Positions 1 through 64,000 of a stretch of DNA of 64,000 nucleotides are shown here, piece by piece. The position numbers and the translations under genes are program-made. The notes beneath the pieces are model-generated. The model did no database searches. It had not been told where the DNA came from and saw only the letters and a list, made by a program, of their open reading frames with translations. The DNA lies in IMG/VR virus record IMGVR_UViG_3300031541_000022, positions 41,155 through 105,154 of that record. One strand, given 5' to 3'. Source of the stretch: a virus. The number at the start of each line of letters is the position of its first letter. The first letter of the stretch is position 1.

Positions 1-2
1 AC

Positions 3-425
3 ACATACAACTCACGTATATACCTAGCAGGTAAGCATACTTGGGAACCAATTACAATTGAACTACGTGATGATGTTACATCAGCAACCAGCACATTGTT
101 CGACCAGCAAGTTGCACGTCAGATTGATATGGCTAACCAGAGCAGCGTACAAGCTGGTGTAAGCTACAAGTTCGAAACAGTTATTGAAAACCTTAACGGT
201 GGCAACCCAGACCCAACTGTCCTAGACAGCTGGTTCCTAAGCGGTTGCTACATTTCAAACTTGACATACAACGACACAAACTACGGTTCAGGCGGCGAAT
301 ACCAAACTATCTCCGTACAGATCCGTTACGACAACGCAGCGCACAGCGCAGCAGGCTTCGCTGATACACTTAGCGAGCCAGTGTTTAGCACTGATCCTAA
401 CACTCAGGGCAACGCAACAACCTAA
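3..425 (+). CDS. Tail tube protein (T4 gp19-like), 5'-truncated by the window edge
   Basis: Frame open from nt 3 (TYNSRIYLAGKHTWEPITIELRDD...) through the tracked ORF; W-x-P-I-T-I and C-terminal ISVQIRYDNA are typical of gp19-like tubes. Confidence 0.8.
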   Translation, partial: TYNSRIYLAGKHTWEPITIELRDDVTSATSTLFDQQVARQIDMANQSSVQAGVSYKFETVIENLNGGNPDPTVLDSWFLSGCYISNLTYNDTNYGSGGEYQTISVQIRYDNAAHSAAGFADTLSEPVFSTDPNTQGNATT

Positions 426-440
426 TAGGTTTGTGATTAT

Positions 441-460
441 GGGAAGCCTAAGGGCTTCCC
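441..460 (+). terminator. Hairpin after tail tube gene
   Basis: GGGAAGCC-TAAG-GGCTTCCC perfect 8-bp inverted repeat; no clear U-tract. Confidence 0.5.
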
Positions 461-481
461 GTACCACCTGGAGTAGAATAA

Positions 482-1129
482 ATGGCAATCAGAAACTTTG
501 CATCAGAATCATTTGGCGTTGGAGGAGGATCAGAACTAGCGCCGCGCCAAAAGTTTCAAGTCCAACTACTTCTCTTTCTAAGAAATGAAACTGCAATAGC
601 CTTTAATCGTATTGCTAGCGTAACCGCAGCAAGTTACAGTGTTGACGGGCAGTTGATGAATCAATATAACAAAAAGCGTTTTGTTCAGACCCGTCTTAAC
701 TATGATCCAATTACTGTAAACTTTTACGACACCTATGACAATCAGTGGCATCAGGTTTGGGAAAGATACACTGAGTTTTATTTTAATGACAATTTAGGTA
801 TTGGTACCCGTGGTAGTTTTGAAGGAACAGACACAACTGATCCTAACTTTGAAACTGAACTAGGATTTACTCCTAATCCTAGTAGATACTTCTTTGAATC
901 AATTCAAATTTCTCAAGCAGGTTCAGTTGAAGGCACAACAAGAATCACCACCCTAAATAAGCCACATATTGTTAGTATGCAAGGTGATACGCTAGATTAT
1001 AGTGACAGCAATCCAGCGATGTTTACTGTTACCTTCCAGCCTGAAAACACACAAGTTGAATACGTGCCAGGTAGTGATGGCGCAATTGGATTTGGGTTTA
1101 ATTCAGGAACCTCTAACTTCACTGTCTAA
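482..1129 (+). CDS. Tail-tube-like / baseplate tube initiator protein
   Basis: gp19-fold-like motifs (YDPITVNFYDT, DYSDSNPAMFTVTF); next to the tube gene; SD GGAG. Confidence 0.55.
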   Translation: MAIRNFASESFGVGGGSELAPRQKFQVQLLLFLRNETAIAFNRIASVTAASYSVDGQLMNQYNKKRFVQTRLNYDPITVNFYDTYDNQWHQVWERYTEFYFNDNLGIGTRGSFEGTDTTDPNFETELGFTPNPSRYFFESIQISQAGSVEGTTRITTLNKPHIVSMQGDTLDYSDSNPAMFTVTFQPENTQVEYVPGSDGAIGFGFNSGTSNFTV

Positions 1130-1132
1130 TCA

Positions 1133-1139
1133 ATAAATA
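1133..1139 (+). promoter_or_regulatory. T4-late-like promoter, ATG 5 nt downstream (leaderless)
   Basis: ATAAATA-N5-ATG(1145), no SD. Confidence 0.7.
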
Positions 1140-1144
1140 TCGGT

Positions 1145-1627
1145 ATGGCAACGTATCAACAGGGCAATTATCAGCCTAAAAACGTAGAAAAGTACATAGG
1201 CAAGCATATTCCCAAGTACCGTAGTGGCTGGGAATTGCAGTTCATGCGTATGTGCGACAATCATCCTGCCATTTTACAATGGGCAAGTGAGAGTCATCGC
1301 ATCCCCTACATCAATCCAATTACAGGCAAACGCAGCAATTATATTCCAGACTTCTTTGTGATCTACATGGACAAGGAAGGCAAAAAACATGCTGAGTTGG
1401 TAGAGGTCAAGCCAAGCGGTCAAATGGTTGGTGAAGCTAAGGGTCAATATGATCAAGCCATGGCAGTGATAAACGAAGCCAAATGGCGTGCCGCCAGATT
1501 ATTTTCTAAACAAATGGGAATTGGATTCAGAGTAATAACTGAGCGTGAAATTTTCAATCGCCCACCCAAGAGCACTCGACAGAAAAAACCAAAAATTTCT
1601 AAAAGAAAGATAAATAAACGTAGCTAA
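1145..1627 (+). CDS. Head completion nuclease (T4 gp4-like, TnsA-type PD-(D/E)XK)
   Basis: YRSGWE...WASE...IPY...YIPDF...VEVKP motifs. Confidence 0.85.
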   Translation: MATYQQGNYQPKNVEKYIGKHIPKYRSGWELQFMRMCDNHPAILQWASESHRIPYINPITGKRSNYIPDFFVIYMDKEGKKHAELVEVKPSGQMVGEAKGQYDQAMAVINEAKWRAARLFSKQMGIGFRVITEREIFNRPPKSTRQKKPKISKRKINKRS

Positions 1628-1635
1628 AAGGAATT

Positions 1636-2426
1636 ATGCAAATGTTTTATGTTTATCTTTATATTGATCCAAGAAATCAAAAACCATTTTATGTTGGAAA
1701 AGGATCTGGTAATCGTATGTATGAACATTTGAACGAAACAATTGAAATAACAATTAATAAGCGTAAATTTTTCAGGATACAGTCTATTCTAAGACAAGGA
1801 TTGGAACCAATCATTCTTAAAGATCGTGATTTATTGTTGAGTCAGAAGCGTATGAATATGAAAAGTCCTTAATACAGAAATATGGACGAAAGGATTATGA
1901 CGAGAATGGTATCTTGACCAATATATCTTTAGATTCTAATCCACCAAATCGAAAAGGATGTAAATTAACTGAAGATCAAATTGAATCTATGCGTGGTCGA
2001 AAAATGCCTGAACATGTTCGACAAATGATGCTCGGAAGAATTCCTTGGAATAAAGGAATCCAGACTGGTCCGATGCCTGATAATGTGAAGGAAAAGATTG
2101 GCTCTGCTAATAAAGGAAAAACTCTATCTGATGAAACGAAAGAAAAAATTCGACAAGCCAGACTGGGCGTAAAAAAGTCTGATGAAACTCGACAAAAAAT
2201 GTCAAAAAATATGAAGGGACGGGTTCCTTGGAATAAAGGACAAAATGGTAAACAAAAATCATGGAAAAGACAAAAATGTGTATTTGTGTCACCAGATGGA
2301 AAAGAATATCAATTTGAATCACAATCAGAAGGATGTAAAGAATTAAATCTTCCACCTTCTAAGATGAGTAACGTTTTAACAGGAAAAATTGAAAACTACC
2401 ACGGTTGGACAGGATACAAGTTATGA
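1636..2426 (+). pseudogene. GIY-YIG homing endonuclease with NUMOD3-like tail, split by a -1 frameshift near 1830-1838
   Basis: FYVYLYIDPRN..PFYVGKG in one frame continues as ESEAYEYEKSLIQKYGR..ILTNI in the -1 frame; AT-rich. Confidence 0.75.
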
Positions 2427-2749
2427 GATTATTTGAGATATCTGATCAAAGTTATTATCATGTCGGAAAATTAAAATACAAAAACCAAATTTTGAAAAAT
2501 GGACTATTACCACAAAATATAAATGACTTAAATGAAGAACAACGACTTGATGAAGTAGGCGTCCTCAGCAGTTGGATTCAAGACCTCACCTACAAGAACG
2601 GTGACGTTATTATGACGTTGTTGAATGGACGCAGCTATAGAATTTTGGCAGTGCCTGAGGGTGTATACCGCTGGTGGATTAAAGCACCAAGCAAAGGTAA
2701 GTTTTGGCACAGTCACATCAGGGGCAATTACAGAGTGAGTAGATTATGA
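2423..2749 (+). CDS. KTSC-like domain protein with MRLFEI N-terminus
   Basis: SSWIQDLTY..G..Y..LAVPEGVY..WIKAPSKGKFW..HIRGNY resembles the KTSC pattern; ATG 2423 overlaps the upstream stop. Confidence 0.6.
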   Translation: MRLFEISDQSYYHVGKLKYKNQILKNGLLPQNINDLNEEQRLDEVGVLSSWIQDLTYKNGDVIMTLLNGRSYRILAVPEGVYRWWIKAPSKGKFWHSHIRGNYRVSRL

Positions 2750-3048
2750 CTAATAGAATGAAATCAACTCTATCAAATCTGACAGAAAACGAAAAGAGAC
2801 AACGTGTATTAAACTCATGCTGTTCACCAGAGTCATATACCAAAGAACGTTCTCAAAAAATTAGTCAGTCATTGACTGGTCGGAAGTTAACTGATGAATA
2901 TCGTAAGAAAATATCTGAAAACAAAAGAAAATTAGCTCAATCACTAAGTGAAAACGAACGGGCTGATCGTTATGGAAAACAAAATAAAGGACGAACTTGG
3001 AAACTTGTAGATGGCAAGAGAAAATGGTTTGATAAAGGTGGATACTAA
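2746..3048 (+). CDS. Homing-endonuclease DNA-binding remnant (no nuclease domain)
   Basis: NUMOD3-like KISQSLTGRKLTDEYRKKISE; C-terminus KGRTWKLVDGKRKWFDK nearly identical to that of the 4106 ORF. Confidence 0.55.
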   Translation: MTNRMKSTLSNLTENEKRQRVLNSCCSPESYTKERSQKISQSLTGRKLTDEYRKKISENKRKLAQSLSENERADRYGKQNKGRTWKLVDGKRKWFDKGGY

Positions 3049-3581
3049 TGACAAAGAAATTGTGTGAGACGTTTAATTTACCACCAATGGATCTACCTGA
3101 AGTAAAGGACGAAGATCTTGAGGAAGTTGAAGGTTATACAGAAGACCAAATGCATGAGATCATGGAACGAGCAGACAAAATTGATGCAGCACTTCCACAA
3201 GTTGGCGGACTAGACAATATTGATGCAGATTATGACGAGTATGCACGTAAGGCAATCGAGACATTTGACGATCTCGTTGACCTGGGTAAAAACGTTGAAG
3301 ACCGTCATGCAGCAGACATCTTTAATGCAGCTAGCAGTATGATGGGCAACGCCCTAAACGCCAAGACTAACAAAGCACAAAAGAAGCTAGAGATGGTCAA
3401 GTTACAAATACAAAAAGCCAAATTAGAACACGAAAACGAAAAGCTGGATTATCTCAAGAAGCGTCATCTCAAATCAGCTGACGGCGTTACACCTGAGGAA
3501 ACTGAAGGTCAGATCATTGCGACACGCAACGATATGCTCAACGGCATTCTCGCAGGCATAAAAAGAGACGATGACACATAA
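3048..3581 (+). CDS. Putative small terminase subunit
   Basis: Acidic N-terminus, helical DYDEYAR..FDDLVDLG core, coiled coil, TRNDML tail; upstream of the large terminase. Confidence 0.45.
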   Translation: MTKKLCETFNLPPMDLPEVKDEDLEEVEGYTEDQMHEIMERADKIDAALPQVGGLDNIDADYDEYARKAIETFDDLVDLGKNVEDRHAADIFNAASSMMGNALNAKTNKAQKKLEMVKLQIQKAKLEHENEKLDYLKKRHLKSADGVTPEETEGQIIATRNDMLNGILAGIKRDDDT

Positions 3582-3584
3582 ATA
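3578..3584 (+). promoter_or_regulatory. T4-late-like promoter
   Basis: ATAAATA, followed by SD AGGAG and ATG 3606. Confidence 0.6.
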
Positions 3585-3605
3585 CCATATAACCAGGAGA
3601 CTCCT

Positions 3606-4109
3606 ATGACTAAAAAACTAGGGCAATATTTGGCAGAAAACGAAGCCGTCCACGAATTCCGTGTTAAGATGGCATGTGAGCCAACAGATAAGCAGCTCGA
3701 CGCATTGGAGTTGCACCTACGCAAATATGAAGGGTTCGATGTTGGAACCCCACAAAAAACAATCATGCAGCGTAACCCACGCGATTTCCGTAGCATTGAT
3801 GCAGCAGAAGTTTACATGGTTGACTTTAAGACACGCCAGCCAGCTAGCCCACAACATTTGCTAGCTGAGATTTCAGAAAAGACTGGCATCCACGAACGCT
3901 TCCTAGTGGTGCGCAATAAAATGGAATCTCTACATATTGAGGACGAAGCGCAGGGACTACCTGAGGAAGATTACCACACACGCCTAACGGACGCTGAATA
4001 CAGCGAAGTCGAACAATCTAACCCAGATGATTATTATGGTGAACAGTTTAAAGACTCATTCATTAAAGAGATTGCCAAAGAGCGCAAGGGCCTGAGTAAA
4101 GAAAAATGA
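3606..4109 (+). CDS. Hypothetical late protein
   Basis: Good SD; codon usage like neighbouring core genes. Confidence 0.7.
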   Translation: MTKKLGQYLAENEAVHEFRVKMACEPTDKQLDALELHLRKYEGFDVGTPQKTIMQRNPRDFRSIDAAEVYMVDFKTRQPASPQHLLAEISEKTGIHERFLVVRNKMESLHIEDEAQGLPEEDYHTRLTDAEYSEVEQSNPDDYYGEQFKDSFIKEIAKERKGLSKEK

Positions 4110-4525
4110 TTCCATATACCTATCATATTTTTCATAGGCCTACTCAACAGCATTATTATGGAGTAAAGTTTGCACGAGATGCTGATCCTGAACTGTTCTG
4201 GAAAACATATTTTACATCTTCAGACAAGGTTAAGATTTTAATTGAACAGTATGGTATTAAATCTTTTGATGTTAGCATTCGTCGAACGTTTTATACTGCG
4301 AAGGAAGCGATTTTATGGGAAACAAAATTTCTGAATAAAATTGATGATAAAATCAAAACATTTAGTAAACCTCATAATGATATTACTAAACAAAAGATAG
4401 CAGAATCTAGAACAGGAATTTGTCATTCTACTCTAACAAAAGACAAAATTAGCAAGGCACATAAAGGTAAGACTTGGCGTATAGTAGACGGCAAGCGTAA
4501 ATGGTTTGATAAGGAGAATATATAA
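4106..4525 (+). CDS. Seg-like GIY-YIG endonuclease, probably internally deleted
   Basis: YTY..YYGVK...YFTSS...AILWE motifs, then an abrupt jump to the NUMOD tail. Confidence 0.6.
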   Translation: MIPYTYHIFHRPTQQHYYGVKFARDADPELFWKTYFTSSDKVKILIEQYGIKSFDVSIRRTFYTAKEAILWETKFLNKIDDKIKTFSKPHNDITKQKIAESRTGICHSTLTKDKISKAHKGKTWRIVDGKRKWFDKENI

Positions 4526-5214
4526 TGTCAGATCTCAATAGGCTACGCGAGCTTGCAGGAACAGGCGCGCCAAAATCAACAGAAAACATTACAGGAAACA
4601 TGTACGAACTACGTGACATGTTAAACGAATCATTAATTAATGAATCAAAAAACTGGACAGTTATACAATCATCTTTGGGCAGATATCGAATCGGAGATTC
4701 TAAATCTCAGACTTGGCATCCAGTAACAAAACTATTTAAGTCCAAGGAAGAAGCACAAGATTGGCTCAACAATTGGAAAAAAGAAAATGTAAAAGAGGCA
4801 GCTAAGCCTGACTTTGCAGACATCGACGGCGATGGCGACAAAGAAGAGGATATGAAAGACGCTGCTAAGAACAAAGAAAAAACAGACGAAGCAGTTGAAA
4901 TTGAAGAAGGTGAAAAGCCTGATTTCCTTAAAAAAGACGACGACGAGGATGATAAGGATAAGACTGATGAGTCTTATGATCACCTTGATGAAATGGGCAA
5001 GTTTATCAAAATGGCTGAATGGGCAAATTCACCGGGCAACCAATATGAAGACCGTGGTCATTACCAAGAGCAGCCAGAAGGCGAAACAGTTGACTTGAGC
5101 CTACGTCGTTATCTTAATGCAGATGCGCACCCTGTTAAAATTGAAGAAGACATTGACCCAGAAAACCTAATTAAGGATTATAAATCATTTAAGGGGTCAG
5201 ACAGCGCGGAGTAA
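4525..5214 (+). CDS. Acidic probable prohead core / internal head protein
   Basis: RLRELAG N-terminus, LNESLINES putative cleavage sites, KPDFADIDGDGDKEE motif. Confidence 0.5.
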   Translation: MSDLNRLRELAGTGAPKSTENITGNMYELRDMLNESLINESKNWTVIQSSLGRYRIGDSKSQTWHPVTKLFKSKEEAQDWLNNWKKENVKEAAKPDFADIDGDGDKEEDMKDAAKNKEKTDEAVEIEEGEKPDFLKKDDDEDDKDKTDESYDHLDEMGKFIKMAEWANSPGNQYEDRGHYQEQPEGETVDLSLRRYLNADAHPVKIEEDIDPENLIKDYKSFKGSDSAE

Positions 5215-5217
5215 TAT

Positions 5218-6774
5218 ATGTCCGTAAACACAGACCTAGTCAAGAAGCCGTATACCACGGAGTCATTGACACAGAGTGAATTGCGTGAATTAGCACTTTG
5301 CTCAATTAATCCGCTTTACTTCATTAGAAACTATTGTTACATTCAGCATCCTACCAAAGGTAGGATGCCCTTCACCCTTTTTGATTACCAGGAAGGGCTC
5401 ATTAACAGTTATAACGATTACCGCTACTCAATCAGCCTTCTCAGCCGCCAGACTGGCAAGTCAACATGTGCGGCTGCATACTTGCTTTGGTTTGCAATGT
5501 TTAAGCCAGACAGCACAATCCTAGTTGCAGCACACAAGCGTGACGGCGCGCAAGAGATTATGACACGATTGCGTTATATGTATGAGAGTTGCCCAGACAA
5601 CATCAGAGCGGGCGTGACAGCGTATAACAAAGGATCATTAGAGTTTGACAACGGCAGCAAAATTATTGCACAAGCGACCACAGAAAACACCGGACGCGGT
5701 TTGTCACTCTCACTAGTTTACTTGGACGAATTTGCATTCGTTCCACCTAGAGTTGCAGAGGAGTTTTGGACCTCTATTTCACCTACACTTAGCACCGGTG
5801 GTAAGTGTATCATTACTTCAACCCCAAACCAAGATGACGACCAGTTTGCACAAATTTGGAAACAGGCTAACAAGCGTGTTGATGATTATGGCAATGAAAC
5901 TGAAGTCGGCACCAATGGTTTCCGTCCATATTTGGTTAAATGGGATCAGCACCCAGATCGTAACCAAGAGTGGGCAGATGCGGAACGCGCAAAGATTGGT
6001 GATGAGCGTTTCCGTCGTGAACATGAATGCGAGTTTATTGCGTTCGACGAAACATTGATCAACTCCGTTTTCCTAAGCGAAATGGATTTGGGAATGGAAC
6101 CCATGCGCAAGCATGGTCAAGTTCGTTGGTATGACACCATACAAGACGATCAGACATATCTAGTGGCACTAGATCCTAGCCTAGGAACAGGCGGCGACCC
6201 GGCTGCTATTCAAATATTTGCTATTCCTGGAATGCGCCAGGTTGGTGAATGGCAACACAATAAGACACCAGTTCAAATGCAGATCAAAATATTGAAGAGT
6301 ATTCTGGAAGAAATTGAAAGTGAAGCACTGAATAGTGAGATCTACTATAGCGTAGAAAACAATACGCTAGGTGAAGCAGCACTTGTTTCTATCGATGAAA
6401 TGGGTGAGGAAGAACTTCCAGGAACCTTCCTTAGCGAGCCGAAACGTCGGGGTAACGTAAGGCGCTTCAGAAAAGGATTTAATACGACACACTCCACGAA
6501 ATTGGCAGCATGTGCCAAACTGAAGAGATGGGTTGAAGAAGAAACAATGAAGATTCGCAGTAAGAATCTCACTCGCGAGCTTAAAACATTCGTGGCCAGG
6601 GGGAACAGCTATGCAGCCAAGGAGGGAGAAACAGACGATTTGGTCATGGCAACCCTTTTGGCTGTCCGCATGGCGATGCAGATTGCAAAATATGACGAAG
6701 AGGCGTTTCAGGATTTGAAGGATAGCTTTGACGAAACAGAACTGCGTCGACCTATGCCTATCGGAATACTGTGA
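5218..6774 (+). CDS. terL: Terminase large subunit (T4 gp17-like)
   Basis: Walker A SRQTGKST, Walker B VYLDEFAF, TSTP motif, RNase H-like nuclease VALDPSLG and DDLVMA. Confidence 0.95.
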   Translation: MSVNTDLVKKPYTTESLTQSELRELALCSINPLYFIRNYCYIQHPTKGRMPFTLFDYQEGLINSYNDYRYSISLLSRQTGKSTCAAAYLLWFAMFKPDSTILVAAHKRDGAQEIMTRLRYMYESCPDNIRAGVTAYNKGSLEFDNGSKIIAQATTENTGRGLSLSLVYLDEFAFVPPRVAEEFWTSISPTLSTGGKCIITSTPNQDDDQFAQIWKQANKRVDDYGNETEVGTNGFRPYLVKWDQHPDRNQEWADAERAKIGDERFRREHECEFIAFDETLINSVFLSEMDLGMEPMRKHGQVRWYDTIQDDQTYLVALDPSLGTGGDPAAIQIFAIPGMRQVGEWQHNKTPVQMQIKILKSILEEIESEALNSEIYYSVENNTLGEAALVSIDEMGEEELPGTFLSEPKRRGNVRRFRKGFNTTHSTKLAACAKLKRWVEEETMKIRSKNLTRELKTFVARGNSYAAKEGETDDLVMATLLAVRMAMQIAKYDEEAFQDLKDSFDETELRRPMPIGIL

Positions 6775-6777
6775 TTG

Positions 6778-6785
6778 TATAAATA
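6778..6785 (+). promoter_or_regulatory. T4-late-like promoter, leaderless
   Basis: TATAAATA-N5-ATG(6791), no SD. Confidence 0.7.
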
Positions 6786-6790
6786 TCATT

Positions 6791-8113
6791 ATGGTAACAG
6801 CGGTAGAAAACATTGCAGAACAACTATTCAAAACCATTAAAGGTTTTGGACACAACATAGTCATGTTTACAGATGACGGTAAAAAGACTGTAGACCCAAC
6901 AGAAGCACGCCGCTTCTATGCGAAGGATATTCGCATGATGGTCAATCTCATTGTTGATGAGACAACTAATGAGATTGTTGTTAACTTGAGCCAAGATACT
7001 GATCTTGAAGAGGTTAAGCCAATGTTGGCCGCTATAAGAAATCTAGCCAACCGTCACATTATTGAGTACACATTAAAGACATTTGGCAAAAATATTGAAC
7101 CCAGGGACTTCGCATACATGGCAAAAAATAAAGTAGATGAAGGCTTCAGCGGCTGGCATGGGTCAGCGCGTAAAAGCGTAAACGAACTAGGAGATGCCCG
7201 CATCATCGTCAAGCACAAACGCAGCGTTGACGAAGAGAAGCGCGGCGCCCGCACACGACAGATTGAAAGCATTTTCATTGAGAACGCAGAAGGTGAACGC
7301 TTTAAGTTTCCAAGCACAAACATCACCGCAGCTAAGGCAATGGCACGTCACGTACAAGAAGGCGGCGCACCATTTGATGACTTTGGTCAGCACATCTACG
7401 GTATCATGGAAGAGCTAAACCAACTCAAGAAATTCCACCGTAAGAGCAGCCGTAACGACTTCTTTGAAGATGCATCAGTAAATGAAGAGATTGGGTCACA
7501 CATCGGCAACCTACGCGGCAGCCTCAAGTCAATGTCAACACCACGAGGTTACAAAACTGCAATGGAAAGCTATGTCAAGGAGCAGGAAGATGTATCACAA
7601 GAGCGCATTGATGAGCTCAAGGATGCAGCTACAGTCAGCTACTTCGACGAGAGCATTGCAGACAGCCTACCATATGTTGCGCGTGTGATTGAGACAATGC
7701 GCGGACGTCAGGCTAAAGAAGCTGAGATCATGGACCTAGCACAATATGTGATGGACAACAAAGACAACATTCAGTTAAACTCACCAATTGACAATGCAGA
7801 TCCAGAAAGCCCAGCAGCACGTAGATTCCGTGATCCTGCAACAGCGTTTGCAGCATGGGTTACATACCTTGCACCAAAGATAAAGGACGACATGCTAGCT
7901 AACAAGCTAATGAAGGCAGCAGACTTTGTCCATGAGGTTGGTGACAAGCATTTGAGAATGGCTGCGGCGGCACTTAACGTGATCCGCCAAAAGGCACAGG
8001 TTGCGGAAGCAACCGACATTGGCGAAGAAAAAGTGGATGTCGAAGAGCAAGAAATAGCTAGAATCGACGAAACATTTGCTAAATACCACGTACAAAAGAT
8101 ATTCGGTGCTTGA
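6791..8113 (+). CDS. Hypothetical late (probable virion) protein
   Basis: Long ORF; start reassigned to ATG 6791 after the late promoter. Confidence 0.7.
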   Translation: MVTAVENIAEQLFKTIKGFGHNIVMFTDDGKKTVDPTEARRFYAKDIRMMVNLIVDETTNEIVVNLSQDTDLEEVKPMLAAIRNLANRHIIEYTLKTFGKNIEPRDFAYMAKNKVDEGFSGWHGSARKSVNELGDARIIVKHKRSVDEEKRGARTRQIESIFIENAEGERFKFPSTNITAAKAMARHVQEGGAPFDDFGQHIYGIMEELNQLKKFHRKSSRNDFFEDASVNEEIGSHIGNLRGSLKSMSTPRGYKTAMESYVKEQEDVSQERIDELKDAATVSYFDESIADSLPYVARVIETMRGRQAKEAEIMDLAQYVMDNKDNIQLNSPIDNADPESPAARRFRDPATAFAAWVTYLAPKIKDDMLANKLMKAADFVHEVGDKHLRMAAAALNVIRQKAQVAEATDIGEEKVDVEEQEIARIDETFAKYHVQKIFGA

Positions 8114-8138
8114 CAGGCACCGAATTCTAGTGTAAATT
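8110..8138 (+). promoter_or_regulatory. Sigma70-like promoter for gp32
   Basis: TTGACA-17-TAAATT. Confidence 0.65.
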
Positions 8139-8228
8139 CAAGAGGTTACATTAAGTAATTTGCTTGATTAGAGAAAACAAGAGCCGGACTACCGGTAACA
8201 AATATAGGCTAATATAGGAGCAGACATT

Positions 8229-9236
8229 ATGGCAACTCTAGCAGAAATCCGCGCGAAGCTTCAAGCGCAAGAAAATAAGCAAAACAGCAAGGGTGGCGGT
8301 TACGATAACGCAATTTACCCTCACTGGAACACTCCCGAAAACGAAACATCAGTTGTAAGGTTCCTCGCAGACGACGACCCTACAAATGACTTCTTCTGGC
8401 GCGAGCGTCAGATGATCAACCTCTCATTCTCAGGCGTTAAAGGCCAGGATGAAGGCAAGCCAGTCACTGTAAAGGTGCCTTGCGTTGAGATGTGGGACGG
8501 ACAGAAGTGCCCAGTGCATCAAGAGATTCGTCCTTGGTTCAAGGACCCGAGCATGGAAGACATGGCTCGCAAATACTGGAAAAAGAAGAGCTATCTCTAC
8601 CAGGGCTTGGTAGTTACTAGCGGCTTCACTGAAGAAGAAACTCCAGAGAACCCAATCCGTCGTTTCATCATCAGCCCACAGATCCACAACATTATCAAGA
8701 ATGCACTTATGGATCCTGACTTTGGTGATGAGATGCCAACTGACTATGACCAGGGTGTTGACTTCCGCATTACAAAGACCAAGAAAGGTCAGTATGCTGA
8801 TTACACAACATCAAGCTGGGCACGTAAAGAGCGCAGCCTGGATCAAGCAGAGCGTGACGCGATTGCTGAACACGGTCATTACAACCTAGTTGACTTTATG
8901 CCAAAGAAGCCAACTGAAGAAGAACTACAAGTTATCTTCGACATGTTCGAAGCAAGTGTAGACGGTGAACTTTACGACCCAGAGCGTTTTGCAGATTTTT
9001 ACCGTCCATATGGCGTCGAGGCGCCATCCAGTGGAGCGAGTAATCGGTCTACTCACACAGAGACGCCCAAAGCTGAACCTGCCGCGGCTGCGAGCGTCCA
9101 GAGTGACCCCGAAGATACCGCAGAGGATGACAACGTTGCAACTGCACCCGTTGAAACTCCAGCGGCATCTGACGGCGGCAGCAAGGATGCAAAAGATATT
9201 CTTGCTGCAATCCGCGCTCGTAAAGAAGCCGGTTAA
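8229..9236 (+). CDS. gp32: Single-stranded DNA-binding protein (T4 gp32-like)
   Basis: MATLAEIRAKL N-terminus, VVRFL, Zn ligands C..CP, DF.I.K...G.Y..Y..S motif, acidic tail. Confidence 0.9.
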   Translation: MATLAEIRAKLQAQENKQNSKGGGYDNAIYPHWNTPENETSVVRFLADDDPTNDFFWRERQMINLSFSGVKGQDEGKPVTVKVPCVEMWDGQKCPVHQEIRPWFKDPSMEDMARKYWKKKSYLYQGLVVTSGFTEEETPENPIRRFIISPQIHNIIKNALMDPDFGDEMPTDYDQGVDFRITKTKKGQYADYTTSSWARKERSLDQAERDAIAEHGHYNLVDFMPKKPTEEELQVIFDMFEASVDGELYDPERFADFYRPYGVEAPSSGASNRSTHTETPKAEPAAAASVQSDPEDTAEDDNVATAPVETPAASDGGSKDAKDILAAIRARKEAG

Positions 9237-9253
9237 TTTCACACTCAAACTTA

Positions 9254-9280
9254 GACCGGGCCATTAGGCCCGGTCCTTTT
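9254..9280 (+). terminator. Rho-independent terminator
   Basis: GACCGGGCC-ATTA-GGCCCGGTC followed by CTTTT. Confidence 0.75.
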
Positions 9281-9296
9281 CCCAGAGGAGAGATTA

Positions 9297-9878
9297 ATGG
9301 TTGGATTCGTATATCGTTGGACTAATAAACTGAATGGTAAATGGTATATTGGTTCACACAAAGGTAGTCCTGATGATGGTTATACCGCGAGCGGAGTTTT
9401 GATCCAACAATCATTTGAAAAATATGGTATGGAGAATTTTGAACGAGAAATTCTCTATCAAGGACCTGATTATTTGAATGAAGAAAGAAAACTTTTAATT
9501 GAATTTGATGCGGCCAAATCGAATAGGTCTTATAATTTGATTAATACTGCATCTGATAATTTTGAAGGGAATAGATTGTCAGGTGATGATCATCCAATGA
9601 AAAGACCGGAAATTGCATTAAAGGTATCTAAAGCTAAAAAAGGAAAATTTAATTCCAATGGACATTTAGGATTAAAACATTCAGACGAGACTAAACGTAA
9701 AATGTCTCAAAACAATGCAATGAATAATCCAGAATCTCGTAAAAAGTTGTCAGAATCAAGAAAAGGCATGAAGTTCACTGATGAACATAAAGAAAATATG
9801 AGCAAATCTAGAAAAGGTATTCCTTGGTCTAAAGCACGTTGGGATGCTCATAATAAACGTAAAGGAGAAGATAAATGA
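9297..9878 (+). CDS. Seg-like GIY-YIG homing endonuclease with NUMOD3 repeats (apparently intact)
   Basis: GFVYRWTNKLNGKWYIGSHKG..YTASG...YNL; AT-rich; inserted between gp32 and uvsX. Confidence 0.85.
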   Translation: MVGFVYRWTNKLNGKWYIGSHKGSPDDGYTASGVLIQQSFEKYGMENFEREILYQGPDYLNEERKLLIEFDAAKSNRSYNLINTASDNFEGNRLSGDDHPMKRPEIALKVSKAKKGKFNSNGHLGLKHSDETKRKMSQNNAMNNPESRKKLSESRKGMKFTDEHKENMSKSRKGIPWSKARWDAHNKRKGEDK

Positions 9879-10969
9879 GCCGTGCTTTCGATGTAAGTAA
9901 ATTTAGAAAGAGCATTACAAAATCAGTCAGCGGACTCAGTGTAGGGTTCCGTGATCCTGACACCTGGATTTCAACAGGTAACTACACACTCAATTATCTT
10001 GTCAGCAACGACTTCCATAAAGGCGTTCCGCTTGGCAAAGTTACAATGTTCGCAGGCGAAAGCGGTGCGGGCAAAAGCTTTATTGCAGCAGGCAACCTAG
10101 TGCGCCACGCACAAGAGATGGGTATCTTTACTGTATTGATTGACAGTGAGAACGCTCTAGATGAGGCTTGGCTTCATGCACTTGGCGTTGATACAAGTGA
10201 AGACAAATTGCTCAAACTTAACATGGCAATGATCGATGATGTTGCTAAGGTTATCAGCGACTTTGTTAAGGACTATCGTTCTGAGTATGGTGGCGTAGAT
10301 GACCAAGAACGCCCTAAGATACTTTTTGTGGTCGACTCACTTGGTATGTTGCTTACTCCAACTGACCTAAAACAGTTTGAATCAGGCGATATGAAGGGTG
10401 ACATGGGCCGTAAGGCACGTCAGCTAAAAGCACTTGTTACAAACTGCGTCAACATGTTTGGCGACTTGAACATTGGTATGGTATGCACCAACCACACATA
10501 CGCAAGCCAGGACATGTTTGACCCTGATGACAAGATCTCAGGCGGGAGCGGTATGATCTATGCAGCGAGTATTGTGGTAGCAATACGCAAGCTCAAGCTA
10601 AAGGTTGACGCTGAAGGTAATAAAACTTCACAAGTACACGGCATCCGTGCAGCATGTAAGGTTATGAAGTCACGATACAGCAAGCCGTTTGAAAGTGTCC
10701 AGATTGCTATCCCTTGGGATACAGGTATGGATCCATACAGTGGCTTGGTCGAACTTTTCGAAGCAAAAGGCATGCTCACTAAGACTGGCAACAAGCTGGA
10801 ATACATCAGCAAGGAAACTGGCGAAGTGACCAAGGAATTCCGCAAGTTTTGGGAACGCAACGACAGTGGTTGCTTGGACATGATCATGAACGAATTCCAT
10901 ATGCATGAAGAACTACTAGAAGAAGATCCCGAACTAAATAGCCCTGAAGAACAACCTTCAGAAGACTAA
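9875..10969 (+). CDS. uvsX: RecA-like recombinase UvsX
   Basis: GESGAGKS Walker A, LIDSE, VVDSLG, CTNHTY, ISGGSG. Confidence 0.92.
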   Translation: MSRAFDVSKFRKSITKSVSGLSVGFRDPDTWISTGNYTLNYLVSNDFHKGVPLGKVTMFAGESGAGKSFIAAGNLVRHAQEMGIFTVLIDSENALDEAWLHALGVDTSEDKLLKLNMAMIDDVAKVISDFVKDYRSEYGGVDDQERPKILFVVDSLGMLLTPTDLKQFESGDMKGDMGRKARQLKALVTNCVNMFGDLNIGMVCTNHTYASQDMFDPDDKISGGSGMIYAASIVVAIRKLKLKVDAEGNKTSQVHGIRAACKVMKSRYSKPFESVQIAIPWDTGMDPYSGLVELFEAKGMLTKTGNKLEYISKETGEVTKEFRKFWERNDSGCLDMIMNEFHMHEELLEEDPELNSPEEQPSED

Positions 10970-10978
10970 GAGGTAATC

Positions 10979-11230
10979 ATGACATTACATGCAACTGATG
11001 CGGTTGCGATGGTCGAACTTTGGGCAGGCATAAAAAACTATGTGCCTGCCAAGGACCAACGCGCTTGCGCAGATCAATTCATCGCAAATATTGATGATGC
11101 AGGACTTGTTGACCTCGCTGTCGTAAGCGCAGAGCTTTATGGCATTTGTGAAACATTTGACAAAGCATTGCGCGACTTTTGCCAGGAAAACGGGTTTGAT
11201 GATGAAGACCACGAAGACTGGGATGAGTAA
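10979..11230 (+). CDS. Hypothetical protein
   Basis: SD GAGG; coupled to the downstream gene. Confidence 0.7.
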   Translation: MTLHATDAVAMVELWAGIKNYVPAKDQRACADQFIANIDDAGLVDLAVVSAELYGICETFDKALRDFCQENGFDDEDHEDWDE

Positions 11231-11694
11231 TGGCAGGATGGTATAACAAGGTCCGAGACGACTGGCAAAACAGTATTGTTGATGCCATTATGCATTTTGA
11301 TGCAGAAGCTGAGGCGGCCCGCAAGGAAACATTCCTACAGGGCAACCTCGAAAAGAACAGCAGAGAAATCCCCGGAAACATTGCATACAGGTTTGGGCAG
11401 CTACAGGAAGTGGAAGCCATCCTGGAGTTTCTCAATATTGAGCTGCGCAAAATACATCGCAAGCACTATCGCAAATACCTTGAACACTACAACAAGACAC
11501 TGAGCAGCCGTGACGCTGACAAATTCGCTGAGGGCGAACAAGACTATATTGACATGGAACACATTGTTAACGAGTTCGCACTGGTGCGTAACAAGTTCAT
11601 GGCTGTGATGAAAGGTCTTGAAACCAAACAGTTTCAGCTAGGACACATTGTCAAGCTGCGAACAGCAGGCATGGAAGACATAGTTCTTGATTGA
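11230..11694 (+). CDS. uvsY: Recombination mediator UvsY-like
   Basis: Helical protein with LSSRDADKFAEGE and KGLETKQFQL..IVKLR.AG; follows uvsX. Confidence 0.75.
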   Translation: MAGWYNKVRDDWQNSIVDAIMHFDAEAEAARKETFLQGNLEKNSREIPGNIAYRFGQLQEVEAILEFLNIELRKIHRKHYRKYLEHYNKTLSSRDADKFAEGEQDYIDMEHIVNEFALVRNKFMAVMKGLETKQFQLGHIVKLRTAGMEDIVLD

Positions 11695-11719
11695 CATACC
11701 AGTCAACATGCATTATATT
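11691..11719 (+). promoter_or_regulatory. Sigma70-like (early) promoter
   Basis: TTGACA-17-TATATT. Confidence 0.7.
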
Positions 11720-11754
11720 CAACAATACAACTAATCAACTGGAAAAGATACCCC

Positions 11755-11994
11755 GTGGGTAATCTTGTATCAACACTGATCTATCTGTTCGTCGGCTACC
11801 TTGTTGGCATTTGGCTTGCCGCACCTGGTCTGTTTAGCTGGACAGTCAGCATGACAGCATGGAACAACCTACTTGTGTATGCGTACATGCTGTTCTGGCC
11901 GTTCATCTTGCTGTTCCATTTCCTTATTTGGATCTTGCTGATCGCTGCCGTTCTGTTCGTGCTCTACATGATCGCGGAAAAACTTTTTGGCTAA
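11755..11994 (+). CDS. Small membrane protein
   Basis: Two to three hydrophobic segments; GTG start. Confidence 0.65.
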   Translation: MGNLVSTLIYLFVGYLVGIWLAAPGLFSWTVSMTAWNNLLVYAYMLFWPFILLFHFLIWILLIAAVLFVLYMIAEKLFG

Positions 11995-12009
11995 ATGCAA
12001 CCTTTTTGG

Positions 12010-12038
12010 TTGACACCCCGAGGCACTTTGCTTATATT
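12010..12038 (+). promoter_or_regulatory. Sigma70-like (early) promoter
   Basis: TTGACA-17-TATATT, preceded by CTTTTTGG. Confidence 0.7.
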
Positions 12039-12064
12039 AATACTGTAAGCAAAGGAGATACCCC

Positions 12065-12496
12065 ATGCGCGAAGCACGTCAAACCCGAGTTATTGATGCA
12101 ACTGCACCCATTGCGTTGTTGGACGTTGACAGCGTTCTTGACAACAGCCAGTACCGCTGGTGTGCAGATGAAGTTTTTGCTGAGGACGGACGTTGCCTCC
12201 GTGATGACGAACTGACTTATGACCGGTTTGAATTTGGCCCGGAATACTTGGTGCCCGCAGGCAGCAAGATCAAGCTGCCTTATACTTGGGGTTATACTGA
12301 TGCAGGCATGAGCGGTGTTGTTGATTATGAAATCACTATCCCGCGGGCCGCAACTATGCAACATGTGGTGCACGTTATTCTCAGCGTATACCACGGTGAA
12401 CTGATGAAGCAAGCAGGCGGACATGGCCGCTTCTACTTCATTGAAGGAATTGAACGTGATGAGGATGGTGTTTACACTATCCATTTTGGAACCTAA
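12065..12496 (+). CDS. Hypothetical early protein
   Basis: SD AAGGAG; GC-rich codon usage. Confidence 0.75.
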   Translation: MREARQTRVIDATAPIALLDVDSVLDNSQYRWCADEVFAEDGRCLRDDELTYDRFEFGPEYLVPAGSKIKLPYTWGYTDAGMSGVVDYEITIPRAATMQHVVHVILSVYHGELMKQAGGHGRFYFIEGIERDEDGVYTIHFGT

Positions 12497-12516
12497 TCAG
12501 AAACAAGAGGTAAGAA

Positions 12517-13299
12517 ATGTTCTCAAATAGCCGAAACCGCCTGACTGAAACCTACCCTTTGATGGATGCACTTGCCGTCGCGGTCGCTGTTGACCGCGCA
12601 CAGGGCTTTGTGAAATCTAAACAGGGTTTTCTCGACCCTGAGACCAATCATTATACTCACGACAACCGCATTACAGCGCAACGCACTCTGCGCGTGATGT
12701 TTGACAAAGAGCCTGAAGAGAGCATCCCTGGTGAGTTCACAGAGCACCGTCCCACTGTATATCGTCCTACTGATGAAGATCGCGCCAAGGCACAGGAGAT
12801 CTTCACCTACTTTGACGAGATCCTTGTCTTGGACAAGCTTGGCGACGACCTGACCAAGGTCGGACGTGATGGCCGCGTCAACGACTTCAACCTTATTCTC
12901 AGCCAGATGTTTGAGAAGGGTGAAGTTGGTATCAACAAGGACCTTGCAATGCTTGTGAGCCTTCCCAACAGCCGCCGTGTTGCAGCAAAGCGGGAGGAGA
13001 TGGAAGAGTTCCACCGCACCCACCGCGAAAACGGCTACATCAGCGAGCTGCGCCAGCGCGTCAAAGTCACTGGCTTTGTCAAGGACATCAAGCTAATCCC
13101 TAGCGCCCAAGTTAACCTCGCAACTGTGGTTACACCTGAGGGCAAGATTGCAAAGTTCTTCATGAACGAAAAGCTCAGCATCCGCGCAGACAACCTGCGT
13201 GAGACTGATATCACGTTTACTGGCACCGTCAAGAAGCAGGAAGTGAATGACTTCACTGGCTGCCAGGAGACGATGTTCAACCGTGTGAAGATCGACTAA
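12517..13299 (+). CDS. Hypothetical early protein, possible C-terminal OB-like fold
   Basis: SD GAGG; beta-rich C-terminus (ITFTGTVKKQ...TMFNRVKI). Confidence 0.7.
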   Translation: MFSNSRNRLTETYPLMDALAVAVAVDRAQGFVKSKQGFLDPETNHYTHDNRITAQRTLRVMFDKEPEESIPGEFTEHRPTVYRPTDEDRAKAQEIFTYFDEILVLDKLGDDLTKVGRDGRVNDFNLILSQMFEKGEVGINKDLAMLVSLPNSRRVAAKREEMEEFHRTHRENGYISELRQRVKVTGFVKDIKLIPSAQVNLATVVTPEGKIAKFFMNEKLSIRADNLRETDITFTGTVKKQEVNDFTGCQETMFNRVKID

Positions 13300-13320
13300 C
13301 AAACTGATCTCCAAAGAAAC

Positions 13321-13347
13321 AAAGGTGGCTTCCGGGCCACCTTTTTT
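13321..13347 (+). terminator. Rho-independent terminator
   Basis: AAAGGTGGC-TTCCGG-GCCACCTTT followed by a T-run. Confidence 0.8.
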
Positions 13348-13348
13348 A

Positions 13349-13377
13349 TTGACTCTACCAATGCCTTTTGCTAGGTT
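13349..13377 (+). promoter_or_regulatory. Sigma70-like promoter
   Basis: TTGACT-17-TAGGTT with GCTA at -10; near-copy at 46065. Confidence 0.65.
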
Positions 13378-13402
13378 GTATGGGTAAGCAATAGGAGACG
13401 TT

Positions 13403-14422
13403 ATGACACAAGTTGTAGTCAAGAACGGAAAATACGGTACCAAGCCCGTCAAGAACATGCAGTTCACGATGGCTATCCCTCCCAAGTTGGGTAAAAAGGG
13501 TCTGTATGTTACTGTTGACGGCGAACCGCTTGGCATGGACCGCAAGGTGCGGATTATGCTCGAAGCCGAGACTGATCTCACCTTCCTGCAGGACGGCAAC
13601 GATCCTGAGCCTGAGGCGAGCGCCAAAGAGAGCGACGAAGAGATCATGGATCGTATGCGCAAGAAGTTCGGTGTGCTGGACGGCATGACAATTGCAGCCG
13701 TTGAAGGCCATGTCCGCGCTATGATCGTTACTGGCCCTCCAGGCGTTGGCAAGAGCTTTGGTGTTGAGATGACACTGGAAAGCCTAGACGTCATGGACAA
13801 GGTCGCTGGTACCAACCTCACTGACGGCACAGGCACTGCCAAGCTGGGCGTTGAGAAGGTTGCAAGCGCGAGCGCAATTGGTTTGTACCAGCTGCTCTAC
13901 GAGTACCGTGCTAAGGGCAGTGTGCTGGTGCTGGACGACAGCGACAGCGTCCTCAACGACGAGGCTGGCATCAACATGCTCAAGGCCGCTACTGACAGTG
14001 GCAAGACCCGCAAGCTGACCTGGCGTACAGAGAGCCGTGTGCTCGTTGACAACGACATTCCTGAGCAGTTCAACTTCGATGGTAGTATAATCTTTATCAC
14101 CAACCTCGACTTTGAAAAGGCGCGGGGCAAGATTGGTCAACACTTGCAGGCGATTGTGAGCCGTTGCCACTACCTGGACATGGGCATCCATGACAGTCAC
14201 GAAAAGTTTCTGCGTTGCAAGCAGATTGTGCGTGATGGTATGCTGGAAGAGTACAAGTTCGAGGACTGGCAGATCGACGAGATCCTGACCTACATCGAGG
14301 ACAACCAGAAAGAACTGCGCGAACTCAGCTTGCGGATGGTCAAGAAGATCGCTGACCTTGCTAAGATGGATCCTACTGGCTGGCGTGACTACGCAGAGCA
14401 GACATGCTTGAGGGGTCGTTGA
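13403..14422 (+). CDS. AAA+ family ATPase
   Basis: Walker A GPPGVGKS, Walker B LVLDDSD, sensor-1 IFITN, R-finger SR. Confidence 0.8.
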   Translation: MTQVVVKNGKYGTKPVKNMQFTMAIPPKLGKKGLYVTVDGEPLGMDRKVRIMLEAETDLTFLQDGNDPEPEASAKESDEEIMDRMRKKFGVLDGMTIAAVEGHVRAMIVTGPPGVGKSFGVEMTLESLDVMDKVAGTNLTDGTGTAKLGVEKVASASAIGLYQLLYEYRAKGSVLVLDDSDSVLNDEAGINMLKAATDSGKTRKLTWRTESRVLVDNDIPEQFNFDGSIIFITNLDFEKARGKIGQHLQAIVSRCHYLDMGIHDSHEKFLRCKQIVRDGMLEEYKFEDWQIDEILTYIEDNQKELRELSLRMVKKIADLAKMDPTGWRDYAEQTCLRGR

Positions 14423-14423
14423 T

Positions 14424-14711
14424 ATGAACTTAGCGACCCTGAATGAATACATCGAGCTCAGCGATGAGATCGAAACAATTGCTCAACGTATTGTTGACAT
14501 CCACGCCGCAGCGGATCGCGAAGAACGCGGTCCAGGGGCAAATAATATCAGCTATTATGTCGATGACATTAGCTTTATGGGTATTAGTCAAGGCAAGGTG
14601 TCAATACGTGTGCAAATGCATGGCAGCTATGGATGGAGCGATCAAAAGATGATCCATGTTGACGTCGATGATTTTTGCGATCCAAAATATTTGATTGACA
14701 CAGCCGAATGA
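14424..14711 (+). CDS. Hypothetical protein
   Basis: ORF directly after the ATPase. Confidence 0.55.
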   Translation: MNLATLNEYIELSDEIETIAQRIVDIHAAADREERGPGANNISYYVDDISFMGISQGKVSIRVQMHGSYGWSDQKMIHVDVDDFCDPKYLIDTAE

Positions 14712-14823
14712 AGCGTGTAATATAAAGAATACCAGCCAGTACCATCTCCTTTCCATCATTGCGTCCCTGGTTGGTTTAGCGCGTCGGACATGAGTTCGGC
14801 GCGCATTCTCTTTGCATAAGTAA

Positions 14824-14852
14824 TTGACTTTCAAAGAGAAAAAGTGTATTAT
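14824..14852 (+). promoter_or_regulatory. Sigma70-like promoter, leaderless uvsW
   Basis: TTGACT-17-TATTAT-7-ATG(14860), no SD. Confidence 0.7.
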
Positions 14853-14859
14853 AATCAAC

Positions 14860-16374
14860 ATGCAAGCAAATATCGAGCTGCTCGATGAAGTGAACTGTAA
14901 GATTCACGGTTTATCAACGTCTACACGCAGAAAATTTTACGACAGATTCGCCTATATGATGCCTCATGCGTACCACACGCCGGCATATAAAATGGGCCGT
15001 TGGGACGGGAAGAAGAACTACTTTGCCATTGGTGGCAAAACGTTCAGCAACCTACTACCTGACATGTTAGAGGACCTCATTGAGGAAGGGTACGAAGTCA
15101 GTCTGATTGACAAACGTCCCGCCTATGAAATTGACCTCAACACAATTACAAAAGAACACTTTAGCCATAAGGTGTGGCCAGAGGATCATCCAGTTGCAGG
15201 GCAGCCTGTTGTACTGCGCGACTACCAAGTCGAGATCATTAACAACTTCCTCGAGAACCAAAAGAGCGTACAAGAGGTCGCAACGGGTGCAGGCAAGACG
15301 CTTATCACAGCCGCACTGAGCAACCTCGTTGAGACGTGTATGACTGACGAGCAGCTAGTGATGCACAAGCTAACGTCAGGCACAAACCTAGGGCGTACCA
15401 TTGTTATCGTGCCCAACAAGGGGCTGGTTACTCAAACAGAAGAAGACTACCACAACCTGGGCTTGGACGTGGGTGTGTATTACGGTGATCGCAAAGAGTA
15501 CGGGCACACGCATACCATCTGTACCTGGCAGAGCCTAGAGATCATACACAAGAACTTCCGTGAGGGTGTGAGCGATATGTCGCTGCAAGACTTTGCACAG
15601 GGCGTATTAGCTGTCATTGTTGACGAAGCTCACGGAGCAAAAGCAGACGTCCTAATGAAGCTACTCACAGGCCCGTTTGCTAACGTACCTATTCGCTGGG
15701 GTCTCACAGGCACGATCCCGCCCGAAGAACACGCTGCGGTTGGTCTAACGATCAGCTTAGGTCCAGTCGTAGGAGACCTAGCAGCTAAAACGCTACAGGA
15801 CGATGGCGTCCTCAGCAACTGCCATATTGACGTCGTACAGATGCAAGACGTGGTACACTACGACAACTACCAATCTGAATTAAGTTATCTCACAACAGAC
15901 AGCGACCGTCTCAATTACATGGCAGAAATGATCATGCAAATCGCTAAAGAGGGTAATACGCTGGTATTAGTAGACCGTGTCAAAGCAGGGAGGGGCCTCC
16001 TGGAAAGACTGCCTGAGGACCGCACAGTGTTTGTTAGTGGTGAGATGAAAAATGAAGATCGCCGAGGTCACTATAAGGAGATCTCAAAGGCTGACGATAA
16101 GATTATCGTGGCCACCTATGGCGTAGCAGCCGTAGGCATTAACGTTCCACGAATCTTTAATATGGTTCTCGTTGAGCCTGGCAAGAGCTTTATCCGTGTT
16201 ATCCAGAGTATTGGACGCGGGCTGCGTAAAGCGGAAGACAAAGATTTTGTTCGAATTGTTGATCTTTGTAGTAGTGCTAAGTTTTCAAAACGTCATTTGA
16301 CTGAACGTAAAAAATACTATCGAAAAGCACAATATCCATTTTCAATACAAAAAGTAGATTGGAAAGATAAATAG
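14860..16374 (+). CDS. uvsW: SF2 DNA helicase UvsW
   Basis: LRDYQ, ATGAGKT, VDEAH, GLTGT, QSIGRGLR; start reassigned to ATG 14860. Confidence 0.92.
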   Translation: MQANIELLDEVNCKIHGLSTSTRRKFYDRFAYMMPHAYHTPAYKMGRWDGKKNYFAIGGKTFSNLLPDMLEDLIEEGYEVSLIDKRPAYEIDLNTITKEHFSHKVWPEDHPVAGQPVVLRDYQVEIINNFLENQKSVQEVATGAGKTLITAALSNLVETCMTDEQLVMHKLTSGTNLGRTIVIVPNKGLVTQTEEDYHNLGLDVGVYYGDRKEYGHTHTICTWQSLEIIHKNFREGVSDMSLQDFAQGVLAVIVDEAHGAKADVLMKLLTGPFANVPIRWGLTGTIPPEEHAAVGLTISLGPVVGDLAAKTLQDDGVLSNCHIDVVQMQDVVHYDNYQSELSYLTTDSDRLNYMAEMIMQIAKEGNTLVLVDRVKAGRGLLERLPEDRTVFVSGEMKNEDRRGHYKEISKADDKIIVATYGVAAVGINVPRIFNMVLVEPGKSFIRVIQSIGRGLRKAEDKDFVRIVDLCSSAKFSKRHLTERKKYYRKAQYPFSIQKVDWKDK

Positions 16375-16397
16375 GTTTTAGTAGACATTTTGGAAGT

Positions 16398-17324
16398 ATG
16401 ATGAAAAAACTAAATACTAAAACTTTTCTTGAAAGATTCATGGAAAAATATCCTAATAAATTGGGTTTGGACATGTCACACGTTAATTACATAGATATGA
16501 AAACTCCGGTCAAGGTTAGATGTATTACTCATAATGAAGTGTTCATGAACAATCCCCAAAGTCTATTGTATTCTGGATCTATTGGATGTAAAAAATGTAA
16601 ATCTGACAAGATATCAAATAAGAAGCGCAAGGTAACACCTGATGAATTTATGCGTAGATCACAACTAATTCACAATAATAGGTATGATTATTCATTGATT
16701 GAATTCAAAGGAACAAAAGATAAGGTGAAAATTATTTGTCCTGATCATGGTATTTTTGAACAGAATGTTCAAAGTCATTATAATGGATATGGCTGCCCAC
16801 AATGTGGATATAAAACATTGCGAAAATCAAATGATGATTTTATTGCTGAAGCAACCGCTATCCATAAAAATCGATATGATTATACAGCGGTTAATTACAT
16901 TAATAATTATTCAGACGTGGTTGTAAAATGTAAGACTCATGGAGCATTTTATATTTCACCCAAATCACATATCATCTACCAAAGAGGATGCCCAGATTGC
17001 TTTTCTGGAAATCGGTCTTGGAAAGAAATTTCTTGGTTGGATTCGATGAACGTCGATTTCGAAAACAGGCAGAAAGTGATCTATATTGATGGGCAACGAT
17101 TTTTAGTTGATGCTTTAGTTGGAGATGTTGTTTATGAGTTCTGGGGAGATTTTTGGCATGGCAATCCAGAAATTTTTGATCTAAATGATCGTAATGGGAA
17201 AAATGGAAAATTATTTAAGGAGTTGTATGAAATGACACAACAAAAACGCATCAAAATAAAGAATGCAGGTTTTCAATTAATTGAAATTTGGGAGAATGAA
17301 TGGGATAATATATGCGCATCTTAA
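16398..17324 (+). CDS. Free-standing endonuclease: Zn-ribbon repeats plus Vsr/PD-(D/E)XK-like nuclease
   Basis: Repeated YDY...K.KIIC..HG.F......H....GCP.C units; C-terminal VDA...VYEFWGDFWHG...IEIWE; AT-rich. Confidence 0.75.
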   Translation: MMKKLNTKTFLERFMEKYPNKLGLDMSHVNYIDMKTPVKVRCITHNEVFMNNPQSLLYSGSIGCKKCKSDKISNKKRKVTPDEFMRRSQLIHNNRYDYSLIEFKGTKDKVKIICPDHGIFEQNVQSHYNGYGCPQCGYKTLRKSNDDFIAEATAIHKNRYDYTAVNYINNYSDVVVKCKTHGAFYISPKSHIIYQRGCPDCFSGNRSWKEISWLDSMNVDFENRQKVIYIDGQRFLVDALVGDVVYEFWGDFWHGNPEIFDLNDRNGKNGKLFKELYEMTQQKRIKIKNAGFQLIEIWENEWDNICAS

Positions 17325-17812
17325 CGTCAGAAAATAATCCATACGAATTGGATTTTGTACCTGATGAGGTTGATGATATCCGCTATTGTGTTTTAGACTA
17401 CAGCGACAAGCAGAACCCAGATTATTACTTCATGCCGCTCGTGTTTCTAGAAATTTTCAATGCCCCAGCAGCCGTGTTGCAAGTTGGCAACCACTCGTTC
17501 AAAATGCCAATTGACTGGAGCCTTATTATATGCGATAGTGAGATAGGCGAGCCTGAGGTTATCCCTATTACGTCGCTTAATGACAGGGGCTTCAGCGCGT
17601 TTACCATCAACCCTATTAGCAGTTACATGCCAAGTTATCAACCCATTGAGATCACAAACGTATACAGTGAAGTCAAATGGCACTTCCCTAAACTAAAGCA
17701 AGGACACCTACTAGCAGTACCACTCAGCGATGAGCCTGAGAGTCATTGCGCATTTTTTGTCAAAGAGACAAATAAAATACCAGATGTACTGGACATATCA
17801 GAATTATGGTAG
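17312..17812 (+). CDS. Conserved hypothetical protein, possible degenerate Hint fold
   Basis: Beta-rich; core-gene codon usage; fold call is inference only. Confidence 0.65.
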   Translation: MRILTSENNPYELDFVPDEVDDIRYCVLDYSDKQNPDYYFMPLVFLEIFNAPAAVLQVGNHSFKMPIDWSLIICDSEIGEPEVIPITSLNDRGFSAFTINPISSYMPSYQPIEITNVYSEVKWHFPKLKQGHLLAVPLSDEPESHCAFFVKETNKIPDVLDISELW

Positions 17813-17964
17813 TGGTTTTTAGAGAATTAACTCGCAAAAAAACTCGAACTTTTGTAGAATACTATAAACAAGAAATGGACGCAGCGTTATTTTACTGCCC
17901 GTTCATACCGGAGGATTTAGATGCCAACGATCAAGGAAGAGATGTCGGCGCTAGACCGTCGTAA
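17806..17964 (+). CDS. Untracked 52-aa ORF carrying a DAALFYCPFIP motif
   Basis: ATG 17806 to TAA 17964: MVVVFRELTRKKTRTFVEYYKQEMDAALFYCPFIPEDLDANDQGRDVGARPS; fills an otherwise empty gap. Confidence 0.5.
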   Translation: MVVVFRELTRKKTRTFVEYYKQEMDAALFYCPFIPEDLDANDQGRDVGARPS

Positions 17965-18388
17965 CTTTGACTGGTATAGTAACCTAAGTGAAGAAGACCA
18001 GAAGAGCCTCAGCATGTATGTGCTGATGCGTTACGCTGCGAGCACCAACAGCAAAGTTGTAGAAATCAACGAACATTACCTTACAATGGTTAATGAACTG
18101 GTCAATGTGAACTTTAACGACCTCCGCAAACACCCAGAGCTACAGTGGCGCCTTATGCAATGCGCCGCCATTGGCACCAGCCAATTCCATCAGTGGATCA
18201 AACCCATGAAGAAAAAGAAGGAGGGCAGCAAGAACCCCAAGCTGTTTGACTTCTACGAGCGACAGTTTCCACATTTTAGTGATGATGAGATTGAGTATTT
18301 GATCAACTCCCAAAGCAAAACTGAGATCAAGGAAGTGCTCGTTGAGCATGGACTCAGCGACAAAGATATCAAGGCGATTCTTAAATGA
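17921..18388 (+). CDS. Putative clamp-loader small subunit (gp62-like)
   Basis: Helical ~155 aa protein in the replication block; SD GGAGG. Confidence 0.45.
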   Translation: MPTIKEEMSALDRRNFDWYSNLSEEDQKSLSMYVLMRYAASTNSKVVEINEHYLTMVNELVNVNFNDLRKHPELQWRLMQCAAIGTSQFHQWIKPMKKKKEGSKNPKLFDFYERQFPHFSDDEIEYLINSQSKTEIKEVLVEHGLSDKDIKAILK

Positions 18389-18594
18389 CTGGTAATGAAC
18401 TATTTGAAGAGATCGATAAACTGCGCAAAGAGCATGGCGAATTGCCTGTTTATGTTTGGGCTGATCATGGACAATGGGCTGAAGCTGCATATTCTGTTTC
18501 TGTTGAATATGTGGAAGACCGTGATGTTGTGCATGAAGACGATCTTGATGATTACGACCTTGATGATTTGACAAAGGTAATACTGGTCAGCTAA
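18385..18594 (+). CDS. Small acidic hypothetical protein
   Basis: ATGA overlap with the upstream gene. Confidence 0.65.
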   Translation: MTGNELFEEIDKLRKEHGELPVYVWADHGQWAEAAYSVSVEYVEDRDVVHEDDLDDYDLDDLTKVILVS

Positions 18595-19337
18595 TGGCGT
18601 TCAAGTGTGAGTATTGTGGTAAGAGTTTTAGAGAAGAGCGTACACTGTCAAAGCACATGTGCCGTGACAAGAAACGCTGGCTGCAAAAGGACGAGCAGCA
18701 CGTAAAGCTAGGACTCTTTTTCTTTAACGAATGGTACCGCATTGCGATGGGCACCAACGGCAAGAAAGACTACAAGACGTTTATGAAGAGTCAGTATTAC
18801 GGTGCCTTTGTTCGCTTTGGTCTCTACATACTTGAGACCCGTGTGCTTGAGCCAGAGAAATATTTGAACTGGCTGATACGTGAGCAGAAGAAAGTTGACA
18901 TCTGGTGCAAAGATAGTGTATACAATGAGTATCTTGCTCAACAGAGCAAGAAGGAAACAGCAGAGCGGGCCCTAGAGCGCTTTGTCTTACATGCAGACAA
19001 GTGGTCACAACGTACAGGGCACCACTGGAGCGAGTATTGGCGTGTGGTAACACCATATGCTCTAGTAAATGATATCAAAATGGGCAAGGTGTCTCCTTGG
19101 GTGTTTTTGGGATATGACCCCGCTCGTGAAAGGCTGGACACATTGCCAGCAGAGCTACTAGGTGAGATTGCAGACACGATTGATCTTGCATTCTGGCAGA
19201 GAAAGATTCGGGCTAATAAGCCAACAGTTGAATGGATTGGAAGTATACTTAGGCAATATTGTTTACAGTTTAAAAAACTACAAGCCACGCAAGAGACAGA
19301 GTCAAGGCGCACCGTTGTACAGATGCAGCGCGAATGA
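18594..19337 (+). CDS. C2H2 zinc-finger protein
   Basis: FKCEYCGKSF.EERTL.KHMC. Confidence 0.7.
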   Translation: MAFKCEYCGKSFREERTLSKHMCRDKKRWLQKDEQHVKLGLFFFNEWYRIAMGTNGKKDYKTFMKSQYYGAFVRFGLYILETRVLEPEKYLNWLIREQKKVDIWCKDSVYNEYLAQQSKKETAERALERFVLHADKWSQRTGHHWSEYWRVVTPYALVNDIKMGKVSPWVFLGYDPARERLDTLPAELLGEIADTIDLAFWQRKIRANKPTVEWIGSILRQYCLQFKKLQATQETESRRTVVQMQRE

Positions 19338-19482
19338 TCAGCATCGTCTAACCTACAAAGCTGCAAAGGCTAGTGGTTGGATGTGTACCCATTGCGGCGC
19401 AGAGCTCAAAGAACGTAAAAACAAAATTCAAGAACTGCACCATTTGGCACAGCAATTGGGATATAAAGTAACAAAAAGGTAA
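19237..19482 (+). CDS. Small Zn-ribbon protein (start uncertain)
   Basis: YRC...CTHCG; overlaps the end of the upstream ORF. Confidence 0.4.
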   Translation: MEVYLGNIVYSLKNYKPRKRQSQGAPLYRCSANDQHRLTYKAAKASGWMCTHCGAELKERKNKIQELHHLAQQLGYKVTKR

Positions 19483-19486
19483 CGGC

Positions 19487-19819
19487 ATGAAAAAGATGTA
19501 CATTGCAGTATTGGACGAAGTGCCTGACTTTATGGTGCCTACTTTGGTTGCTCACAGTGTGATCAATGCCCATATTGAATTTGAGCGCGAGCCTGAGTAT
19601 GAAGATTGGCTGGACAATAGCTTTAAAAAGGTCACTGTCCGTGTTAACCGCAAAGAGTTTGCCAAGCTGCAAGACACCGCACTGCCGCTATGGCTAGGGC
19701 ACGAGAACACAACACTCAATGCAGAGAAAAGCTGCATCGTTGTATTTCCTGTAGAAGACGAACATCGGCCAAATGTGCTCAAGTTTGCTAAGATGTGGTC
19801 ACCAAAATGCCCGGACTGA
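19487..19819 (+). CDS. Peptidyl-tRNA hydrolase, Pth2-like
   Basis: KMYIAV.D...VAHS...W....FKKV.VRV pattern of phage Pth2 proteins. Confidence 0.6.
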   Translation: MKKMYIAVLDEVPDFMVPTLVAHSVINAHIEFEREPEYEDWLDNSFKKVTVRVNRKEFAKLQDTALPLWLGHENTTLNAEKSCIVVFPVEDEHRPNVLKFAKMWSPKCPD

Positions 19820-20010
19820 TTTACGATACCATTGGTGAAGTTGGTTATGATTATTCCCTTGTGTGTATTGACTCAATTGCTAATGATTCAGAGTTAATAG
19901 ACGAATTGGTTGAATGGTGTGATACAACTGAAGATGTAAAACGTTCTGGCCAATTGGTACATTTCTATTCTGGTGAAGCTGCCACTATGTTTAAGTTGAT
20001 ATTTGAATGA
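19807..20010 (+). CDS. Hypothetical protein
   Basis: Short ORF coupled to both neighbours. Confidence 0.55.
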   Translation: MPGLIYDTIGEVGYDYSLVCIDSIANDSELIDELVEWCDTTEDVKRSGQLVHFYSGEAATMFKLIFE

Positions 20011-20579
20011 AAACAGTAACTGATATTGATATTGACGTACCTAACCGAGACAAGGTACTCAAACTGATGCCGCATGTTGTGGCAAGCAACGGCGCAGTCA
20101 AGCACAACACCGGTGTTTACTTCCACGATGTTCCCGTAAATCCCATTACAGGACGTTGTAGTATTGACCACAAAGAAGCTGAAGACATGGGCTACTTCAA
20201 AATTGATGTGCTTAATGTCAGCATCTATAAAGACGTACGAGACGAAGCACATCTGACTGAATTACTGGAACGCGAGCCCGTTTGGGAATTGTTGCAAGCT
20301 GAAGAGTTTTGTGACATGCTTTTCCACATGCGCGGGCATCATGAGATATGTGAACAGATGCGCCCCAAAGATCTATTACAGCTAGCCGCAGTGTTGGCAA
20401 TGATACGCCCAGCTAAACGCCACCTTGTTGGTAAGAGCTGGAACTACGTGATGCAGCACGTATGGACAAAAACAGATGAGGGCTACGCTTTCAAGAAATC
20501 TCATTCCATCTCTTACGCCCTAGCAGTAAAACTTCATATGAATCTTTTAATAGAACAGATTGGTAAGGAAAGCGTGTGA
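20007..20579 (+). CDS. Miniature DNA polymerase III alpha (DnaE)-like protein
   Basis: DIDID, KHNTG, GYFKIDVL, MIRP and FKKSHSISYA motifs within 190 aa. Confidence 0.8.
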   Translation: MKTVTDIDIDVPNRDKVLKLMPHVVASNGAVKHNTGVYFHDVPVNPITGRCSIDHKEAEDMGYFKIDVLNVSIYKDVRDEAHLTELLEREPVWELLQAEEFCDMLFHMRGHHEICEQMRPKDLLQLAAVLAMIRPAKRHLVGKSWNYVMQHVWTKTDEGYAFKKSHSISYALAVKLHMNLLIEQIGKESV

Positions 20580-20586
20580 CTTTTTA

Positions 20587-20593
20587 ATAAATA
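20587..20593 (+). promoter_or_regulatory. T4-late-like promoter, leaderless
   Basis: ATAAATA-N5-ATG(20599). Confidence 0.6.
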
Positions 20594-20598
20594 GGTAT

Positions 20599-21240
20599 AT
20601 GGCAATACGATATCCAAGAAAATGCAAATATTGTGAATATACTGCAAATAATGCAGCTATGTATCATTATCATAAAAAAACACATGAACCAATTCCAAAA
20701 GATAAACTTTGTGATTATGGGTGCCGTCAGCCTGCCAAATATCAAGGAACGGGCGGCAAATATACTTGTGAGTCTATTGGTAATAAATGCCCTGCTTTCT
20801 GAAAAAGGCAATCAGATCGTGTCAAAGAACAATGGAGAAATGACGATGGCTCTCGTATTGAAGCAACTAAAAAGTTATTTGAAGAGTTGGTGGTATTTAA
20901 TGATGACGCCCGCATCAAAAACTTAAAGGCAACAGCTAGCCGAAGAATTATCAAAGCAGAAGATACACGTGATTACCGATCATATGCACGTAAATGTCGT
21001 AGAGTTGCACAACAATGGGCAAAAGACAATGGATATGAAATAGGAAAACAGACATATCATATTGATCATCGTCTAAGTCTAGCGGATGCATATAACGCTA
21101 ATCTTGACGTTAGTGTAGCAAGTCATCCTGCTAATTTAAGAATCATTCCGGCAAAAGAAAATTCTCGAAAGGGCGCAAAAAGTGAAATATCACTTGAGAA
21201 TTTATTAGAAGAAATCAAAAGATATGACACGGTATTATAA
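20599..21240 (+). pseudogene. HNH endonuclease interrupted by an in-frame TGA at 20800-20802
   Basis: Tracked ORFs 20560 and 20887 share a frame and are separated by one TGA; Zn-finger N-terminus; HIDHRLS...HPANL...EN..KG C-terminus. Confidence 0.75.
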
Positions 21241-21913
21241 GGACATGGTGGAGCAAGGCTTCACAGTATTTAGAGATCGAATAGACAACAAAATATTATA
21301 CGATTTGACTTATTACAAGTCTGGTTGGGACAAACCCAATCGCGGCCATGATCGTGATGGAAGTTATTACAGCCAAAATTATGAGAGCGTTGAGTGGGGC
21401 AATTATTGGACTGGCCCACTAGACGACCATATCAGGGTTGCAGACATACGAGCAACTACTGATCTCCTAGCCGCAGAACTCTTAGACAATCCTGTTTGCT
21501 ATCATGTTGATGTAAGCGTACTCACCCCAGTCTGTAGCTCAATAAGACCACATGTTGATACGCCACACCGTCATGAACCGTGGAATCAGGATTTGCGGCA
21601 GCTAGGTGTACAGATGGCAATTCCATTAAATGAAGTCGACCAGTCCAGCGGCACCACTGCATTTGTACCTGGCAGTCACCAAAGAAGTTGGGACATTAAG
21701 GACTGTTATCGCGGCAAATTTACTGAGCTATTCCTTAGAGAATGCCACCAGCCTGTTGTAAGCTATGGTGATGTCTTGGTTTGGGATTGCAGGGTATTGC
21801 ATTCACAGATGCCGAATGTGCGTAGCTCTAACCGCTATATGCTTCTATTAAACTACCTGAACGAAAAAATAGTACAGGAAGTAATGGAATACGAAGCTAG
21901 TCTGTCTTCCTAA
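21224..21913 (+). CDS. Fe(II)/2-oxoglutarate dioxygenase (PhyH-like)
   Basis: H-x-D (PHVDT), G.T.FVPGSH, distal H (VLHS..PN), R motif. Confidence 0.8.
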   Translation: MTRYYKDMVEQGFTVFRDRIDNKILYDLTYYKSGWDKPNRGHDRDGSYYSQNYESVEWGNYWTGPLDDHIRVADIRATTDLLAAELLDNPVCYHVDVSVLTPVCSSIRPHVDTPHRHEPWNQDLRQLGVQMAIPLNEVDQSSGTTAFVPGSHQRSWDIKDCYRGKFTELFLRECHQPVVSYGDVLVWDCRVLHSQMPNVRSSNRYMLLLNYLNEKIVQEVMEYEASLSS

Positions 21914-22277
21914 TTAGCTGAACGTTCTTTCGCTTTACACGCTTCTGCATAATGTCCTTGAGACATACGCTTGGTCCGTATTTGATCTCAAAGTCCTTGA
22001 TGTTAAATGTGCGCAAGCAATCCTTGAACGGATAAAAGCGTTTTCCCAAAATGATGTTGATTGGTATCATGCGGTTGGTTTCCCACCACCACTCAGCACC
22101 GTATTCCAAAAATGCACGTCGCAACTCAGGCGTTTTGATCTCGTCATAGACATACATACTGATCAGGTTTGAGTCCTGATTCTGTATGATGCCTAGATAC
22201 TCGTTCTTGCCATATACTGCAACCGTGAGGAATGGGAACTCTTCGAGCAATTCTTCTAGTTGTTTGTTTCCTGCCAT
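21897..22277 (-). CDS. Hypothetical protein, the only intact minus-strand gene recognised
   Basis: Clean ORF with its own TATAAATA-N5-ATG promoter. Confidence 0.75.
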   Translation of the reverse strand: MAGNKQLEELLEEFPFLTVAVYGKNEYLGIIQNQDSNLISMYVYDEIKTPELRRAFLEYGAEWWWETNRMIPINIILGKRFYPFKDCLRTFNIKDFEIKYGPSVCLKDIMQKRVKRKNVQLIRKTD

Positions 22278-22282
22278 GCACC

Positions 22283-22321
22283 TATTTATAACGCAAAACG
22301 CTTTGGTGATCTGACTAAATA
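22283..22321. promoter_or_regulatory. Back-to-back divergent late promoters, both leaderless
   Basis: Minus: TATAAATA 22290-22283, N5, ATG 22277. Plus: CTAAATA 22315-22321, N5, ATG 22327. Confidence 0.7.
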
Positions 22322-22326
22322 GTGAT

Positions 22327-22764
22327 ATGACAGTTTATGCTTATCATACACCAGTGGTTGCGAGTCCCGTTGACGATCGCCGCGCTGGCACATATCGAGT
22401 AGGTAGCGACAACCCAGACCCGATTCAGATTTCACGTGGCTGGGATAGCGTTCTCTATTTCGCGTTCCGCAACTATCAACAGCGACCATTTCTAACATTA
22501 GGTCGAACAATTACTGCCCGCATTTACAACCGTGACAATGTAGAGATTTGGAACGGCGGTTTGACCGCTGATCCTCTTGTAGCGGGTGCAGCAAGTTTGG
22601 TTATGACTAGCAGTGCTACCAGCGCAATTGAGGCTGGTTTCTACAGCCTGGTCATTGAATACGAAGATGACAGGGGCAGGACATTACAAGCACAAACTAC
22701 ACGTAGCCTGCCCCGCTTCGTAATTGAGGTTCTAGACCAAACCACAGTTGACATCGCGAAGTAA
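22327..22764 (+). CDS. Hypothetical beta-sandwich late protein
   Basis: Ig-like strand pattern (GFYSLVIEY). Confidence 0.65.
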   Translation: MTVYAYHTPVVASPVDDRRAGTYRVGSDNPDPIQISRGWDSVLYFAFRNYQQRPFLTLGRTITARIYNRDNVEIWNGGLTADPLVAGAASLVMTSSATSAIEAGFYSLVIEYEDDRGRTLQAQTTRSLPRFVIEVLDQTTVDIAK

Positions 22765-22776
22765 CTGTAATACACT
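22748..22776 (+). promoter_or_regulatory. Sigma70-like promoter, leaderless primase
   Basis: TTGACA-17-TACACT-7-ATG(22784), no SD. Confidence 0.7.
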
Positions 22777-22783
22777 GATAACA

Positions 22784-23800
22784 ATGCATTTTTTTGTTGA
22801 TTACGTTCGCAACCTGGCAACAGGCTGGCGCTCATCTAGCGGTGGATGGGTAACAGGCAATTGTCCTGCCTGCGTCCGTATGGGCGAGCCACGCCCTGAT
22901 ACCAAACGCAGGGGCGGTTTCCAATTTGGAGACGATGAGTGGGTGTACCATTGCTTTAACTGCAAACTCAAAACAGGCTGGGGCAAAGGGCACAAGATGA
23001 ATAGCGGTACCAAGCTACTGTTACGTGAGTTTGGTATTAACGATAGTGATTTGCAGCGCATACAGATTGAACTGATGCGCGAAGAAGAAACAGCACAGTT
23101 ACTCAATCCACTGCCTGAACCAACACCACCCTATCGCCCAGACTGGAAGGAAGTTGATTTGCCAGAAGGTGCTGAACTATTTGACGATATTGACTACACC
23201 AAAATCAATATGAACTTACAGACTGGCTTGGAGATGCTACACCGGCGTCAACTAACACACTGGGATGACTGGGCGTATACTAGCAAAGACTTCAAATACC
23301 GTAGGCGCATCTTGTTACCATATCGATACGATGATAAGATTGTAGGCTACACTGCCCGTTACATTGGTACCCCACCTGATGGCAAAACTCCCAAGTACCT
23401 AAACACCAAGCCGCCGCATTTTGTATTCAACCTTGATAGACAAAATTCAGACCGAACAGTAGTGGTTGTTACAGAAGGCGATTTCGACGCTATAAGTATC
23501 GATGGTGTTGCGTTGGGTAGCAACACGGTTAGTGACGAACAGGCAAGTTTGATTAACAGTTTGCGGCGTAAAACTGTGCTCTTGCCAGATGCTGACCATG
23601 CAGGTAACGAACTTATTGAGCCTGCGATTAAACATGGTTGGAGTGTCGCATTTCCTGAATGGATGGAATCATACAAAGATGCAAGTGAAGCAAGCTTACA
23701 TCTTGGACGTACCTTTGTATTGAAGTCAACATTGGCAATTGCAACTGATAATCCAACCAAAATTAGAGTATTGGCTAAGAAATATCTCAAAGGGGGGTAA
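22784..23800 (+). CDS. DNA primase (T4 gp61/DnaG-like)
   Basis: CPAC...YHCFNC zinc-binding domain, GYTAR, Toprim VTEGDFD and PDAD; start reassigned to 22784. Confidence 0.9.
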   Translation: MHFFVDYVRNLATGWRSSSGGWVTGNCPACVRMGEPRPDTKRRGGFQFGDDEWVYHCFNCKLKTGWGKGHKMNSGTKLLLREFGINDSDLQRIQIELMREEETAQLLNPLPEPTPPYRPDWKEVDLPEGAELFDDIDYTKINMNLQTGLEMLHRRQLTHWDDWAYTSKDFKYRRRILLPYRYDDKIVGYTARYIGTPPDGKTPKYLNTKPPHFVFNLDRQNSDRTVVVVTEGDFDAISIDGVALGSNTVSDEQASLINSLRRKTVLLPDADHAGNELIEPAIKHGWSVAFPEWMESYKDASEASLHLGRTFVLKSTLAIATDNPTKIRVLAKKYLKGG

Positions 23801-24111
23801 TGGCTAAATTGTTTCAAGCATGTGACACACAACATAATGTATGGATAAAGGATCCACGATGGACATGGTATGGCACACCAATTTGGCGAACAACCGCAAC
23901 CCTTATACTAATCAAAACTATTGAACCCGACCCATTTTCAACCAGATTTAACACAGGCAGTCTTACCAGTAAGGAACCGCCAATGGTACGATTATTACCA
24001 CACCACATATATCTGACAGATGAAGAATATGTTATGTGGAAACTGTCAGGCATAGAGTCCGGTGAATATGACATTGACAGATTACGACGAGATGGAACGA
24101 TTTACAATTAA
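23800..24111 (+). CDS. Hypothetical protein
   Basis: Translationally coupled between primase and helicase. Confidence 0.6.
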   Translation: MAKLFQACDTQHNVWIKDPRWTWYGTPIWRTTATLILIKTIEPDPFSTRFNTGSLTSKEPPMVRLLPHHIYLTDEEYVMWKLSGIESGEYDIDRLRRDGTIYN

Positions 24112-25487
24112 TGGCTGAAGAATATAACACAGAGTTGCAAAAGCTTTACTTGGAATTCCTAGTAAGCGATCACGAACTATTTGTTCGCTGCAACAGCATT
24201 TTAGACGAGGCATACTTTGACCGCGGAGTGCGTGACAGTGTGCAGTTTGTTCGTGAATATGCAGACGAATACGGTGCAATTCCAGAGATCAAACAAATCA
24301 AAGCAAAGACTGGTTTGGAGTTGCAAGACATTGGCAAAGCAGGAGAGGACCACCGCAAGTGGTTCCTTGACGACTTTGAACGCTTTTGTAGACACAAGGC
24401 GCTAGAACGCGCGATCCTTGATAGCACAGACAAGCTGGAGCGCAAGGAATACGGTGCAGTTGAAGATCTTATCAAGTCAGCAGTGCAAATTGGCCTAGCA
24501 AAAGAATTGGGTACAAACTACTGGGAAGATCCAGCAGCACGGTTACAGCGCATCATGGAAAAGAAAGGTGGTACAAGCACAGGCTGGACCACAGTTGACC
24601 ATTTCCTATACGGCGGCTTTAACCGTGGCGAGCTAAACATCTTTGCTGGTGGTAGTGGTGCTGGTAAAAGTCTGTTCCTACAGAACCTTGCACTCAATTG
24701 GGTTGAGAAGGGATACAACGTTGTCTATGTCAGCCTAGAACTCAGTGAAGACTTGTGTGGTATGCGTTTGGACAGTATGCTCACAGGCTACAACACCAAA
24801 CAGCTATTCAAGAACGTTGACGATGTTGCGCTCAAGATCTCTATGAAGGGCAAGAAGAGTGGTAGCTTGCAAATTGTACAATTGCCCAACGGTATTGACG
24901 TTAACGACCTCAAAGCATACATTAAAGAATACCAGATCCAAAACAACCTCACGGTTGACTGCATCCTGTTAGACTACTTGGATCTGATGATGCCAGCCAA
25001 GGCAAAGATCAGTGCAGACAACACGTTCCTTAAAGACAAGCACGTCAGTGAGGAACTGCGCAACTTTGCTATGGAAGGTGACTATCTATTTGCGACAGCA
25101 TCACAGCTAAACCGTGGCGCTGTTGACGAAGTAGAGTTTGACCACAGTCACATTGCAGGTGGCTTGAGCAAGATCCAAACTGCGGACAACGTTATCGGTA
25201 TCTTCTCTAGCCGTGCAATGCGTGAGCGTGGAAGGGTGCAGATCCAGTTTATGAAGACACGTTCAAGTTCTGGTGTAGGACAGAAAGTGGACTTGCACTT
25301 TGACATTGATAGCCTGCGTATTCGTGACCTTGAGGAGGACGAAGACGATGCTGAAACACATACCGCTAACGGACTCTACGAAAAGCTGAGTAAAAGCCCA
25401 ACTGACACTGCCGACAAAGTAGACAATGCTGAACGAGCTGTCAACAATGCTGACAAGCTCAAGGCCATACTGCGACGAAGCGAGTGA
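24111..25487 (+). CDS. Replicative DnaB-like helicase (T4 gp41-like)
   Basis: GGSGAGKS, VSLEL, LDYLD, ASQLNR, KTR. Confidence 0.92.
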   Translation: MAEEYNTELQKLYLEFLVSDHELFVRCNSILDEAYFDRGVRDSVQFVREYADEYGAIPEIKQIKAKTGLELQDIGKAGEDHRKWFLDDFERFCRHKALERAILDSTDKLERKEYGAVEDLIKSAVQIGLAKELGTNYWEDPAARLQRIMEKKGGTSTGWTTVDHFLYGGFNRGELNIFAGGSGAGKSLFLQNLALNWVEKGYNVVYVSLELSEDLCGMRLDSMLTGYNTKQLFKNVDDVALKISMKGKKSGSLQIVQLPNGIDVNDLKAYIKEYQIQNNLTVDCILLDYLDLMMPAKAKISADNTFLKDKHVSEELRNFAMEGDYLFATASQLNRGAVDEVEFDHSHIAGGLSKIQTADNVIGIFSSRAMRERGRVQIQFMKTRSSSGVGQKVDLHFDIDSLRIRDLEEDEDDAETHTANGLYEKLSKSPTDTADKVDNAERAVNNADKLKAILRRSE

Positions 25488-25490
25488 CGC

Positions 25491-25497
25491 ATAAATA
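25491..25497 (+). promoter_or_regulatory. T4-late-like promoter
   Basis: ATAAATA, followed by SD AAAGGA and ATG 25519. Confidence 0.6.
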
Positions 25498-25518
25498 ACA
25501 CTAGAAAAGGATCCTACA

Positions 25519-25791
25519 ATGGTGAAAAAGCGTACTCGCAGTATTCTTGAAGAAATCAGTCGTATCGATCTTCATAAAGATAAAGAGCATTTTATTGAGA
25601 GTAAGGCCAAAAACATTATTGCTGGCACCGAAAATCTACTCGAACTGATTAGCGAAACATATGATGAAGATACAGCCAATGACTTGACTAAGCGACTGCT
25701 TAATGCTATTCGCACCCAGGACCCTAAAAAGTTTGAGCGAGGCATAAGGAAAGTCAATGAAAGTCGAGGACATTCTAAGCGGGGGAAGTAA
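25519..25791 (+). CDS. Hypothetical late protein
   Basis: First gene after the late promoter. Confidence 0.7.
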   Translation: MVKKRTRSILEEISRIDLHKDKEHFIESKAKNIIAGTENLLELISETYDEDTANDLTKRLLNAIRTQDPKKFERGIRKVNESRGHSKRGK

Positions 25792-26677
25792 GCGTAGAAA
25801 CTGGCGTTATACCCGTGGTAAGCGCATTAAAGGTATCGAACTTACCAAGCCAATCAAGTTAAAAGCACTGGGTGAAGGCGGACACATGGAAGGTGTCGGC
25901 GTTATTCACATCAGTGAGATCAAGCCAACACTACAGCGCCTTGAGCGTGATATTGGCATGGACTTGCAAAACAATGTTCTTGGTAGCGTTGGCAAGAAAG
26001 AGTTCAGCGGCGACATTGACGTTGCTATCCACATTCCACCAGATAAATTTGAAGAGTTTAAGGCACTTGTCGAGAAGTCCCCAATTGTTGAGGACACAGT
26101 CAAGGGCCCGCTTGTGTTGATGAGCCGCGTACAGATTCAAAATTACAATCCAGATCTCAAGACAGAAAAAAAGCGCACAGGCTATGTGCAGGTTGACTAT
26201 ATGATGGATGAAGATCCTGATTGGCTTAAAACATTCTATCACGCACCAGGTGAAGATGAAAGTAAATACAAAGGTGCTCACCGTAACATTGCAATTGGTG
26301 CACTGAGCCAGTTTGTTGACCGTAAAGAGGGAAGCGAAAAGACTCCTGGCGGCCGCCCAGTCGAAGTAGAGCGTTACATGTATTCCAGCGCCAAGGGACT
26401 TGTGCGCGTATTGCGCAAGCTCAAGCCACGTAAAGACGGCAAAGGCTATACCAAAGCATGGACAAATGAAGTTATTGACGGTCCTTGGAAGCGCGGTGAT
26501 GAAATTGCAAAAGTTCTAAACCTAGGTAATGCAAAGGACCTCAATAGCTTTGAAACAATACAAGCAGCAATTGAAAAGAATCACCCCAACCTAATTGAGC
26601 CTTGGGCCAAAGCAATTGCAGCAGACAAGACAATCCAAGATTTGGGTATGCCAGACGAGATTAAAAAGTACCTATGA
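25757..26677 (+). CDS. Pol-beta-superfamily nucleotidyltransferase
   Basis: LGS....SGDIDV signature and a third Asp in VQVDYM. Confidence 0.8.
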   Translation: MKVEDILSGGSKRRNWRYTRGKRIKGIELTKPIKLKALGEGGHMEGVGVIHISEIKPTLQRLERDIGMDLQNNVLGSVGKKEFSGDIDVAIHIPPDKFEEFKALVEKSPIVEDTVKGPLVLMSRVQIQNYNPDLKTEKKRTGYVQVDYMMDEDPDWLKTFYHAPGEDESKYKGAHRNIAIGALSQFVDRKEGSEKTPGGRPVEVERYMYSSAKGLVRVLRKLKPRKDGKGYTKAWTNEVIDGPWKRGDEIAKVLNLGNAKDLNSFETIQAAIEKNHPNLIEPWAKAIAADKTIQDLGMPDEIKKYL

Positions 26678-27783
26678 GATTGAGACACCTACTTGAGAGC
26701 CGACTAGATGGCAAAAAGAAGATGGGCAGGGACCTTAATCACATTGAGGACCTCGTATTCTTCTATGGCACGGACGGTGCTCTCGAGGCAGTTGACATTC
26801 TCAAGGATCTTACAAACGACGACACACATGATATGAGCATTAAGTGGGACGGCAAGGTTGCACTGTTTTATGGACGTGACGAGAACGGTGTATTTGGTAT
26901 GGGCACAAAGGGCAACTGGCATAAAAATGCACCAGCTACGAGCCCAGGCGAAATGCACGATTGGATTATGAACAGTGGCAAGGGCGAAGACTTTCGTCCG
27001 CCAATGGCCAAGGATTTACAAACAATTTTCCCATACTTGGAGGAGAGTGTACCAGTCAGCTTTAACGGATATGTAATGGGTGACCTAATTTTCTCACCAA
27101 CACTAAGTCCAAAAACAACAACATGCGGTGGTATTCAATTCACACCTAACCAAGTCACTTATACAGTTGATCCCAAAAGTGATATTGGTCGAGCGGTCAA
27201 CCTCGCGGTTTGTGGCATTGCACTACATGTTCGTTTTGATGAATGGAACGGTAAAAACAGTGCAACAGTTAGCAGTGACACAGTTCAACAACTACGAACT
27301 GATGATGTTCTAACCCTAGGACAGACATATGCACCAAACGCACCGCGCATGGACGACACTGCTCTACGACAGCTAGCAGCACTTGCACGTAAACACGGAC
27401 CACTAGTTGACGCAGTTATTGAACGCCGTTCAGGATTGAGTGACGTAAGCAATATCCTTTACACTGCAATGAACCAAACTATTCGTGGCGGTGGCGACAG
27501 CATGGATACGGAGAAGTTTTTCAAATGGCTCGAGACCAGCAAAGTCAGTGCCAACAAGCAAACTAAACTTCGCGCAATGCACGAGGAAAAACCGCGCGCC
27601 TTCCCTGCGCTCTTCGAACTATACAATGCCGTAACAGCAGCAAAAACAGATATTATTGATCAGTTGGATGATGGAGAGATTGATATTAAATCCACTACAA
27701 AGGGGGAACGTGGTGGTGAGGGCTATGTGAGCCTAAAACACAAAGTAAAGTTTGTGCCAAGAACCAAATGGCGACTAACTTAG
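26674..27783 (+). CDS. RNA-ligase-like covalent nucleotidyltransferase
   Basis: Motif I KWDG, motif III-like MGDLIF, motif IV EGYV, motif V KVK; ends without an OB domain. Confidence 0.65.
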   Translation: MRLRHLLESRLDGKKKMGRDLNHIEDLVFFYGTDGALEAVDILKDLTNDDTHDMSIKWDGKVALFYGRDENGVFGMGTKGNWHKNAPATSPGEMHDWIMNSGKGEDFRPPMAKDLQTIFPYLEESVPVSFNGYVMGDLIFSPTLSPKTTTCGGIQFTPNQVTYTVDPKSDIGRAVNLAVCGIALHVRFDEWNGKNSATVSSDTVQQLRTDDVLTLGQTYAPNAPRMDDTALRQLAALARKHGPLVDAVIERRSGLSDVSNILYTAMNQTIRGGGDSMDTEKFFKWLETSKVSANKQTKLRAMHEEKPRAFPALFELYNAVTAAKTDIIDQLDDGEIDIKSTTKGERGGEGYVSLKHKVKFVPRTKWRLT

Positions 27784-27793
27784 GAGATGATAG

Positions 27794-28228
27794 ATGGCTG
27801 AATCAAAGACATGGAATTGGATTAAAAGCAACGCAGTAGCGATTACAGTACCACTTGCATCTGGTGCAATTGCAATTATGGTGTCTTGGACTACAGGCAT
27901 TAAAGAAGAAACCGTACTCTACAATCGTATCGCACAGTTGGAAGCTAAGGTTGTCGCACTTGAGTCTCAGGATGAAGAGTTTGATGATGATCTTGACACA
28001 ATGGAAGATAACCTCAAAGAAGCTGACCGTGCAATTAGAGTTACAATTACAGGTGGTGACAGAACAATTAGAGAATTGGTTATTGAAGAAGGACGTGAAC
28101 TTGAACGCAGGGTTATCCGTCTTGACAGTCGTGTTGATGCAATTAACCGCCGCCTCACATATATTGACGGTATTGGCAGGCCAACATATGGGCCTAGTTT
28201 CGAATATATCCCTGGAGGTGATGAATAA
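27794..28228 (+). CDS. Membrane-anchored coiled-coil protein
   Basis: N-terminal hydrophobic helix, then heptad repeats. Confidence 0.65.
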   Translation: MAESKTWNWIKSNAVAITVPLASGAIAIMVSWTTGIKEETVLYNRIAQLEAKVVALESQDEEFDDDLDTMEDNLKEADRAIRVTITGGDRTIRELVIEEGRELERRVIRLDSRVDAINRRLTYIDGIGRPTYGPSFEYIPGGDE

Positions 28229-28926
28229 TGGATCTGAAACTAGTCACAGAATTTACAGAGAGTACACAGTATCGCAGCAAGGGCGGCGTACGTCAGACTG
28301 ACGCTCGTACAATTTGTGACTTTGCCTTCATGGACATGATGGGTATATGGATCCTATACAATGAATTTGAATTTGCACCATTTGCAATGGACTACGCAAA
28401 GCGAACAGGGCAGTATGGTCATTTTAAAAACTACCGCCAAGCAAGCACTGACCTCTATATCAATTTACACGTCATCGATCAGGAGCGTGTTGACTTATTG
28501 GCTAGTGAAGCAGACGCAGTTTTGCTCAACCGCATTCAGCTTGACATTTCCAACACAATTCGTTATCTGCGTAATGCAAGCAGGAATGACCTGTCATCAC
28601 CATATGTGCGACAGACATTGTTGCGTTTAGAGCGTAGCTTGCAAATTGAAAATTCAAACTATCGTTCAATCCGCCGCCTAGCACAAAGCTGGCCAATACT
28701 TAATAGCAGTCAAAAGCGCACAGTAATCACACGCATGAACTTCTTTTACAGAACACATGCACGTCGCAGTGAAATGGGCAGACAAATTGCTGCACTTGGT
28801 AAGAGCAAAAACATGATCGATCCAAAAGCCAAGAATCCAGATGTTGCCAAGACTGCGGCAGCGGCTGGTGCTGCGGCAGCGGCAGGATTTGCAGGCGGGT
28901 TCCAAATTGGTAAAGGCCTTGTATGA
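28228..28926 (+). CDS. Hypothetical probable head-associated protein
   Basis: LVTEF.E N-terminus; Ala/Gly hydrophobic C-terminal helix. Confidence 0.65.
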   Translation: MDLKLVTEFTESTQYRSKGGVRQTDARTICDFAFMDMMGIWILYNEFEFAPFAMDYAKRTGQYGHFKNYRQASTDLYINLHVIDQERVDLLASEADAVLLNRIQLDISNTIRYLRNASRNDLSSPYVRQTLLRLERSLQIENSNYRSIRRLAQSWPILNSSQKRTVITRMNFFYRTHARRSEMGRQIAALGKSKNMIDPKAKNPDVAKTAAAAGAAAAAGFAGGFQIGKGLV

Positions 28927-29336
28927 CCCAAACAGTAGTAGCGTTTACGCTGGTTGATATCACCGAAACTGGCGTACAACGCAGTCGCGATAGTAATAGA
29001 GCTGAATATCATCAACAACAGAATCTCAACGTTTTATTGCAAACCTGTGGTTTACGTACACAGGTTATGGATCCTATTGTTATCCAACATAATAGAGCAG
29101 AGCTCAGTCGTCTAAACTTTCATGAATTTTTTGGGGTGGGCGAGCATGAAATATGGAGTGCACGATTTTTAATCGAAACCCCAGACGTTTGGCTCAAAGG
29201 TACAGATCCACTAGGATTGCTTAAAGACGACGTTCACGGCGTTGCAATTACCTCTGACCTCGACAACACAGTTGAATTTCCAGTTGACATATTTGACACA
29301 TTGGATAATGTGAACACTTATTTCATCATCAGTTAA
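28923..29336 (+). CDS. Hypothetical protein
   Basis: ATGA-coupled ORF. Confidence 0.7.
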   Translation: MTQTVVAFTLVDITETGVQRSRDSNRAEYHQQQNLNVLLQTCGLRTQVMDPIVIQHNRAELSRLNFHEFFGVGEHEIWSARFLIETPDVWLKGTDPLGLLKDDVHGVAITSDLDNTVEFPVDIFDTLDNVNTYFIIS

Positions 29337-29365
29337 CTGGCAGCATTTCCACCAGGGCATATTGA

Positions 29366-29372
29366 ATAAATA
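29366..29372 (+). promoter_or_regulatory. T4-late-like promoter
   Basis: ATAAATA, SD GGAG, ATG 29388. Confidence 0.6.
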
Positions 29373-29387
29373 TCTCTGGAGAGGGAA

Positions 29388-29681
29388 ATGATTAACGAAC
29401 CAACAGAACTTGAAAAGACAAACCTAGAAGTACACGTTGAAATGAACCGTCAGCGTTACGCTCACCTGTCTGAGAAAGTTGAGACTCTGGATGAGCGCAT
29501 GGACGCTATGATTACAGAGCTTGGTGACTTCCGCAAAGAGATGGCGGAGAACATGAATCAAATTCGTGAAGAAAATGCCCGAAACACACAAGGAACACAC
29601 AGGCTGTTCGTAGGAGCAGCGGCGACAGTAATTGGTGGTCTACTTAGTACCATCGTTGTTTTATTGATCGCATTTATATAA
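29388..29681 (+). CDS. Coiled-coil protein with C-terminal TM helix (holin/hemolysin-like architecture)
   Basis: Heptads followed by LFVGAAATVIGGLLSTIVVLLIAFI. Confidence 0.6.
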   Translation: MINEPTELEKTNLEVHVEMNRQRYAHLSEKVETLDERMDAMITELGDFRKEMAENMNQIREENARNTQGTHRLFVGAAATVIGGLLSTIVVLLIAFI

Positions 29682-29736
29682 TTCACACTTAGCATTACAC
29701 ACCTTGCGCCGCCCTAACCAGGCGGCACTGTCTTCG

Positions 29737-29744
29737 TATAAATA
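29737..29744 (+). promoter_or_regulatory. T4-late-like promoter
   Basis: TATAAATA just after the hairpin GCCGCC-N7-GGCGGC (29708-29726). Confidence 0.65.
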
Positions 29745-29762
29745 CCCTAAAGGAACGCCTAC

Positions 29763-30047
29763 ATGAAAATGAGTGACATAACTGGTAACAGCGAAAGCCT
29801 AGTAGAGACCAAAATGGTCTGGGCTAAGAGTGGCGGTAAAGTCACCCGCAAGTACCGTTGTACATTTGGCAAGCGCAAAGGACGTGTGGTTAGTGACCCA
29901 AGTCAGTGCAGCAAGCCCGTTGACATGAAGAAGCGTTTCACACTGCGTCGTACAAAGGCGCAAAAGGGTAGTCGCATGACACGCAAAGCACAGCGAACAA
30001 AGCGTACAAACCCAGCGAGTAAAATGGTAAGGGCGCTAAACAAATGA
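29763..30047 (+). CDS. Very basic small late protein
   Basis: K/R-rich after the LVE site. Confidence 0.7.
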   Translation: MKMSDITGNSESLVETKMVWAKSGGKVTRKYRCTFGKRKGRVVSDPSQCSKPVDMKKRFTLRRTKAQKGSRMTRKAQRTKRTNPASKMVRALNK

Positions 30048-31258
30048 TGAAACTATTTGAAGCATTGGACGATAACGGCGGTAATATTCGTGATGTTATC
30101 CAACAAATTGTAAACGACATGTTCAAGGAAGAACTAGACGATGATATTATTGATGAGATTGTTAATAACCTCAGCCTCAGTGATATGATTGCATTGGATA
30201 CAGCATATTCAAGTCGTAATAAAGAGCAAGTAGGAGACATTTTAGGACCACTACCACAATTGGAATACAGCATGGGTGGCGGCCGAAAAGCAGACAGTCA
30301 AGCCGCATCGCGGCCCGCACCAGGCCGCCGTGATGCACCAGCGGCAAATAAAAAGCCAGGGACGCAAAATCTCACACAAACAAACCGCAATTATAGCGGT
30401 GGTGTACAAAACGGTGTAACAACACAAAATGTAGATAGTGAAGATGATCCTGACCAAACAATGCAAGATCCAGAATTACAAGCTGAGGAAGGTGGGATTG
30501 ATACAGGACGTATTGCAGAGCTAGCCGGTGTGTCTGTTACAGAAACAGGTCGTTTTTCACATGATGATGACGTTATTGTTACAAGTGGAGAATGGGAGGG
30601 CGAGACCGGCATGGTAATTTCAACTTGTCCTAATAGTGTAACTGTCCGCCTTTACAATCACGATTTTAAAATGGACTTCCTACCAGATGAACTAGAGCTA
30701 AATGACTACGCCAACAGCGATGATGAAGAAAATGATCTGCGCCTCCATTATGGTGATGAAGAATACGACCGTATTCACGGCAACTTGGGCTATAAAGACG
30801 AGTCAGTGAATGAGGGATCAGGTAAACAGTGGAATTCATATCAAGTTATTATGGGACTTGAAGATGTAGCACAAGACGCAGAGCCAGATGATCCACAAGG
30901 TGCAGCAGGTCTACAGATGCTTGCAAACCGCATCAATCAGTCATTTCCAGATTACATTGATATGAGTGATATTGAAAATTTGCTACGTGAGCCACAGCTA
31001 CGTGGCATTAACGCTGAAGATGTAAAGTATGTGCTTCAAACTATAGGCTTCCTAGATTTTATGGAAGGCGAATTCCGTAATGCAAGCGGTCGTAGCGCAT
31101 GGGATTACCGCGCTGAAGCTGAATCAGTATTGCGCGACATGGCTGAAAAATATCAAGCAGCAATGGCTGGCATGTATGATGAAGAATATTTTGAATCAAA
31201 AGAACAAAAAGTTGTTCGTATGCAAGAGTGGATTAAACGTAGAGCAGGCATTTCATGA
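30044..31258 (+). CDS. Acidic multi-segment probable head protein
   Basis: MKLFEAL N-terminus; internal RIAELAG; KOW/SH3-like segment (VIVTSGEWEGETGMV). Confidence 0.65.
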   Translation: MMKLFEALDDNGGNIRDVIQQIVNDMFKEELDDDIIDEIVNNLSLSDMIALDTAYSSRNKEQVGDILGPLPQLEYSMGGGRKADSQAASRPAPGRRDAPAANKKPGTQNLTQTNRNYSGGVQNGVTTQNVDSEDDPDQTMQDPELQAEEGGIDTGRIAELAGVSVTETGRFSHDDDVIVTSGEWEGETGMVISTCPNSVTVRLYNHDFKMDFLPDELELNDYANSDDEENDLRLHYGDEEYDRIHGNLGYKDESVNEGSGKQWNSYQVIMGLEDVAQDAEPDDPQGAAGLQMLANRINQSFPDYIDMSDIENLLREPQLRGINAEDVKYVLQTIGFLDFMEGEFRNASGRSAWDYRAEAESVLRDMAEKYQAAMAGMYDEEYFESKEQKVVRMQEWIKRRAGIS

Positions 31259-31470
31259 AGTCAGTAATCATCAAAGGTGGGTTTCCAGTATTTCTTGCAA
31301 AGCATGAACACGAATTCCTTGAGAGCGTTGGAGATGTAATTTACAAGGATCAATTGGACGAAAGACAAACGCAAGTGGCGAAAGAGCTAACCACACGTGG
31401 TGTGCTACAACGCTATATGGATGTCGATCGTGGAATTTATTACAAGCCAAATGTAAACGAAGGATTTTAA
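31255..31470 (+). CDS. Hypothetical protein
   Basis: ATGA-coupled ORF. Confidence 0.65.
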   Translation: MKSVIIKGGFPVFLAKHEHEFLESVGDVIYKDQLDERQTQVAKELTTRGVLQRYMDVDRGIYYKPNVNEGF

Positions 31471-31471
31471 A

Positions 31472-31657
31472 ATGATTCCAGTGGAACAGACTTGCCCCAA
31501 ATGCGGTACTCGTTTTATGGGTAGCGATGTGGTGGGCTTGACATGTAACTATTGTGTGGGAATTAGCGAAGAGACGTTGACGGAGATGCTCGCAGCTATG
31601 AACCAAATGTATTATCAACCAGAGGAAGAAACTAATGACAGACCAAGAACAAACTAA
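31472..31657 (+). CDS. Small Zn-ribbon protein
   Basis: CPKC...CNYC. Confidence 0.55.
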   Translation: MIPVEQTCPKCGTRFMGSDVVGLTCNYCVGISEETLTEMLAAMNQMYYQPEEETNDRPRTN

Positions 31658-32240
31658 CGCAATGGCGGACATTCTTGGCAAATTGAATGCCGCCGAATCG
31701 GGTACATTCAAAATTGCACCGGGCGTTTCATCATCAGCTGATGACGCTGCTGCAATGCATGATGTATTAGCTAAGTTGCAGGAAGCAACTAACGGCGCAG
31801 CATATGAAATGGTTAACGAAAGCCAGCAAGACCTAGAGCTTGCTACCGCAGTTAATACACAGCGTAATGAGCAAGGCGTGAGTGTATCACGTTACGACAT
31901 TCGCACTGAAAAGAAAACAGTAAGCGAAGGATTGAAAAAGACATTTTACTACGTTGTAGACAACCAGACTGGTCGTATCGTTCATGACGATCTCGGCCTT
32001 TTTGAAAGTGCAATGGGCATTGTAAAGCACATGCTCTACACCAAAAAGCAAAACAAAATTGATCGTATTGTTGAACTGGACCAAGCGTATGTTGGTTACG
32101 TAGTTGAGACATATGGTTATAAAACTCGTCTTACTCGTTTGGACGAGAGTGAAGTACAGTATGATGTTGCATCAGCAAAGTACAGCAACAGCAAGAGTAA
32201 AATGCAGCAAGCCAAGATGCTTCTTCTGAAGGCCTTGTAA
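31635..32240 (+). CDS. Hypothetical probable head protein
   Basis: SD GAGGA; x-NE/x-SE putative cleavage sites. Confidence 0.7.
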   Translation: MTDQEQTNAMADILGKLNAAESGTFKIAPGVSSSADDAAAMHDVLAKLQEATNGAAYEMVNESQQDLELATAVNTQRNEQGVSVSRYDIRTEKKTVSEGLKKTFYYVVDNQTGRIVHDDLGLFESAMGIVKHMLYTKKQNKIDRIVELDQAYVGYVVETYGYKTRLTRLDESEVQYDVASAKYSNSKSKMQQAKMLLLKAL

Positions 32241-32253
32241 ACTGTGGCTTCGC

Positions 32254-32260
32254 ATAAATA
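32254..32260 (+). promoter_or_regulatory. T4-late-like promoter
   Basis: ATAAATA, SD GGAG, ATG 32288. Confidence 0.6.
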
Positions 32261-32287
32261 CTTTACAGACAATTACGGAGATCTGAT

Positions 32288-33019
32288 ATGATTCTAAGAG
32301 AATTTACATCACGCGGCGCGTCAAAGCTTGACAAGCTTACCAAAGCGTTGGCGGAAAACTACGATTACAATCTAGACCTTGACAACATGACAGGCGATCG
32401 TGCACAACGCATGGCTGACAAGGCACGTGAAAAAGTTGCAGAAATCAGCGACATCAACAAACGCATTAAGTTCAACATGATTGCAGAAAGCCTAGACCTA
32501 TGGTTTGAAGCAAACATTCAAACTGAGCTAACCGATATGGTTGCAGAGGGCTTGGACGATGATAGCGTTGAAGAAGCAAAAGTTATCCTAGCAGCACAGG
32601 AAATCAGCGACAAGATTCAGGGCATGATTGAAGATGCAGCTAAGATGCAGGTACAAGACTTGCTACCAATTGTTGATGCTATGAAGTCAGAACTTGGTGC
32701 AGACGAAGCAGAAGCATTTAGCACACAAGCAGACGCAGCACTAGCAGGCATTGTTGAGTCACTTAAGTCTGGTAAAGCAGAATACGACACAGCAATCCAG
32801 TCAGCACAAGGCAACGCACCAGCAACAGACATGGACAACTTCGATATGGATGGCGACATTGGGCCAGGTGACGGCGGAATTGACGGCATGGACGTTGACA
32901 TGGACATGGACGCAGATATTGACGGCGGCGACATGGAAGTTGACGACGAGTTTGGTGGCGACGATGCTATGGTTGGCGGCGATGAGCCAACTGGACGCGA
33001 GATGAAAGACGAGATCTAA
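32288..33019 (+). CDS. Probable prohead scaffold/core protein
   Basis: MILREF N-terminus, helical core, D/M/G low-complexity tail. Confidence 0.55.
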   Translation: MILREFTSRGASKLDKLTKALAENYDYNLDLDNMTGDRAQRMADKAREKVAEISDINKRIKFNMIAESLDLWFEANIQTELTDMVAEGLDDDSVEEAKVILAAQEISDKIQGMIEDAAKMQVQDLLPIVDAMKSELGADEAEAFSTQADAALAGIVESLKSGKAEYDTAIQSAQGNAPATDMDNFDMDGDIGPGDGGIDGMDVDMDMDADIDGGDMEVDDEFGGDDAMVGGDEPTGREMKDEI

Positions 33020-33358
33020 ATGCGAGCTTTTGAGCTGTTTGATAGTGATTATAATGAGGATCTCCGTTCTGAAATAATCACACTTCTGACAGCCATTGAC
33101 GCAGAAGGTATCGATGAAATTCAAACACAAAACCTATTGCGCGACCTAGAAGAACAAGGTTATGCAGTGGATGAAGAGACATTGATCGATATCTTGTCAA
33201 CCATCGAAATCGTATCGACCGCAACAGGTGATACCATTAACATTGCTACTAGCGACGCAGATGCGATGGTAGGCAACGATGCTGAAGAAGTTGAACAGGA
33301 TCGTGTTGATGACTTGGCAACTGACCAAGCGACAAAAGACTTAGGGGATGATCTATAA
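33020..33358 (+). CDS. Acidic hypothetical protein
   Basis: MRAFELF N-terminus. Confidence 0.7.
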   Translation: MRAFELFDSDYNEDLRSEIITLLTAIDAEGIDEIQTQNLLRDLEEQGYAVDEETLIDILSTIEIVSTATGDTINIATSDADAMVGNDAEEVEQDRVDDLATDQATKDLGDDL

Positions 33359-33987
33359 TGACACATAATTTCACAGCAACACAGGCTCGTAACCTATCAA
33401 CTACTGACCAGGTCATTTACAACGAAATTGATTTTATTAACCGTGCAATACTTGCTGATGCACTTGCAGGCAACTTGCAAACAACTGTCAATGACGGAAC
33501 CACAATGACAGAAAGCACTCCGGTTGTTACTGTTGTTAGCACTGGTTATGCAGATGGATGGACACCAGGAGGCACGTTGACAATTGCAGGGACAACTGTT
33601 ACATTGAGCAGCGGTGTAAACGACGGTACAAATATCGACCAAGCAACAGCAGATATTAACGCAGCTGGTGTGGTTGGCTTGGTAGCAACAAATGACGGAT
33701 CAGAAATTACATTAACATACGAAACACCACGCACTACTTGGTCACTTATATTAGCAGAAGACAGTGGGGCACTTGGTGAACTAGGATTTACGTCAGGCAC
33801 ATTTTCAGCGCCTGCCCCAGAGTCAACAGAATATTATAGTGTTTGGTCAGGGCAAACAGAAGATAGAAAAAAGTCATTTGAGTTTTCAGAAGTTGTTAAC
33901 CATTTCCAAGGATTAGGCTACAGTATTTTGGCAAAACTCAACACGGAATCACAGACAGCGACATTTATGTGGGAGGTATATTGGTGA
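33358..33987 (+). CDS. Hypothetical structural protein
   Basis: T/G-rich beta segments. Confidence 0.7.
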   Translation: MTHNFTATQARNLSTTDQVIYNEIDFINRAILADALAGNLQTTVNDGTTMTESTPVVTVVSTGYADGWTPGGTLTIAGTTVTLSSGVNDGTNIDQATADINAAGVVGLVATNDGSEITLTYETPRTTWSLILAEDSGALGELGFTSGTFSAPAPESTEYYSVWSGQTEDRKKSFEFSEVVNHFQGLGYSILAKLNTESQTATFMWEVYW

Positions 33988-34220
33988 TGGATATTAATAG
34001 ACTGAGAGAACTTGCTGGCACGTCAATTCAAGAAGCAGGGCCAGAAAGTTTAGAAGCTTTGGTGATGAATGCCAGTGATACTGTTCAACACGCAGCCGAT
34101 CTAGTGTCTAAGGCATATGAAATGCTAGGAATGCCTGAGGAAGGTGACGAAGCAGCAGGCCTAATGGTTACTATTGCTATGGAATTAGAAGAATCCATCA
34201 GACGCACTGACGAAAATTAA
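33987..34220 (+). CDS. Small acidic protein with MDINRLRELAG N-terminus
   Basis: Start reassigned to ATG 33987; motif shared with the 4525 ORF. Confidence 0.65.
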   Translation: MDINRLRELAGTSIQEAGPESLEALVMNASDTVQHAADLVSKAYEMLGMPEEGDEAAGLMVTIAMELEESIRRTDEN

Positions 34221-34227
34221 AAACTTC

Positions 34228-34256
34228 TAGACTTGTCAATGATTTCAGTGTATTAT
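34228..34256 (+). promoter_or_regulatory. Sigma70-like promoter, leaderless exonuclease
   Basis: TAGACT-17-TATTAT-7-ATG(34264), no SD. Confidence 0.6.
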
Positions 34257-34263
34257 TACTATT

Positions 34264-34941
34264 ATGATCATTGATAAGTTTCCCTACCAAGAGATTAAAC
34301 GCAAGCGCGTTGAAGGAAAGCGACTCTACGATACCGAGAGTGGCTTCCTTCCATCTGTAACTACCATTTTAGACCGCACCAAGCCAGCGGAAGATCGACA
34401 AGCTCTTCAGAATTGGCGCGACCGTGTAGGACACGCAGAAGCACAACGCATCACCAACGAAGCTGCAAACGTTGGTACACTGATGCACAAGTTTCTCGAG
34501 GATTGGCTGCTCAAGGACGAGTTTAAGGCTGGCAACAACCTGCCCAACCTTGTCGCTAAGAACATGGCCAACAAAGTTATCGAAAGCATCAAAGATGATC
34601 TAAACGAAGCCTGGGGTACAGAGGTAGGGCTCTACTATCCAGGCTTATATGCTGGTACCACAGACCTAGTTGGACTGTGGAAGAACAAACCAGCTATCAT
34701 GGACTTCAAACAAACCAACAAGCCTAAAAAGCGTGAGTGGATTGAAGATTATTTTATGCAAGCTGCCGCCTATGGCAATGCGCATAACGCCTTGTTTGAT
34801 ACTGATATCCGTACCGCTGCCATCTTTATGTGCAGCAGGGATTGTGAGTTTCAACTTTTTGAACTTGATGAAAATGAGTTCGACGAGTACAGTGAAAAAT
34901 GGGCCTATCGAGTAGGCAAATTCTATGAACTCGATAAATAA
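34264..34941 (+). CDS. PD-(D/E)XK exonuclease (lambda-exo/Cas4-like)
   Basis: LPSVTTIL, GTLMH, E, YAGTTD, IMDFK, YFMQAAAY. Confidence 0.85.
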   Translation: MIIDKFPYQEIKRKRVEGKRLYDTESGFLPSVTTILDRTKPAEDRQALQNWRDRVGHAEAQRITNEAANVGTLMHKFLEDWLLKDEFKAGNNLPNLVAKNMANKVIESIKDDLNEAWGTEVGLYYPGLYAGTTDLVGLWKNKPAIMDFKQTNKPKKREWIEDYFMQAAAYGNAHNALFDTDIRTAAIFMCSRDCEFQLFELDENEFDEYSEKWAYRVGKFYELDK

Positions 34942-34984
34942 ATTTACGGCGGGATAGACGCAACATATATACTCTAAGGTTTAT

Positions 34985-35515
34985 GTGCGCACTATACGTT
35001 GTGTAAAAACAACAATAGTCAACACTTTGGAACAGCTGAACAATAGTCAGTTACGAAATTTGTGGTTGCGTTCACCCGATGAACGCCTAGCCAGTTGGAG
35101 AGATTTTAGGATTGAGTTGCAGGAGTTGTATGACACCTGCAATGGGGACGTCTTGCCCGCGTTACATGCGATAAGCACTTGGTGGCAAAGCGCACCTATT
35201 GTGAGTGTAGCAATGGACCCGTTTAATCCTAACACTTGGCCAACTGTTTGGGAAATAATTGATCAAGGTGAATGCTGCAAATATAGCAGGGGCCTTGCAA
35301 TGGCATATAACATTCACTATATGGACCAAGATGCAGACGTAGCCCTTCATCGTGTCCGCGACCATCAATACAATGATGAATACATGATTGCAACACTTGG
35401 CGATTTGGCTTTGAACTGCATTCATGAACAAATAGTCGATCTCCACAGTGTTGATACCTTAGAGAAACGCGAATCGTTCGATATGCGATCGCTTCTCAAA
35501 CAGAATCAATACTAA
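34985..35515 (+). CDS. Hypothetical protein (start uncertain)
   Basis: WPTVWEII..G.CC motif; possible papain/transglutaminase-like fold (weak). Confidence 0.55.
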   Translation: MRTIRCVKTTIVNTLEQLNNSQLRNLWLRSPDERLASWRDFRIELQELYDTCNGDVLPALHAISTWWQSAPIVSVAMDPFNPNTWPTVWEIIDQGECCKYSRGLAMAYNIHYMDQDADVALHRVRDHQYNDEYMIATLGDLALNCIHEQIVDLHSVDTLEKRESFDMRSLLKQNQY

Positions 35516-35527
35516 CAGGAGAACGCA

Positions 35528-38500
35528 ATGAAAGATATCGATACCCGTGCCCTTATGGGGGAAGCCAAATTCTACGAAGGCTATAGCCGCTGGAGTGATG
35601 AATTAGACAGGTATGAGACGTGGGAAGAGAGTGTGGCCCGCGTTATGGATATGCATCGTGAATTTTACAAGGACAAGATGACTGATGATCTCTCAGTCCT
35701 TATTGACGAAGCAGAAGCACTTTACAAACTAAAATATGTATTGGGTGCTCAACGAGCACTTCAATTTGGTGGTGAACAGATCCTTAAGCACCAGATGCGT
35801 ATGTATAATTGCGGTGCGCAAGAAACTACCTTTGTAACAACAGAAGGTTTGAAGTCATTCAAAGATTATAATGATGGAGATAAGGTTACAGTAAAAACAC
35901 CACAAGGTAATTGGAAACCTGCAATTGTTCGTTCTTATGGTGAACAACAGCTAAATTCTATCACGCTTAAACGAAACAATGGAAAAGAAAAAAATGTCCG
36001 TTTTACAGCAGATCATAGATGGTTATTGAAGAACGGAGAAGTGACAACATCTTTGAAAGAGGGCGATAGGTTATACCATACTAAAAATACCTTCAATAAT
36101 TTTAATTTTGATACAGCAGAACCTGATGAAAAGCTATATTGGGCATATGGGTATGTATATGGTGATGGAACTATTAATAAAACACATAGTATGGTTCGCC
36201 TTTGTGGTAAAGATGTTGGGTATAAGTATAGATTTGAAGAACTAGGATTCAAAACATCAAGTAGTTTATCTCTAGATGGTGACGTAATTGCTTACACCGG
36301 AAAATACAAAAAAACACTTCCTGATACTAAAAAAGATGACCCACGGTTAACTCGCGCATTTGTTCGTGGTTGGCTTGACGCTGATGGGGAGAAAGCAGAG
36401 TCGCGATTTGATTATCATCAGTTTACTGGAATTCAGTCTTCTGATCCAGAAGCAATTAAATTCATCCGAAATTCCTTTCCGATTGCTGGTATATATCCAA
36501 CTAACGAAGTAGATAAAACTGGTGAAATTACAAATTATGGTGAAAGACCATACACTGTTCGATTTAGTTTTTCAGCAGTTACTGATTCCAAATTTGCAGC
36601 ATCTTGGCGCGTCGATTCAATTAAAAAAGACAGCGTTGAGACAGTTTGGTGTCTTGAGGTTGAAGATGATCATGCTTTTGTCATGGAAGCCGGAATACCA
36701 ACTGGAAATTGCACCAGTTCATACGCAGACCGCGCAGCCTTCTTTGGAGAACTATTTTATGTTCTACTATGTGGAGCGGGTGCAGGGTTCTCAGTTCAGA
36801 AGCATCACGTTGCGAAATTGCCAGGCGTGGCGCAGCGTAAGGGCCAAGCAAAAATCCACGAAGTAGAAGACAGCATTGAAGGCTGGGCAACTGCACTTGA
36901 CGTTCTCATGGCAAGTTTCTTCGTGGATGGTGGTAAGCACCCTGAGTATCAAGGACGTCGTGTTTACTTTGATCTTAATAAGGTACGTCCAAAAGGAGCG
37001 ATGATTTCGGGCGGATTCAAAGCGCCTGGTCCGGAACCATTGCGCAAAGCACTAGACAAAATCGAACATCTGGTCCAGGGTGCAGTGCTAGCGGGTCGTG
37101 ATTCACTCAAGCCGATTGAAGTGTATGATATTTGTATGCACGCCGCTGATGCTGTTTTGGCGGGCGGCGTTCGCCGTTCAGCTACTATTTGCCTATTCAG
37201 CCCAGATGATCAGGAAATGATTGCAGCTAAAACAGGCGATTGGTATATCAAGAATCCACAGCGTGGCCGTTCAAATAACAGTGCTGTTATCGTTCGTAAG
37301 GAAGCTGACCGCGAGCAGTTTGCTGATATTATGAATAGTATTCGTCAGTTTGGCGAGCCAGGCTTTGTGTTTACAGAGTCAACAGAACACACATACAACC
37401 CTTGTGTAGAGATTGGCAAGTATCCAGTCCTCATTGAGGGCAAGAAAAAGAAGAGCGGCTGGCAAGGCTGCAACCTAAGCGAGCTTAATGGCGCCAAGGC
37501 AACCAACAAGGAAGAGTTTTTCAAAGCTTGTCGTGTTGGCGCTATCCTGGGCACACTACAAGCAGGCTACACGGACTTTAAATTCCTCGATGAGACCAGC
37601 AAAAAGATCTTCGACCGTGAAGCACTAATTGGTGTGTCAATTACAGGGTGGATGAACTCACCAGACATTTTGTTTGATGAAAAGATCCTCAAAGAAGGTG
37701 CTGAGATTGTCAAGAAAGTCAACAAGCAAGTTGCAGCACTACTTGGCATCAACCCAGCAGCTCGTACAACATGTGTCAAGCCAAGTGGTAACGCAAGTGT
37801 CCTACTAGGCACATCAAGCGGTATCCACGGTGATCACAGCCCACGTTACCTACGTCACGTACAAATGAACAAGGACCAAGAAGTTGCACAGCTATTTGCA
37901 AATACTAATCCTTACATGGTTGAAGATAGCGTATGGTCAACAAACGGCACTGACTATCAGATTGCTTTCCCAGTTATTGCACCAAGTGATTCACTCTTTA
38001 AGCGTGAACTATACGGCACAAAGCTACTGGAAAAGGTTAAGCTAGTTCAGAACACCTGGGTTGAGCATGGTACAGACGAGTCACTATGTGTTGACCCAAC
38101 AGTACGACACAACGTTTCCAACACAGTGCAAGTTGCAAGTGATCAGTGGGATGAAGTTGAAGAGTATCTGTTTACAAACCGCGATAGCTTTGCAGGCATC
38201 AGCTTCCTAGCAGCAAGCGGTGACAAGGACTTTAACCAAGCACCATTTACAGAAGTGCTAACTGAAGAACAAATTGTTGAAAAGTATGGCCGTGCAGCAA
38301 TGTTTGCAAGTGGCTTGATTGTAGAAAGCTTCAAAGGCTTTGGTGATTTGTGGAGTGCGACATTTGCAGCACAAAACGAAGCAATGCAAAGCGGAGAGCA
38401 AAAGGACCAGGGTGCTGAATGGACTCGTCGTTTCAAGAAGTTTGCATCAAACTATTTTGAGGGCGACGAAAAGACGGCAGAATACTGTCTTAAGGATGTC

Positions 38501-38638
38501 TACTTGCTACATAAGTGGACAAAGATCCAACAAAATATGCAGCCAATTGACTTTAAGACCGGACTGTCAAAGAAATCTTACACAGACATTGACACAATGG
38601 GCGCTCAAGCTTGCGCTGCTGGTGGATGCGAAATCTGA
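35528..38638 (+). CDS. nrdJ: Class II (cobalamin-dependent, monomeric type) ribonucleotide reductase containing an intein
   Basis: YN/C, GGVRRSA, NPCVE, CNLSE, TCVKPSG and C-terminal CxxxxC (CAAGGC); no NrdB nearby. Confidence 0.85.
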   Translation: MKDIDTRALMGEAKFYEGYSRWSDELDRYETWEESVARVMDMHREFYKDKMTDDLSVLIDEAEALYKLKYVLGAQRALQFGGEQILKHQMRMYNCGAQETTFVTTEGLKSFKDYNDGDKVTVKTPQGNWKPAIVRSYGEQQLNSITLKRNNGKEKNVRFTADHRWLLKNGEVTTSLKEGDRLYHTKNTFNNFNFDTAEPDEKLYWAYGYVYGDGTINKTHSMVRLCGKDVGYKYRFEELGFKTSSSLSLDGDVIAYTGKYKKTLPDTKKDDPRLTRAFVRGWLDADGEKAESRFDYHQFTGIQSSDPEAIKFIRNSFPIAGIYPTNEVDKTGEITNYGERPYTVRFSFSAVTDSKFAASWRVDSIKKDSVETVWCLEVEDDHAFVMEAGIPTGNCTSSYADRAAFFGELFYVLLCGAGAGFSVQKHHVAKLPGVAQRKGQAKIHEVEDSIEGWATALDVLMASFFVDGGKHPEYQGRRVYFDLNKVRPKGAMISGGFKAPGPEPLRKALDKIEHLVQGAVLAGRDSLKPIEVYDICMHAADAVLAGGVRRSATICLFSPDDQEMIAAKTGDWYIKNPQRGRSNNSAVIVRKEADREQFADIMNSIRQFGEPGFVFTESTEHTYNPCVEIGKYPVLIEGKKKKSGWQGCNLSELNGAKATNKEEFFKACRVGAILGTLQAGYTDFKFLDETSKKIFDREALIGVSITGWMNSPDILFDEKILKEGAEIVKKVNKQVAALLGINPAARTTCVKPSGNASVLLGTSSGIHGDHSPRYLRHVQMNKDQEVAQLFANTNPYMVEDSVWSTNGTDYQIAFPVIAPSDSLFKRELYGTKLLEKVKLVQNTWVEHGTDESLCVDPTVRHNVSNTVQVASDQWDEVEEYLFTNRDSFAGISFLAASGDKDFNQAPFTEVLTEEQIVEKYGRAAMFASGLIVESFKGFGDLWSATFAAQNEAMQSGEQKDQGAEWTRRFKKFASNYFEGDEKTAEYCLKDVYLLHKWTKIQQNMQPIDFKTGLSKKSYTDIDTMGAQACAAGGCEI
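35810..36709 (+). mobile_element. 300-aa LAGLIDADG intein in RNR
   Basis: Begins with C (CGAQETTF), block B TADHRW, LAGLIDADG helices YGYVYGDG and RGWLDADG, ends TGN/C; AT-rich relative to the exteins. Confidence 0.9.
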
Positions 38639-39264
38639 CGACGATACTTTTGGGTCCATTTCTGTGCACAGGATTTGGACCTACAAGTCTTACGCTTTCG
38701 TTGAGTAGCGGCGTTGCGACGGGTTCCTGTTGCGTCACAGAACTCACAAGTAAATTCGAACGTGTTGAGAATTTTGTTATGAGGCTCTACGCCTTTGGTA
38801 GTAAAGTTAGGATTGTCTTGTGTCTGTAACTCTTTACGACGAGCTAGTCTAGCAGGTGAATTCCACCATGCCTGGTATCCTTGACTAATTTTGTCTGCCC
38901 ATTCAACACCACGCTCGCCATATAGTTCTTGGTAGGTTTTACCAGCAAGCGGGTTAGGTGTTGAAAGAGTAGCATTCCAGTGGCCACTTTCATTATGATT
39001 TAGCCACTTGGGTTCGTAAATAGCTTTGGTGCGCCGAAGGACGCCTGCCTCCCATAGCACGGCTTGTTCAGCAGTCTCAAAGATGCGGTGAGCCTGATTT
39101 CAGGCTCACCATGCTCTTCACGAAGAAGAGTTACATACTTGGATGACGTAAAGTAAGAAACCCAAAGATCGGACAGATGACAATTTTGGCATAACGTACG
39201 CCGTAATACCATTGTCAAGATCAAACCATCCGATCAGATAAGTGTAAGGTTGATAAGTAGTCAT
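38605..39264 (-). pseudogene. Seg-like GIY-YIG endonuclease with three frameshifts
   Basis: Reconstructed MTTYQPYTYLIGWFDLD/WYYGVRYAK/CHLSDLWVSYFTSSK...GEP/HRIFETAEQAVLWE...WLN across three shifts. Confidence 0.8.
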
Positions 39265-39344
39265 GCTCTAATATTTCCAAGTATTATAGAGTAGTCAGGT
39301 GTTAGTGTACCGGTGGACTACACATTTATTAGCAAAGAAACATT

Positions 39345-40151
39345 ATGATTAGAAATCAAATATTATCTGGATCGGCAATTGATCAATTACAACAGAATGT
39401 TGAAGAAGAATCAATTGACATGATTCTGACAAGTCCTCCGTATGATGATTTAAGAACATATAATAATTCCACTTAGTGGAATTATTATATGTTCACTGAA
39501 TTATCAGTGCAGCTTAATCGAGTGATTAAGCCAGGAGGGGTGATAGTTTGGAATGTTGCAGACCAAACTATCAATGGCAGTGAGACAGGAAATAGTTTTC
39601 GACAGGCCTTATACTTCAAAGATGAGATAGGTCTTAATCTACATGACACAATGATATGGCAAAAGAGTAATTTTAGTAACCCGAGCGTTAATAGATATCA
39701 TCAAACCTTTGAATATGTATTTATTTTCAGTAAAGGAAAACCAAAAACATTTAACCCGATCCTCGATCGAAAAAATGTTTATAGTGGACAACCCGGAAGT
39801 TTCGGTAAAAATACTTCAACCGAACGCGACGGCAGTAAAACAGAAAGACCAAGAAAAGTAAACAGAGAATACGGAATGCGACATAATGTTTGGTTAACAA
39901 ACACAGCAGGCCAAGACAGAACTGCTAAAAAATGGGGGCATCCTGCAATGTTTAGTTTAGATTTCGCACAAGACCATATTCAATCCTGGAGTAATCCAGG
40001 GGATATAGTTCTAGATCCGTTTGGTGGTAGCGGAACCACTGCTGAAGCAGCGTTGAGGCTGCAACGAGATTTTATTCTAACTGAGATTAATTCTGATTAT
40101 GCTGAGATAGCAAGGCAGAGAGTAGAGGCAACACTTGATTCATTATGTTAA
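39345..40151 (+). pseudogene. Beta-class amino (N4C/N6A) DNA methyltransferase with in-frame TAG at 39474-39476
   Basis: ATG 39345 reads ...ILTSPPYDDLRTYNNST*WN... in frame with the tracked 39489 ORF, which carries HPA.F and DPFGGSGT. Confidence 0.8.
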
Positions 40152-40569
40152 AGGCGACGTAACAGAAGCCCAAGAGCAAGTGATTGCTCACGGCGTAAAT
40201 TGCACCGGTCACTTTGGAAGCGGAGTGGCCGGAGCAATAAAACGTAAACACCCCTTTGTGCGTGAACAGTACCTCAGTTTGAAGGAACATGTTTTGGGAA
40301 CCTGCCAGTTTGTCGACTATGACGGACGTATATGGGTTAACGCACACACTCAACAAAACAAAGGCTATGATGGAAAGCAATATGCAGATCTAAATGCAGT
40401 TGCTTATTGTCTAGTTGAGATTGATAACTATATGAGAGACAATAATCTCAAAACCATCGCAATGCCAAAAATTGGATGCGGACTGGGCGGACTACATTGG
40501 GATGATGTAGAGATCCTAGTTGATGGAATTTTAGAAGACTACGAAGTTTACATTTACGAATTGGAATAA
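40135..40569 (+). CDS. Macrodomain (ADP-ribose processing) protein
   Basis: KGDV, HGVNC...FGSGVAGAI, IAMPKIGCGLGGL. Confidence 0.88.
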   Translation: MIHYVKGDVTEAQEQVIAHGVNCTGHFGSGVAGAIKRKHPFVREQYLSLKEHVLGTCQFVDYDGRIWVNAHTQQNKGYDGKQYADLNAVAYCLVEIDNYMRDNNLKTIAMPKIGCGLGGLHWDDVEILVDGILEDYEVYIYELE

Positions 40570-40571
40570 TC

Positions 40572-40835
40572 ATGAGCGCCATTATATGGAGTAAAAACGG
40601 TTGCCCTTATTGCGACCAGGCTAAAGTGATGCTGAAAGGATCAGGCATCAAAATCAAAGAACATAACATTAGTGAAAGCGATGAACTACGCACTACGTTA
40701 TTAGAGACCCTAGATAAAGTTGCTCCAGGTGCACCAAAAACTGTGCCGCAGATTTGGCTGCATGGCAAATATGTTGGTGATTATCGCGCTCTATGCCAAT
40801 ACTACGAAGACCACGATATGTGGCGAAAGGATTAA
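40572..40835 (+). CDS. Glutaredoxin
   Basis: CPYC, TVPQI, YVG. Confidence 0.9.
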   Translation: MSAIIWSKNGCPYCDQAKVMLKGSGIKIKEHNISESDELRTTLLETLDKVAPGAPKTVPQIWLHGKYVGDYRALCQYYEDHDMWRKD

Positions 40836-40836
40836 T

Positions 40837-41166
40837 ATGCTACAAACAAAGCATAAAGCAAACGATGTGGTAACACTCAAGCTTGTATCAGGTGAAGAAG
40901 TTATTGGTTACTACGTCAGTGAAGATATGGGCGGTGTTACACTGCGCAAACCTGTTGTACCAGTACCAACAGCAGAAGGTAATATGGCTCTTGCTCCATA
41001 CATTATGTCAAGCAACTATCTGCGTGAAGCAGACGGACAAGTTATTTTCAACAAACAGACTGTTATCACAGTTTTGGCAACAGATGAACAGTTCAAGAAT
41101 GCATTTACCCAACAGGTAAGTGGCCTTGATCTTGCTCCAGGTACGGCATCCAAACTGATCGCGTAA
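40837..41166 (+). CDS. Hypothetical protein (Sm-like beta fold possible)
   Basis: VVTLKLVSGEEVIG; start reassigned to ATG 40837. Confidence 0.7.
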   Translation: MLQTKHKANDVVTLKLVSGEEVIGYYVSEDMGGVTLRKPVVPVPTAEGNMALAPYIMSSNYLREADGQVIFNKQTVITVLATDEQFKNAFTQQVSGLDLAPGTASKLIA

Positions 41167-41186
41167 TAAATACTCCGTAAGGAGTA
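41166..41186 (+). promoter_or_regulatory. Late promoter overlapping an SD-sequestering hairpin
   Basis: ATAAATA 41166-41172; TACTCC-GTAA-GGAGTA 41171-41186. Confidence 0.7.
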
Positions 41187-41189
41187 GAC

Positions 41190-42149
41190 GTGAATATACC
41201 AGTTCATCGCAATACTGACAGTCGCTCTTGCGGAGCGTCAACTATAGTTTCAGGACAAAGCAACGTTTTCGTGAACAATCTACTTGCAAGTGTGCAAGGT
41301 GATGGCAACACTCACGGAGGCGGTGCTCTCGGTGCCACAGTTAATGATGGCACCGTTTTCGTCAATAACAAGAAGCTAGTACTCAAAGGCAGCAACGCAA
41401 GTCCAGATGCACTATGCCCGCCACTTGGCCCACCACACTGTAACCCAACCAGTGTAGGTGCTAGTGGCGATGTATTTGCATGTGGAGGTGGTAGCGGCGG
41501 CACTATTGCTGGCAGCCCTGATGAAAATCGTGAGGACCCAACACGTCAAGAAGTGTATGGCGGTCAGAATGAATATCCTGATCCAAATGCAACAGAACCA
41601 ACTCCACCACCAAATGCAGAAGAATCCAAGACTCAAGCAGAGTTTGATACAAGTGGCTTCACAGAGAGCGATCTCGCTGCAATTGAGCAACTGGAAAGTG
41701 ACCCAGACTGGATACGTGAACTTGAAGCAATTGAGGCTCGCTATCCAAACTTTAGTCGTGAAGAACTATACAATACGATTAAAGGCGAAAGTGCATTTAA
41801 TCCTCGTGCACTCAACAACAATTCAGGTGCAAGCGGATATTTCCAATTTATTCCAGACTCAGCACGTGAACTAGGAACAACCACAACGGCTGTTCGAAAT
41901 TCATCTCCTGCAGAGCAATTAAACACTTATGGACGCTATCTTGATCGTTGGAATTATAACCCTGACAATAGTGGACTAGGTATTATGCAAGCTGCACCAG
42001 CATATGCAAACCGTCCACCAAACTATGTGTTGCCAGGATCATACGCGATTGGCGGTCGTGCATGGCAACAGAACCCAGGATGGCGCACAAGTCCAAATGG
42101 ACCGATCACAGTACAGAGTGTGAACGATTATTACAGTAGGCAGAGCTAA
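41190..42149 (+). CDS. PAAR spike-tip domain fused to a lytic transglycosylase (SLT-like)
   Basis: N-terminal PAAR-like repeats with C/H ligands; P/E-rich linker; C-terminal GES.FNP.A.N...ASGYFQF. Confidence 0.8.
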   Translation: MNIPVHRNTDSRSCGASTIVSGQSNVFVNNLLASVQGDGNTHGGGALGATVNDGTVFVNNKKLVLKGSNASPDALCPPLGPPHCNPTSVGASGDVFACGGGSGGTIAGSPDENREDPTRQEVYGGQNEYPDPNATEPTPPPNAEESKTQAEFDTSGFTESDLAAIEQLESDPDWIRELEAIEARYPNFSREELYNTIKGESAFNPRALNNNSGASGYFQFIPDSARELGTTTTAVRNSSPAEQLNTYGRYLDRWNYNPDNSGLGIMQAAPAYANRPPNYVLPGSYAIGGRAWQQNPGWRTSPNGPITVQSVNDYYSRQS

Positions 42150-44488
42150 TGGCTTTTACAGATTTCCCAAATGGCATCGCAGATGTCAATGACTATCTAA
42201 GTGCACAGAACAGTGTTCGTGCAGAACTCACAGGCAGTGTTGCTGACATCAGTCGCTTGGTTGTGAGTGCTGAATTTGACTTCAGCCTCAAGGAAATTAT
42301 CTGTTCCTTGCTAGCTGGCCGCGGTCTATTGCTACCCAACATACAGATTTGTATCAGCCTTAACATCAAGGAACTATTAGGAACACTAGTAGGCACAATT
42401 CAGGACACCCTATACCAAGCACTGCAAGGATTGGACGAGGCATTTGACCGCTTCAACGACCACCTTAAGATTGATGAAGTATTAGGACGTGTGAACAATG
42501 TGCTGGCTGAGGTTACACAGATTGCAAACATGATCAACTTCTGCTCTGCGCCAGTTGATCCTATTCAGATTCCAAATGTTTTGGAAAATGCTTTTGACAG
42601 TTTCCTAGGTGCTGGGCGTGACATTGTTGACCAAATTGGCCAAATCTTTCCAGACGAAATTGGCGGCTGTTTGATTCCAGGTGGCGGCTTTAACCCTAAC
42701 GTGTTCACTGGTGGTATTTTGGGCAAGCTAAGTGATGTTTGGGACGATGTTCTAACTGGCAGCCTCAGCGATGCATTCATCAACAGCATTATTCAAGACA
42801 TTAACACAGTAACAAATAGCATTGACAGCCTTATTGATCAAGAAAATCGTGTCACAGGCACATACGATCAAGGCGGTAGTGAACTACGTGAGTCACCACG
42901 CGAAACACACACTGGCATTGCTGCACTGTTTAACTCACAGGACGAAGGCATCCAGGGTGCAACACGTACAGCCGCAGTCATCCAGGGCGCATATCAACAG
43001 CTAGGCAGCTATCAGGTTGTTGACAGTGACGGCAACGTGTATAACAACATTTTCGAATTGTTCTGTGATGAAGAGCTGTTACGTATTTTGCGTCGCACGC
43101 CAAACCCAAGTCCAGAGATTTCAGAACAGATTCCAGTGTTCAGCTATTGTGGTGAAATTATTGGTTATACTAAGAACATCACACAAGAGAACCCAACACA
43201 AAGTGAAGGCTTGAAACCGGAGACGATTGAGGATCCAGGATTTGATGCTGGCGGCCTACCAACCAACCCTGTCAATGAAGCTATTGCACAGGGAGAAGCG
43301 GCAGGTGGCGGCACAGTTGTTACTAATGTCAACAACACCACAAACATTGACGGTGCTACCCTCTTTGTAAACAGCGAAACAGAGCTTGTCAACAGCGGTG
43401 CATCAGCTGGTCAGCAAGTGTTTCGTAATGACAACGGTGTGACATATTTGCGTAACCAAGAGCCAGAAACCAATACTCTAGCTGACTATGAGATTGTTGG
43501 TGGTGGCGGCGGTGGCGACACCTTGGGCTCATTCCTAACTGAAGTTAACGAAAATGTAGGCAACGGCTTGCTGGCGCGCAGCACAAACACGCCATTTTAC
43601 CGCACGATTACTGGCACAGCAAACCAGATCACAGTGCAGAATGGCAACGGACAAGCTGGCAACCCTACACTCAGCATTACAAGCAACCCAACCATTCCAG
43701 GCAACGACTCCATGGTCGTGCCAAGTGGTACAACTGCACAACAAGGTGCACCAGCTGACGGTGGCTTCCGCTTCAACACCACCACAGGACAGTTTGAAGG
43801 ACGTCAAGGTGGTGCTTGGCAAGCGTTTGCAACAGGCGGCGGAGTTGTAGATGGTGACAACATTGGTGGCGGACCATTCGAAGTCTTCAAGCAAAATGCT
43901 AGTGGCATACTGGAATTCCGTACATTCCAGACAACTGGTGGTATTAGCCTAGGTGTTGCTAGTGATGTGCTCACCATTGGTGACAGTCTAACAGCATCCA
44001 GCCTAGGAACTGGCAGCGATGTGTTTAAGCAACGCCAGAGTAACAATTTTGAATTTCGCTCACTCACAGCAGGCACAGGCATTCAGCTCACACAAACTGC
44101 AAACGAAATCGAGATTATTGCAAACGCAATGGGCAACGAAGGCAGTGTCACCACATCAAACGCTATACCAACTGAGGTCTTGTTCAACAGTCTACGCCTA
44201 ACACCAGACAATAACAAGACATGGTTTGTTGAGGTCACTGCGGTTGCAAACAGAACTGACAGCGTAGACGCAACAGCTATCAAGATCGAAGGTTTGGTTG
44301 ACAATGCTAGCGGAACCGTTACTATTGTAGGCACAGCAGGCAACAAAACCACATACAATGGTACTGCATCTACTTCAAACTATGACCTGCTACTGGACGT
44401 TGTATCCAATGAATTTAGGGTTCGCGTACAGGGCGATGCTGGTCACTCTGTTGATTGGACAGTGCGTCTAGACTTTATTGAAGCCTAG
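42149..44488 (+). CDS. Large tail/baseplate structural protein with fibre-like C-terminal part
   Basis: Helical N-terminal half, G/T-rich beta C-terminal half; follows the PAAR gene. Confidence 0.65.
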   Translation: MAFTDFPNGIADVNDYLSAQNSVRAELTGSVADISRLVVSAEFDFSLKEIICSLLAGRGLLLPNIQICISLNIKELLGTLVGTIQDTLYQALQGLDEAFDRFNDHLKIDEVLGRVNNVLAEVTQIANMINFCSAPVDPIQIPNVLENAFDSFLGAGRDIVDQIGQIFPDEIGGCLIPGGGFNPNVFTGGILGKLSDVWDDVLTGSLSDAFINSIIQDINTVTNSIDSLIDQENRVTGTYDQGGSELRESPRETHTGIAALFNSQDEGIQGATRTAAVIQGAYQQLGSYQVVDSDGNVYNNIFELFCDEELLRILRRTPNPSPEISEQIPVFSYCGEIIGYTKNITQENPTQSEGLKPETIEDPGFDAGGLPTNPVNEAIAQGEAAGGGTVVTNVNNTTNIDGATLFVNSETELVNSGASAGQQVFRNDNGVTYLRNQEPETNTLADYEIVGGGGGGDTLGSFLTEVNENVGNGLLARSTNTPFYRTITGTANQITVQNGNGQAGNPTLSITSNPTIPGNDSMVVPSGTTAQQGAPADGGFRFNTTTGQFEGRQGGAWQAFATGGGVVDGDNIGGGPFEVFKQNASGILEFRTFQTTGGISLGVASDVLTIGDSLTASSLGTGSDVFKQRQSNNFEFRSLTAGTGIQLTQTANEIEIIANAMGNEGSVTTSNAIPTEVLFNSLRLTPDNNKTWFVEVTAVANRTDSVDATAIKIEGLVDNASGTVTIVGTAGNKTTYNGTASTSNYDLLLDVVSNEFRVRVQGDAGHSVDWTVRLDFIEA

Positions 44489-44501
44489 TAAAACTTTTTG
44501 G

Positions 44502-44530
44502 TTGACAGGCAAAGCGTATTGCCATATAGT
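44502..44530 (+). promoter_or_regulatory. Sigma70-like (early) promoter
   Basis: TTGACA-17-TATAGT, preceded by CTTTTTGG as at 12010. Confidence 0.7.
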
Positions 44531-44565
44531 CTTGGTATGCGTATGAAACATCAAGGACTATCGCT

Positions 44566-44868
44566 ATGAGATCCAAAATTTGTGATGACGGCCAGCGTCG
44601 CATTATCGCCAAGGTGATAGTGCCTATGGGCGTCCAAGAAATCACTACCTTTGCTCTGTCAAATCCCCGCTTCCTGCATGATGACGAAGCAATGAACACC
44701 TTCACAAACTTCAACAAACGTCAGCTTTTCAATGTCGCTAAGGAGAGCGTTGCTTTCCGTGGTGACAGCATGGCGACTGCCAATGACATTGTTGCAGAAA
44801 TGTGGACTCCCCGGCAGATCGAACGTGCTCGGAAGCACGTTGAAGAACTTTTCCCAGAGGTCGACTAA
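44566..44868 (+). CDS. Hypothetical early protein
   Basis: SD AAGGA. Confidence 0.7.
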   Translation: MRSKICDDGQRRIIAKVIVPMGVQEITTFALSNPRFLHDDEAMNTFTNFNKRQLFNVAKESVAFRGDSMATANDIVAEMWTPRQIERARKHVEELFPEVD

Positions 44869-45122
44869 TGTATTGGGTCGTTATATGGCTCAGTGGTGAA
44901 GCTGCAATGGTGATGCCAGGATCAGAGAAATACTATTTTGAAGATCCGGCTGTCTGTGAAGAAATTCGTGCAGCAATCGACCAAGACATTCGTGATGGTG
45001 TTGTTGAAATTGACGGCGACTTGTATGTTGTCAACCCAGACGGCGAAAATCTCGAATGGCAGGAATGGGAAGTTACCTGCGAAACAGAACACTATAACAT
45101 CGGAGATCAAAAGAATGGTTGA
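44868..45122 (+). CDS. Hypothetical protein
   Basis: TAATG coupling. Confidence 0.65.
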   Translation: MYWVVIWLSGEAAMVMPGSEKYYFEDPAVCEEIRAAIDQDIRDGVVEIDGDLYVVNPDGENLEWQEWEVTCETEHYNIGDQKNG

Positions 45123-45522
45123 TACTGTTACCACGCTGATTGAGAAAGCAATCACTACAGACAACGACTCTGAAGCTCTTGCTTGTATCAAGATGGCGCG
45201 GAGACAGTGGAAAGGCAGTGGCAGCGTTGTGATGCCGCGCCGCCCGGCTAACAAGCCTGAAGACATTCCTGTGAACACTATCAAGATGTCTGAACACCTT
45301 AAGGTTTGTCAAAAATACGAACAAGCGCGGGACATTTTGATCAAAGACAACAACCGCCTTGGCGCAGAAAACGATACACTGCGCAACGCTGCAATCAAGC
45401 AAGGTATTGACGATCTTGAGATTGAAGTTCTGCAGACACGCATTAAGTCAGTAACCAAACAAATAGCATTTATCGCAATTCTTGGTTGGGCTGTTGCACT
45501 CTTTATGATGGTATTCCTATGA
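45115..45522 (+). CDS. Coiled-coil protein with C-terminal TM helix
   Basis: Start reassigned to ATG 45115; LIEKAI...EALA N-terminus. Confidence 0.6.
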   Translation: MVDTVTTLIEKAITTDNDSEALACIKMARRQWKGSGSVVMPRRPANKPEDIPVNTIKMSEHLKVCQKYEQARDILIKDNNRLGAENDTLRNAAIKQGIDDLEIEVLQTRIKSVTKQIAFIAILGWAVALFMMVFL

Positions 45523-45740
45523 TTACGACAGATAGTATTGTTAAGGACCAAGGCCGTAGTCAGGCCGACATTCTCATTGATTTGGGATCGTTCCTAATCT
45601 GGGCTATGGATGAAGGCGCTCGGTATGGCGACACTAGTGCTGAGACTGCCGTTGATGCGTTTCAGGAATTACTTGGTTGGGACGAGGCAACAATGACTAA
45701 ATTTGCCTCAGTTATACGAGGCAAATTCGATCATGAGTAG
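45519..45740 (+). CDS. Hypothetical protein
   Basis: ATGA coupling. Confidence 0.55.
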   Translation: MITTDSIVKDQGRSQADILIDLGSFLIWAMDEGARYGDTSAETAVDAFQELLGWDEATMTKFASVIRGKFDHE

Positions 45741-46068
45741 ATACAGCCTTTTTATCGACGACGAACGCGACCCACCCCGTAATGACGGGCGCAACTGGGT
45801 TGTGGCTCGTGACTGGGAGGCCGTCATGATGATGCTGCGCATTCATGGAATGCCTGGGTTCATCAGCTTTGACCATGATCTTGGTATCGATAATCACAGT
45901 GGTCATGACATTGCTAAGTTTTTGATTGAACTTGACATGGGCGGTGACAGTGACTTTGAAATTCCCGAGGAATTTGACTTCTACGTACACAGTCAAAATC
46001 CAGTTGGAAAGGCAAATATCGAAGGATTGTTGCGCAATTATTTGCAATTCCGCGAAAAAACTACTTGA
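45733..46068 (+). CDS. Cyclic-phosphate-processing receiver-like domain protein
   Basis: LFIDDERDP, ISFDHDLG, VHSQNPVG. Confidence 0.7.
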   Translation: MSRYSLFIDDERDPPRNDGRNWVVARDWEAVMMMLRIHGMPGFISFDHDLGIDNHSGHDIAKFLIELDMGGDSDFEIPEEFDFYVHSQNPVGKANIEGLLRNYLQFREKTT

Positions 46069-46093
46069 CATTACCAAGGCTTTTTGCTAGATA
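46065..46093 (+). promoter_or_regulatory. Sigma70-like promoter
   Basis: TTGACA-17-TAGATA with GCTA; 22/26 nt identical to 13349-13374. Confidence 0.6.
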
Positions 46094-46123
46094 TGGTTTG
46101 TTGAAATTACCCATGAGGCAGAC

Positions 46124-46681
46124 ATGTTTAAATTTGCAATCTTTACTGCACAAATAGCAGCGATTGCAGGAGTGGCAACAATCGGCGCACGAGCCGAGCC
46201 ACTTGAAATCACTATCACCTCCGTAGCAATGGAAGAAACTGTCGAGCTCGATGCAGCTGAACATTACTGCATGACGGAAGCTGTCTACTTTGAAGGCGGC
46301 AATCAATCTCTAGACGGTAAATTTGCCATCGCAAACGTGGTTATGAATCGTGTTGCGAGTAGCAATTTCCCTGATACAATTTGTGGTGTTGTGCACCAAG
46401 GACCACTTGACGGCTCTGCAATAAGTCTTCACCGCTGTCAGTTCAGTTATTACTGTGATGGCAAAAGTGACAAGATGCCCAAGCTTAACAACACACTTGA
46501 AGAAGCTGCGGTTGAGTGGTCCAGCATCATTGCTGAGATCGTAATGCATGGTGAAGTTGAAGACAACACATACGGCAGCACGTACTACCATGCTTATTAT
46601 GCAGATCCATTTTGGAACGATGTCTATGAGCAAGTTGCAGTAGTTGACGCACACTTGTTTTACGTGCATTCTCCTCGCTAA
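46124..46681 (+). CDS. Cell-wall hydrolase (SleB / Hydrolase_2-like) with N-terminal signal/TM
   Basis: C..EAVYFE...VANVVMNRV...FP.TICGVV.Q..CQFS, YYHA.Y..P.W, HLFY. Confidence 0.85.
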   Translation: MFKFAIFTAQIAAIAGVATIGARAEPLEITITSVAMEETVELDAAEHYCMTEAVYFEGGNQSLDGKFAIANVVMNRVASSNFPDTICGVVHQGPLDGSAISLHRCQFSYYCDGKSDKMPKLNNTLEEAAVEWSSIIAEIVMHGEVEDNTYGSTYYHAYYADPFWNDVYEQVAVVDAHLFYVHSPR

Positions 46682-46702
46682 TACAACTATCCAAAGTATA
46701 GG

Positions 46703-46736
46703 ATCCTGTGCGCAAATCTTGTGCGCAGGATAAATA
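46703..46736 (+). promoter_or_regulatory. 13-bp hairpin abutting a late promoter
   Basis: ATCCTGTGCGCAA-ATC-TTGTGCGCAGGAT (two G-U pairs), then ATAAATA 46730-46736. Confidence 0.55.
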
Positions 46737-46753
46737 TTCTAAAGAGGATAGCA

Positions 46754-47056
46754 ATGCGAGAATTTCCCTGTAAACTAATCCGAGTTGTCAACGGCAACAC
46801 GGTTGAAGCTACTTTTGACCTTTGCTTCGGGGTCTATATGCCTATGAATATTAGGCTTTACGGAGTTGAGCAGACTGATGAGGCAATGGGAGCCCTCATC
46901 AAATTACTGCCACGTGAGTTTATCTGCGAAACCACATACAACCGTCGCGGCAAGGCAGGCCGTTGCTTGGGACAGATCTACAAGGTCGAACCAGACGGAA
47001 CTAAAATAAATATCAACGAACTATTGATAGATCATGGATATGGCTTAAAAACCTGA
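46754..47056 (+). CDS. SNase/thermonuclease-fold protein, probably inactive
   Basis: RVVNGNTV, IRLYGVE, GRCLG; start at ATG 46754 with SD GAGGA. Confidence 0.6.
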   Translation: MREFPCKLIRVVNGNTVEATFDLCFGVYMPMNIRLYGVEQTDEAMGALIKLLPREFICETTYNRRGKAGRCLGQIYKVEPDGTKININELLIDHGYGLKT

Positions 47057-48549
47057 TGAAATTTATATTTGGTATTTGGACAGCGATCGTCGCTCTGGCG
47101 GTCAGCGTAGTTGCTGCATACTACAGTATCGTGGGACTTACTGCGATCTTCGCTGCGGCTGTCATTCCAATCATTATCATGGGTGTAACACTTGAAGTTG
47201 CCAAAGTCACCGCAGCAATATATCTGCATAGCTTTTGGGAACAAACAAGCTTCTTGATCAAATTATACCTTGTGCCCGCTGTGGTTATACTCATGTTGAT
47301 TACAAGCATGGGTATCTTTGGCTTCCTGTCCAAAGCACATATTGAACAAGCTGCTAGCAGTGGTGGCTTGGTAGCACAAATTGAGCGTATAGACGAAAAT
47401 GTGTTGCGTCAGCAGCAAATTATCGAACGTGCCAATGTAACAATAGAAGGCTTTGGAGAGCGTGTCGCTGAGGCAGACACGGATATACAAGGTCGTATTG
47501 AAGCGCAGGAACGTATTATTGCTGATACAAGTACACGCTTAGAACGTGACATTGCCGTGCAAAATGAACTAATTGCACAGCAGAACGGCAATCTTCAGCC
47601 GCTACAAGAAGAACTAGATCGTATTAGAACACAACGAGACGAGCTATCAGCAGCACAAGCGGCTAATGATGTTCGTGCACTACAAGCACTGGTTGGCGCA
47701 GATGTAGATGGTGTGTTGGGCAGTCAGACACGTCAGCGTATTGCTGAATTTGGCTCCGCACTGGATGTACGTCAGCGTGAAATACTAGACAGACTAGACG
47801 CAGCGGCAGCGACAGAAAACCCTGCCGTGACCGCCGCCCGTGCCGAGATAACACGCCTACAACAGTCAGCAAATGCCGAGATTGCACGAGCACAAGACGC
47901 CATCCAAGCGTTCCGCACACAGCTAATCAATGTCACAACAGTGGACAACACAGCAGATATTGCAGCACAGGAAGACGTTATCAACCAAGCAAACGAACAG
48001 ATTGGTACACTGCTAGATCAAAAGTTTGAATTGGAAGGTGAGTTGCGCGTGTTGGAAGCTGAGGTTGGGCCAGTGCGTTATATTGCAGAGCTCATTTACG
48101 GTGAGACTAACAAAGAGTTGCTAGAAGAAGCAGTGCGTTGGGTTATCATTGTATTGGTTCTAGTATTTGATCCACTTGCTATTGTGCTCATTCTAGCAGG
48201 CATTGCACTGTTACGTCCAGAAGACACAGAACCTGTTGACAAAGCAGCAAAAATACCGCATAATGAGGAAACATCAGAAGGACCGGAAACACGAGTTCAA
48301 TCAGACGAGACAGATAACCTACCTAAAGAGAACGAAGAACGCGCCCCGGACTTAACAGTAGAAGTTACCGCTAAAGAAACAGCGGAACCGTTATCAGAAA
48401 CGCAGAAGGATATAGAGCAAAGCGCGAGCCCGTTAGACACTCAAGACGCACATGATAGGGCACCTTTTGCAAAAGCTAACCCTCACGCACCTCCAGGAGA
48501 GGTTCTAGTGAAGGGACACACATTCAACAGGTCACCAGATGAAAACTAA
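47056..48549 (+). CDS. Multi-pass membrane protein with long coiled coil
   Basis: Several N-terminal hydrophobic helices, long heptad region, internal DGVLGSQT, one C-terminal TM, acidic tail. Confidence 0.75.
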   Translation: MKFIFGIWTAIVALAVSVVAAYYSIVGLTAIFAAAVIPIIIMGVTLEVAKVTAAIYLHSFWEQTSFLIKLYLVPAVVILMLITSMGIFGFLSKAHIEQAASSGGLVAQIERIDENVLRQQQIIERANVTIEGFGERVAEADTDIQGRIEAQERIIADTSTRLERDIAVQNELIAQQNGNLQPLQEELDRIRTQRDELSAAQAANDVRALQALVGADVDGVLGSQTRQRIAEFGSALDVRQREILDRLDAAAATENPAVTAARAEITRLQQSANAEIARAQDAIQAFRTQLINVTTVDNTADIAAQEDVINQANEQIGTLLDQKFELEGELRVLEAEVGPVRYIAELIYGETNKELLEEAVRWVIIVLVLVFDPLAIVLILAGIALLRPEDTEPVDKAAKIPHNEETSEGPETRVQSDETDNLPKENEERAPDLTVEVTAKETAEPLSETQKDIEQSASPLDTQDAHDRAPFAKANPHAPPGEVLVKGHTFNRSPDEN

Positions 48550-48976
48550 AAATTCGGTGTATACCGTTACACCGCCGGACCTCACCCTTAACACGATTGG
48601 TCCCAGTGTCTTGCTCTTGGGCATTACATATGATGAGAGCAAAGCATACTCAGATGTATATGAAAAACTTTTTCCTGAAGTTGAAATCACATTCTTTGTG
48701 AGTGAGACTGGCTTCAATCCAAATGTTGCTCCTTGGTTCCGCGCAGTTGCAGGAATGGCGAGCAGCATATTTGTAAACCTAGACAACATCACAGCAGAGG
48801 AAGTATTCCTTGCTATGCAAGCTGAACATGAGAACCGTGCTATGGTTTTCTGGATCAGCCAAGAGCGAACCTATCCAGCGATGGTGAGTTTACTCAACAG
48901 TTACCAATACCAAGTTTTCAATAACGTAGAAGAGATTGAATCCTTCTTGCTAAAAGAGCATGGTAAAAACTCTTGA
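48539..48976 (+). CDS. Hypothetical protein
   Basis: Coupled ORF. Confidence 0.7.
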   Translation: MKTKNSVYTVTPPDLTLNTIGPSVLLLGITYDESKAYSDVYEKLFPEVEITFFVSETGFNPNVAPWFRAVAGMASSIFVNLDNITAEEVFLAMQAEHENRAMVFWISQERTYPAMVSLLNSYQYQVFNNVEEIESFLLKEHGKNS

Positions 48977-49001
48977 CATTCGGGTGCAGACATACTACAC
49001 T
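48973..49001 (+). promoter_or_regulatory. Sigma70-like promoter for infC-rpsU
   Basis: TTGACA-17-TACACT. Confidence 0.7.
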
Positions 49002-49040
49002 GAATGACATAGTTGTATTCAGAGGATTAGACCTATTAAT

Positions 49041-49562
49041 ATGAAACAACAGCGAGAAATTATACTCGCTAACCGTGACATTCGATTCAAGGAAGTTCGT
49101 TTAGTTACGGAAGCTGACAGCAAGGTGCTGTCAACGAATGAAGCATTGAGGCAAGCTGAAGACGCTGGCTTAGATCTTATTTTGATCAACGCTAGCGCCA
49201 AGCCTCCTGTTTGTAAGATCTTGGAATTGAACAAGTATCGTTACGAACAGAAACTAAAAGCGAAAGAAGCTGCACGGGCGCAGCGTGAATCCCGTACCAC
49301 TATCAAAGAGGTACAATTCAAGCCCAATATCGATCAACACGACTTCGAAACGAAGTGTAAGAAAATTGCTAAGTTTATCGACAAGGGCAACAAGGTTAAG
49401 GTTTTAATTCAATTTCGTGGTCGCGAACGCCAACACACTGATTTGGGATATGACATCCTAGAAAGAGTATTCCAGGAAGTTGACGGTATTGAATACGATG
49501 CAAAACCCTCTTTTGCTGGTAACCGTATTACCGCAATGTTAAAAGGAACCAAGGATGGCTAG
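49041..49562 (+). CDS. infC: Translation initiation factor IF-3 (possible ATT start at 49035)
   Basis: [24 protein letters not shown]...KYRYE, KEVQF.P.ID.HDF..K, KVK....FRGRE. Confidence 0.92.
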
Positions 49563-49800
49563 GCCAACACCAAATCAAAAGAAAACACAAAGCGGACCGC
49601 GCGGCTCAAGAGTCGAAGTCCGTGATAACAATGTAGGGCAGGCAATGCGCCGCCTAAAGAAGATCCTCCAACAGGAAGGTGTCTTCAAAGAGATGCGAGA
49701 ACGCCGTTACTTCGAAAAGCCAAGCATGACACGCAAAAAGGCTAAAGCAGCGGCTCGCAAGCGTTGGCTTAAGGAACAGGCCAAGCGCGAAAACTGGTAA
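49555..49800 (+). CDS. rpsU: 30S ribosomal protein S21
   Basis: [17 protein letters not shown]....EG...E...R.YFEKPS...K..A.RKR. Confidence 0.88.
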
Positions 49801-49811
49801 TAAATACCAGC

Positions 49812-49864
49812 AGGATGCCTTAGGGGTCCTATAAAAATCTTGCTTTTAAAAGGAGATTAAGATG
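49812..49864 (+). ncRNA. ROSE-like RNA thermometer in the hsp20 5' UTR, behind late promoter ATAAATA 49800-49806
   Basis: 5' hairpin 49812-49830; 3' hairpin AATCTTGCTT/AAGGAGATT pairs the UUGCU motif with the SD and leaves G49842 bulged. Confidence 0.75.
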
Positions 49865-50290
49865 ACAAAAGCAATTAACACACTAACTCTACCGAGCTTC
49901 CTCAATGACAGAGGTATTGGATTTGACAACTTTCTTGACACATTCGAGACACTCACTCCAAGCGGTGGATACCCTCCATACAACGTGATTAAAGACGGCG
50001 ACGACGAATACACTATCGAAGTTGCAGTTGCTGGCTTTACACAAGACGATCTGGAGATCACACAGGACGGCAAAAAGCTAATCCTATCTGCAAACAAGCC
50101 AGAGTTCGAAGGCGAAGAGCCTGCATACTTGCATCGCGGCATCAGCTCACGTAGCTTTAAGCGTGAGTTTGCACTTGCAGAACATGTAACAGTCACTGGT
50201 GCTGACCTCAAAGATGGCATCCTCAAAGTTTCATTACTACGTGAATTGCCAGAAGAAATGAAGCCACGCACCATCGCTATCGGCAAATAA
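49862..50290 (+). CDS. hsp20: Small heat-shock protein (Hsp20/IbpA-like)
   Basis: YPPYNV, IEVAVAGF, YLHRGIS.RSF.R.F.LA, A.L.DGIL. Confidence 0.93.
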   Translation: MTKAINTLTLPSFLNDRGIGFDNFLDTFETLTPSGGYPPYNVIKDGDDEYTIEVAVAGFTQDDLEITQDGKKLILSANKPEFEGEEPAYLHRGISSRSFKREFALAEHVTVTGADLKDGILKVSLLRELPEEMKPRTIAIGK

Positions 50291-50360
50291 TTACTGAGCG
50301 ATCATCAGTACCACTGTGGGAGGTGGCTACCACTACCTCCCACAACCAAAAGAGGGCAAT

Positions 50361-50660
50361 ATGTCAGCAGACGCAGACGTAGTCGAAAAAACACAAACCA
50401 AACTCAAGCGTCCACGTAAATGGGCGGTGATTGTACATAACGATGACGTAACTCCAATGGACTTTGTTGTTGGGTTGCTCTTTTACGTATTTAAAATGAA
50501 CCTTGATGAAGCTACAGGACTGATGCTCAAGGTACATCAAGAAGGCCAAGCAGTGGCTGGCATCTTCTCCCATGAGGTTGCAGAACAAAAGCTTGCGGAA
50601 GCCAATGTGTTCATCCGTTTGAGCAACATGCAACTGAAGTTGACTATGGAAGAAGAATAA
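50361..50660 (+). CDS. clpS: ClpS N-degron adaptor
   Basis: VIVHNDDVTPMDFVV...A..LML.VH..G.A..G; start at ATG 50361. Confidence 0.9.
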   Translation: MSADADVVEKTQTKLKRPRKWAVIVHNDDVTPMDFVVGLLFYVFKMNLDEATGLMLKVHQEGQAVAGIFSHEVAEQKLAEANVFIRLSNMQLKLTMEEE

Positions 50661-50661
50661 C

Positions 50662-50687
50662 GCTCGCATAAATATACACATGCGAGC
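50662..50687 (+). promoter_or_regulatory. Late promoter in the loop of a hairpin that sequesters the ATG; leaderless
   Basis: GCTCGCAT(50662-69)...ATGCGAGC(50680-87) perfect 8-bp IR; ATAAATA 50668-74, N5, ATG. Confidence 0.7.
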
Positions 50688-52077
50688 CTTAGAATTTTTA
50701 CTATCAGAAGAACAGGTGACTGAATCGCGCGGCGTAAGTGCAAGACAGCCTGGTGACGTATATGTCAACCCAAACAGCCCTGACGATACACTCACTGTTA
50801 TCGATATCAAATTTGTGCGACCAGAAAACGACTACGCATTTGACAGTCGTGAAGAACTGGAAGGCGCACTAGACCAAGTCATCCCCTCAGACATGAAGCG
50901 TGTAAATGACAACGCAGCTAACAGATTAAGTAAGGCTGCAATTGTTGCTGAGTTTGAACGTCCTGATGGTAGCAAGGAAGCCCATGTCCGTTATGCCAAG
51001 GATCTTATGTCTATGCATAACAAATGGAAGGCTCCAAATGGTTATAAATTCCAAGCAGCAATTGAAACTGAAAGCTTGCCAATCAAGCCAAGCGACATCA
51101 TTCCAGATGAACAGCCACGCAAATTGCTAAAATTGCTTGATGTTATCGATCAAAACCTACGCACCAAGCTAGCAGGCACTCCATATGAACATATGGGTGA
51201 CTTGATTGAACAGGTAATTGACAGCGCAGCAGGTAGCAACAAACCTATTACATTTGAAAACCGTAACCAAGCAGGCATCATTGCAAAATATGCTGGCGAG
51301 TATGCAGGTGTGGTTGCGTTGCTTACCGATAACCTACAAAACCTCAGCAGTGCTGAAATTGAAGAACGTTATGGCGTAAGCAACCTGTCAGATAGTCGTG
51401 TTGTGTTTCCACAAGACAGCACAGGTATGTTGATTGATAGCTATCTCATTACTCCCGAAGACAAGCGTATTGGCGTGAGCAGCAAAATGTTTAAAGCTGG
51501 TGGTGCAGCTAGCAGCCTACTAGGTATCTACAAGATCATGCCACCTGACGTTGCAAAACAATATCCTAAAGGTGCAACTATCATTAAGGACTTGTCTGTG
51601 ATGCCTAGCTTCTCAGTTAGCCCTAAAAATGCTAGTAACCTTGGCCCAGTCATATTGGCACGCCAAATGGGAATTATCAGCGCAGAAGACATTGAAGAGA
51701 TCGAACGCCTATCCCGCCACGAACAAAATCCAGAGGTAATGCAAAGCCATCGACTCAAGCAAATTATTGCTAACCAAGGTGTAAACCCTGGCACTATGAG
51801 TCGACCAGACTACTCTGTCTATAACCATCTTATTGCGGCGATTGTCAACCTCATGGTATCACGAGTCAATAACGAACCTGAATTTGTTGATGTGATTAAC
51901 GCAACACTACGTGAAAACGGATATGTGCAGGTGCTAACCAAGGTTGGCCTCAAGGGTAACCAGGTTACGTTTACCTATTATGGCAAGTTGCCAGACGACA
52001 ATCAACCATTCATCTACAACAAAAATTATTTCGCTACAGGCAATAAAGGACGTATTGGTTTCAAACTCAAGAAGTGA
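50680..52077 (+). CDS. Hypothetical probable head-packaged protein
   Basis: MRALEFL...VTE/SRG N-terminus; late promoter. Confidence 0.75.
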   Translation: MRALEFLLSEEQVTESRGVSARQPGDVYVNPNSPDDTLTVIDIKFVRPENDYAFDSREELEGALDQVIPSDMKRVNDNAANRLSKAAIVAEFERPDGSKEAHVRYAKDLMSMHNKWKAPNGYKFQAAIETESLPIKPSDIIPDEQPRKLLKLLDVIDQNLRTKLAGTPYEHMGDLIEQVIDSAAGSNKPITFENRNQAGIIAKYAGEYAGVVALLTDNLQNLSSAEIEERYGVSNLSDSRVVFPQDSTGMLIDSYLITPEDKRIGVSSKMFKAGGAASSLLGIYKIMPPDVAKQYPKGATIIKDLSVMPSFSVSPKNASNLGPVILARQMGIISAEDIEEIERLSRHEQNPEVMQSHRLKQIIANQGVNPGTMSRPDYSVYNHLIAAIVNLMVSRVNNEPEFVDVINATLRENGYVQVLTKVGLKGNQVTFTYYGKLPDDNQPFIYNKNYFATGNKGRIGFKLKK

Positions 52078-52078
52078 T

Positions 52079-52501
52079 ATGTATACAGGCTTTGTTTATA
52101 AATGGACATACATTCCTACCTCTCATTATTATATTGGGATCCATAAAGGACACATCGACGATGGATATATTGGTTCTGGAAAAAAATTTCAAGCAAAATG
52201 GAAATTAACAGAAGCCAAAGATTGGGTTCGTGATATCCTCTTCAAATGTGAATACCAAGACTGCATCGACTTTGAAGGGAATTCCGTAACAGAAGAAACA
52301 CTCAAAGATACACTTTGTTTAAATTTACAGCCTGGCGGCGGCAAATATTATGAGCCATATGGATTCACGCATAAAGATAAAAGTTATCGCACAAAACCAC
52401 AACAGGTTACAATAAATGGAACGACTTATCCGACACGTATGATGGCAATAAAACGTTTGAAAGTTTCTTTTGCTGAACTTGACGAACTAATAGAATATTA
52501 A
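52079..52501 (+). CDS. Short Seg-like GIY-YIG endonuclease
   Basis: GFVYKWT....YYIGIHKG...GYIGSG...CLNL; start at ATG 52079. Confidence 0.7.
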   Translation: MYTGFVYKWTYIPTSHYYIGIHKGHIDDGYIGSGKKFQAKWKLTEAKDWVRDILFKCEYQDCIDFEGNSVTEETLKDTLCLNLQPGGGKYYEPYGFTHKDKSYRTKPQQVTINGTTYPTRMMAIKRLKVSFAELDELIEY

Positions 52502-52603
52502 GAATACAATTTAGCAAATCGTTACTGAGCTATGCACACAGATGCAGGACGGTATGTTTAATTTGCAGTTGTGAATCCCCTGACTTTATTGTAAATATGT
52601 ATG

Positions 52604-52626
52604 TGCAGGTGCAGCATTTAGCTGCA
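52604..52626 (+). promoter_or_regulatory. TGC-rich operator-like site upstream of the microprotein operon
   Basis: TGC-AGGT-GCAG plus overlapping IR TGCAGC-N5-GCTGCA; TAAATA at 52592-97. Confidence 0.4.
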
Positions 52627-52654
52627 TTTATTTTTGAGCACAAGGAATAAATCA

Positions 52655-52792
52655 ATGTCATTTCTAAAATCACTATTCGTAAACAAAAAAGCCGCACGAA
52701 AAGACATTCGTCGTTACGTAGAGGCAGAATACGCTCCAGTAGAGCGTGAAGCGGCTTATGACCGCCTCATCCGTGAAGCAGGCTTTTTATAA
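52655..52792 (+). CDS. Microprotein A (45 aa)
   Basis: SD AAGGA; MSFLKSLFVNKKAARKDIRRYVEAEYAPVEREAAYDRLIREAGFL. Confidence 0.75.
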   Translation: MSFLKSLFVNKKAARKDIRRYVEAEYAPVEREAAYDRLIREAGFL

Positions 52793-52953
52793 TGGCCCTG
52801 CTTCGTTATTTTAAAGACGTGTTTGGTGACGAACGTTGTATGTCTCGTCGCCAGCGCGATATCGAAAATTACCTAGCCCAATCCGTGGACTTGGTAGATC
52901 TAGAACGCCGCCAACGCGAACTAGATCGTAAGGGAGCGTACCGTTGGCTATAA
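52792..52953 (+). CDS. Microprotein B (53 aa), DUF3563-like
   Basis: TAATG coupling; ...NYLAQSVDLVDLERRQRELDR... resembles the recalled xYL/DLE motifs of DUF3563. Confidence 0.75.
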   Translation: MALLRYFKDVFGDERCMSRRQRDIENYLAQSVDLVDLERRQRELDRKGAYRWL

Positions 52954-53075
52954 TCACGGACTTCCTAACATCATTGCGACGCGCTATCTATGCAGCGAAC
53001 TACCTAGAAGGCGCAACAACTCGACAGGAGTTCGAGCAGCGCGTCGCAACACTACAAGAACAAGGATACATCTAA
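52944..53075 (+). CDS. Microprotein C (43 aa)
   Basis: TTG start after SD AAGGGAG; NYLEGATTRQEFEQR echoes microprotein B. Confidence 0.65.
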   Translation: MAIITDFLTSLRRAIYAANYLEGATTRQEFEQRVATLQEQGYI

Positions 53076-53194
53076 TGAGCTTTTGGAAAAAGATTGAACG
53101 CCTGGGCTACTTGCGCGCCGCAGGTGAAATGAAGCGAAACGGTTACCCCGACCTCGCTGCGGAAATGGAAAAGCAAGCACGTAACTTGAAGTGA
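53075..53194 (+). CDS. Microprotein D (39 aa)
   Basis: TAATG coupling; MSFWKKIERLGYLRAAGEMKRNGYPDLAAEMEKQARNLK. Confidence 0.7.
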   Translation: MSFWKKIERLGYLRAAGEMKRNGYPDLAAEMEKQARNLK

Positions 53195-53219
53195 GCCTTG
53201 CGCTCACTTCCTTCTTTTT
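53191..53219 (+). terminator. Terminator closing the microprotein operon
   Basis: GTGAGC-CTTGC-GCTCAC followed by a pyrimidine/T tract. Confidence 0.6.
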
Positions 53220-53248
53220 GATAAGTAATGGTGAAGAGAGGTAACACT

Positions 53249-53803
53249 ATGTCTATCACCAATTACGAAGGCAAAATACTTATTGCATCACCACAAATCA
53301 CATCCACAATCTTTCGTAAGAGTGTGGTGTATATTCATACACATAACGAGAAAGAAGGGGCAATTGGTGTAATGTTAAACGTCCCTGTTGAGATTGAAGC
53401 GGCTGAAAGATTTTCTCATGATATCAATTGGCCATACCCAGACCGTATCTACCATGGCGGTCCAGTAGACTACCGCATTGGCTACGTTATTCATTCAAAT
53501 GATTATGCACGTGAGTCGTCCATCAAAATCAACGACGATATGAGCTATACAAGTGGACGTCATATTGTAGACGACATCAACCGCGGTGTTGGTCCAAACG
53601 ACTATATCCTAGCAACTGGCTATTGTGGTTGGAAGCCAGGTCAACTTGAAAATGAAGTAGATAGCGGCATGTGGGTAGCAGTTGACTATGACAAAGACTT
53701 CTTCTTCCAGAACCTTGATCGCGAGCACGGACACGAATTTGCAATCAATGTTGCCGCAGAAAATAAAACAAATCAGCTTCTAGATATGGTTGACACAGCC
53801 TGA
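53249..53803 (+). CDS. YqgE/AlgH (DUF179)-family protein
   Basis: GKILIA.P....FRKSVV....H...GAIGVMLN, YHGGPV, G..GW..GQL..E....W. Confidence 0.85.
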   Translation: MSITNYEGKILIASPQITSTIFRKSVVYIHTHNEKEGAIGVMLNVPVEIEAAERFSHDINWPYPDRIYHGGPVDYRIGYVIHSNDYARESSIKINDDMSYTSGRHIVDDINRGVGPNDYILATGYCGWKPGQLENEVDSGMWVAVDYDKDFFFQNLDREHGHEFAINVAAENKTNQLLDMVDTA

Positions 53804-53842
53804 TCACTCTGCTAAAACAATAGTCGCAGTAGGGAGCGACAA

Positions 53843-54001
53843 ATGTTTGAAGTTATCATCCAAAAGAACGATGGAACCAAAGAAACGTGGGATTGTCTCA
53901 CGGAAATACAGGCTGAGTGTGTGTTCTTTCGCGCACGTATGATGAACACCACAGCACAAGTGCAAATCAACGAGGTGATTGAGTTTGACATCATTAGCTG
54001 A
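53843..54001 (+). CDS. Untracked 52-aa hypothetical protein
   Basis: SD GGGAG; MFEVIIQKNDGTKETW... Confidence 0.55.
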   Translation: MFEVIIQKNDGTKETWDCLTEIQAECVFFRARMMNTTAQVQINEVIEFDIIS

Positions 54002-54422
54002 ATCATTTGGCTATGTGCCTATGCGTGTTGATCTCATTATGACTCTGCTCCGTATCCAAGCAGAAAAGGTATTAGATCAATCCAAAAACCACACAGTATT
54101 TGAGCGAATTGAATATTTGACCTATATTGAAAAACAGCGTATTGAACCCGATCGATTTCAAAATGTTTATATGACGGTTTTGTTCATACAGTATTCAAAA
54201 CCACATCTCAAGCGTATTCAAAAATTGACAGCAGAAGATCTTGCTCAAATGTCAAAATCATCTGTATATACAGCAAACTCTATTATTAAACTTACTGGCA
54301 GGAATCCGGTTTATCTTAAAGACCGTGATCTCGGAACTCGTGGTAATATTGACGCCGAACAAAGCCGCGATATTTTTAACGCAGACCTCAATAAGTGGAT
54401 GAAACACTTCCAGGCACGATAA
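53979..54422 (+). CDS. Hypothetical protein (start uncertain)
   Basis: Fills the gap on the coding strand. Confidence 0.55.
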   Translation: MSLTSLAESFGYVPMRVDLIMTLLRIQAEKVLDQSKNHTVFERIEYLTYIEKQRIEPDRFQNVYMTVLFIQYSKPHLKRIQKLTAEDLAQMSKSSVYTANSIIKLTGRNPVYLKDRDLGTRGNIDAEQSRDIFNADLNKWMKHFQAR

Positions 54423-54457
54423 ATACTAGACCCAATAGGGGGAAAAGGAGATTTATC
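54418..54457 (+). promoter_or_regulatory. Late promoter complementary to the sequence just before the ATG
   Basis: GATAAAT(54418-24) pairs with ATTTATC(54451-57); ATAAATA 54419-25. Confidence 0.5.
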
Positions 54458-54649
54458 ATGTTTGACGCAATTTGGGCTTGGCTAATGGCTCGCTGGGCAG
54501 AACGCACAACCTGGGATGGTACAGTAATCATCGGTCTAGGTGTTGTGGTGCTTGTATTCCAATCACTACTACCTTGGGCAGCATGGGGCGCAATCGCTTA
54601 CGGTGTTTGGACCTTACTCAAGTCAGAAGGCATCCTTCCTAAGGAATAA
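54458..54649 (+). CDS. Small two-TM membrane protein
   Basis: SD AAGGAG; ERTTWDG followed by two hydrophobic helices. Confidence 0.7.
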   Translation: MFDAIWAWLMARWAERTTWDGTVIIGLGVVVLVFQSLLPWAAWGAIAYGVWTLLKSEGILPKE

Positions 54650-54650
54650 G

Positions 54651-54755
54651 ATGAAACCTGGCACTTATAAAAAACTGAAGCACGAATTCGGACAGCTCAT
54701 TTTCTGGGCGATTGTGTTCGGAATCGTGCTTCTTGGTCTTGCATTGTTTGCATAA
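54651..54755 (+). CDS. 34-aa single-TM peptide
   Basis: SD AAGGA; basic N-terminus plus hydrophobic helix. Confidence 0.55.
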   Translation: MKPGTYKKLKHEFGQLIFWAIVFGIVLLGLALFA

Positions 54756-54763
54756 ATAATTGC

Positions 54764-54979
54764 ATGGCAGCAAACGGTATATCAACACTAGAATTTAAGC
54801 GTGACCGTCAGGACGCAAAGCTTGCACTTGCGGCAGTTGATCGTCTGGCCACAGGCCGCCGTAGCAATCCTGATCCAACACAACTACCAACACGCTACGG
54901 CGTTGGTAGCAACGATCCAAACGATATTGTAAATAACCCTAACGCAGGCGGACTTGTTACAGGTCGTTCTTGGACATAA
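54764..54979 (+). CDS. Small late protein (leaderless)
   Basis: ATAAATA(54752-58)-N5-ATG; MAANGISTL... Confidence 0.7.
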   Translation: MAANGISTLEFKRDRQDAKLALAAVDRLATGRRSNPDPTQLPTRYGVGSNDPNDIVNNPNAGGLVTGRSWT

Positions 54980-54984
54980 AGTTC

Positions 54985-55015
54985 TTGACTTAACTGCTCA
55001 CTTCATGTATAAATA
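54985..55015 (+). promoter_or_regulatory. Composite early/late promoter for tmRNA
   Basis: TTGACT-17-TATAAA overlapping TATAAATA (55008-15). Confidence 0.7.
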
Positions 55016-55020
55016 GGACT

Positions 55021-55320
55021 GTATTGATGACGTTCATCATGACGTAGGACGGACCGGGGTTCAATTCCCCGCACCTCCACCAAAATCTGACTGGTGCTTG
55101 ACATCATCGAGGTAGTGCTCGTGAACAACTGGATGAAGATTACTATGGGGGTGAGTTTGGGATCGACGTATGCTGATAGGTGAAAAGAGATGCCCGGATC
55201 TAAGCTCGGTTAACGCGAAGAAACTTACAAATGCAAACGAAAACTTTGCACCTACAGGATATGCCCTAGCGGCTTAACCTAGTGGCGCCCGGGGAGAGCG
55301 TAGCAACAGAATCTCCTCAT
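55021..55320 (+). ncRNA. ssrA: Circularly permuted two-piece tmRNA
   Basis: Acceptor piece first (T-arm CGGGG-TTCAATT-CCCCG, CACCTCC-A-CCA ending 55082), 64-nt spacer, then coding piece GGGGGTG from 55147 (G3-U70 pair); tag ANENFAPTGYALAA* at 55233-55277. Confidence 0.92.
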
Positions 55321-55328
55321 TTTCTATC

Positions 55329-55523
55329 ATGCATACAGATTACTATGTTTATGAATATCTAAGAGAAGACGGTTCTCCGTATTATGTAGGCAAGGGCCGT
55401 TGTGGACGTCACAAAGAACGTCACAATGTTCCGATTCCACCAGAAGATCGTATCAAAGTAGCAATGCATGTAGAGGTCGTTACAGAAAGTTTCAACCATC
55501 TTAGAGCACCTTTATGCGAATAG
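55329..55523 (+). pseudogene. Truncated GIY-YIG endonuclease
   Basis: YYVYEYLREDGSPYYVGKG.G.R, then loses similarity and stops at 64 aa. Confidence 0.7.
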
Positions 55524-55741
55524 AAATTAACGGCACGGAATACCCAGTGTCAATGAAATGGGAACAGGATGACACTATCTGCCATTTCGTTCACATAGAC
55601 GGTGAAATGCATGAATTAGATATTCCGTCCAAGATAAACAACGGCGGCAAGACGTACATAACGTCAGTACAATTTAGAGAAATACTTGCCCAACACATCC
55701 AAAAAGCCCTTGACTCTCGTGCTCGTAACGGGCGGTCGTGA
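55514..55741 (+). CDS. Hypothetical protein
   Basis: Coupled ORF. Confidence 0.55.
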   Translation: MRIEINGTEYPVSMKWEQDDTICHFVHIDGEMHELDIPSKINNGGKTYITSVQFREILAQHIQKALDSRARNGRS

Positions 55742-56090
55742 TTACAAAGATGTAGGCACAGTATTTGATTGCCTCACAACACTTGACGCACAGTTTGAGC
55801 GTATAATTGTCGTACATGGTGATGCACCAGGTGCAGACAGTCTTGCATACAAAGTCTGTGATGAAGTCGGTATTGAACAATCTCGCAACCCCGCTGCATG
55901 GAAAAAGTACCAAAGGGCATCTGGTCCGATACGCAATACGCTGATGCTGGACCTGTTCAACATCGACCTTGTTATAGCTTTCCCAGGAGTTACAGGCACA
56001 GCAGACATGTGTGAACAAGCTGAGGCAAGAGGAATACCTGTAATGACTCCAGAGGATTTATTGCCGGTTAAGACAGGGGTGGATACCTAA
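55686..56090 (+). CDS. SLOG-superfamily (DUF2493-like) protein
   Basis: VLVTGGRDY, VHGDA.GAD, A.W......GPIRN.ML, AFPG..GT.DM. Confidence 0.8.
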   Translation: MPNTSKKPLTLVLVTGGRDYKDVGTVFDCLTTLDAQFERIIVVHGDAPGADSLAYKVCDEVGIEQSRNPAAWKKYQRASGPIRNTLMLDLFNIDLVIAFPGVTGTADMCEQAEARGIPVMTPEDLLPVKTGVDT

Positions 56091-56143
56091 TAATCCCGCG
56101 CTGACCAACGGTAAGCCAGCATACACACACAGGAGACACAGAC

Positions 56144-56335
56144 ATGTCAAATCAAAACGCATATGAAGTGCGACTTAAAATACTTGAACTTGCGCAAAGC
56201 CAACTCATCAGTGAGGCAATGGCAAAAACACAAAAAGCAGATGCTAAGTGGGAAGCGGATCAAATCAGCTTTCCAACTGAAGATCAGGTACTTGAGGTTG
56301 CAAAGAAATTTGATACTTTCGTAAGCGGCAAATAA
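56144..56335 (+). CDS. Small hypothetical protein
   Basis: ACACACACAGGAG ribosome-binding leader; YEVRLKILELA...FV. Confidence 0.75.
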   Translation: MSNQNAYEVRLKILELAQSQLISEAMAKTQKADAKWEADQISFPTEDQVLEVAKKFDTFVSGK

Positions 56336-56359
56336 AAACAAAATATCGTCGTTAAACAC

Positions 56360-56390
56360 AGGTGTTGACTGAAACCAGTCAACACCTTTC
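56360..56390 (+). terminator. Rho-independent terminator
   Basis: AGGTGTTGACTG-AAAC-CAGTCAACACCT 12-bp stem followed by TTC. Confidence 0.75.
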
Positions 56391-56395
56391 CTATC

Positions 56396-56426
56396 TGTGA
56401 CTTCTTATAAATATAGTAAAGTCACA
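56396..56426 (+). promoter_or_regulatory. Late promoter in the loop of an 8-bp hairpin upstream of the tail-fibre RBS
   Basis: TGTGACTT...TATAAATA(56406-13)...AAGTCACA. Confidence 0.65.
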
Positions 56427-56440
56427 AGGGGAAATGTGAA

Positions 56441-59400
56441 ATGGCGGACGTCCAGTTAAGCACACTCGGCAATGTTATCAAAACTGCATATGAAGGCGAA
56501 GCAGATACTAACGCATTTACAGATGCAGAAAAAATCAAGCTAGCTGGAATTGCAGCTGGAGCAGAAGTAAATCAAACTGATTCTGCAATAAAAATACAAT
56601 ATGAAAACAATGCAGACACTAACGCATTTACAGATGCAGAAAAAACCAAGCTAGCTGGTGCAATATTGGGAGTAGACGCACAAAACAACGGTTCTCCAGT
56701 TGTTACTGCTAGCACATTTAACTTTACAGGTATAGGTGTTACGGTTACTGATGTAGGCGGCGTAGCAACTATTGATGTTTCAGGCGGTGGTTCTGGTACT
56801 GTTGACTTTGTTTCAAATGTAGCGCAGGACACGATACTCGGACGAATAAGTGCCGGCACTGGCAATAGTGAAGAACTTACTACAAGTCAAGTTCGTAGTT
56901 TAATAAATGTTGAAGATGGTGCTGACGTTACTAACACTGCCAGTGTTACTGCCGCAGGCGCTGTTATGGATAGTGAAGTTGATCAAAATATCAAAACACT
57001 ATCGTTACCTGCTAGCACTACTATTTCAACTTTTGGTGCTTCTCTAGTTGATGATATTGACGCATCAACAGCCAGAACAACGTTGAATGTTGATATTGCA
57101 GGGACAGACAATTCTACAAATGTTACAATTGCTCCTGGTCTTGATTATGTCACTATTTCTGGGCAGGAATTAACACTTGGATCAATTGATTTATCCTCAG
57201 ATATCACAGGCAATCTATCCACCACCAATTTAAATTCAGGAACCAATGCGTCAGCATCAACTTTTTGGCGAGGTGATGGAACTTGGGCAGTGCCATCTGG
57301 TAGTGGTGATGTATCAAAGGTTGGCACACCAATTAATAACCAAGTCGGCGTTTGGACTGGCGACGGCACCATTGAAGGCACAAGCAATCTAACATACGAT
57401 GGAACCAACTTTGGTGTTACCGGAAATGTCACAGTAACTGGCACTGTTGATGGACGTGACATTTCAAGTGACGGTACAAAGTTAGATAGTATCGCAACAG
57501 GAGCAACAATCGGTGTTGCTACACAAGATGAAGGTTCAAGTGTTGACACTGATGCAACCACAATTAACTTTATTGGTGCTGGTGTTACTGCAACCGACGC
57601 AGGTAGTGGTGTCACAACTGTAACCATTCCAGGTGGCGGTGGTGGCGATCCAATTAGTGCAACACTACATCCAGTTGTTACTGCACGTAGAACAACAGAT
57701 GACACTGGTGTTAACCTAAGTGGTGGTACATTTATTGAATTTGAAACTTCAGATGATACAGGTCTTGGAATTTGGGAAGCCGGCGCTCCAACACGTCTGA
57801 CTATCCCAGCCGGTTCTGGAATTACAAAGATTCGACTAAGTGGTAATGCTTATTGTAACACACTCAATGGCGACAAGTCATACGTTGTTCAATTTGCTCG
57901 TAACGGCGGTTCTAGAATTTATCCAACTGGTGGTTCTATTTGGGCAGGCGGCGGGATTGGATTTACCGACGTTCTTCCAGGGGTTACAACTGGTGTAATT
58001 GATGTTTCGGAAGGTGACTACTTTGAACTTCGTGTCAATGTTAGCACTGAAACAAGCGAAACAATTGTTGCAGGTAGTTGGGCACAATTGGAAGTTATTG
58101 AACGTAATGGTTCACCAATTGAAATTACAGGCTCAGTAACAGGCACAAAGGTTATCGAAACATTTGTTGACACAGTTACCGGTCCAACTTACAGCATTCC
58201 GATTCCAACAGACAATGTTGTGGCATGGGATCTTAGCCTAGAAGTACCGTCAACAACTAGCGGTTCAAACGTTGGTATTACATTTAACGGTAGCAGTTCA
58301 GGATACAACGCGTATCGTGGTGCATTGTATGACACAAACTCACAGGCGAGCAACGGCTCAACCGATAGCGGCGTTATGCTTACTCTGCGTAATTCAGGTG
58401 ACGCAGCTAACCAGCCAGTTCGACTAAGCATGTCATCACATCAGCCGGCACCTGATGCAGCGGTTGATACACGTGGTGTTGCATTTGCTGGTGCAAGCGA
58501 TCAGTTCACAACATGGTTTGGCAGCAGATGGGATAACCCAGACAATGAAGCGGTCAGCTTGATTGAAATGGTTGCATCATTTGGTGATGCACTTCCAGCA
58601 ACACCAGTTGAATACAGATTGACTGTTTATCGTGATGTAAACGCACAAATTGCATCAACACCAGCAACAGCATTCCGCGCAGTACAATCATCAGCACAGA
58701 GCTTGCCGAACGACGTGTTTACAGCAATCACATATGAAACTGAAGAGTTTGATACCGCTGACGGTTACGATCCTCTAACTGGTATCTTTACAGTACCAGC
58801 AGCACTTGATGGTCGTTACATGAACATTAATGCTAACCTTCGCTCAGCAGGCGTAGGTACGTTGTATATCCAATACAATGGTGCTAACATTGTTCAAAGT
58901 GGTAGCACAAATGGTCGATTCTCAATTTCAACAGGTCCGGTAATTGTATCTACAGGTGATACGTTCCAAGTCTTCTACTTCGGTTCAAATGGTGATACTA
59001 CCACAGAAGCTTCTAGTTTTGGTGGTTACGTTGTTCAGGGTCTTGTTGGCAGTGGCGGACAAGGCGGCGGAGGTATCTCAGGTGTTGCTGTTCAAGATGA
59101 TGGCGTTGAAGTTGATGCGGCTGCAAACACACTGAACTTCACAGGCGGACTTGTTACAACAACCGACTCTGGGGGTGGTGTTGCAGAGATTGCAATCGGT
59201 GATACACTTACACAGTTTGCAGACTTCCCTGCAGGATATGTAGGCGAAGGCACCAAGCTACTCCGTGTTAACGCAATTGAGGATGCAGTTGAGTTTGTGG
59301 AAGATCCAATTCCTGTACCAACAACAGGTGACGCAAGCAAGGTTCTACTTGTTAACCTTGCTGAAGATGGTTACGAACTATCAGCAGCCGCACCAACTGG

Positions 59401-60352
59401 TGTTGAGACACAGGAAGAAGGATCACAGGTTGTTGCAGCAAGCACAACACTAAACTTTACAGGGGCAGGTGTAACGGTTACTGACGCAGGCAACAACGTA
59501 TCAACCATCAACGTCCCAACACAGGTTGTTAGTGACTTTGCTAACAACTGGGCAGTAGCACACCGTGGTGCAACAGCAATTCTAAACTTTGATGATACCA
59601 CAGTTGATTTGAGTGCACTCACAATTTATGATTTTGATGCTGCGATTAACGATACTGATAGCTTCTGGAGTGCTGGACAGCCATCACGTCTAACCATCCC
59701 AACTGGAAGTGGTATCACAAAAGTTCGACTAACTGCATTCCTTGATGTTAGTGCAGATTTGACCACAACTGATAACATTTGGTTAAGCTTCTACAAGAAC
59801 GGCAGCACTGGTTTTATTGGCAGCGCAAACTATGGCGGCCGCCCAGGATTCAGCAACCAACTTCCATCAATTCAGAGTGGTGTAATTGATGTTGTTGATG
59901 ATGATTACTTTGAATTTATTATGCAGATAAGTGGTTTGACGAACGCAACTATTGCCTCAGCGAGTACATACTTCCAAATTGAAGTTGTTGAAGTTGCAAA
60001 CTCAACAAGCAGAGTGTTTCTAGTGCCTGGCACTATACTTGGTGTTCCGGTTGCAAACCAGATCTTGTCACAGGAAGTAATCACACGCCAAGCAATTCTA
60101 CTTGCAGGAGGCGGACAGAGCCAAGCATATGCAAATACATCAGCAACAGCAGAGACAGTGTTCAATATCACACAAAACGGTGTGCAAGTTGGAACAGTAG
60201 CATTCGCAATTGGTTCTAACACTGGTACCTTTACTGTTGCAAGCGATGTTACATTTGTAGCAGGTGATAGAGTTGCGGTAGTTGCACCAAATGTTGTTGA
60301 CGCTACTTTAGCAGACATAAGTATTACACTAGATTTGAATTTGTTCGATTAA
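56441..60352 (+). CDS. Modular tail fibre / receptor-binding protein (1303 aa)
   Basis: Repeated QxxG..V...T.NF.G.GVT.TD.G spacers; three C1q/TNF-like beta domains; G/T/S-rich. Confidence 0.8.
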   Translation: MADVQLSTLGNVIKTAYEGEADTNAFTDAEKIKLAGIAAGAEVNQTDSAIKIQYENNADTNAFTDAEKTKLAGAILGVDAQNNGSPVVTASTFNFTGIGVTVTDVGGVATIDVSGGGSGTVDFVSNVAQDTILGRISAGTGNSEELTTSQVRSLINVEDGADVTNTASVTAAGAVMDSEVDQNIKTLSLPASTTISTFGASLVDDIDASTARTTLNVDIAGTDNSTNVTIAPGLDYVTISGQELTLGSIDLSSDITGNLSTTNLNSGTNASASTFWRGDGTWAVPSGSGDVSKVGTPINNQVGVWTGDGTIEGTSNLTYDGTNFGVTGNVTVTGTVDGRDISSDGTKLDSIATGATIGVATQDEGSSVDTDATTINFIGAGVTATDAGSGVTTVTIPGGGGGDPISATLHPVVTARRTTDDTGVNLSGGTFIEFETSDDTGLGIWEAGAPTRLTIPAGSGITKIRLSGNAYCNTLNGDKSYVVQFARNGGSRIYPTGGSIWAGGGIGFTDVLPGVTTGVIDVSEGDYFELRVNVSTETSETIVAGSWAQLEVIERNGSPIEITGSVTGTKVIETFVDTVTGPTYSIPIPTDNVVAWDLSLEVPSTTSGSNVGITFNGSSSGYNAYRGALYDTNSQASNGSTDSGVMLTLRNSGDAANQPVRLSMSSHQPAPDAAVDTRGVAFAGASDQFTTWFGSRWDNPDNEAVSLIEMVASFGDALPATPVEYRLTVYRDVNAQIASTPATAFRAVQSSAQSLPNDVFTAITYETEEFDTADGYDPLTGIFTVPAALDGRYMNINANLRSAGVGTLYIQYNGANIVQSGSTNGRFSISTGPVIVSTGDTFQVFYFGSNGDTTTEASSFGGYVVQGLVGSGGQGGGGISGVAVQDDGVEVDAAANTLNFTGGLVTTTDSGGGVAEIAIGDTLTQFADFPAGYVGEGTKLLRVNAIEDAVEFVEDPIPVPTTGDASKVLLVNLAEDGYELSAAAPTGVETQEEGSQVVAASTTLNFTGAGVTVTDAGNNVSTINVPTQVVSDFANNWAVAHRGATAILNFDDTTVDLSALTIYDFDAAINDTDSFWSAGQPSRLTIPTGSGITKVRLTAFLDVSADLTTTDNIWLSFYKNGSTGFIGSANYGGRPGFSNQLPSIQSGVIDVVDDDYFEFIMQISGLTNATIASASTYFQIEVVEVANSTSRVFLVPGTILGVPVANQILSQEVITRQAILLAGGGQSQAYANTSATAETVFNITQNGVQVGTVAFAIGSNTGTFTVASDVTFVAGDRVAVVAPNVVDATLADISITLDLNLFD
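56501..56658 (+). repeat. 47-bp direct repeat (45/47 identical) encoding ADTNAFTDAEKxKLAG
   Basis: 56501-56547 versus 56612-56658. Confidence 0.85.
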
Positions 60353-60364
60353 GAGGAGAATAGA

Positions 60365-60742
60365 ATGGCCTACAGAATGGGAGCAGCGGTGCATGATGCA
60401 GCACTACAATATATTGCAGACAACTGCGATAGACAGGTTATTGTCAGTGCCGACCCTGTTGACTTTGCAGGCGTTGCTTCAGTTACGCTGGCTAGCTCAG
60501 CTATGATTGGAGGCGACTTTACATTAGCCGCAGGCGATATTAGCGGTCGCAAACTTACAATTGGAGCAAAGATTGGCATTACTCCTACAACAAACGGAAC
60601 AGGTACTCACATTGTTCTAGTAGATGATGGTAACTCTGAAATCCTTTTGCAAGTAGAAATTCCAAACACACCACTCAATACTGCGGTTCCGGTTGACTTT
60701 GCTAGCTGGATCCATGAAAGCCGTGATAACGAGGCAGGTTAA
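60365..60742 (+). CDS. Small structural protein
   Basis: SD GAGGAG; beta-rich; between the fibre and protease genes. Confidence 0.7.
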   Translation: MAYRMGAAVHDAALQYIADNCDRQVIVSADPVDFAGVASVTLASSAMIGGDFTLAAGDISGRKLTIGAKIGITPTTNGTGTHIVLVDDGNSEILLQVEIPNTPLNTAVPVDFASWIHESRDNEAG

Positions 60743-63700
60743 TGGAAAGATCAGAACGCGCTCGAGTATATGAAGTAGAGCTTAAAGAAGGCTATGAGCG
60801 TCACGATCTTGAGTTGACGCTGCAAAACTATCCTTTTGAGATTCATAAAGACTATGCAGCATTGCCGCTATGTTTTCGTTTAATTGCACCTGAAGGCATG
60901 ACAACAGAACAGGCACACGCAGCAATTGAATCAATGAGATGTATTGAAGGTAAGGGTCTTAAGGGCGACAAACCTATTGCAAAACTAGAAGCAGATGTTA
61001 CTCCTGTAAATTTTCGCTCAGTAAATAATCGTCCAGTTGATATCCGTCGTAACGATCTGGTAGGCGCGCCACGTTCACTCAATGGTGACGGACTTGAGTG
61101 GTCACCTGCTTTCCGTGCAGGTTGGCAAGTTCAACGTGTTGCTGCACGAGACGGACGTAACCCTCAATGGACGACTGAATCAAATGAATTCTATGATTAC
61201 AGAGTCAACGCAGTCGGTAACGGTGTTGACTACTTCCTTCTCGACAGTGGTGCAGATCCAGACCACTATGAATTCAGTGAAGATGAATATGGGTCACGAG
61301 TACAAGTTATCTATGATGACTTCTATGAAGTAGGTACAGACGATCAGAACCACGGTACTGGTATGGTTAGTACAGGTGCTGGACGTACATTTGGTCTTGC
61401 GCGTAACACACGAATCATTGCATGTAAAGCGTTCGACGGTAACAACTCAGGTAACAGTACAGCTATTACTGAGTCATTTAATGAATTTGTAACATTCTAT
61501 CAAAACGACAACAAGAACCGTCCTGCAATTATGAACAACTCATGGTCAACAACTAGTAGCACAGCATTTACAGCGGCTAAGAATGCTTGTATTAACGCAG
61601 GTATTTTTCTAGTATCAAGTGGTGGTAATACAGGCAACGATAAATTCAACTATCCAGCAGCATATAATGACGTTCTAGGTGTCATGGCATCGAGCATTGG
61701 TGACAACCGTGCAATTTTCTCAACTATTGGTTCACAGAATGATGTATGGGCGCCAGGACGTGACACACTTCAAGCATGGCGCGGCAACACTTATGCATGG
61801 GCAGACGGCACAAGTCCAGCAGCTGGTATTACTACTGGTGTTATTTGTGCAATGCTGCAAGGATATGGTAAGGCAACAAGCCGTGCAGAAGTTGAAGCTC
61901 TATTTACATACTTGACAACAGATGGACTAGGTTGTATTGATAATATCGGACGTGGCTTCCACGATGGCCCACGCAAGATGATCTACCTAGGTGATCGTGA
62001 CGCAAGCACAATGCCGCGTATTCCAGGTTGGAGAATGCGTGTTGCTCCTTGGTTTAACGACATTCGTACAGAAAGCGTACAGCGTCATGTCACAACATAC
62101 ACAAAAGCAATTGGTCCAACAATTCAAAAGCGACGTGAATGGGATGAGCGTCTTCCTAAGGATTTGATTGCAGTCAACACACGTCGATTTGATTCCGAAG
62201 GCAACATTGTTGAGGGCGGACAAGGCGAAGAATTACCTGTTGATCCAACATTACAAAGTATCGTTGAAGGTGGAGATGGCACAGTTGGTACATTGCCTAC
62301 AATTAAGTTTCCGCCGGGTTTCTTTAATGAACAAATTCCACGTCGTCGTGGTTCACGTAGAAATGTATTCCGTAGACCACAACCTCCGCAGGATGCAGAT
62401 CAAGATCCAGTTGATGATCCAGATTTTGATCTAACTCCAAGTGAGCAAGAAGACAATGAAAACGATCGCGGCGACACAAGTCCTCCAACTGATCAGCCTG
62501 TTGTTACGGATCCAATCGGCGACGACCCATCAGCAAACGCTTATCAAGTAAGCGGATTCGGTACATGGCGTTTGAACAATGACGGGCTAGCAGGCGAAGG
62601 TGCAACAGACATGCGCGCGCTTGGTACTATCGATAATATCGACCGTAACGACGGCGATGGCGATAGCATGTTGATTCCAGGTCGTTCTACAGAGAACAGA
62701 GCGTACACGGGTTCAAGCAACCAAGCTAACAGCCGCATGTATCGTCCTATGCCGATTAGAATGACACCTGACTCAAATCCAGTTTACTTGACCGACTTTA
62801 TGCCTAACTTGGACTTTACAGATTCAACACTGGGCAACTGGGTACAAAGCGGTCCGGGTACACCAGAACTAAAAACAACTAGCAGTAGCCTATTTCCATA
62901 TGAAGGCATTCTAATGTTTGAAGGCACAGGCGGCGCCGACAGTGCTATTACACAAACACAGGATTTGCCAGCACTTGTGAGTCTAGCCGAAGTTGACAAA
63001 GGCAACATGTATCTTTACTTTGAAGCATGGTTTGGTCCTACTTCAAGTATCAGTGCAGATGCAGCGCGTGTCCGTGTTGAAGCTCTAGACGGTTCAGATG
63101 TCTTTCTTGGTACGCCTTATGATTCTGGCGCAGTGACAGGCAACACAACTGCTAACTCGTGGACTGACCAAGGTGCATACAGAGATGAACAATTGCTACC
63201 AGTCGGTACACGTAAGCTTCGTGTTGTAGTTAGTGCAATCTTTGGCGCCAGCACAGTTATTAACATGGCAGTGAGTGGACTTTACGGTATATTGTATGAA
63301 GGTACAACAGAAGGCGAGCGTAACATTATCCAAGTCGACAACGGCACAGCAGGCTACCAGGTAGGTTCACTTACACGTTCATTCAACATTGATAGTGACG
63401 ACGCAGGACGCTTAGAACTTACAATGTATGGACTTGGTCAAGACGCAGGCTTTTCACAACGTCTTGCAAATTATAGCAGTGATTACTTCTCACCATACAA
63501 ATGGACTGACGTTTATCTGCGCCGCAGCATTCCAGCAGGGACACGAGTTGTTCATGTTGGTGTTAGATTCCTACGTCGAGCAGGTACATTTATTAACTCA
63601 TACTGGAGAGACTTCCGCTTTAACATTGTTGCAGGTGCAGTTGATAGACGTCGAGGTAGTACACACAGAAGTTTCTCAACAGGAAAGCAACCTACAATTA

Positions 63701-63831
63701 CAACAAATCAATCTTCTATTTGGATACTAAGCGAAGATAATAGTTCAGTGGAAGTCATGCAGATTCCACCTAGGTTAACTGCTCCGGTCATTGAATCTGT
63801 TGGTAATGGCGAAGTTACAATTAGCACATAG
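60742..63831 (+). CDS. Subtilisin-like (S8) serine protease with propeptide and C-terminal beta domains
   Basis: Catalytic D (LLDSG), H (NHGTG), oxyanion N (NNSWS), S (GTSPA); acidic Pro-rich linker; jelly-roll-like C-terminus. Confidence 0.85.
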   Translation: MERSERARVYEVELKEGYERHDLELTLQNYPFEIHKDYAALPLCFRLIAPEGMTTEQAHAAIESMRCIEGKGLKGDKPIAKLEADVTPVNFRSVNNRPVDIRRNDLVGAPRSLNGDGLEWSPAFRAGWQVQRVAARDGRNPQWTTESNEFYDYRVNAVGNGVDYFLLDSGADPDHYEFSEDEYGSRVQVIYDDFYEVGTDDQNHGTGMVSTGAGRTFGLARNTRIIACKAFDGNNSGNSTAITESFNEFVTFYQNDNKNRPAIMNNSWSTTSSTAFTAAKNACINAGIFLVSSGGNTGNDKFNYPAAYNDVLGVMASSIGDNRAIFSTIGSQNDVWAPGRDTLQAWRGNTYAWADGTSPAAGITTGVICAMLQGYGKATSRAEVEALFTYLTTDGLGCIDNIGRGFHDGPRKMIYLGDRDASTMPRIPGWRMRVAPWFNDIRTESVQRHVTTYTKAIGPTIQKRREWDERLPKDLIAVNTRRFDSEGNIVEGGQGEELPVDPTLQSIVEGGDGTVGTLPTIKFPPGFFNEQIPRRRGSRRNVFRRPQPPQDADQDPVDDPDFDLTPSEQEDNENDRGDTSPPTDQPVVTDPIGDDPSANAYQVSGFGTWRLNNDGLAGEGATDMRALGTIDNIDRNDGDGDSMLIPGRSTENRAYTGSSNQANSRMYRPMPIRMTPDSNPVYLTDFMPNLDFTDSTLGNWVQSGPGTPELKTTSSSLFPYEGILMFEGTGGADSAITQTQDLPALVSLAEVDKGNMYLYFEAWFGPTSSISADAARVRVEALDGSDVFLGTPYDSGAVTGNTTANSWTDQGAYRDEQLLPVGTRKLRVVVSAIFGASTVINMAVSGLYGILYEGTTEGERNIIQVDNGTAGYQVGSLTRSFNIDSDDAGRLELTMYGLGQDAGFSQRLANYSSDYFSPYKWTDVYLRRSIPAGTRVVHVGVRFLRRAGTFINSYWRDFRFNIVAGAVDRRRGSTHRSFSTGKQPTITTNQSSIWILSEDNSSVEVMQIPPRLTAPVIESVGNGEVTIST

Positions 63832-63863
63832 ATAGTAATCTTTTAGGTGTAAGAAAGAATATA

Positions 63864-64000
63864 ATGGTAACAATGAATTTATTAAATTGGTTTAACAGAA
63901 CTCCAGTCGCAATTGAAGTAGAGCACGTACAAGTACAAGAAGAAACTGTATCTCTTCCAAGTATCGTTCTTATACATGGAGCACATCAATCCAATGTGAC
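63864..64000 (+). CDS. Alpha/beta-hydrolase-like protein, 3'-truncated by the window edge
   Basis: MVTMNLLNW...IVLIHGAHQS open to the end. Confidence 0.45.
   Translation, partial: MVTMNLLNWFNRTPVAIEVEHVQVQEETVSLPSIVLIHGAHQSNV

What the first reader, a model, noticed from the sequence alone, without database searches (positions are those of the whole stretch)
1133..54766. Window-wide leaderless mRNA programme in a phage that also encodes IF3 and S21
Seen: six genes have (T/A/C)TAAATA, exactly 5 nt, then ATG with no SD (ATG at 1145, 6791, 20599, 22327, 50680, 54764), and so does the minus-strand gene at 22277. Three replication genes have TTGACA-like-17-TAnnnT, exactly 7 nt, then ATG with no SD (uvsW 14860, primase 22784, exonuclease 34264). 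Excluding the pseudogene at 20599 this is nine genes. Established: the T4 late element spans about -13 to -6 and sigma70 +1 lies about 7 nt after the -10 box, so each ATG falls on the predicted +1. IF3 levels and S21 status are known to shift the balance between leaderless and SD-led initiation. Inference: the phage splits its genes into leaderless and SD-led classes and may tune them with its own IF3/S21. Several tracked starts are too far upstream because of this.
Basis: partly seen in the sequence, partly recalled or inferred. Interest (0 to 1): 0.85.

Follow-up and report, generated by a model that had tools for sequence, protein, structure and literature searches.

The report
Promoters fused to start codons
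In this uncultured T4-related phage and its relatives, about a quarter to a half of the late promoters, and several host-type early promoters, sit so close to the ATG that the messenger RNA should begin at the start codon with no ribosome-binding leader. This rests on sequence alone, and the phage's own IF3 and S21 genes show no specific link to it.

Summary
OBSERVATION: confirmed and extended. All ten sites are in the sequence as described. TAAATA-N5-ATG occurs 7 times in the window against 0.98 expected from shuffles. It occurs 12 times in the 110-kb contig against about 2 for any other spacing.

Four related uncultured phage contigs show the same spike. T4, PA5oct, Atu_ph07, Phosso and GAP32 do not; Rhizobium phage RHph_I1_18 shows it weakly.

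The geometry holds in orthologues while the 5-nt spacer sequence changes. The base before the ATG is a pyrimidine in 90% of sites, against 52% at SD-led starts, which matches a transcription start. Boxes lie either 5 nt from the start codon or at least 15 nt away with an SD.

The host-type (TTGACA-17-TAnnnT) class is also real. Pooled spacings spike at 6 and 7 nt and are conserved for the helicase, primase and exonuclease genes.

A gp55-like late sigma factor is encoded on the contig.

INTERPRETATION: partly supported. Leaderless and SD-led classes are well supported in silico, but no RNA data exist. Tuning by the phage's IF3 and S21 is not supported. IF3 is missing from relatives that keep the trait, and S21 occurs in phages that lack it.

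PRIOR NOTES: this scan has noted the same design on other DNA (81 notes, at least 58 genomes). I found no paper describing it for T4-type late promoters.

The parts
1133..1147 (+). Late box ATAAATA, 5 nt (TCGGT), then the ATG of the gp4-like head-completion gene (1145-1627)
   Evidence: PHROG 218 head closure, 2e-39. The geometry is kept in 13 of 15 close orthologues with varying spacers and in G001, G003 and G004.
6779..6793 (+). Late box ATAAATA, 5 nt, then the ATG of a virion structural protein gene (6791-8113). The longest-ORF start, TTG 6728, is probably wrong.
   Evidence: PHROG 13484. Orthologues in G001, G003 and G004 keep TAAATA-N5-ATG, and the N-terminus is conserved from Met1.
20587..20601 (+). 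Late box ATAAATA, 5 nt, then the ATG of a 67-aa ORF (20599-20802).
   Evidence: No family hit and no homologue in the four relatives.
22275..22329 (.). Divergent pair of fused late promoters. The 49-nt intergenic region (22278-22326) holds two boxes on opposite strands, each 5 nt from its ATG. The genes are 21897-22277 (-) and 22327-22764 (+).
   Evidence: Both genes and both geometries are conserved in G001, G003 and G004. There is no room for a leader or an SD.
50668..50682 (+). Late box ATAAATA, 5 nt, then the ATG of a 465-aa gene (50680-52077), 19 nt after clpS
   Evidence: The orthologue in G001/L006 (76% identity) keeps the geometry with a different spacer.
54752..54766 (+). Late box ATAAATA, 5 nt, then the ATG of a 71-aa gene (54764-54979) just upstream of the tmRNA gene
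   Evidence: No family hit.
14824..14862 (+). Host-type promoter TTGACT-17-TATTAT, 7 nt, then the ATG of the UvsW-like helicase gene (14860-16374)
   Evidence: ResIII and Helicase_C domains. The same hexamers and the 17/7 spacing occur in G001, G003 and G004. An in-frame stop directly precedes the TTG of the -35 element.
22748..22786 (+). Host-type promoter TTGACA-17-TACACT, 7 nt, then the ATG of the primase gene (22784-23800)
   Evidence: PHROG 47 primase. In relatives the promoter is kept 6, 7 or 8 nt from the ATG.
34228..34266 (+). Host-type promoter TAGACT-17-TATTAT, 7 nt, then the ATG of the exonuclease gene (34264-34941)
   Evidence: PHROG 298 exonuclease. G001 has 7 nt and G003 has 6 nt.
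48973..49800 (+). SD-led infC-rpsU unit: TTGACA-17-TACACT promoter, a 39-nt leader with AGAGGA, IF3 (49041-49562) and an overlapping S21 gene (49555-49800). It is part of the finding's title but shows no specific link to the fused promoters.
   Evidence: Distribution in relatives.

Best explanation
What it is. The phage is an uncultured T4-related phage. The contig is 110 kb, from a coral metagenome, and CheckV rates it about 30% complete. Its host is probably an alphaproteobacterium. The phage has two promoter-to-gene layouts.

Layout 1, classical. A late box (A/C)TAAATA or a host-type -35/-10 promoter is followed by a leader of 15-40 nt that carries a Shine-Dalgarno sequence.

Layout 2, fused. 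The promoter is placed so that the predicted first transcribed base is the A of the ATG. The late box lies 5 nt before the ATG; the host-type -10 hexamer lies 6-7 nt before it. The mRNA then starts with AUG and is presumably translated by the leaderless pathway, in which ribosomes bind a 5'-terminal AUG.

Shown here: the geometry, its strong enrichment, its conservation, the pyrimidine at -1 with A at +1, the preference for ATG, and a gp55-like late sigma factor on the contig.

Likely purpose (inference). An SD-less ATG is translatable only on the transcript that begins at it. Read-through RNA from upstream genes would carry the same ATG internally and silently. Four of the genes lie only about 15-20 nt downstream of the preceding gene (1145, 6791, 20599, 50680), so read-through is plausible. 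T4 achieves the same logic for genes e, soc, 49 and I-TevI with RBS-sequestering hairpins. Consistent with this, two of the fused genes elsewhere on this contig are homing endonucleases.

The phage's IF3 and S21 are real early genes, but they are not specifically tied to this design.
For: Enrichment
- 7 sites in the window against 0.98 expected; 12 at n=5 in the contig against about 2 at other spacings.
- TAAATA at 5 nt is the top-ranked hexamer/offset pair before first ATGs.
- TAA-ATA-N5-ATG is five times more frequent than any other TAA-NNN-N5-ATG, and only 12 of 69 boxes double as a stop codon of an ORF of at least 60 codons.

Bimodality
- Of 36 boxes within 70 nt of a called start, 10 lie at exactly 5 nt, none at 0-4 or 6-14 nt, and 18 at 10-40 nt, mostly with an SD.

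Conservation
- gp4, the virion protein, both genes of the divergent pair and the 465-aa gene keep box-N5-ATG in relatives. Spacers vary and N-termini align from Met1.
- Relatives show spikes of 13, 9, 7 and 28 at n=5; G005 has 19 more at n=4.

Transcription-start signature
- The base at -1 is a pyrimidine in 62 of 69 sites, against 214 of 409 at SD-led ATGs (Fisher P = 8e-10).
- ATG shows the spike in all five contigs. TTG shows none; GTG shows none except a weak rise in G001 (5 at n=5) that I did not follow up.

Second promoter type
- Pooled host-type promoters spike at 6 nt (12) and 7 nt (10). Spacings 0-5 and 8-14 have few (0-3 each), and a broad hump follows at 24-32. T4 has none at 6-7.

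Late identity of the box
- gp55-like sigma factor, PHROG 12791, 1e-86.
- Boxes precede virion genes in both layouts.
- T4 box position: PMC1524935.

Host and precedent
- An alpha-type two-piece tmRNA points to a host class in which about 17% of Caulobacter mRNAs are leaderless (PMC8459731).
- T4 precedent for promoter-dependent translatability: PMC3014915.
Against: - No transcript data: no RNA run holds this phage or G005.
- The gp55-like protein is 297 aa and only distantly related to T4 gp55, so the T4 start-site numbering may not carry over exactly.
- gp33 and gp45 were not found on this partial contig.
- Predicted 5' accessibility of the fused genes is no better than that of SD-led genes (P = 0.21).
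- The n=4 class in G005 mostly has G at -1, which fits a 1-nt leader or a shifted start rather than the Y/A rule.
- Some G005 sites belong to genes that share an N-terminal motif and may be paralogues, so the counts are not fully independent. The relatives are also related to each other.
- Gene calls came from my own crude caller.
Confidence: 0.72

Rival explanations
1. TAAATA at -11 to -6 acts in the mRNA, not the DNA. It would be an AU-rich substitute for the Shine-Dalgarno sequence, or an operator for a RegA-like translational repressor, on leadered or polycistronic transcripts. The fixed spacing would then reflect ribosome or repressor geometry.
For: The box occupies the position where an SD normally lies. 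Several of the genes sit 15-20 nt after an upstream gene, so read-through RNA is plausible. T4 RegA binds AU-rich start regions (PMC3014915). No RNA data exclude this reading.
Against: - The same heptamer lies 15-55 nt upstream of SD-led virion genes, where it cannot act at the start codon.
- The spacing is stricter than SD spacing: only 5 nt in this contig.
- The pyrimidine at -1 has no translational rationale but is the RNA polymerase start-site preference.
- An unrelated promoter type shows the same abutment at the distances preferred for sigma-70 starts.
- The divergent pair has only 49 nt between its ATGs. Any leadered transcript for either gene would have to start inside the opposing gene.
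Confidence: 0.1
2. The boxes are real promoters, but the proteins are made mainly from read-through polycistronic RNAs by coupling or 70S scanning. The promoters would serve downstream genes, and the start codon overlap would be a by-product of genome compaction.
For: The phage genome is tightly packed. Many other genes here use TAATG or ATGA coupling without an SD.
Against: - Compaction does not predict one exact spacing with ATG only, or a gap from 6 to 14 nt.
- It does not predict conservation of length while spacer bases change.
- The divergent pair has no upstream gene on either strand.
- Only 12 of 69 boxes overlap a stop codon.
Confidence: 0.08
3. One reading: the phage-encoded IF3 and S21 set the balance between the leaderless and SD-led classes during infection.
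For: Both genes are intact and sit behind a host-type promoter. IF3 dosage and bS21 occupancy are known to change leaderless translation (PMC9031893; PMC10491246). Thermus phage phiYS40 pairs leaderless middle and late mRNAs with an IF2-up, IF3-down shift (PMC3594737). IF3 of this type forms a family on large contigs, probably phage-derived (not confirmed).
Against: - IF3 is absent at the syntenic site of G001 and from G005, both of which have the trait.
- S21 is present in PA5oct, Phosso and Atu_ph07, which lack the TAAATA-N5-ATG enrichment.
- The published direction of effect (more IF3 or bS21 disfavours leaderless mRNA) is opposite to phiYS40.
- No IF1 gene and no clear initiator tRNA were found in the relatives.
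Confidence: 0.12
4. Chance or base-composition artefact.
For: TAAATA is AT-rich, and T4 itself has 10 chance-level matches.
Against: Shuffles gave 0.98 against 7 observed. Poisson P is about 1e-6 for this contig and 2e-19 for G005. Reversed-pattern controls are low. 11 of 12 sites are at ORF starts. Orthologues keep the geometry.
Confidence: 0.01

Closest known systems
T4-family late promoters (TATAAATA at -13 to -6, read by gp55 with gp33 and the gp45 clamp; Aeh1 variant CTAAATA)
   Same: The same core box, here (A/C)TAAATA, with no conserved -35 region. It stands in front of virion genes, and a gp55-like sigma factor is encoded (PMC1524935).
   Different: In T4 the box lies 21-29 nt before the ATG with an SD-bearing leader, and there is no spike at 5 nt. 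Here 28% of the boxes near gene starts (48% in G005) are fused to the ATG. The sigma homologue is 297 aa and divergent.
Leaderless phage mRNAs: lambda cI from pRM, and the middle and late genes of Thermus phage phiYS40
   Same: The promoter is placed so that the transcript begins with AUG. In phiYS40 this applies to whole temporal classes and is paired with changes in initiation factors (PMC3594737; PMC10491246).
   Different: Those use sigma-70-type or Thermus promoters, not a gp55-type late box. phiYS40 lowers IF3, whereas this phage adds an IF3 gene. Here the class is a large minority that sits beside SD-led late genes, and the 5' ends are not mapped.
T4 genes e, soc, 49 and I-TevI: translation only from late-promoter transcripts
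   Same: The proposed logic is the same: only the transcript started at the late promoter is translatable, and read-through RNA is silent. Homing endonucleases are among the genes controlled in both (PMC3014915).
   Different: T4 sequesters the RBS in a hairpin that the late transcript lacks. Here there is no RBS, and translatability would come from the 5'-terminal AUG.
Phage-encoded translation genes in large phages (bS21, initiation factors)
   Same: An S21 gene, an IF3 gene, tmRNA, ClpS and Hsp20 are clustered. That such sets are known from huge phages rests on my own knowledge, not on a paper read here.
   Different: No specific tie to fused promoters was found.

Membership tests
T4-type (gp55-dependent) late promoter | TATAAATA-like box with no -35 element | tested here: met
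   The box is (A/C)TAAATA: position -12 is A in 48 and C in 21 of 75 sites. Upstream positions are near random. The T at -13 is not conserved, as in RB49, KVP40 and Aeh1 (PMC1524935).
T4-type (gp55-dependent) late promoter | The phage encodes a gp55 late sigma factor | tested here: met
   G000 5771-6664 matches PHROG 12791 (sigma factor for late transcription) at 1e-86 and PHROG 234 at 1.5e-22. tblastn to RHph_I1_18 gp55 gives 7e-8.
T4-type (gp55-dependent) late promoter | gp33 co-activator and gp45 sliding clamp | tested here: inconclusive
   RHph_I1_18 gp45 has no tblastn hit in this contig. The contig is only about 30% of the genome, and gp33 is too small and divergent to search for.
T4-type (gp55-dependent) late promoter | Stands before late (virion) genes | tested here: met
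   Head completion and virion structural proteins, baseplate hub-like and tail fibre-like proteins.
T4-type (gp55-dependent) late promoter | Transcription starts 6 nt after the last A of the box | not testable with these tools
   No RNA runs. Indirect support comes from the pyrimidine at -1 and A at +1.
Leaderless mRNA | The primary 5' end is at the start codon, or within a few nt of it | not testable with these tools
   Predicted from promoter geometry only.
Leaderless mRNA | No Shine-Dalgarno sequence or other leader | tested here: met
   Only 5 nt (late box) or 6-7 nt (host-type) separate the promoter element from the ATG.
Leaderless mRNA | Strong preference for AUG as the start codon | tested here: met
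   The spike at n=5 is seen for ATG in all five contigs and not for TTG. GTG shows only a weak rise in G001 (5), not followed up. The AUG preference is taken from PMC8459731.
Leaderless mRNA | Short leaders of 1-5 nt are avoided | tested here: met
   In this contig no boxes lie 6-14 nt from a called start. G005 has an extra n=4 class whose true 5' end is uncertain.
Leaderless mRNA | An accessible, unstructured 5' coding end | tested here: inconclusive
   Unfolding energy has a median of 1.8 against 2.3 kcal/mol for SD-led genes, P = 0.21.
Sigma-70-type promoter with a leaderless start | -35 and -10 hexamers 16-18 nt apart, with the start 7-8 positions after the -10 hexamer | tested here: met
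   Three window genes have 17-nt and 7-nt spacings. Pooled spikes lie at 6 and 7 nt. The preferred start positions are from my own knowledge of E. coli start-site selection studies.
phiYS40-type leaderless programme with an initiation-factor shift | Leaderless translation favoured by lowering IF3 relative to IF2 | tested here: not met
   This phage adds an intact IF3 gene. IF3 does not co-vary with the trait.

The most novel reading that the evidence does not exclude
The early-expressed phage IF3 and S21 act as a timer or gate. By raising discrimination against 5'-terminal AUGs, they would hold back host leaderless mRNAs and the phage's own fused-promoter genes until late transcription floods the cell. 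The two promoter layouts would then be read differently as factor levels change. On this reading the phage controls temporal gene expression at the level of the mode of ribosome recruitment.
Probability: 0.1. Interest if true: 0.85.

Novelty: new variant of a known kind. Interest (0 to 1): 0.6.

Why it matters
**Biology.** If the 5' ends are as predicted, a clade of large T4-related phages expresses a quarter to a half of its late promoter units as leaderless mRNAs from gp55-type promoters. T4 itself does not use this combination, and I found no description of it in the searchable literature. It would give a simple way to make translation depend on which promoter fired. It would also make leaderless initiation a major route of late phage protein synthesis in hosts that use Shine-Dalgarno sequences.

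**Annotation.** Longest-ORF callers extend these genes upstream. They even pick the TTG of the -35 element, which is always in frame with the 17/7 geometry.

**Testability.** The claim can be tested now in the cultured Rhizobium phage RHph_I1_18, which has a few such sites at annotated starts.

Tried and rejected
- **RNA evidence.** No RNA run was listed for the window or for a G005 stretch rich in fused sites.
- **5' accessibility.** Predicted accessibility of fused genes against SD-led genes showed no significant difference.
- **Stop-codon explanation.** The TAA of the box is rarely the upstream stop codon, so this was rejected.
- **Cultured jumbo relatives.** PA5oct, Phosso, Atu_ph07 and GAP32, chosen by portal similarity, show no enrichment, so PA5oct's public RNA-seq cannot test the design. 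The PA5oct paper reports only TTGAC/TATAATA promoters.
- **Initiation helpers.** A phage initiator tRNA or IF1 would help leaderless initiation. No IF1 was found. The tRNA-Met(CAT) genes of G003 and G005 lack the initiator hallmarks on inspection.
- **AUU start for infC.** In this phage an ATT sits at good SD spacing, as in bacterial infC. G003 does not share it, so I dropped the idea.
- **Host from IF3 homologues.** The hits are unnamed metagenome proteins, many on large contigs.
- **Literature.** No paper holds both 'leaderless' and 'TATAAATA'. Searches with gp55, T4-like or jumbo phage returned only unrelated work.

Full report
**What the window is**

The window is positions 41155-105154 of a 110,390-bp IMG/VR virus contig that CheckV rates about 30% complete. 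The DNA is held by a coral metagenome run.

Gene content is T4-like:
- a gp4-type head-completion protein, a portal protein and virion proteins;
- a UvsW-like helicase, a primase, an exonuclease and a class II ribonucleotide reductase.

The portal is closest to those of Pseudomonas phage PA5oct, Sinorhizobium phage Phosso and Agrobacterium phage Atu_ph07, at about 52-54% identity. The reductase is closest to that of Rhizobium phage RHph_I1_18. A two-piece tmRNA of the alphaproteobacterial type lies at 54981-55321, so the host is probably an alphaproteobacterium.

All ten sites read as the finding states.
- TAAATA-N5-ATG occurs 7 times in the window. Dinucleotide-preserving shuffles gave 0.98 +/- 0.98, and none of 100 reached 7.
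- Over the whole contig, the histogram of distances from TAAATA to any ATG has 12 at 5 nt and a mean of 1.97 elsewhere (P about 1e-6).
- Four more sites lie outside the window, at genome positions 15724, 29513, 105726 and 28091(-).
- 11 of the 12 ATGs open ORFs of at least 60 aa, and they lie at the 5' limit of those ORFs. Only 23% of all ATGs open such ORFs.
- A scan of every hexamer at every offset before first ATGs puts TAAATA at 5 nt first (10 seen, 0.7 expected), ahead of AGGAGA.
- The TAA in the box is seldom a stop codon (12 of 69 sites). TAA-ATA-N5-ATG is five times commoner than any other TAA-NNN-N5-ATG.

**Two layouts, with nothing in between**

Of 36 boxes within 70 nt of a called start:

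| Distance from box to start | Boxes | Note |
|---|---|---|
| exactly 5 nt | 10 | no SD possible |
| 0-4 nt or 6-14 nt | 0 | empty zone |
| 10-40 nt (all at 15 nt or more) | 18 | most with an SD |
| over 40 nt | 8 | |

Both layouts include virion structural genes and homing endonucleases. The box therefore behaves as one late promoter used in two ways.

A gp55-like late sigma factor is encoded at genome 5771-6664 (PHROG 12791, 1e-86). PMC1524935 places the T4 box at -13 to -6. A 5-nt spacer therefore puts the A of the ATG at +1.

**Comparative evidence**

Fifteen close gp4 orthologues from IMG/VR were compared.
- 13 keep xTAAATA-N5-ATG, although the spacer and the upstream sequence vary.
- 1 has TAAGTA-N5.
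- 1 has switched to an AAGGA-led start.

The virion protein gene, both genes of the divergent pair and the 465-aa gene also keep the geometry in G001, G003 and G004. Their protein alignments start at Met1.

Histograms for related contigs and control genomes (controls also 39, 60, 73):

| Genome | Size | Count at n=5 | Comment |
|---|---|---|---|
| G001 | 145 kb | 13 | |
| G003 | 93 kb | 9 | |
| G004 | 92 kb | 7 | |
| G005 | 415 kb, 55% GC | 28 | plus 19 at n=4 |
| T4 | | no spike (10 vs background 5.6) | TATAAATA box peaks 21-29 nt before ATG |
| RHph_I1_18 | | 6 | 1.1 expected |
| PA5oct, Phosso, Atu_ph07, GAP32 | | near control level | no enrichment |

**Signature of a transcription start**

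In the pooled n=5 sites of G000, G001, G003, G004 and G005, the base before the ATG is a pyrimidine in 62 of 69. At SD-led ATGs it is a pyrimidine in 214 of 409 (Fisher P = 8e-10). A pyrimidine at -1 with a purine at +1 is the known start-site preference of bacterial RNA polymerase (my own knowledge). It would focus initiation on the A.

The spike is seen for ATG in all five contigs. TTG shows none. GTG shows none either, apart from a weak rise in G001 (5 at n=5) that I did not follow up. This fits the AUG preference of leaderless mRNAs (PMC8459731).

**The host-type class**

The helicase, primase and exonuclease genes have -35 and -10 hexamers 17 nt apart, followed by 7 nt and the ATG.

In relatives the hexamers and the 17-nt spacing persist. 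The last spacer is 7 nt for the helicase, 6-8 nt for the primase and 6-7 nt for the exonuclease.

Pooled over the five contigs, promoter-to-ATG distances at ORF starts behave as follows:
- spikes at 6 nt (12) and 7 nt (10);
- few (0-3 each) at 0-5 and 8-14 nt;
- a broad hump at 24-32 nt.

T4 shows only the hump. Two unrelated promoter types thus share one feature: the predicted +1 falls on the ATG. This is the strongest argument that the constraint lies in where transcription starts rather than in an mRNA signal.

**Mechanism proposed**

Shown: the geometry, its enrichment and conservation, and the sigma factor.

Inferred: the transcripts begin with AUG and are translated as leaderless mRNAs.

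A likely benefit is that translatability becomes a property of the promoter used. Four fused genes follow the previous gene by only about 15-20 nt (1145, 6791, 20599, 50680). Read-through RNA would therefore carry their ATG internally without an SD. T4 reaches the same end for genes e, soc, 49 and I-TevI with hairpins that only late transcripts escape (PMC3014915). Two of the fused genes on this contig are homing endonucleases.

**IF3 and S21**

Both genes are intact and sit in an SD-led unit behind TTGACA-17-TACACT. The published effects are real:
- raised IF3 inhibits leaderless mRNAs (PMC9031893);
- ribosomes lacking bS21 favour lambda cI leaderless mRNA (PMC10491246);
- phiYS40 pairs leaderless middle and late mRNAs with lower IF3 (PMC3594737).

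The genes do not track the trait, however.
- G001 has S21 but no IF3 at the syntenic site.
- G005, with the most fused sites, has S21 but no IF3 in its 415 kb.
- PA5oct, Phosso and Atu_ph07 carry S21 without the enrichment.

The expected direction is also against leaderless mRNAs. The tuning idea is not excluded, but it has no support here.

**Limits**
- There are no RNA data.
- The contigs are fragments.
- Gene calls are from my own simple caller.
- The relatives are not independent samples.
- Some G005 sites belong to genes that share an N-terminal Met-Arg motif and may be paralogues.
- The G005 n=4 class, mostly with G at -1, may give a 1-nt leader.

**Prior notes and literature**

This scan has recorded the same design on other DNA: 81 notes in at least 58 genomes. 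Two follow-ups on uncultured aquatic T4-like and giant phages reached the same reading, also without RNA evidence. In the searchable literature I found nothing that describes T4-type late promoters fused to start codons.

Noticed in passing
window 12010-12067 and 13349-13405; also genome 34006 (outside the window): Several SD-led early promoters share a longer conserved module: TTGACA, then ...GCACTTTGCT, then TATATT, then ...GTAAGCAAAGGAGA, then ATG. CTTTGCT and AGCAAAG form an inverted repeat that brackets the -10 hexamer and runs into the SD. This could be an operator or an RNA hairpin.
   Followed up: no
window 14824 and 22748: The TTG of the -35 hexamer is in frame with the fused ATG because 6+17+6+7 = 36. 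Longest-ORF callers therefore start the helicase and primase genes inside their own promoters.
   Followed up: yes
window 35528-38638: The 1036-aa class II ribonucleotide reductase aligns to the RHph_I1_18 enzyme in two pieces that cover 71% of it. This suggests an inserted element such as an intein.
   Followed up: no
G005 (loci L043-L062), for example 208250, 261543, 263684 and 267401; window 50680: Many fused-promoter genes begin with a Met-Arg-(Asp/Glu/Ala)-(Phe/His/Leu)-type N-terminus. This echoes another first-stage note on a shared N-terminal tag. It may mark a paralogous family or a targeting signal, and it makes some site counts non-independent.
   Followed up: partly
L019 (IMGVR_UViG_3300049811_000117), upstream of the gp4 orthologue: One close orthologue of the head-completion gene has lost the TAAATA-N5 arrangement and carries AAGGA 9 nt before the ATG. 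This is a natural switch between the two layouts.
   Followed up: no
genome 15724-16257 (+), 26166-28091 (-); window 16398-17324: Three homing or HNH endonuclease genes sit behind TAAATA boxes, two of them fused. In RHph_I1_18 a homing endonuclease (84611-85354, -) also starts at TAAATA-N5-ATG.
   Followed up: partly
window 49041-49562: The phage IF3 belongs to a family of 171-178-aa IF3 proteins at 60-75% identity. They are found on metagenome contigs of up to about 353 kb, probably related large phages.
   Followed up: partly
window 49800-50660 and 54981-55321: Hsp20 lies behind a TAAATA box with a 55-nt leader, ClpS follows it, and an alpha-type two-piece tmRNA (tag ANENFAPTGYALAA) lies close to IF3 and S21.
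   Followed up: partly
G003 77473-92208; G005 several clusters: The relatives carry 34 and 52 tRNA genes respectively. None of the four tRNA-Met(CAT) genes shows clear initiator features on inspection.
   Followed up: partly

What the first reader, a model, noticed from the sequence alone, without database searches (positions are those of the whole stretch)
41166..56434. Late promoters embedded in RBS/AUG-sequestering hairpins
Seen at four loci. (a) TACTCC-GTAA-GGAGTA hides the SD of the PAAR-transglycosylase gene. (b) GCTCGCAT/ATGCGAGC hides the AUG at 50680. (c) GATAAAT/ATTTATC flanks the RBS at 54458. (d) TGTGACTT/AAGTCACA, extendable over AGGGG, precedes the tail fibre. In each case the predicted late +1 (6 nt after TAAATA: 41178, 50680, 54431, 56419) removes the 5' arm. 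Established: T4 uses this device to stop early read-through transcripts from translating late genes such as lysozyme e and soc. Case (b) combines it with a leaderless start, which I do not recall being described.
Basis: partly seen in the sequence, partly recalled or inferred. Interest (0 to 1): 0.7.

Follow-up and report, generated by a model that had tools for sequence, protein, structure and literature searches.

The report
Late promoters inside ribosome-site-masking hairpins
In this uncultured giant phage, about one late promoter in five sits inside an RNA hairpin that would hide the next gene's ribosome site or start codon on transcripts arriving from upstream; this is the timing trick known from phage T4 lysozyme, and here it also appears at genes whose late mRNA seems to have no leader.

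Summary
All four hairpins exist at the stated coordinates and appear in the minimum-energy fold of read-through RNA. The predicted late start (6 nt after TAAATA) removes the 5' arm in each.

The genome encodes a T4 gp55-family late sigma. ATAAATA is enriched and strand-biased, with T at -1 and A at +1.

- Opening the ribosome site costs 6-9 kcal/mol more in long RNA than in late RNA (T4 gene e, same metric: 12-14).
- Differences of 8 kcal/mol or more occur at 4 of 22 SD-led promoter genes against 0-1 of 53 control genes.
- Relatives' loci give a similar enrichment (20/114 vs 33/484).

**By site:**
- **(a):** strongly supported. 13 of 16 relatives keep an SD-masking hairpin with changed arms (own-versus-chimera p=0.0004).
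- **(c), (d):** the exact stems are not conserved, but about half the relatives mask the site with different arms.
- **(b):** clade-limited, no compensation. Two other gene families in relatives carry the same leaderless, AUG-masking design, one with a G-C, G.U, A-U series.
- Two stronger unlisted sites lie at 29344-29390 and just upstream of the window.

**Verdict:** a new member of a known kind. This scan noted the device before in at least 65 other genomes. The leaderless variant is the only possibly new part. No expression data exist.

The parts
41160..41192 (+). Site (a). ATAAATA box 41166-41172. Inner hairpin UACUCC 41171-41176 / loop GUAA / GGAGUA 41181-41186 (SD GGAG 41181-41184). Outer helix 41160-41164 / 41188-41192 covers the GTG start at 41190. 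Predicted late +1 is 41178, in the loop.
   Evidence: long-minus-late 8.4 kcal/mol, z 2.2; 13 of 16 relatives keep an SD-masking hairpin; own vs chimera p 0.0004
41190..42149 (+). PAAR plus lytic transglycosylase (SLT) gene, controlled by site (a)
   Evidence: PHROG baseplate hub, transglycosylase, PAAR; the homologue carries Pfam PAAR_motif and SLT
50662..50687 (+). Site (b). GCUCGCAU 50662-50669 / AUGCGAGC 50680-50687, ATAAATA 50668-50674 partly in the loop. Predicted +1 is the A of ATG 50680 (leaderless).
   Evidence: (difference 6.3, z 3.1)
50680..52077 (+). 465-aa conserved protein of unknown function, the gene behind site (b)
   Evidence: 64 homologues, no family; conserved gene order IF3-S21-HSP20-ClpS-gene
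54411..54464 (+). Site (c). CAGGCA 54411-54416 and GAUAAAU 54418-54424 pair with AUUUAUC 54451-54457 and UGUUUG 54459-54464. ATAAATA 54419-54425, +1 54431, SD 54446-54450, ATG 54458.
   Evidence: (difference 8.0, z 2.6)
56360..56387 (+). 12-bp terminator-like hairpin just upstream of site (d). A terminator stands at the same place in relatives L002 and L008.
56388..56443 (+). Site (d). UUCCU 56388-56392 and UGUGACUU 56396-56403 pair with AAGUCACA 56419-56426 and GGGAA 56429-56433. TATAAATA 56406-56413, +1 56419, ATG 56441 (tail fibre).
   Evidence: (difference 8.6, z 1.6)
29344..29390 (+). Unlisted, stronger site. An 18-bp interrupted hairpin CAUUUCC-CCAGGG-AUAUU / AAUAU-CUCUGG-GGAAAUG masks the SD and ATG 29388. 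TAAATA 29367-29372, +1 29378.
   Evidence: difference 11.6, z 4.8; relatives L179 and L180 have different arms in the same architecture
6767..6796 (+). Second leaderless-type site in the window with a masked AUG. UACUGUGAU / AUUAUGGUA surrounds TATAAATA 6778-6785; ATG 6791 (virion structural protein).
   Evidence: (difference 3.9, z 1.1)
55008..55277 (+). TATAAATA 55008-55015 followed by a permuted tmRNA. The Rfam model starts at 55020, 1 nt from the predicted +1 at 55021. This is an independent check of the box-to-start spacing.

Best explanation
These are T4-type translational gates. The phage's gp55-like sigma directs host RNA polymerase to (A)TAAATA boxes and transcription starts 6 nt downstream.

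At a subset of late genes, roughly one in five, the box is built into a hairpin. Its 5' arm is the box, the 5-nt spacer or the sequence just upstream. Its 3' arm is the Shine-Dalgarno sequence and/or the start codon.

RNA made from upstream promoters contains both arms, so the ribosome site is closed. RNA started at the gene's own late promoter lacks the 5' arm and is open. Translation of these genes is thereby tied to late-promoter firing.

Shown here: the sequences, the predicted folds, enrichment over controls, conservation in relatives, and the presence of the sigma factor. Inferred: the start sites, the read-through, and the effect on translation.

At leaderless-type sites such as (b) the same hairpin would keep the AUG silent while it is internal.
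For: Promoter.
- gp55-family sigma in the same contig.
- ATAAATA occurs 20 times on the + strand and 2 on the - strand, against 10.4 expected.
- The logo of 32 sites has A at -12, T at -1 (18/32) and A at +1 (22/32).
- Nine TAAATA-N5-ATG cases.
- The tmRNA model starts 1 nt from the predicted +1.

Masking.
- All four hairpins are in the MFE of long RNA and absent from late RNA.
- Opening costs 6.3-8.6 kcal/mol more in long RNA, z 1.6-3.1.
- T4 gene e in the same metric gives 11.9-14.3.

Enrichment.
- A difference of 8 or more occurs at 4/22 promoter genes against 0-1/53 controls.
- In relatives' loci a difference of 6 or more occurs at 20/114 against 33/484, Fisher p 7e-4.

Conservation.
- (a): 13 of 16 distinct relatives keep an SD-masking hairpin with different arms: UACUCC/GGAGUA, UAUCUC/GAGAUA, CUCCU/AGGAG, UACUUCUA/UAGGAGUA, CCUGAUAAA/UUUAUUAGG. 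Loops are GUAA, GUGA or AUAA.
- (a): each genome's own upstream and downstream halves interact better than chimeras, -8.4 vs -6.3 kcal/mol, p 0.0004.
- (a): 81% of cells are paired, against about 50% in slid registers.
- (c) and (d) families: 3 of 6 members each mask strongly, with unrelated arms.
- Site 29367: relatives use other arms.
- Leaderless class: the MDTLLI family shows G-C, then G.U, then A-U through a synonymous Asp codon. The MLVNEII family keeps UAGCAU/AUGCUA although the spacers vary.

Context.
- There is no terminator between the upstream ORF and sites (a), (b) or (c).
- (a) follows a ribonucleotide reductase / glutaredoxin / Macro / NUDIX block.
- The T4 mechanism is documented in PMC3014915, section 29.
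Against: - There are no transcript ends or translation data. +1 is inferred from the T4 spacing.
- Single-site z-scores are modest, and a pairing-probability measure was not significant.
- Column-wise covariation on the MAFFT alignment of (a) is not significant against shuffles (52/500), and RNAalifold found no consensus.
- The hairpins in the (a) family are about as stable on the antisense strand (p 0.28), so the strand under selection is not shown.
- (b) is absent wherever codon 2 is AGA or AAA, without compensation. An internal AUG without an SD might be silent anyway.
- The exact stems of (c) and (d) are lost in the nearest relative, G001.
- (d) sits behind a terminator-like hairpin.
- The transcripts that read into (b) may themselves start at the late box before HSP20 (49801). 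In that case the gate there separates a gene's own promoter from read-through, not early from late.
- Controls are mostly genes inside operons with coding sequence upstream, which may bias them towards less structure.
Confidence: 0.68

Rival explanations
1. Translational coupling. The hairpins do not block translation. They make it depend on ribosomes that finish the upstream ORF. The stop codon of that ORF lies in or next to TAAATA, so a terminating ribosome would melt the 5' arm and expose the site.
For: In the (a) family the upstream stop is the TAA of TAAATA or lies directly before it. In (c) the stop is the TAA of the box. In (b) the ClpS stop lies 2 nt before the 5' arm.
Against: T4 gene e has the same geometry: the nudE stop TAA lies about 3 nt before the 5' arm. 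Even so, long transcripts there give about 100-fold less lysozyme (PMC3014915). Coupling does not explain why the promoter start falls just where the 5' arm ends. Site (d) and site 29367 have no abutting ORF.
Confidence: 0.12
2. Coincidence of composition. A purine-rich SD or an AUG finds a pyrimidine-rich or CAU partner by chance near an AT-rich box, and the reader picked the best 4 of about 31 promoters.
For: Site z-scores are only 1.6-3.1. The null means for pairing are high. The (c) stem is seven A-U/G-C pairs with a 26-nt loop. The (c) and (d) stems are lost in G001. CAU before AAAUA gives 3 bp with AUG for free.
Against: Enrichment over natural controls in this genome and in relatives. 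Chimera tests give p 0.0004 for (a) and 0.009 across 29 leaderless families. Masking recurs with different arms in homologous positions.
Confidence: 0.1
3. A DNA-level or antisense role. The inverted repeats around the box act on the double helix (cruciform, promoter opening, protein binding), or they terminate antisense transcripts.
For: The hairpins are equally stable on both strands. The scan tool flags (a) and (b) as terminator-like on the - strand, because the complement of TAAATA supplies a T-run.
Against: The arms differ widely between relatives, which argues against a sequence-specific binding site. The 3' arm follows the SD or AUG rather than the box. G.U pairs appear in the sense RNA, and there is a G-C, G.U, A-U series. 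No - strand genes lie nearby.
Confidence: 0.06
4. RNA end protection or processing. The hairpins stabilise the 3' end of the upstream message, or they are nuclease sites.
For: They sit at gene boundaries. (d) is next to a terminator-like stem.
Against: (a) and (b) have no U-tract on the + strand. The 3' arm always overlaps the next gene's initiation region, which an end-protecting stem does not need.
Confidence: 0.04

Closest known systems
Phage T4 gene e (lysozyme) leader, and the same class at soc, 49 and I-TevI (Uzan and Miller 2010, PMC3014915, section 29)
   Same: A gp55-type TATAAATA box lies inside or at the 5' arm of a hairpin that pairs the SD and/or AUG, so late transcripts lack the 5' arm. 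Site (a) matches T4 e closely. The arm begins with the last TA of the box plus a pyrimidine-rich 5-nt spacer complementary to GGAG. The upstream ORF stops just before it. The gene encodes a cell-wall-degrading enzyme.
   Different: The phage lineage is distant. The sigma is 297 aa and 30% identical to T4 gp55 over 70 residues, and its nearest cultured relatives are the PA5oct group, Phosso and Atu_ph07 at 44-47%. The box lacks the first T of the T4 consensus. The stems are weaker (6-9 against 12-14 kcal/mol). Nothing is tested experimentally. Some sites are leaderless.
Leaderless mRNAs that start at the A of AUG, such as lambda cI from pRM and the many leaderless mRNAs of Caulobacter (PMC8459731; PMC10491246)
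   Same: In (b), and in eight other sites of this contig, the box is placed so that +1 is the A of ATG, with no SD. The start is always ATG. The N5 spacing is kept in 39 of 86 relatives of gene (b).
   Different: Here the leaderless AUG is also paired to sequence upstream of +1. My searches of the held library found no description of this for leaderless genes.
Earlier notes of this scan on other genomes (e1-1995364, e1-1941034, e1-194354, e1-5352716 and others)
   Same: The same device, a late promoter inside a ribosome-site-masking hairpin, was reported in giant, Ackermannviridae and T4-related phages.
   Different: They concern other lineages. None of the listed notes mentions leaderless starts. 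I did not test those notes.

Membership tests
T4-type late-promoter-embedded translational gate (e, soc, 49, I-TevI class) | A gp55-type late sigma is present, and a TATAAATA-like box lies about one helical turn before the start | tested here: met
   phrog_12791 E 1e-86 and phrog_234 E 1.5e-22 for G000:5771-6664. Motif enrichment, strand bias and logo.
T4-type late-promoter-embedded translational gate (e, soc, 49, I-TevI class) | The hairpin pairs the Shine-Dalgarno sequence and/or the start codon | tested here: met
   MFE folds and opening energies
T4-type late-promoter-embedded translational gate (e, soc, 49, I-TevI class) | The late transcript starts inside or after the 5' arm and therefore lacks it | tested here: inconclusive
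   True for the inferred +1, 6 nt after the box. That spacing is supported by A at +1, by the TAAATA-N5-ATG cases and by the tmRNA 5' end. No transcript ends were mapped.
T4-type late-promoter-embedded translational gate (e, soc, 49, I-TevI class) | Transcripts from upstream promoters read into the gene | tested here: inconclusive
   No + strand terminator lies before (a), (b) or (c). A terminator-like stem lies before (d). A sigma-70-like box at 48973-49001 lies upstream of the IF3 to (b) block. No RNA data.
T4-type late-promoter-embedded translational gate (e, soc, 49, I-TevI class) | Long transcripts are translated far less than late transcripts | not testable with these tools
   Needs reporters or toeprinting
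T4-type late-promoter-embedded translational gate (e, soc, 49, I-TevI class) | The structure is maintained in relatives through changes in the arms | tested here: met
   (a): although the column-wise shuffle test was not significant. (b): not met outside one clade. (c) and (d): masking recurs but the stems are not conserved.
Leaderless mRNA | +1 coincides with the A of an ATG start, there is no SD, and the spacing is conserved | tested here: inconclusive
   Nine TAAATA-N5-ATG sites, all ATG, none with an SD. 39 of 86 relatives of (b) keep N5. The TSS is not mapped.
Intrinsic (rho-independent) terminator on the coding strand | A G+C-rich stem followed directly by a U-run | tested here: not met
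   (a), (b) and (c) have no + strand U-run after the stem. They are flagged only on the - strand.

The most novel reading that the evidence does not exclude
In this phage group a late promoter, a leaderless start and a masking hairpin are fused into one roughly 26-nt element (XXXCAU-AAAUA-N5-AUGXXX). The AUG is usable only as the 5' end of the RNA made by the gene's own promoter, and is actively paired whenever it is internal. That would be a transcript-origin filter for leaderless genes. It implies that internal SD-less AUGs behind the A/U-rich box would otherwise be translated in the host, which the permuted tmRNA and the nearest phage relatives suggest is an alphaproteobacterium.
Probability: 0.35. 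Interest if true: 0.6.

Novelty: new member of a known kind. Interest (0 to 1): 0.35.

Why it matters
- It extends T4's translational gating of late genes to a distant, uncultured giant-phage lineage that carries its own IF3, S21 and tmRNA.
- It gives a practical rule for annotating starts and transcription units in these genomes: box, +6, start.
- It flags a testable variant in which leaderless late genes are also gated.
- If the variant is confirmed, it would show that phages need to silence internal SD-less AUGs. That bears on how SD-independent initiation works in their hosts.

Tried and rejected
- Megablast and tblastn against cultured phages found nothing for the region, for gene (b) or for the PAAR domain. 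No cultured model for these loci was found.
- A pairing-probability measure (fraction of ribosome-site bases paired to upstream bases) did not separate the sites from shuffles. I replaced it with opening energy.
- Column-wise counts gave 81% paired but no significant covariation.
- The strand-asymmetry test (G.U against C.A) was not significant.
- The sigma-70 promoter scan was at chance level, 30 found against 34 expected, so early promoters cannot be assigned.
- GATAAATA...TATTTATC pairs in two divergent intergenic regions upstream of the window look like hairpins. They are better read as late boxes on both strands.
- Most tail-fibre N-terminal hits were internal fibre repeats and useless for site (d).
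- I considered and rejected an extended upstream promoter element as the reason for the conserved TCGC in (b). The logo shows no conservation at -13 or -14.


Full report
**Source and setting.** The window is bases 41155-105154 of a 110-kb IMG/VR virus record. CheckV rates it about 30% complete, so it comes from a very large phage; GC is 44%. Nearly all genes are on the + strand. Cultured phages gave no DNA or protein match for the region.

**Observation.** In RNA that starts 60 nt upstream of the predicted late start, each is part of the minimum-energy fold and covers the Shine-Dalgarno sequence and/or the start codon. RNA that starts at the predicted +1 lacks the structure.
- Site (a) has a second, outer helix (41160-41164 / 41188-41192) that also pairs the GTG start.
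- Site (c) is extended by CAGGCA/UGUUUG across the ATG.
- Site (d) is extended by UUCCU/GGGAA across the SD.

**Are the boxes late promoters?**
- The contig encodes a 297-aa protein of the "sigma factor for late transcription" family (phrog_12791, E 1e-86). It also matches the T4 gp55 family (phrog_234, E 1.5e-22).
- Its nearest cultured relatives are the Pseudomonas PA5oct group, Sinorhizobium Phosso and Agrobacterium Atu_ph07, at 44-47% identity.
- ATAAATA occurs 20 times on the + strand and twice on the - strand, against 10.4 expected, mostly just before gene starts.
- A logo of 32 sites shows A at -12, TAAATA at -11 to -6, T at -1 (18/32) and A at +1 (22/32). Nothing is conserved further upstream.
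- Nine sites have TAAATA-N5-ATG with no SD.
- The Rfam permuted-tmRNA model begins at 55020, 1 nt from the +1 predicted for TATAAATA 55008-55015.
- All of this fits the T4 rule of a TATA box about one turn before the start (PMC2988020). The start sites are still inferred, not measured.

**More than chance?** For 31 candidate promoters I computed the free-energy cost of opening the ribosome site (-13 to +3) in long RNA and in late RNA. I compared long RNA with 100 shuffles of the upstream part.

| Site | Long minus late (kcal/mol) | z |
|---|---|---|
| (a) | 8.4 | 2.2 |
| (b) | 6.3 | 3.1 |
| (c) | 8.0 | 2.6 |
| (d) | 8.6 | 1.6 |
| TAAATA 29367 (unlisted) | 11.6 | 4.8 |
| Box 4.5 kb upstream of the window (unlisted) | 11.1 | 3.9 |

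- Most other promoters show nothing, so the device concerns a subset.
- T4 gene e, the validated case, gives 11.9-14.3 in the same metric.
- Among 53 SD-led genes of this contig without a box, a difference of 8 or more occurs in 1 (pseudo-start at 18) or 0 (at 28), against 4 of 22 SD-led promoter genes.
- In relatives' loci, with the window excluded, a difference of 6 or more occurs at 20/114 promoter genes against 33/484 controls (Fisher p 7e-4). A difference of 10 or more occurs at 6/114 against 5/484 (p 0.0085).
- Gene calls there were crude, and controls mostly have coding sequence upstream. The size of the effect is therefore approximate.
- A softer pairing-probability measure was not significant.

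**Site (a).** I collected 16 distinct homologous leaders that carry the box.
- Thirteen keep a hairpin whose 5' arm is the last TA of the box plus the 5-nt spacer (or, in two, sequence around the box) and whose 3' arm is, or in one abuts, the SD.
- The arms differ: UACUCC/GGAGUA, UAUCUC/GAGAUA, CUCCU/AGGAG, UACUUU/GGAGUA, UACUUCUA/UAGGAGUA, CCUGAUAAA/UUUAUUAGG. Loops include GUAA, GUGA and AUAA.
- Several sequences add an outer helix that pairs the start codon (L107: CACUGCAU/AUGCAGUG).
- Three relatives lack the hairpin.
- Each genome's own upstream and downstream halves interact better than chimeras of different genomes: -8.4 against -6.3 kcal/mol, permutation p 0.0004.
- On the MAFFT alignment 81% of cells pair, against about 50% in slid registers. 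Column-wise covariation is not significant against shuffles, and RNAalifold found no consensus because registers shift.
- The hairpins are equally stable on the antisense strand.
- The upstream ORF ends in or at the box, as nudE does before T4 e.
- The upstream block encodes ribonucleotide reductase, glutaredoxin, Macro and NUDIX proteins. No terminator intervenes.
- The gene encodes a PAAR domain fused to a lytic transglycosylase.
- This is the best-supported site and a close copy of the T4 lysozyme arrangement.

**Sites (c) and (d).**
- The (c) stem is identical in L008 but broken in G001.
- The (d) stem is not conserved in any relative.
- Among box-bearing homologues, 3 of 6 in each family mask the site strongly, with unrelated arms. 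For (c): L258 UAGUCUC/GAGACUA and L259 CCUUUGC/GCAAAGG. For (d): L183 (difference 11.9) and L014 (8.8).
- A terminator stands upstream of the tail-fibre promoter in the window, L002 and L008, so the gate at (d) would act only on terminator read-through.
- Site 29367 behaves in the same way. L179 uses UGCGCU/AGCGCA and L180 uses CUAAUU/AAUUAG.

**Site (b) and the leaderless variant.**
- Gene (b) has 64 homologues. About 90 loci were fetched.
- The ATAAATA-N5-ATG arrangement is kept in 39 of 86. Others have N4 or N7 spacing, or an SD-led leader. So the leaderless layout is a conserved alternative, not an accident.
- The hairpin is present only where codon 2 is CGA (window, L002, L012, L008, L009, L014; TCGCAT is invariant while flanks and spacer vary).
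- It is absent where codon 2 is AGA or AAA, with no compensation. This may be a single evolutionary event.
- Among 60 distinct leaderless-type sites in this genome and its relatives, 18% have z above 2.
- With one representative for each of 29 families, own halves still beat chimeras (p 0.009, with (b) represented twice).
- Two other gene families carry the same design. MLVNEII keeps (C)UAGCAU/AUGCUA(G) in six diverged members, with one G.U arising from a synonymous Leu change. MDTLLI shows G-C, G.U and A-U at one pair through a synonymous Asp codon.
- Work on leaderless initiation indicates that leader length and start-codon accessibility matter (PMC8459731). The hairpin may therefore be partly redundant, or it may silence SD-independent use of the AUG behind the A/U-rich box.
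- My searches of the held library found no description of this combination.

**Rivals.**
- **Translational coupling** is plausible on geometry. It is weakened by T4 e, which has the same geometry yet is blocked.
- **Chance** remains possible for (c) and for the exact stem of (d).
- **A DNA-level or antisense role** is not excluded by energetics. It fits poorly with arms that follow the SD or AUG and vary between relatives.

**Verdict.** The device is known (PMC3014915). This scan has already reported it in at least 65 other genomes. The leaderless version is the only possibly new element.

Noticed in passing
window 50680 and loci L002-L098: The same conserved 465-aa gene is expressed in relatives from three layouts: leaderless (ATAAATA-N5-ATG, 39 of 86), near-leaderless (N4 or N7), or with a 19-26-nt SD-bearing leader behind the same box. 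This is a natural experiment on switching between leaderless and SD-led starts.
   Followed up: partly
window 55008-55277: Permuted (two-piece) tmRNA, Rfam RF04321 at 101 bits, lies directly behind an exact TATAAATA box. The model start is 1 nt from the predicted +1. The alpha-type tmRNA hints at an alphaproteobacterial host.
   Followed up: partly
window 49041-50660 and L008-L015: The IF3, ribosomal protein S21, HSP20 and ClpS genes form a block that keeps its order in all close relatives. A sigma-70-like TTGACA-17-TACACT lies at 48973-49001, just before IF3.
   Followed up: no
G000:C1:5771-6664 (35 kb upstream of the window): A 297-aa gp55-family late sigma, about 110 residues longer than T4 gp55. 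The extra N-terminal part has no Pfam match.
   Followed up: partly
window 41164-41172, 54420-54425 and homologous sites in relatives: The TAA inside TAAATA often serves as the stop codon of the upstream gene, so stop, late promoter and the 5' arm of the hairpin overlap within about 12 nt.
   Followed up: partly
genome 5649 and 13291 (window -35506 and -27864): Divergent intergenic regions hold GATAAATA on one strand and its complement about 25-50 nt away. These are probably back-to-back late promoters rather than hairpins.
   Followed up: no
window 41190-42149 versus L003, L011: The PAAR domain is fused to a lytic transglycosylase here and in L009, L012 and L015. In G001 and L011 it is a separate protein of 99-115 aa.
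   Followed up: no
window 52077-53228: This gap in the long-ORF map holds several very small called genes in relatives (DUF3563, YjiS-like). Another first-reader note covers it.
   Followed up: no

Follow-up and report, generated by a model that had tools for sequence, protein, structure and literature searches.

The DNA analysed here is a 64,000-nt stretch (the window) of IMG/VR record IMGVR_UViG_3300031541_000022, in which genes for initiation factor IF3, ribosomal protein bS21, a small heat-shock protein and the adaptor ClpS lie close together, with a tmRNA further on. It raises the question whether these genes serve one coordinated rewiring of host protein quality control, as a sequence-only reading had proposed, or are separately expressed parts of an inherited neighbourhood. 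We consider it probable that the stretch represents this phage's form of an accessory block, vertically inherited in Rak2/PA5oct-like jumbo myophages and divided into separate expression units; its parts would target common host systems in this way rather than as one regulated suite. The source contig, 110 kb of the genome of an uncultured jumbo myophage and about 30% complete (CheckV, IMG/VR record), contains IF3, S21, Hsp20, ClpS and the tmRNA in intact form. Its terminase large subunit (TerL) is 54% identical to that of PA5oct (vB_PaeM_PA5oct, MK797984; Arenbergviridae), the nearest cultured relative by this protein, and 53% to those of both Phosso and Atu_ph07. All features below are on the plus strand.

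The first unit begins with infC (49041..49562; 173 aa), which encodes both the N and the C domain of IF3 (Pfam IF3_N, E = 2e-23; IF3_C, E = 1e-27), scores 158.8 bits against NCBIfam TIGR00168 (cut-off 60) and shares 69% identity with its counterpart in related locus L002 and 40-43% with the counterparts in L004-L010; its start codon is uncertain, because AGAGGA is followed after 8 nt by an in-frame ATT at 49035. On reading the sequence, the infC stop is overlapped over 8 nt (ATGGCTAG) by rpsU (49555..49800; 81 aa), whose bS21 product is extended at its N terminus by about 18 aa and matches Pfam Ribosomal_S21 (69 bits, residues 20-70) and TIGR00030 (68.2 bits, cut-off 28.95). The overlap of the two genes in one unit, as described earlier, was thereby confirmed, with both TIGR models passing their cut-offs, and the pair may be translationally coupled. 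Forty nucleotides before infC, a motif scan found an early-type, sigma-70-like promoter, TTGACA-17-TACACT (48973..49001), which matches 10 of 12 consensus positions and marks a predicted start only. In relatives L037, L038, L039, L041, L044 and L086 a TTGACn-17/18-TAnnnT motif with other spacer sequences keeps this position, in front of infC or, where infC is lacking, in front of rpsU. Host sigma-70 RNA polymerase would be expected to transcribe infC-rpsU early, and phage IF3 and S21 could enter host 30S subunits and bias initiation to phage mRNAs.

The next gene, hsp20 (49862..50290; 142 aa; Pfam HSP20, 58.7 bits), is preceded by a control region (49799..49861) of a different kind, comprising a T4-late-type AATAAATA (49799-49806), with ATAAATA at 49800, and a ROSE-like leader, in which TCTTGCT faces the Shine-Dalgarno sequence AAGGAGAT. 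Of 20 copies of ATAAATA on the plus strand, 16 are found no more than 60 nt upstream of a gene start, where about 9% would be expected; among relatives, 62 of 73 have TAAATA in the 110 nt that precede hsp20, mostly at -61 to -69, and a TYTTRCT..GGAG motif was present in 43 of 55 distinct hsp20 leaders. Early promotion of infC-rpsU and late promotion of hsp20, as claimed from the window alone, are plausible by motif matches whose positions are kept in relatives. The encoded protein ends in an I-A-I motif and has IbpB and IbpA as its top NCBIfam matches (104 bits, under the equivalog cut-offs). It thus resembles bacterial ibpA with its ROSE thermometer in both protein type and leader, but has a T4-late-type promoter in place of the heat-shock sigma promoter of the bacterial gene. 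We propose that the T4-type promoter directs late transcription of hsp20, that the leader, inherited with the ibpA-like gene, gates its translation, and that Hsp20 acts as a holdase while virion proteins are mass-produced.

In agreement with the earlier gene order, hsp20 is followed by clpS (50361..50660; 99 aa; Pfam ClpS, 86.3 bits). Its likely start is the ATG at 50361, which is preceded by a GAGGG Shine-Dalgarno sequence, while an alternative GTG at 50316 falls within a hairpin. By alignment, N27, D28, D29, T31, M33, M55 and H59 correspond to N34, D35, D36, T38, M40, M62 and H66 of E. coli ClpS, and E72 and K77 to its E79 and K84; over 32 phage homologues, N27, D28, T31, H59 and E72 never vary, and conservation of D29 and K77 is at least 90%. 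Judged from these alignments, the residues for binding N-degrons and the ClpA N-domain are conserved, and the functional residues are under purifying selection. The pocket and ClpA-contact residues are shared with ClpS of the bacterial clpS-clpA operon, but there clpS adjoins clpA, whereas phage clpS comes after hsp20. ClpS would dock on host ClpA, or in relatives possibly on phage ClpA, and move ClpAP off ssrA-tagged and other directly recognised substrates towards N-degron substrates; the antagonism towards ssrA-tagged substrates and the role of the LAA-ending tag as a ClpXP signal, which the sequence-only reading gave as established, are correctly stated for E. coli (PMC8666677). ClpX, ClpA and ClpP were not found across the available 110 kb, so the partner of ClpS is assumed to come from the host or from the 70% of the phage genome that was not sampled; clpX is also absent from the syntenic position in the contig's own sub-clade.

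Between hsp20 and clpS lies a GC-rich hairpin (50315..50344) with a 12-bp stem and, in this phage, no T-run. The spacer folds with a minimum free energy of -28.8 kcal/mol (z = -5.5), and 50 of 51 distinct spacers of relatives fold with z < -2, many of them with a T-run. The hairpin could be a transcription terminator, in which case clpS would be left without a visible promoter in this phage; we favour expression of clpS from an hsp20 transcript that reads through it.

To place these genes in context, we compared related loci, of which single-protein searches yielded 9 and a ClpS profile 80 in IMG/VR, the latter representing 53-58 distinct ClpS clusters. Hsp20 was encoded in 73 of the 80, S21 (upstream of clpS) in 58, ClpX in 31 and IF3 in 24. 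The block is headed by orf497 (47056..48549), a membrane and coiled-coil protein with no match in PHROG or NCBIfam and a single weak, sub-threshold one in Pfam (Tetraspanin), a homologue of which precedes the block in 46 loci. Over the 80 loci, whichever of these genes were present kept the order orf497-clpX-infC-rpsU-...-hsp20-clpS and a common strand, and the ancestral arrangement was probably just this, with a variable insert after rpsU, a permuted tmRNA no more than about 10 kb away, and the ClpA and ClpP genes at other sites in the genome. In G004, a relative with a complete genome of 342.6 kb, ClpX precedes IF3, and a 738-aa ClpA, two ClpP-like genes and a permuted tmRNA are also encoded. 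Since dozens of diverged phage lineages, as well as cultured phages, share this order, the comparison argues that the neighbourhood is not due to chance.

The same comparison bears on whether the genes were recently picked up from a host, or stem from bacterial DNA contaminating the contig, and play no part in infection. All five do have close cellular counterparts, and hsp20 retains its ibpA-type, ROSE-like leader. However, the contig is uniformly phage-like, with a single-strand gene layout, T4-type TerL, gp32 and UvsX; between phage relatives, identity of the block proteins is just 35-45%, yet their genes are syntenic and co-diverging (Mantel r 0.58-0.73 for ClpS, Hsp20 and S21 distance matrices, p = 0.001); and the functional residues of ClpS are invariant in a setting unlike the bacterial one, true bacterial contigs showing clpS-clpA in our control and phage-like contigs hsp20-clpS. 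As far as comparative data can refute such an origin they do so, and we regard it as extremely improbable.

Within the block, only hsp20 and clpS are tightly linked: Hsp20 is encoded directly upstream of clpS in 73 of the 80 loci, the two genes being -30 to +60 nt apart, while the S21-Hsp20 distance ranges from 0.06 to about 8 kb and IF3, ClpX and S21 were lost independently in many lineages, IF3 and ClpX often. It is conceivable that Hsp20 and ClpS form a dedicated two-gene unit, in which late in infection proteins that are unfolded or aggregating are bound by the holdase and ClpA(P) is directed to them by ClpS, or in which ClpS regulates ClpA while the holdase shields virion proteins. Such a unit would fit the adjacency and the nearly universal structured spacer, the preservation of the pairing in PA5oct and, interrupted by a thymidine kinase gene, in Phosso, and the different partner, clpA, of bacterial clpS; in addition, ClpS was reported to promote the activity of ClpAP against aggregates (Dougan 2002, cited in PMC6102473), and Salmonella ClpS is regulated by another heat-shock protein, HspQ (PMC6719616). 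Descent alone could account for the adjacency, however, and the terminator-like hairpin in many relatives, together with a TAAATA motif of clpS's own in some, implies that co-expression is not required. A cultured Vibrio phage, moreover, has IF3-S21-ClpS with Hsp20 absent, and we consider a dedicated unit unlikely, if worth keeping in view.

The inherited block that we favour is also visible in other cultured phages. In PA5oct, EST35_0255-0260 encode ClpX, S21, two hypothetical proteins, a heat-shock protein and ClpS (34% identical to the ClpS described here) in like order and strand, but infC is absent from the block and FtsH is nearby; PA5oct uses host-type TTGAC/TATAATA promoters (PMC7318152), and its description contains no discussion of the block genes. 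The Vibrio phage, 2.275.O._10N.286.54.E11 (MG592671), a marine jumbo phage, encodes IF-3, RpsU and a ClpS-like protein (35% identical) consecutively after a P-loop NTPase (NVP2275O_041-047), with no Hsp20 gene separating those for S21 and ClpS; a KTSC-domain protein comes next. Among the Rak2-like phages of alphaproteobacteria, Atu_ph07 codes for ClpX, ClpA, ClpB, ClpP and ClpS (PMC6102473), and Sinorhizobium phage Phosso has sHsp-TK-ClpS and a permuted tmRNA, with S21 not seen adjoining ClpS in the stretch examined; both differ in their much larger genomes (469-490 kb), tRNA synthetases, RRF and more dispersed genes. Huge phages are known with IF3, N-terminally extended S21, tmRNA, ClpS, Hsp20 and Pth2 (Al-Shayeb 2020, PMC7162821; Iyer 2021, PMC7824862; Chen 2022, PMC9723584; Buchholz 2022, PMC9004378), and the same surveys list Hsp20 and Clp among the commonest neighbours of phage bS21 and two-piece tmRNAs as common in marine phages. 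We found in these four surveys no description of the fixed order clpX-infC-rpsU-hsp20-clpS or of the near-invariant hsp20-clpS pair with its structured spacer. That each gene type occurs in large phages is borne out by the literature (PMC7824862, PMC7162821, PMC6102473, PMC9723584), but the combination is no novelty, as versions of it are already annotated in PA5oct and Vibrio phage 2.275.O; inherited across a large jumbo-phage family, the block is real and conserved, but not new.

The tmRNA starts 4.3-4.4 kb beyond clpS, in agreement with the 4.4 kb given before. ARAGORN predicts a permuted, two-piece molecule (54987-55368, tag ANENFAPTGYALAA), and Rfam places it at about 54981..55321 (RF04321, 101.4 bits; RF01849, 78.8 bits). 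A promoter, TTGACT-17-TATAAATA, lies at 54985-55015, the terminal CCA of the acceptor piece at 55080-55082, the 5' strand GGGGGTG at 55147-55153 and the tag ORF, ANENFAPTGYALAA then stop, at 55233-55277; a G3:U70 pair can be read from the sequence. Permuted tmRNAs also occur in six of six related IMG/VR records and in Phosso; among relatives, the gene shifts between positions 5 kb downstream and 10 kb upstream. The alpha-type tmRNA is no proof of an alphaproteobacterial host, as the precedent of Melnitz indicates (PMC9004378). Neither SmpB nor tRNA genes were found in the 110-kb contig; host AlaRS would charge the tmRNA with host SmpB as partner, and it would release stalled ribosomes, the ...YALAA tag being cleared mainly via ClpXP.

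Could the five functions nonetheless form one coordinated programme, with tmRNA tagging proteins for ClpXP, ClpS barring ClpAP from ssrA substrates in favour of N-degrons, and IF3, S21 and Pth2 keeping ribosomes and tRNAs cycling? Every component is present and intact, and in relatives the tmRNA remains no farther than about 10 kb from the block. Relatives also encode ClpX immediately before infC, with ClpA and ClpP at other places, and for E. coli it is established that ClpS works against ssrA-tagged substrates. Yet the promoter classes differ between infC-rpsU and hsp20, the losses of IF3, ClpX and S21 are independent, the distance from S21 to Hsp20 varies, and the tmRNA moves. Furthermore, PA5oct retains S21-Hsp20-ClpS with zero tmRNA matches to RF00023 or RF04321, SmpB is missing from the contig, and no mechanistic tie connects the tag with ClpS. 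A single coordinated suite, which was only ever inferred, therefore seems to us decidedly unlikely, and the separately expressed, inherited block the better description.

A further point against such a programme is that the Pth2 protein invoked in it lies 30 kb from the block. The gene placed elsewhere in the window by the earlier reading corresponds to the sole candidate, a divergent 110-aa ORF (19487..19819) that scores 14 bits against Pfam PTH2 and misses the cut-off of 23. Its family profile ranks 1rlk first in the PDB (E = 0.002), and its AF2 model (pLDDT 95.3) matches all the solved Pth2 structures (3erj, 1rlk, 1q7s, 2zv3, 1xty and 1wn2) in Foldseek with TM 0.72-0.79, so that the modelled protein has the Pth2 fold. 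Finally, a YqgE/AlgH-like protein (53228..53803; Pfam DUF179, 118 bits) is encoded between clpS and the tmRNA, a downstream position limited to 6 of 80 loci, those of the closest sub-clade.

The 64-kb window covers bases 41155-105154 of a linear viral contig of 110,390 bp from IMG/VR, estimated by CheckV to be ~30% complete, and all plausible genes are on the plus strand. Among the Pfam and PHROG matches are a large terminase of T4 type, gp32, UvsX, virion proteins and a helicase resembling DnaB. Among the nearest cultured phages, the terminase is 54% identical to that of Pseudomonas phage PA5oct, 53% identical to those of Sinorhizobium phage Phosso and Agrobacterium phage Atu_ph07, and ~46% identical to those of GAP32/Rak2-like phages; the contig is therefore a piece of a Rak2/PA5oct-like jumbo myophage genome. 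The "moraphages" (PMC12619734) were rejected as the lineage, as their predicted hosts are Bacteroidota and they belong to a different lineage. A megablast search with 8 kb of the region gave 0 matches in the phage collection, and the 110-kb contig contains no tRNA genes.

The infC, rpsU, hsp20, clpS and tmRNA calls of the sequence-only reading all held when examined with Pfam, NCBIfam, Rfam and ARAGORN. infC (49041-49562, plus strand) encodes both IF3 domains, joined by a linker (Pfam IF3_N 82.6 bits, IF3_C 96.3 bits), and lies above the NCBIfam equivalog cut-off (TIGR00168, 158.8 bits vs 60). In its start region (49017-49043), in-frame ATT codons precede the ATG at 49041; the Shine-Dalgarno sequence AGAGGA is 14 nt from this ATG and 8 nt from an ATT at 49035, the latter being the better spaced. 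In bacterial infC, a non-canonical AUU start is the basis of autoregulation, and the usual context of the gene is the infC-rpmI-rplT operon; here, rpsU and not rpmI comes next. rpsU (bS21; 49555-49800, plus strand) begins ahead of the infC stop, with an 8-nt overlap (ATGGCTAG) in agreement with that originally noticed, and it too exceeds its Pfam and TIGRFAM/NCBIfam cut-offs (Pfam S21 69 bits vs 27; TIGR00030 68.2 bits vs 28.95). The encoded protein has an extension of ~18 residues N-terminal to the S21 domain; such extensions in phage S21 have been described by Al-Shayeb et al. (PMC7162821). Judging by established biochemistry, phage S21 and IF3 would act on host 30S initiation.

The gap before infC contains a sigma-70-like promoter, TTGACA-17-TACACT (48973-49001, plus strand), identified by motif scan. 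While the local count of TTGACA-type sites is no higher than chance, this motif holds its position in relatives despite differing spacer sequences, and it is also found before rpsU where infC is absent. A close relative without infC (IMGVR_UViG_3300022689_000130, loci L003/L039) has orf145 followed directly by rpsU with its own TTGACA-17-TATAAT promoter.

Downstream, hsp20 (49862-50290, plus strand; Pfam HSP20 58.7 bits vs 20.8) encodes a small heat-shock protein with an alpha-crystallin domain and a C-terminal I-A-I at residues 137-139, and the I/L-x-I/V motif is conserved in the alignment of relatives. At 104 bits the protein falls below the IbpA/IbpB equivalog cut-offs (207-212 bits) and is, by these scores, IbpA/B-like rather than an IbpA/IbpB equivalog. 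The site before hsp20, AATAAATA, is a 7/8 match to the T4-type late promoter TATAAATA; an ATAAATA copy located 56 nt before hsp20 overlaps the stop codon of rpsU, and a further copy lies just before the tmRNA gene. On the plus strand, 16/20 copies of ATAAATA have a gene start no more than 60 nt downstream, compared to ~9% expected, and TAAATA is present at about -61 to -69 of hsp20 in 62/73 relatives. A virion protein gene (6728-8113) and a 1303-aa fibre-like gene are each preceded by a perfect TATAAATA, so the ATAAATA motif behaves like a T4-type late promoter. The motifs behind the proposed early and late promotion stand; the temporal classes are motif-based assignments. From what is established for small heat-shock proteins, the phage protein would serve as a holdase late in infection.

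The hsp20 leader (49807-49861) holds a TCTTGCT stretch opposite the AAGGAGAT Shine-Dalgarno sequence. In ROSE-type thermometers, the 5' leader of small heat-shock genes has a U(U/C)GCU stretch that pairs with the Shine-Dalgarno sequence. A ROSE-like motif occurs in 43/55 distinct hsp20 leaders of relatives, and 41/49 MFE folds have the Shine-Dalgarno sequence base-paired; an Rfam scan for ROSE-type thermometers at the hsp20 leader returned nothing at gathering score. The recurrence of the motif suggests that a putative ibpA-type thermosensor was inherited along with hsp20.

The most likely start codon of clpS (50361-50660, plus strand; Pfam ClpS 86.3 bits vs 23) is the ATG at 50361, which has a GAGGG Shine-Dalgarno sequence upstream; a longer frame from a GTG would begin inside the hairpin that separates the gene from hsp20. 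The N-degron pocket, formed in E. coli ClpS by N34, D35, D36, T38, M40, M62 and H66, is identical at all seven residues in the alignment to E. coli ClpS (1mbu/3o2b). The residues of E. coli ClpS in contact with the ClpA N-domain, E79 and K84, have E72 and K77 as their counterparts in the phage protein, and most pocket and contact positions are invariant or nearly so among 32 phage homologues. About 18 residues precede the core in the phage protein, compared to 25 in E. coli (PMC8666677). E. coli ClpS attaches to the N-domain of ClpA, makes ClpAP less active on substrates with an ssrA tag and hands over N-degron substrates beginning with Phe, Leu, Trp or Tyr (PMC8666677); by the same biochemistry, phage ClpS would dock on ClpA, reduce turnover of ssrA substrates and deliver N-degron substrates. 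No AAA_2 (ClpA/ClpX-type) gene was found in the 110-kb contig, and ClpX, ClpA and ClpP were absent from the sampled 110 kb and from 144 kb of a close relative.

Instead of forming a clpS-clpA operon, clpS comes after hsp20. In a control on bacterial genomes with the same ClpS profile, true bacterial contigs had clpS immediately followed by clpA; hsp20-clpS is therefore a phage arrangement. Three contigs from metagenome-assembled genomes show the phage order orf497/ClpX-S21-Hsp20-ClpS (L158, PBPT01000016.1, 335 kb; L160; L153) under the labels Ca. Neomarinimicrobiota RS350, Enterobacteriaceae and Chitinophagales, and these are probably mis-binned jumbo-phage sequence. The two genes are separated by a GC-rich 12-bp hairpin (50315-50344, plus strand), whose structure, not sequence, is conserved in 50/51 distinct spacers (loci L037-L116 of relatives; median dG -17.6, z -5). 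In many relatives an added T-run lends it a terminator-like look; the present phage has no T-run, and its clpS has no promoter motif of its own. Prediction of an Hsp20-ClpS complex from 32-row alignments scored 0.07, which amounts to no answer. The hsp20-hairpin-clpS unit is the tightest and least explained linkage of the block. At four loci of relatives (L052, L070, L094, L095), TAAATA or TATAAATA lies 5-8 nt before the clpS ATG, with no Shine-Dalgarno sequence, a leaderless-type arrangement also noted for other genes of the window, for example at 50668-50682 before orf465.

Searches of IMG/VR with single proteins recovered nine loci ordered orf497-(x)-IF3-S21-Hsp20-ClpS, at 35-80% protein identity. 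The protein encoded by orf497 (47056-48549), the gene that heads the block, crosses the membrane several times, contains a long coiled coil and could be assigned to no family. A ClpS profile search found 249 relatives, from which the best 80 loci were used for counting; clustering their ClpS proteins at 80-95% identity gave 53-58 distinct groups. Hsp20 was present in 73/80 loci, S21 in 58/80, orf497 in 46/80, ClpX in 31/80 and IF3 in 24/80. Gene order and strand were constant across these 80 loci, and hsp20-clpS spacing was almost always between -30 and +60 nt, compared to an S21-Hsp20 gap among relatives of 0.06 to about 8 kb. Mantel tests between the distance matrices of S21, ClpS and Hsp20 gave r values of 0.58-0.73 (p = 0.001), as is expected from co-inheritance; this is not evidence of functional co-evolution. 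In the present sub-clade, a 145-aa ORF occupies the position of clpX in other relatives. The complete 342.6-kb relative G004 has ClpX, with zinc finger, directly before IF3, and a permuted tmRNA 11 kb upstream. Far from the block it also encodes a 738-aa ClpA-like protein with Clp_N and two AAA modules, and two ClpP-like proteins (L019, G004:C1:14562-18053; L025; L028), and therefore has its own ClpX, ClpA, ClpP and ClpS.

The tmRNA gene (54981-55321, plus strand) is of the permuted two-piece type, with the acceptor piece preceding the coding piece (RF04321 101.4 bits vs 47; RF01849 78.8 vs 50; called permuted by ARAGORN). GGGGGTG (55147-55153) pairs with CACCTCC (55072-55078) in a 7-bp acceptor stem bearing the G3:U70 alanine identity pair, and ACCA after the acceptor strand provides an encoded CCA. 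The tag reads ANENFAPTGYALAA, followed by a TAA stop, and has an ALAA-type end. As SmpB is absent from this contig and from five related records, one of them complete, it must be supplied by the host. According to known biochemistry, the tmRNA would use host AlaRS and SmpB, and the ALAA-ended tag would be a ClpXP signal. Permuted tmRNAs were found in Phosso and in 6/6 related IMG/VR records. In 19 of the best 80 loci, ARAGORN placed the permuted tmRNA no more than 10 kb from clpS, and the tags there follow the pattern AN[DN]N...ALAA. The Phosso gene (L149, PV764938, 349596-350198, minus strand) scores 113 bits with RF04321. No permuted tmRNA was found in PA5oct, and the one-piece model RF00023 yielded no more than tRNA-level matches in PA5oct and Phosso. 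Buchholz et al. (PMC9004378) showed that marine phages commonly carry two-piece tmRNAs and cautioned against deducing the host from an ssrA of alpha type. Immediately next to the 3' end of the tmRNA gene lies a 64-aa ORF with a GIY-YIG-like N-terminus (55329-55523), which may be the remnant of a mobile endonuclease; another ORF, at 51944-52501, is homing-endonuclease-like (phrog_314).

The Pth2 reported elsewhere in the window (19487-19819, plus strand; phrog_5822) holds as a fold matching solved Pth2 structures, and falls short of the Pfam threshold (PTH2 14 bits vs 23, E = 0.004); family searches for PTH2 and SmpB at default thresholds gave 0 in the contig. Its structural model has a pLDDT of 95.3, and the top 13 Foldseek matches are all Pth2 or Bit1, mostly at TM 0.7-0.8 and over the full length. 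D14, H23, K48 and E73 are invariant in the family. In the profile alignment, a conserved Met of the phage family aligns with the K of KGK in 1rlk; the lysine of the Pth2 G-K motif is reportedly catalytic, according to work on S. solfataricus. Because this Met replaces the canonical catalytic Lys in the alignment, enzymatic activity is uncertain, and the family may have another chemistry or substrate. BLASTP detected no similarity between the candidate and the above-threshold PTH2 protein of the related record G003, and the two therefore represent different lineages of the Pth2 fold. A Pfam scan of the neighbouring genes revealed no translation-related context.

Taken together, these genes had been proposed to effect a coordinated rewiring of host protein quality control. 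The genomes directly show intact genes with conserved functional residues, order, promoter motifs and hairpin, and the proposal is supported in part. A single programme is at odds with the predicted temporal classes, which differ, and with the variable S21-Hsp20 gap; IF3, ClpX and S21 have been lost independently, the tmRNA shifts position, and PA5oct has the protein block without a tmRNA. For these reasons, a co-inherited set of separately expressed parts is favoured over one coordinated programme. Jumbo phages of the Rak2/PA5oct group carry a compact initiation and protein-quality-control set, whose fixed order over deep divergence argues that the genes are used, and are not passengers. We consider it rather improbable that hsp20-hairpin-clpS constitutes a phage-specific, late, temperature-gated proteolysis switch, in which holdase and adaptor, uncoupled from clpA, would pick ClpA(P) targets during virion building, with infC-rpsU tuning ribosomes for the many apparently leaderless late mRNAs.

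Components of the block have been listed before: ClpS, Hsp20, IF3 and Pth2 in jumbo phages by Iyer et al. (PMC7824862), IF3, S21, tmRNA and SmpB in phages by Al-Shayeb et al. (PMC7162821), and seven Clp-family genes in Atu_ph07 by Attai et al. (PMC6102473). Across 900 phage genomes, the commonest neighbours of bS21 include Hsp20 (n = 127) and Clp genes (n = 50, 47) (Chen et al., PMC9723584). Our literature search found no paper on the fixed gene order or the hsp20-clpS spacer, and the published PA5oct paper does not discuss the block genes. The pairing of hsp20 and clpS across a structured spacer, in place of the bacterial clpS-clpA, is the sole element that seems undescribed, and offers a modest, testable lead. 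Annotated versions of the block already exist in the deposited genomes of cultured phages, and in PA5oct, Vibrio phage 2.275.O and Phosso its functions could be tested. In PA5oct (MK797984) the protein block is annotated as ClpX, S21, two hypothetical genes, a heat-shock protein and ClpS. Vibrio phage 2.275.O (MG592671) is annotated with IF-3, RpsU and a ClpS-like adaptor, and Phosso with a small heat-shock protein, thymidine kinase and ClpS, close to genes for RRF and ThrRS.
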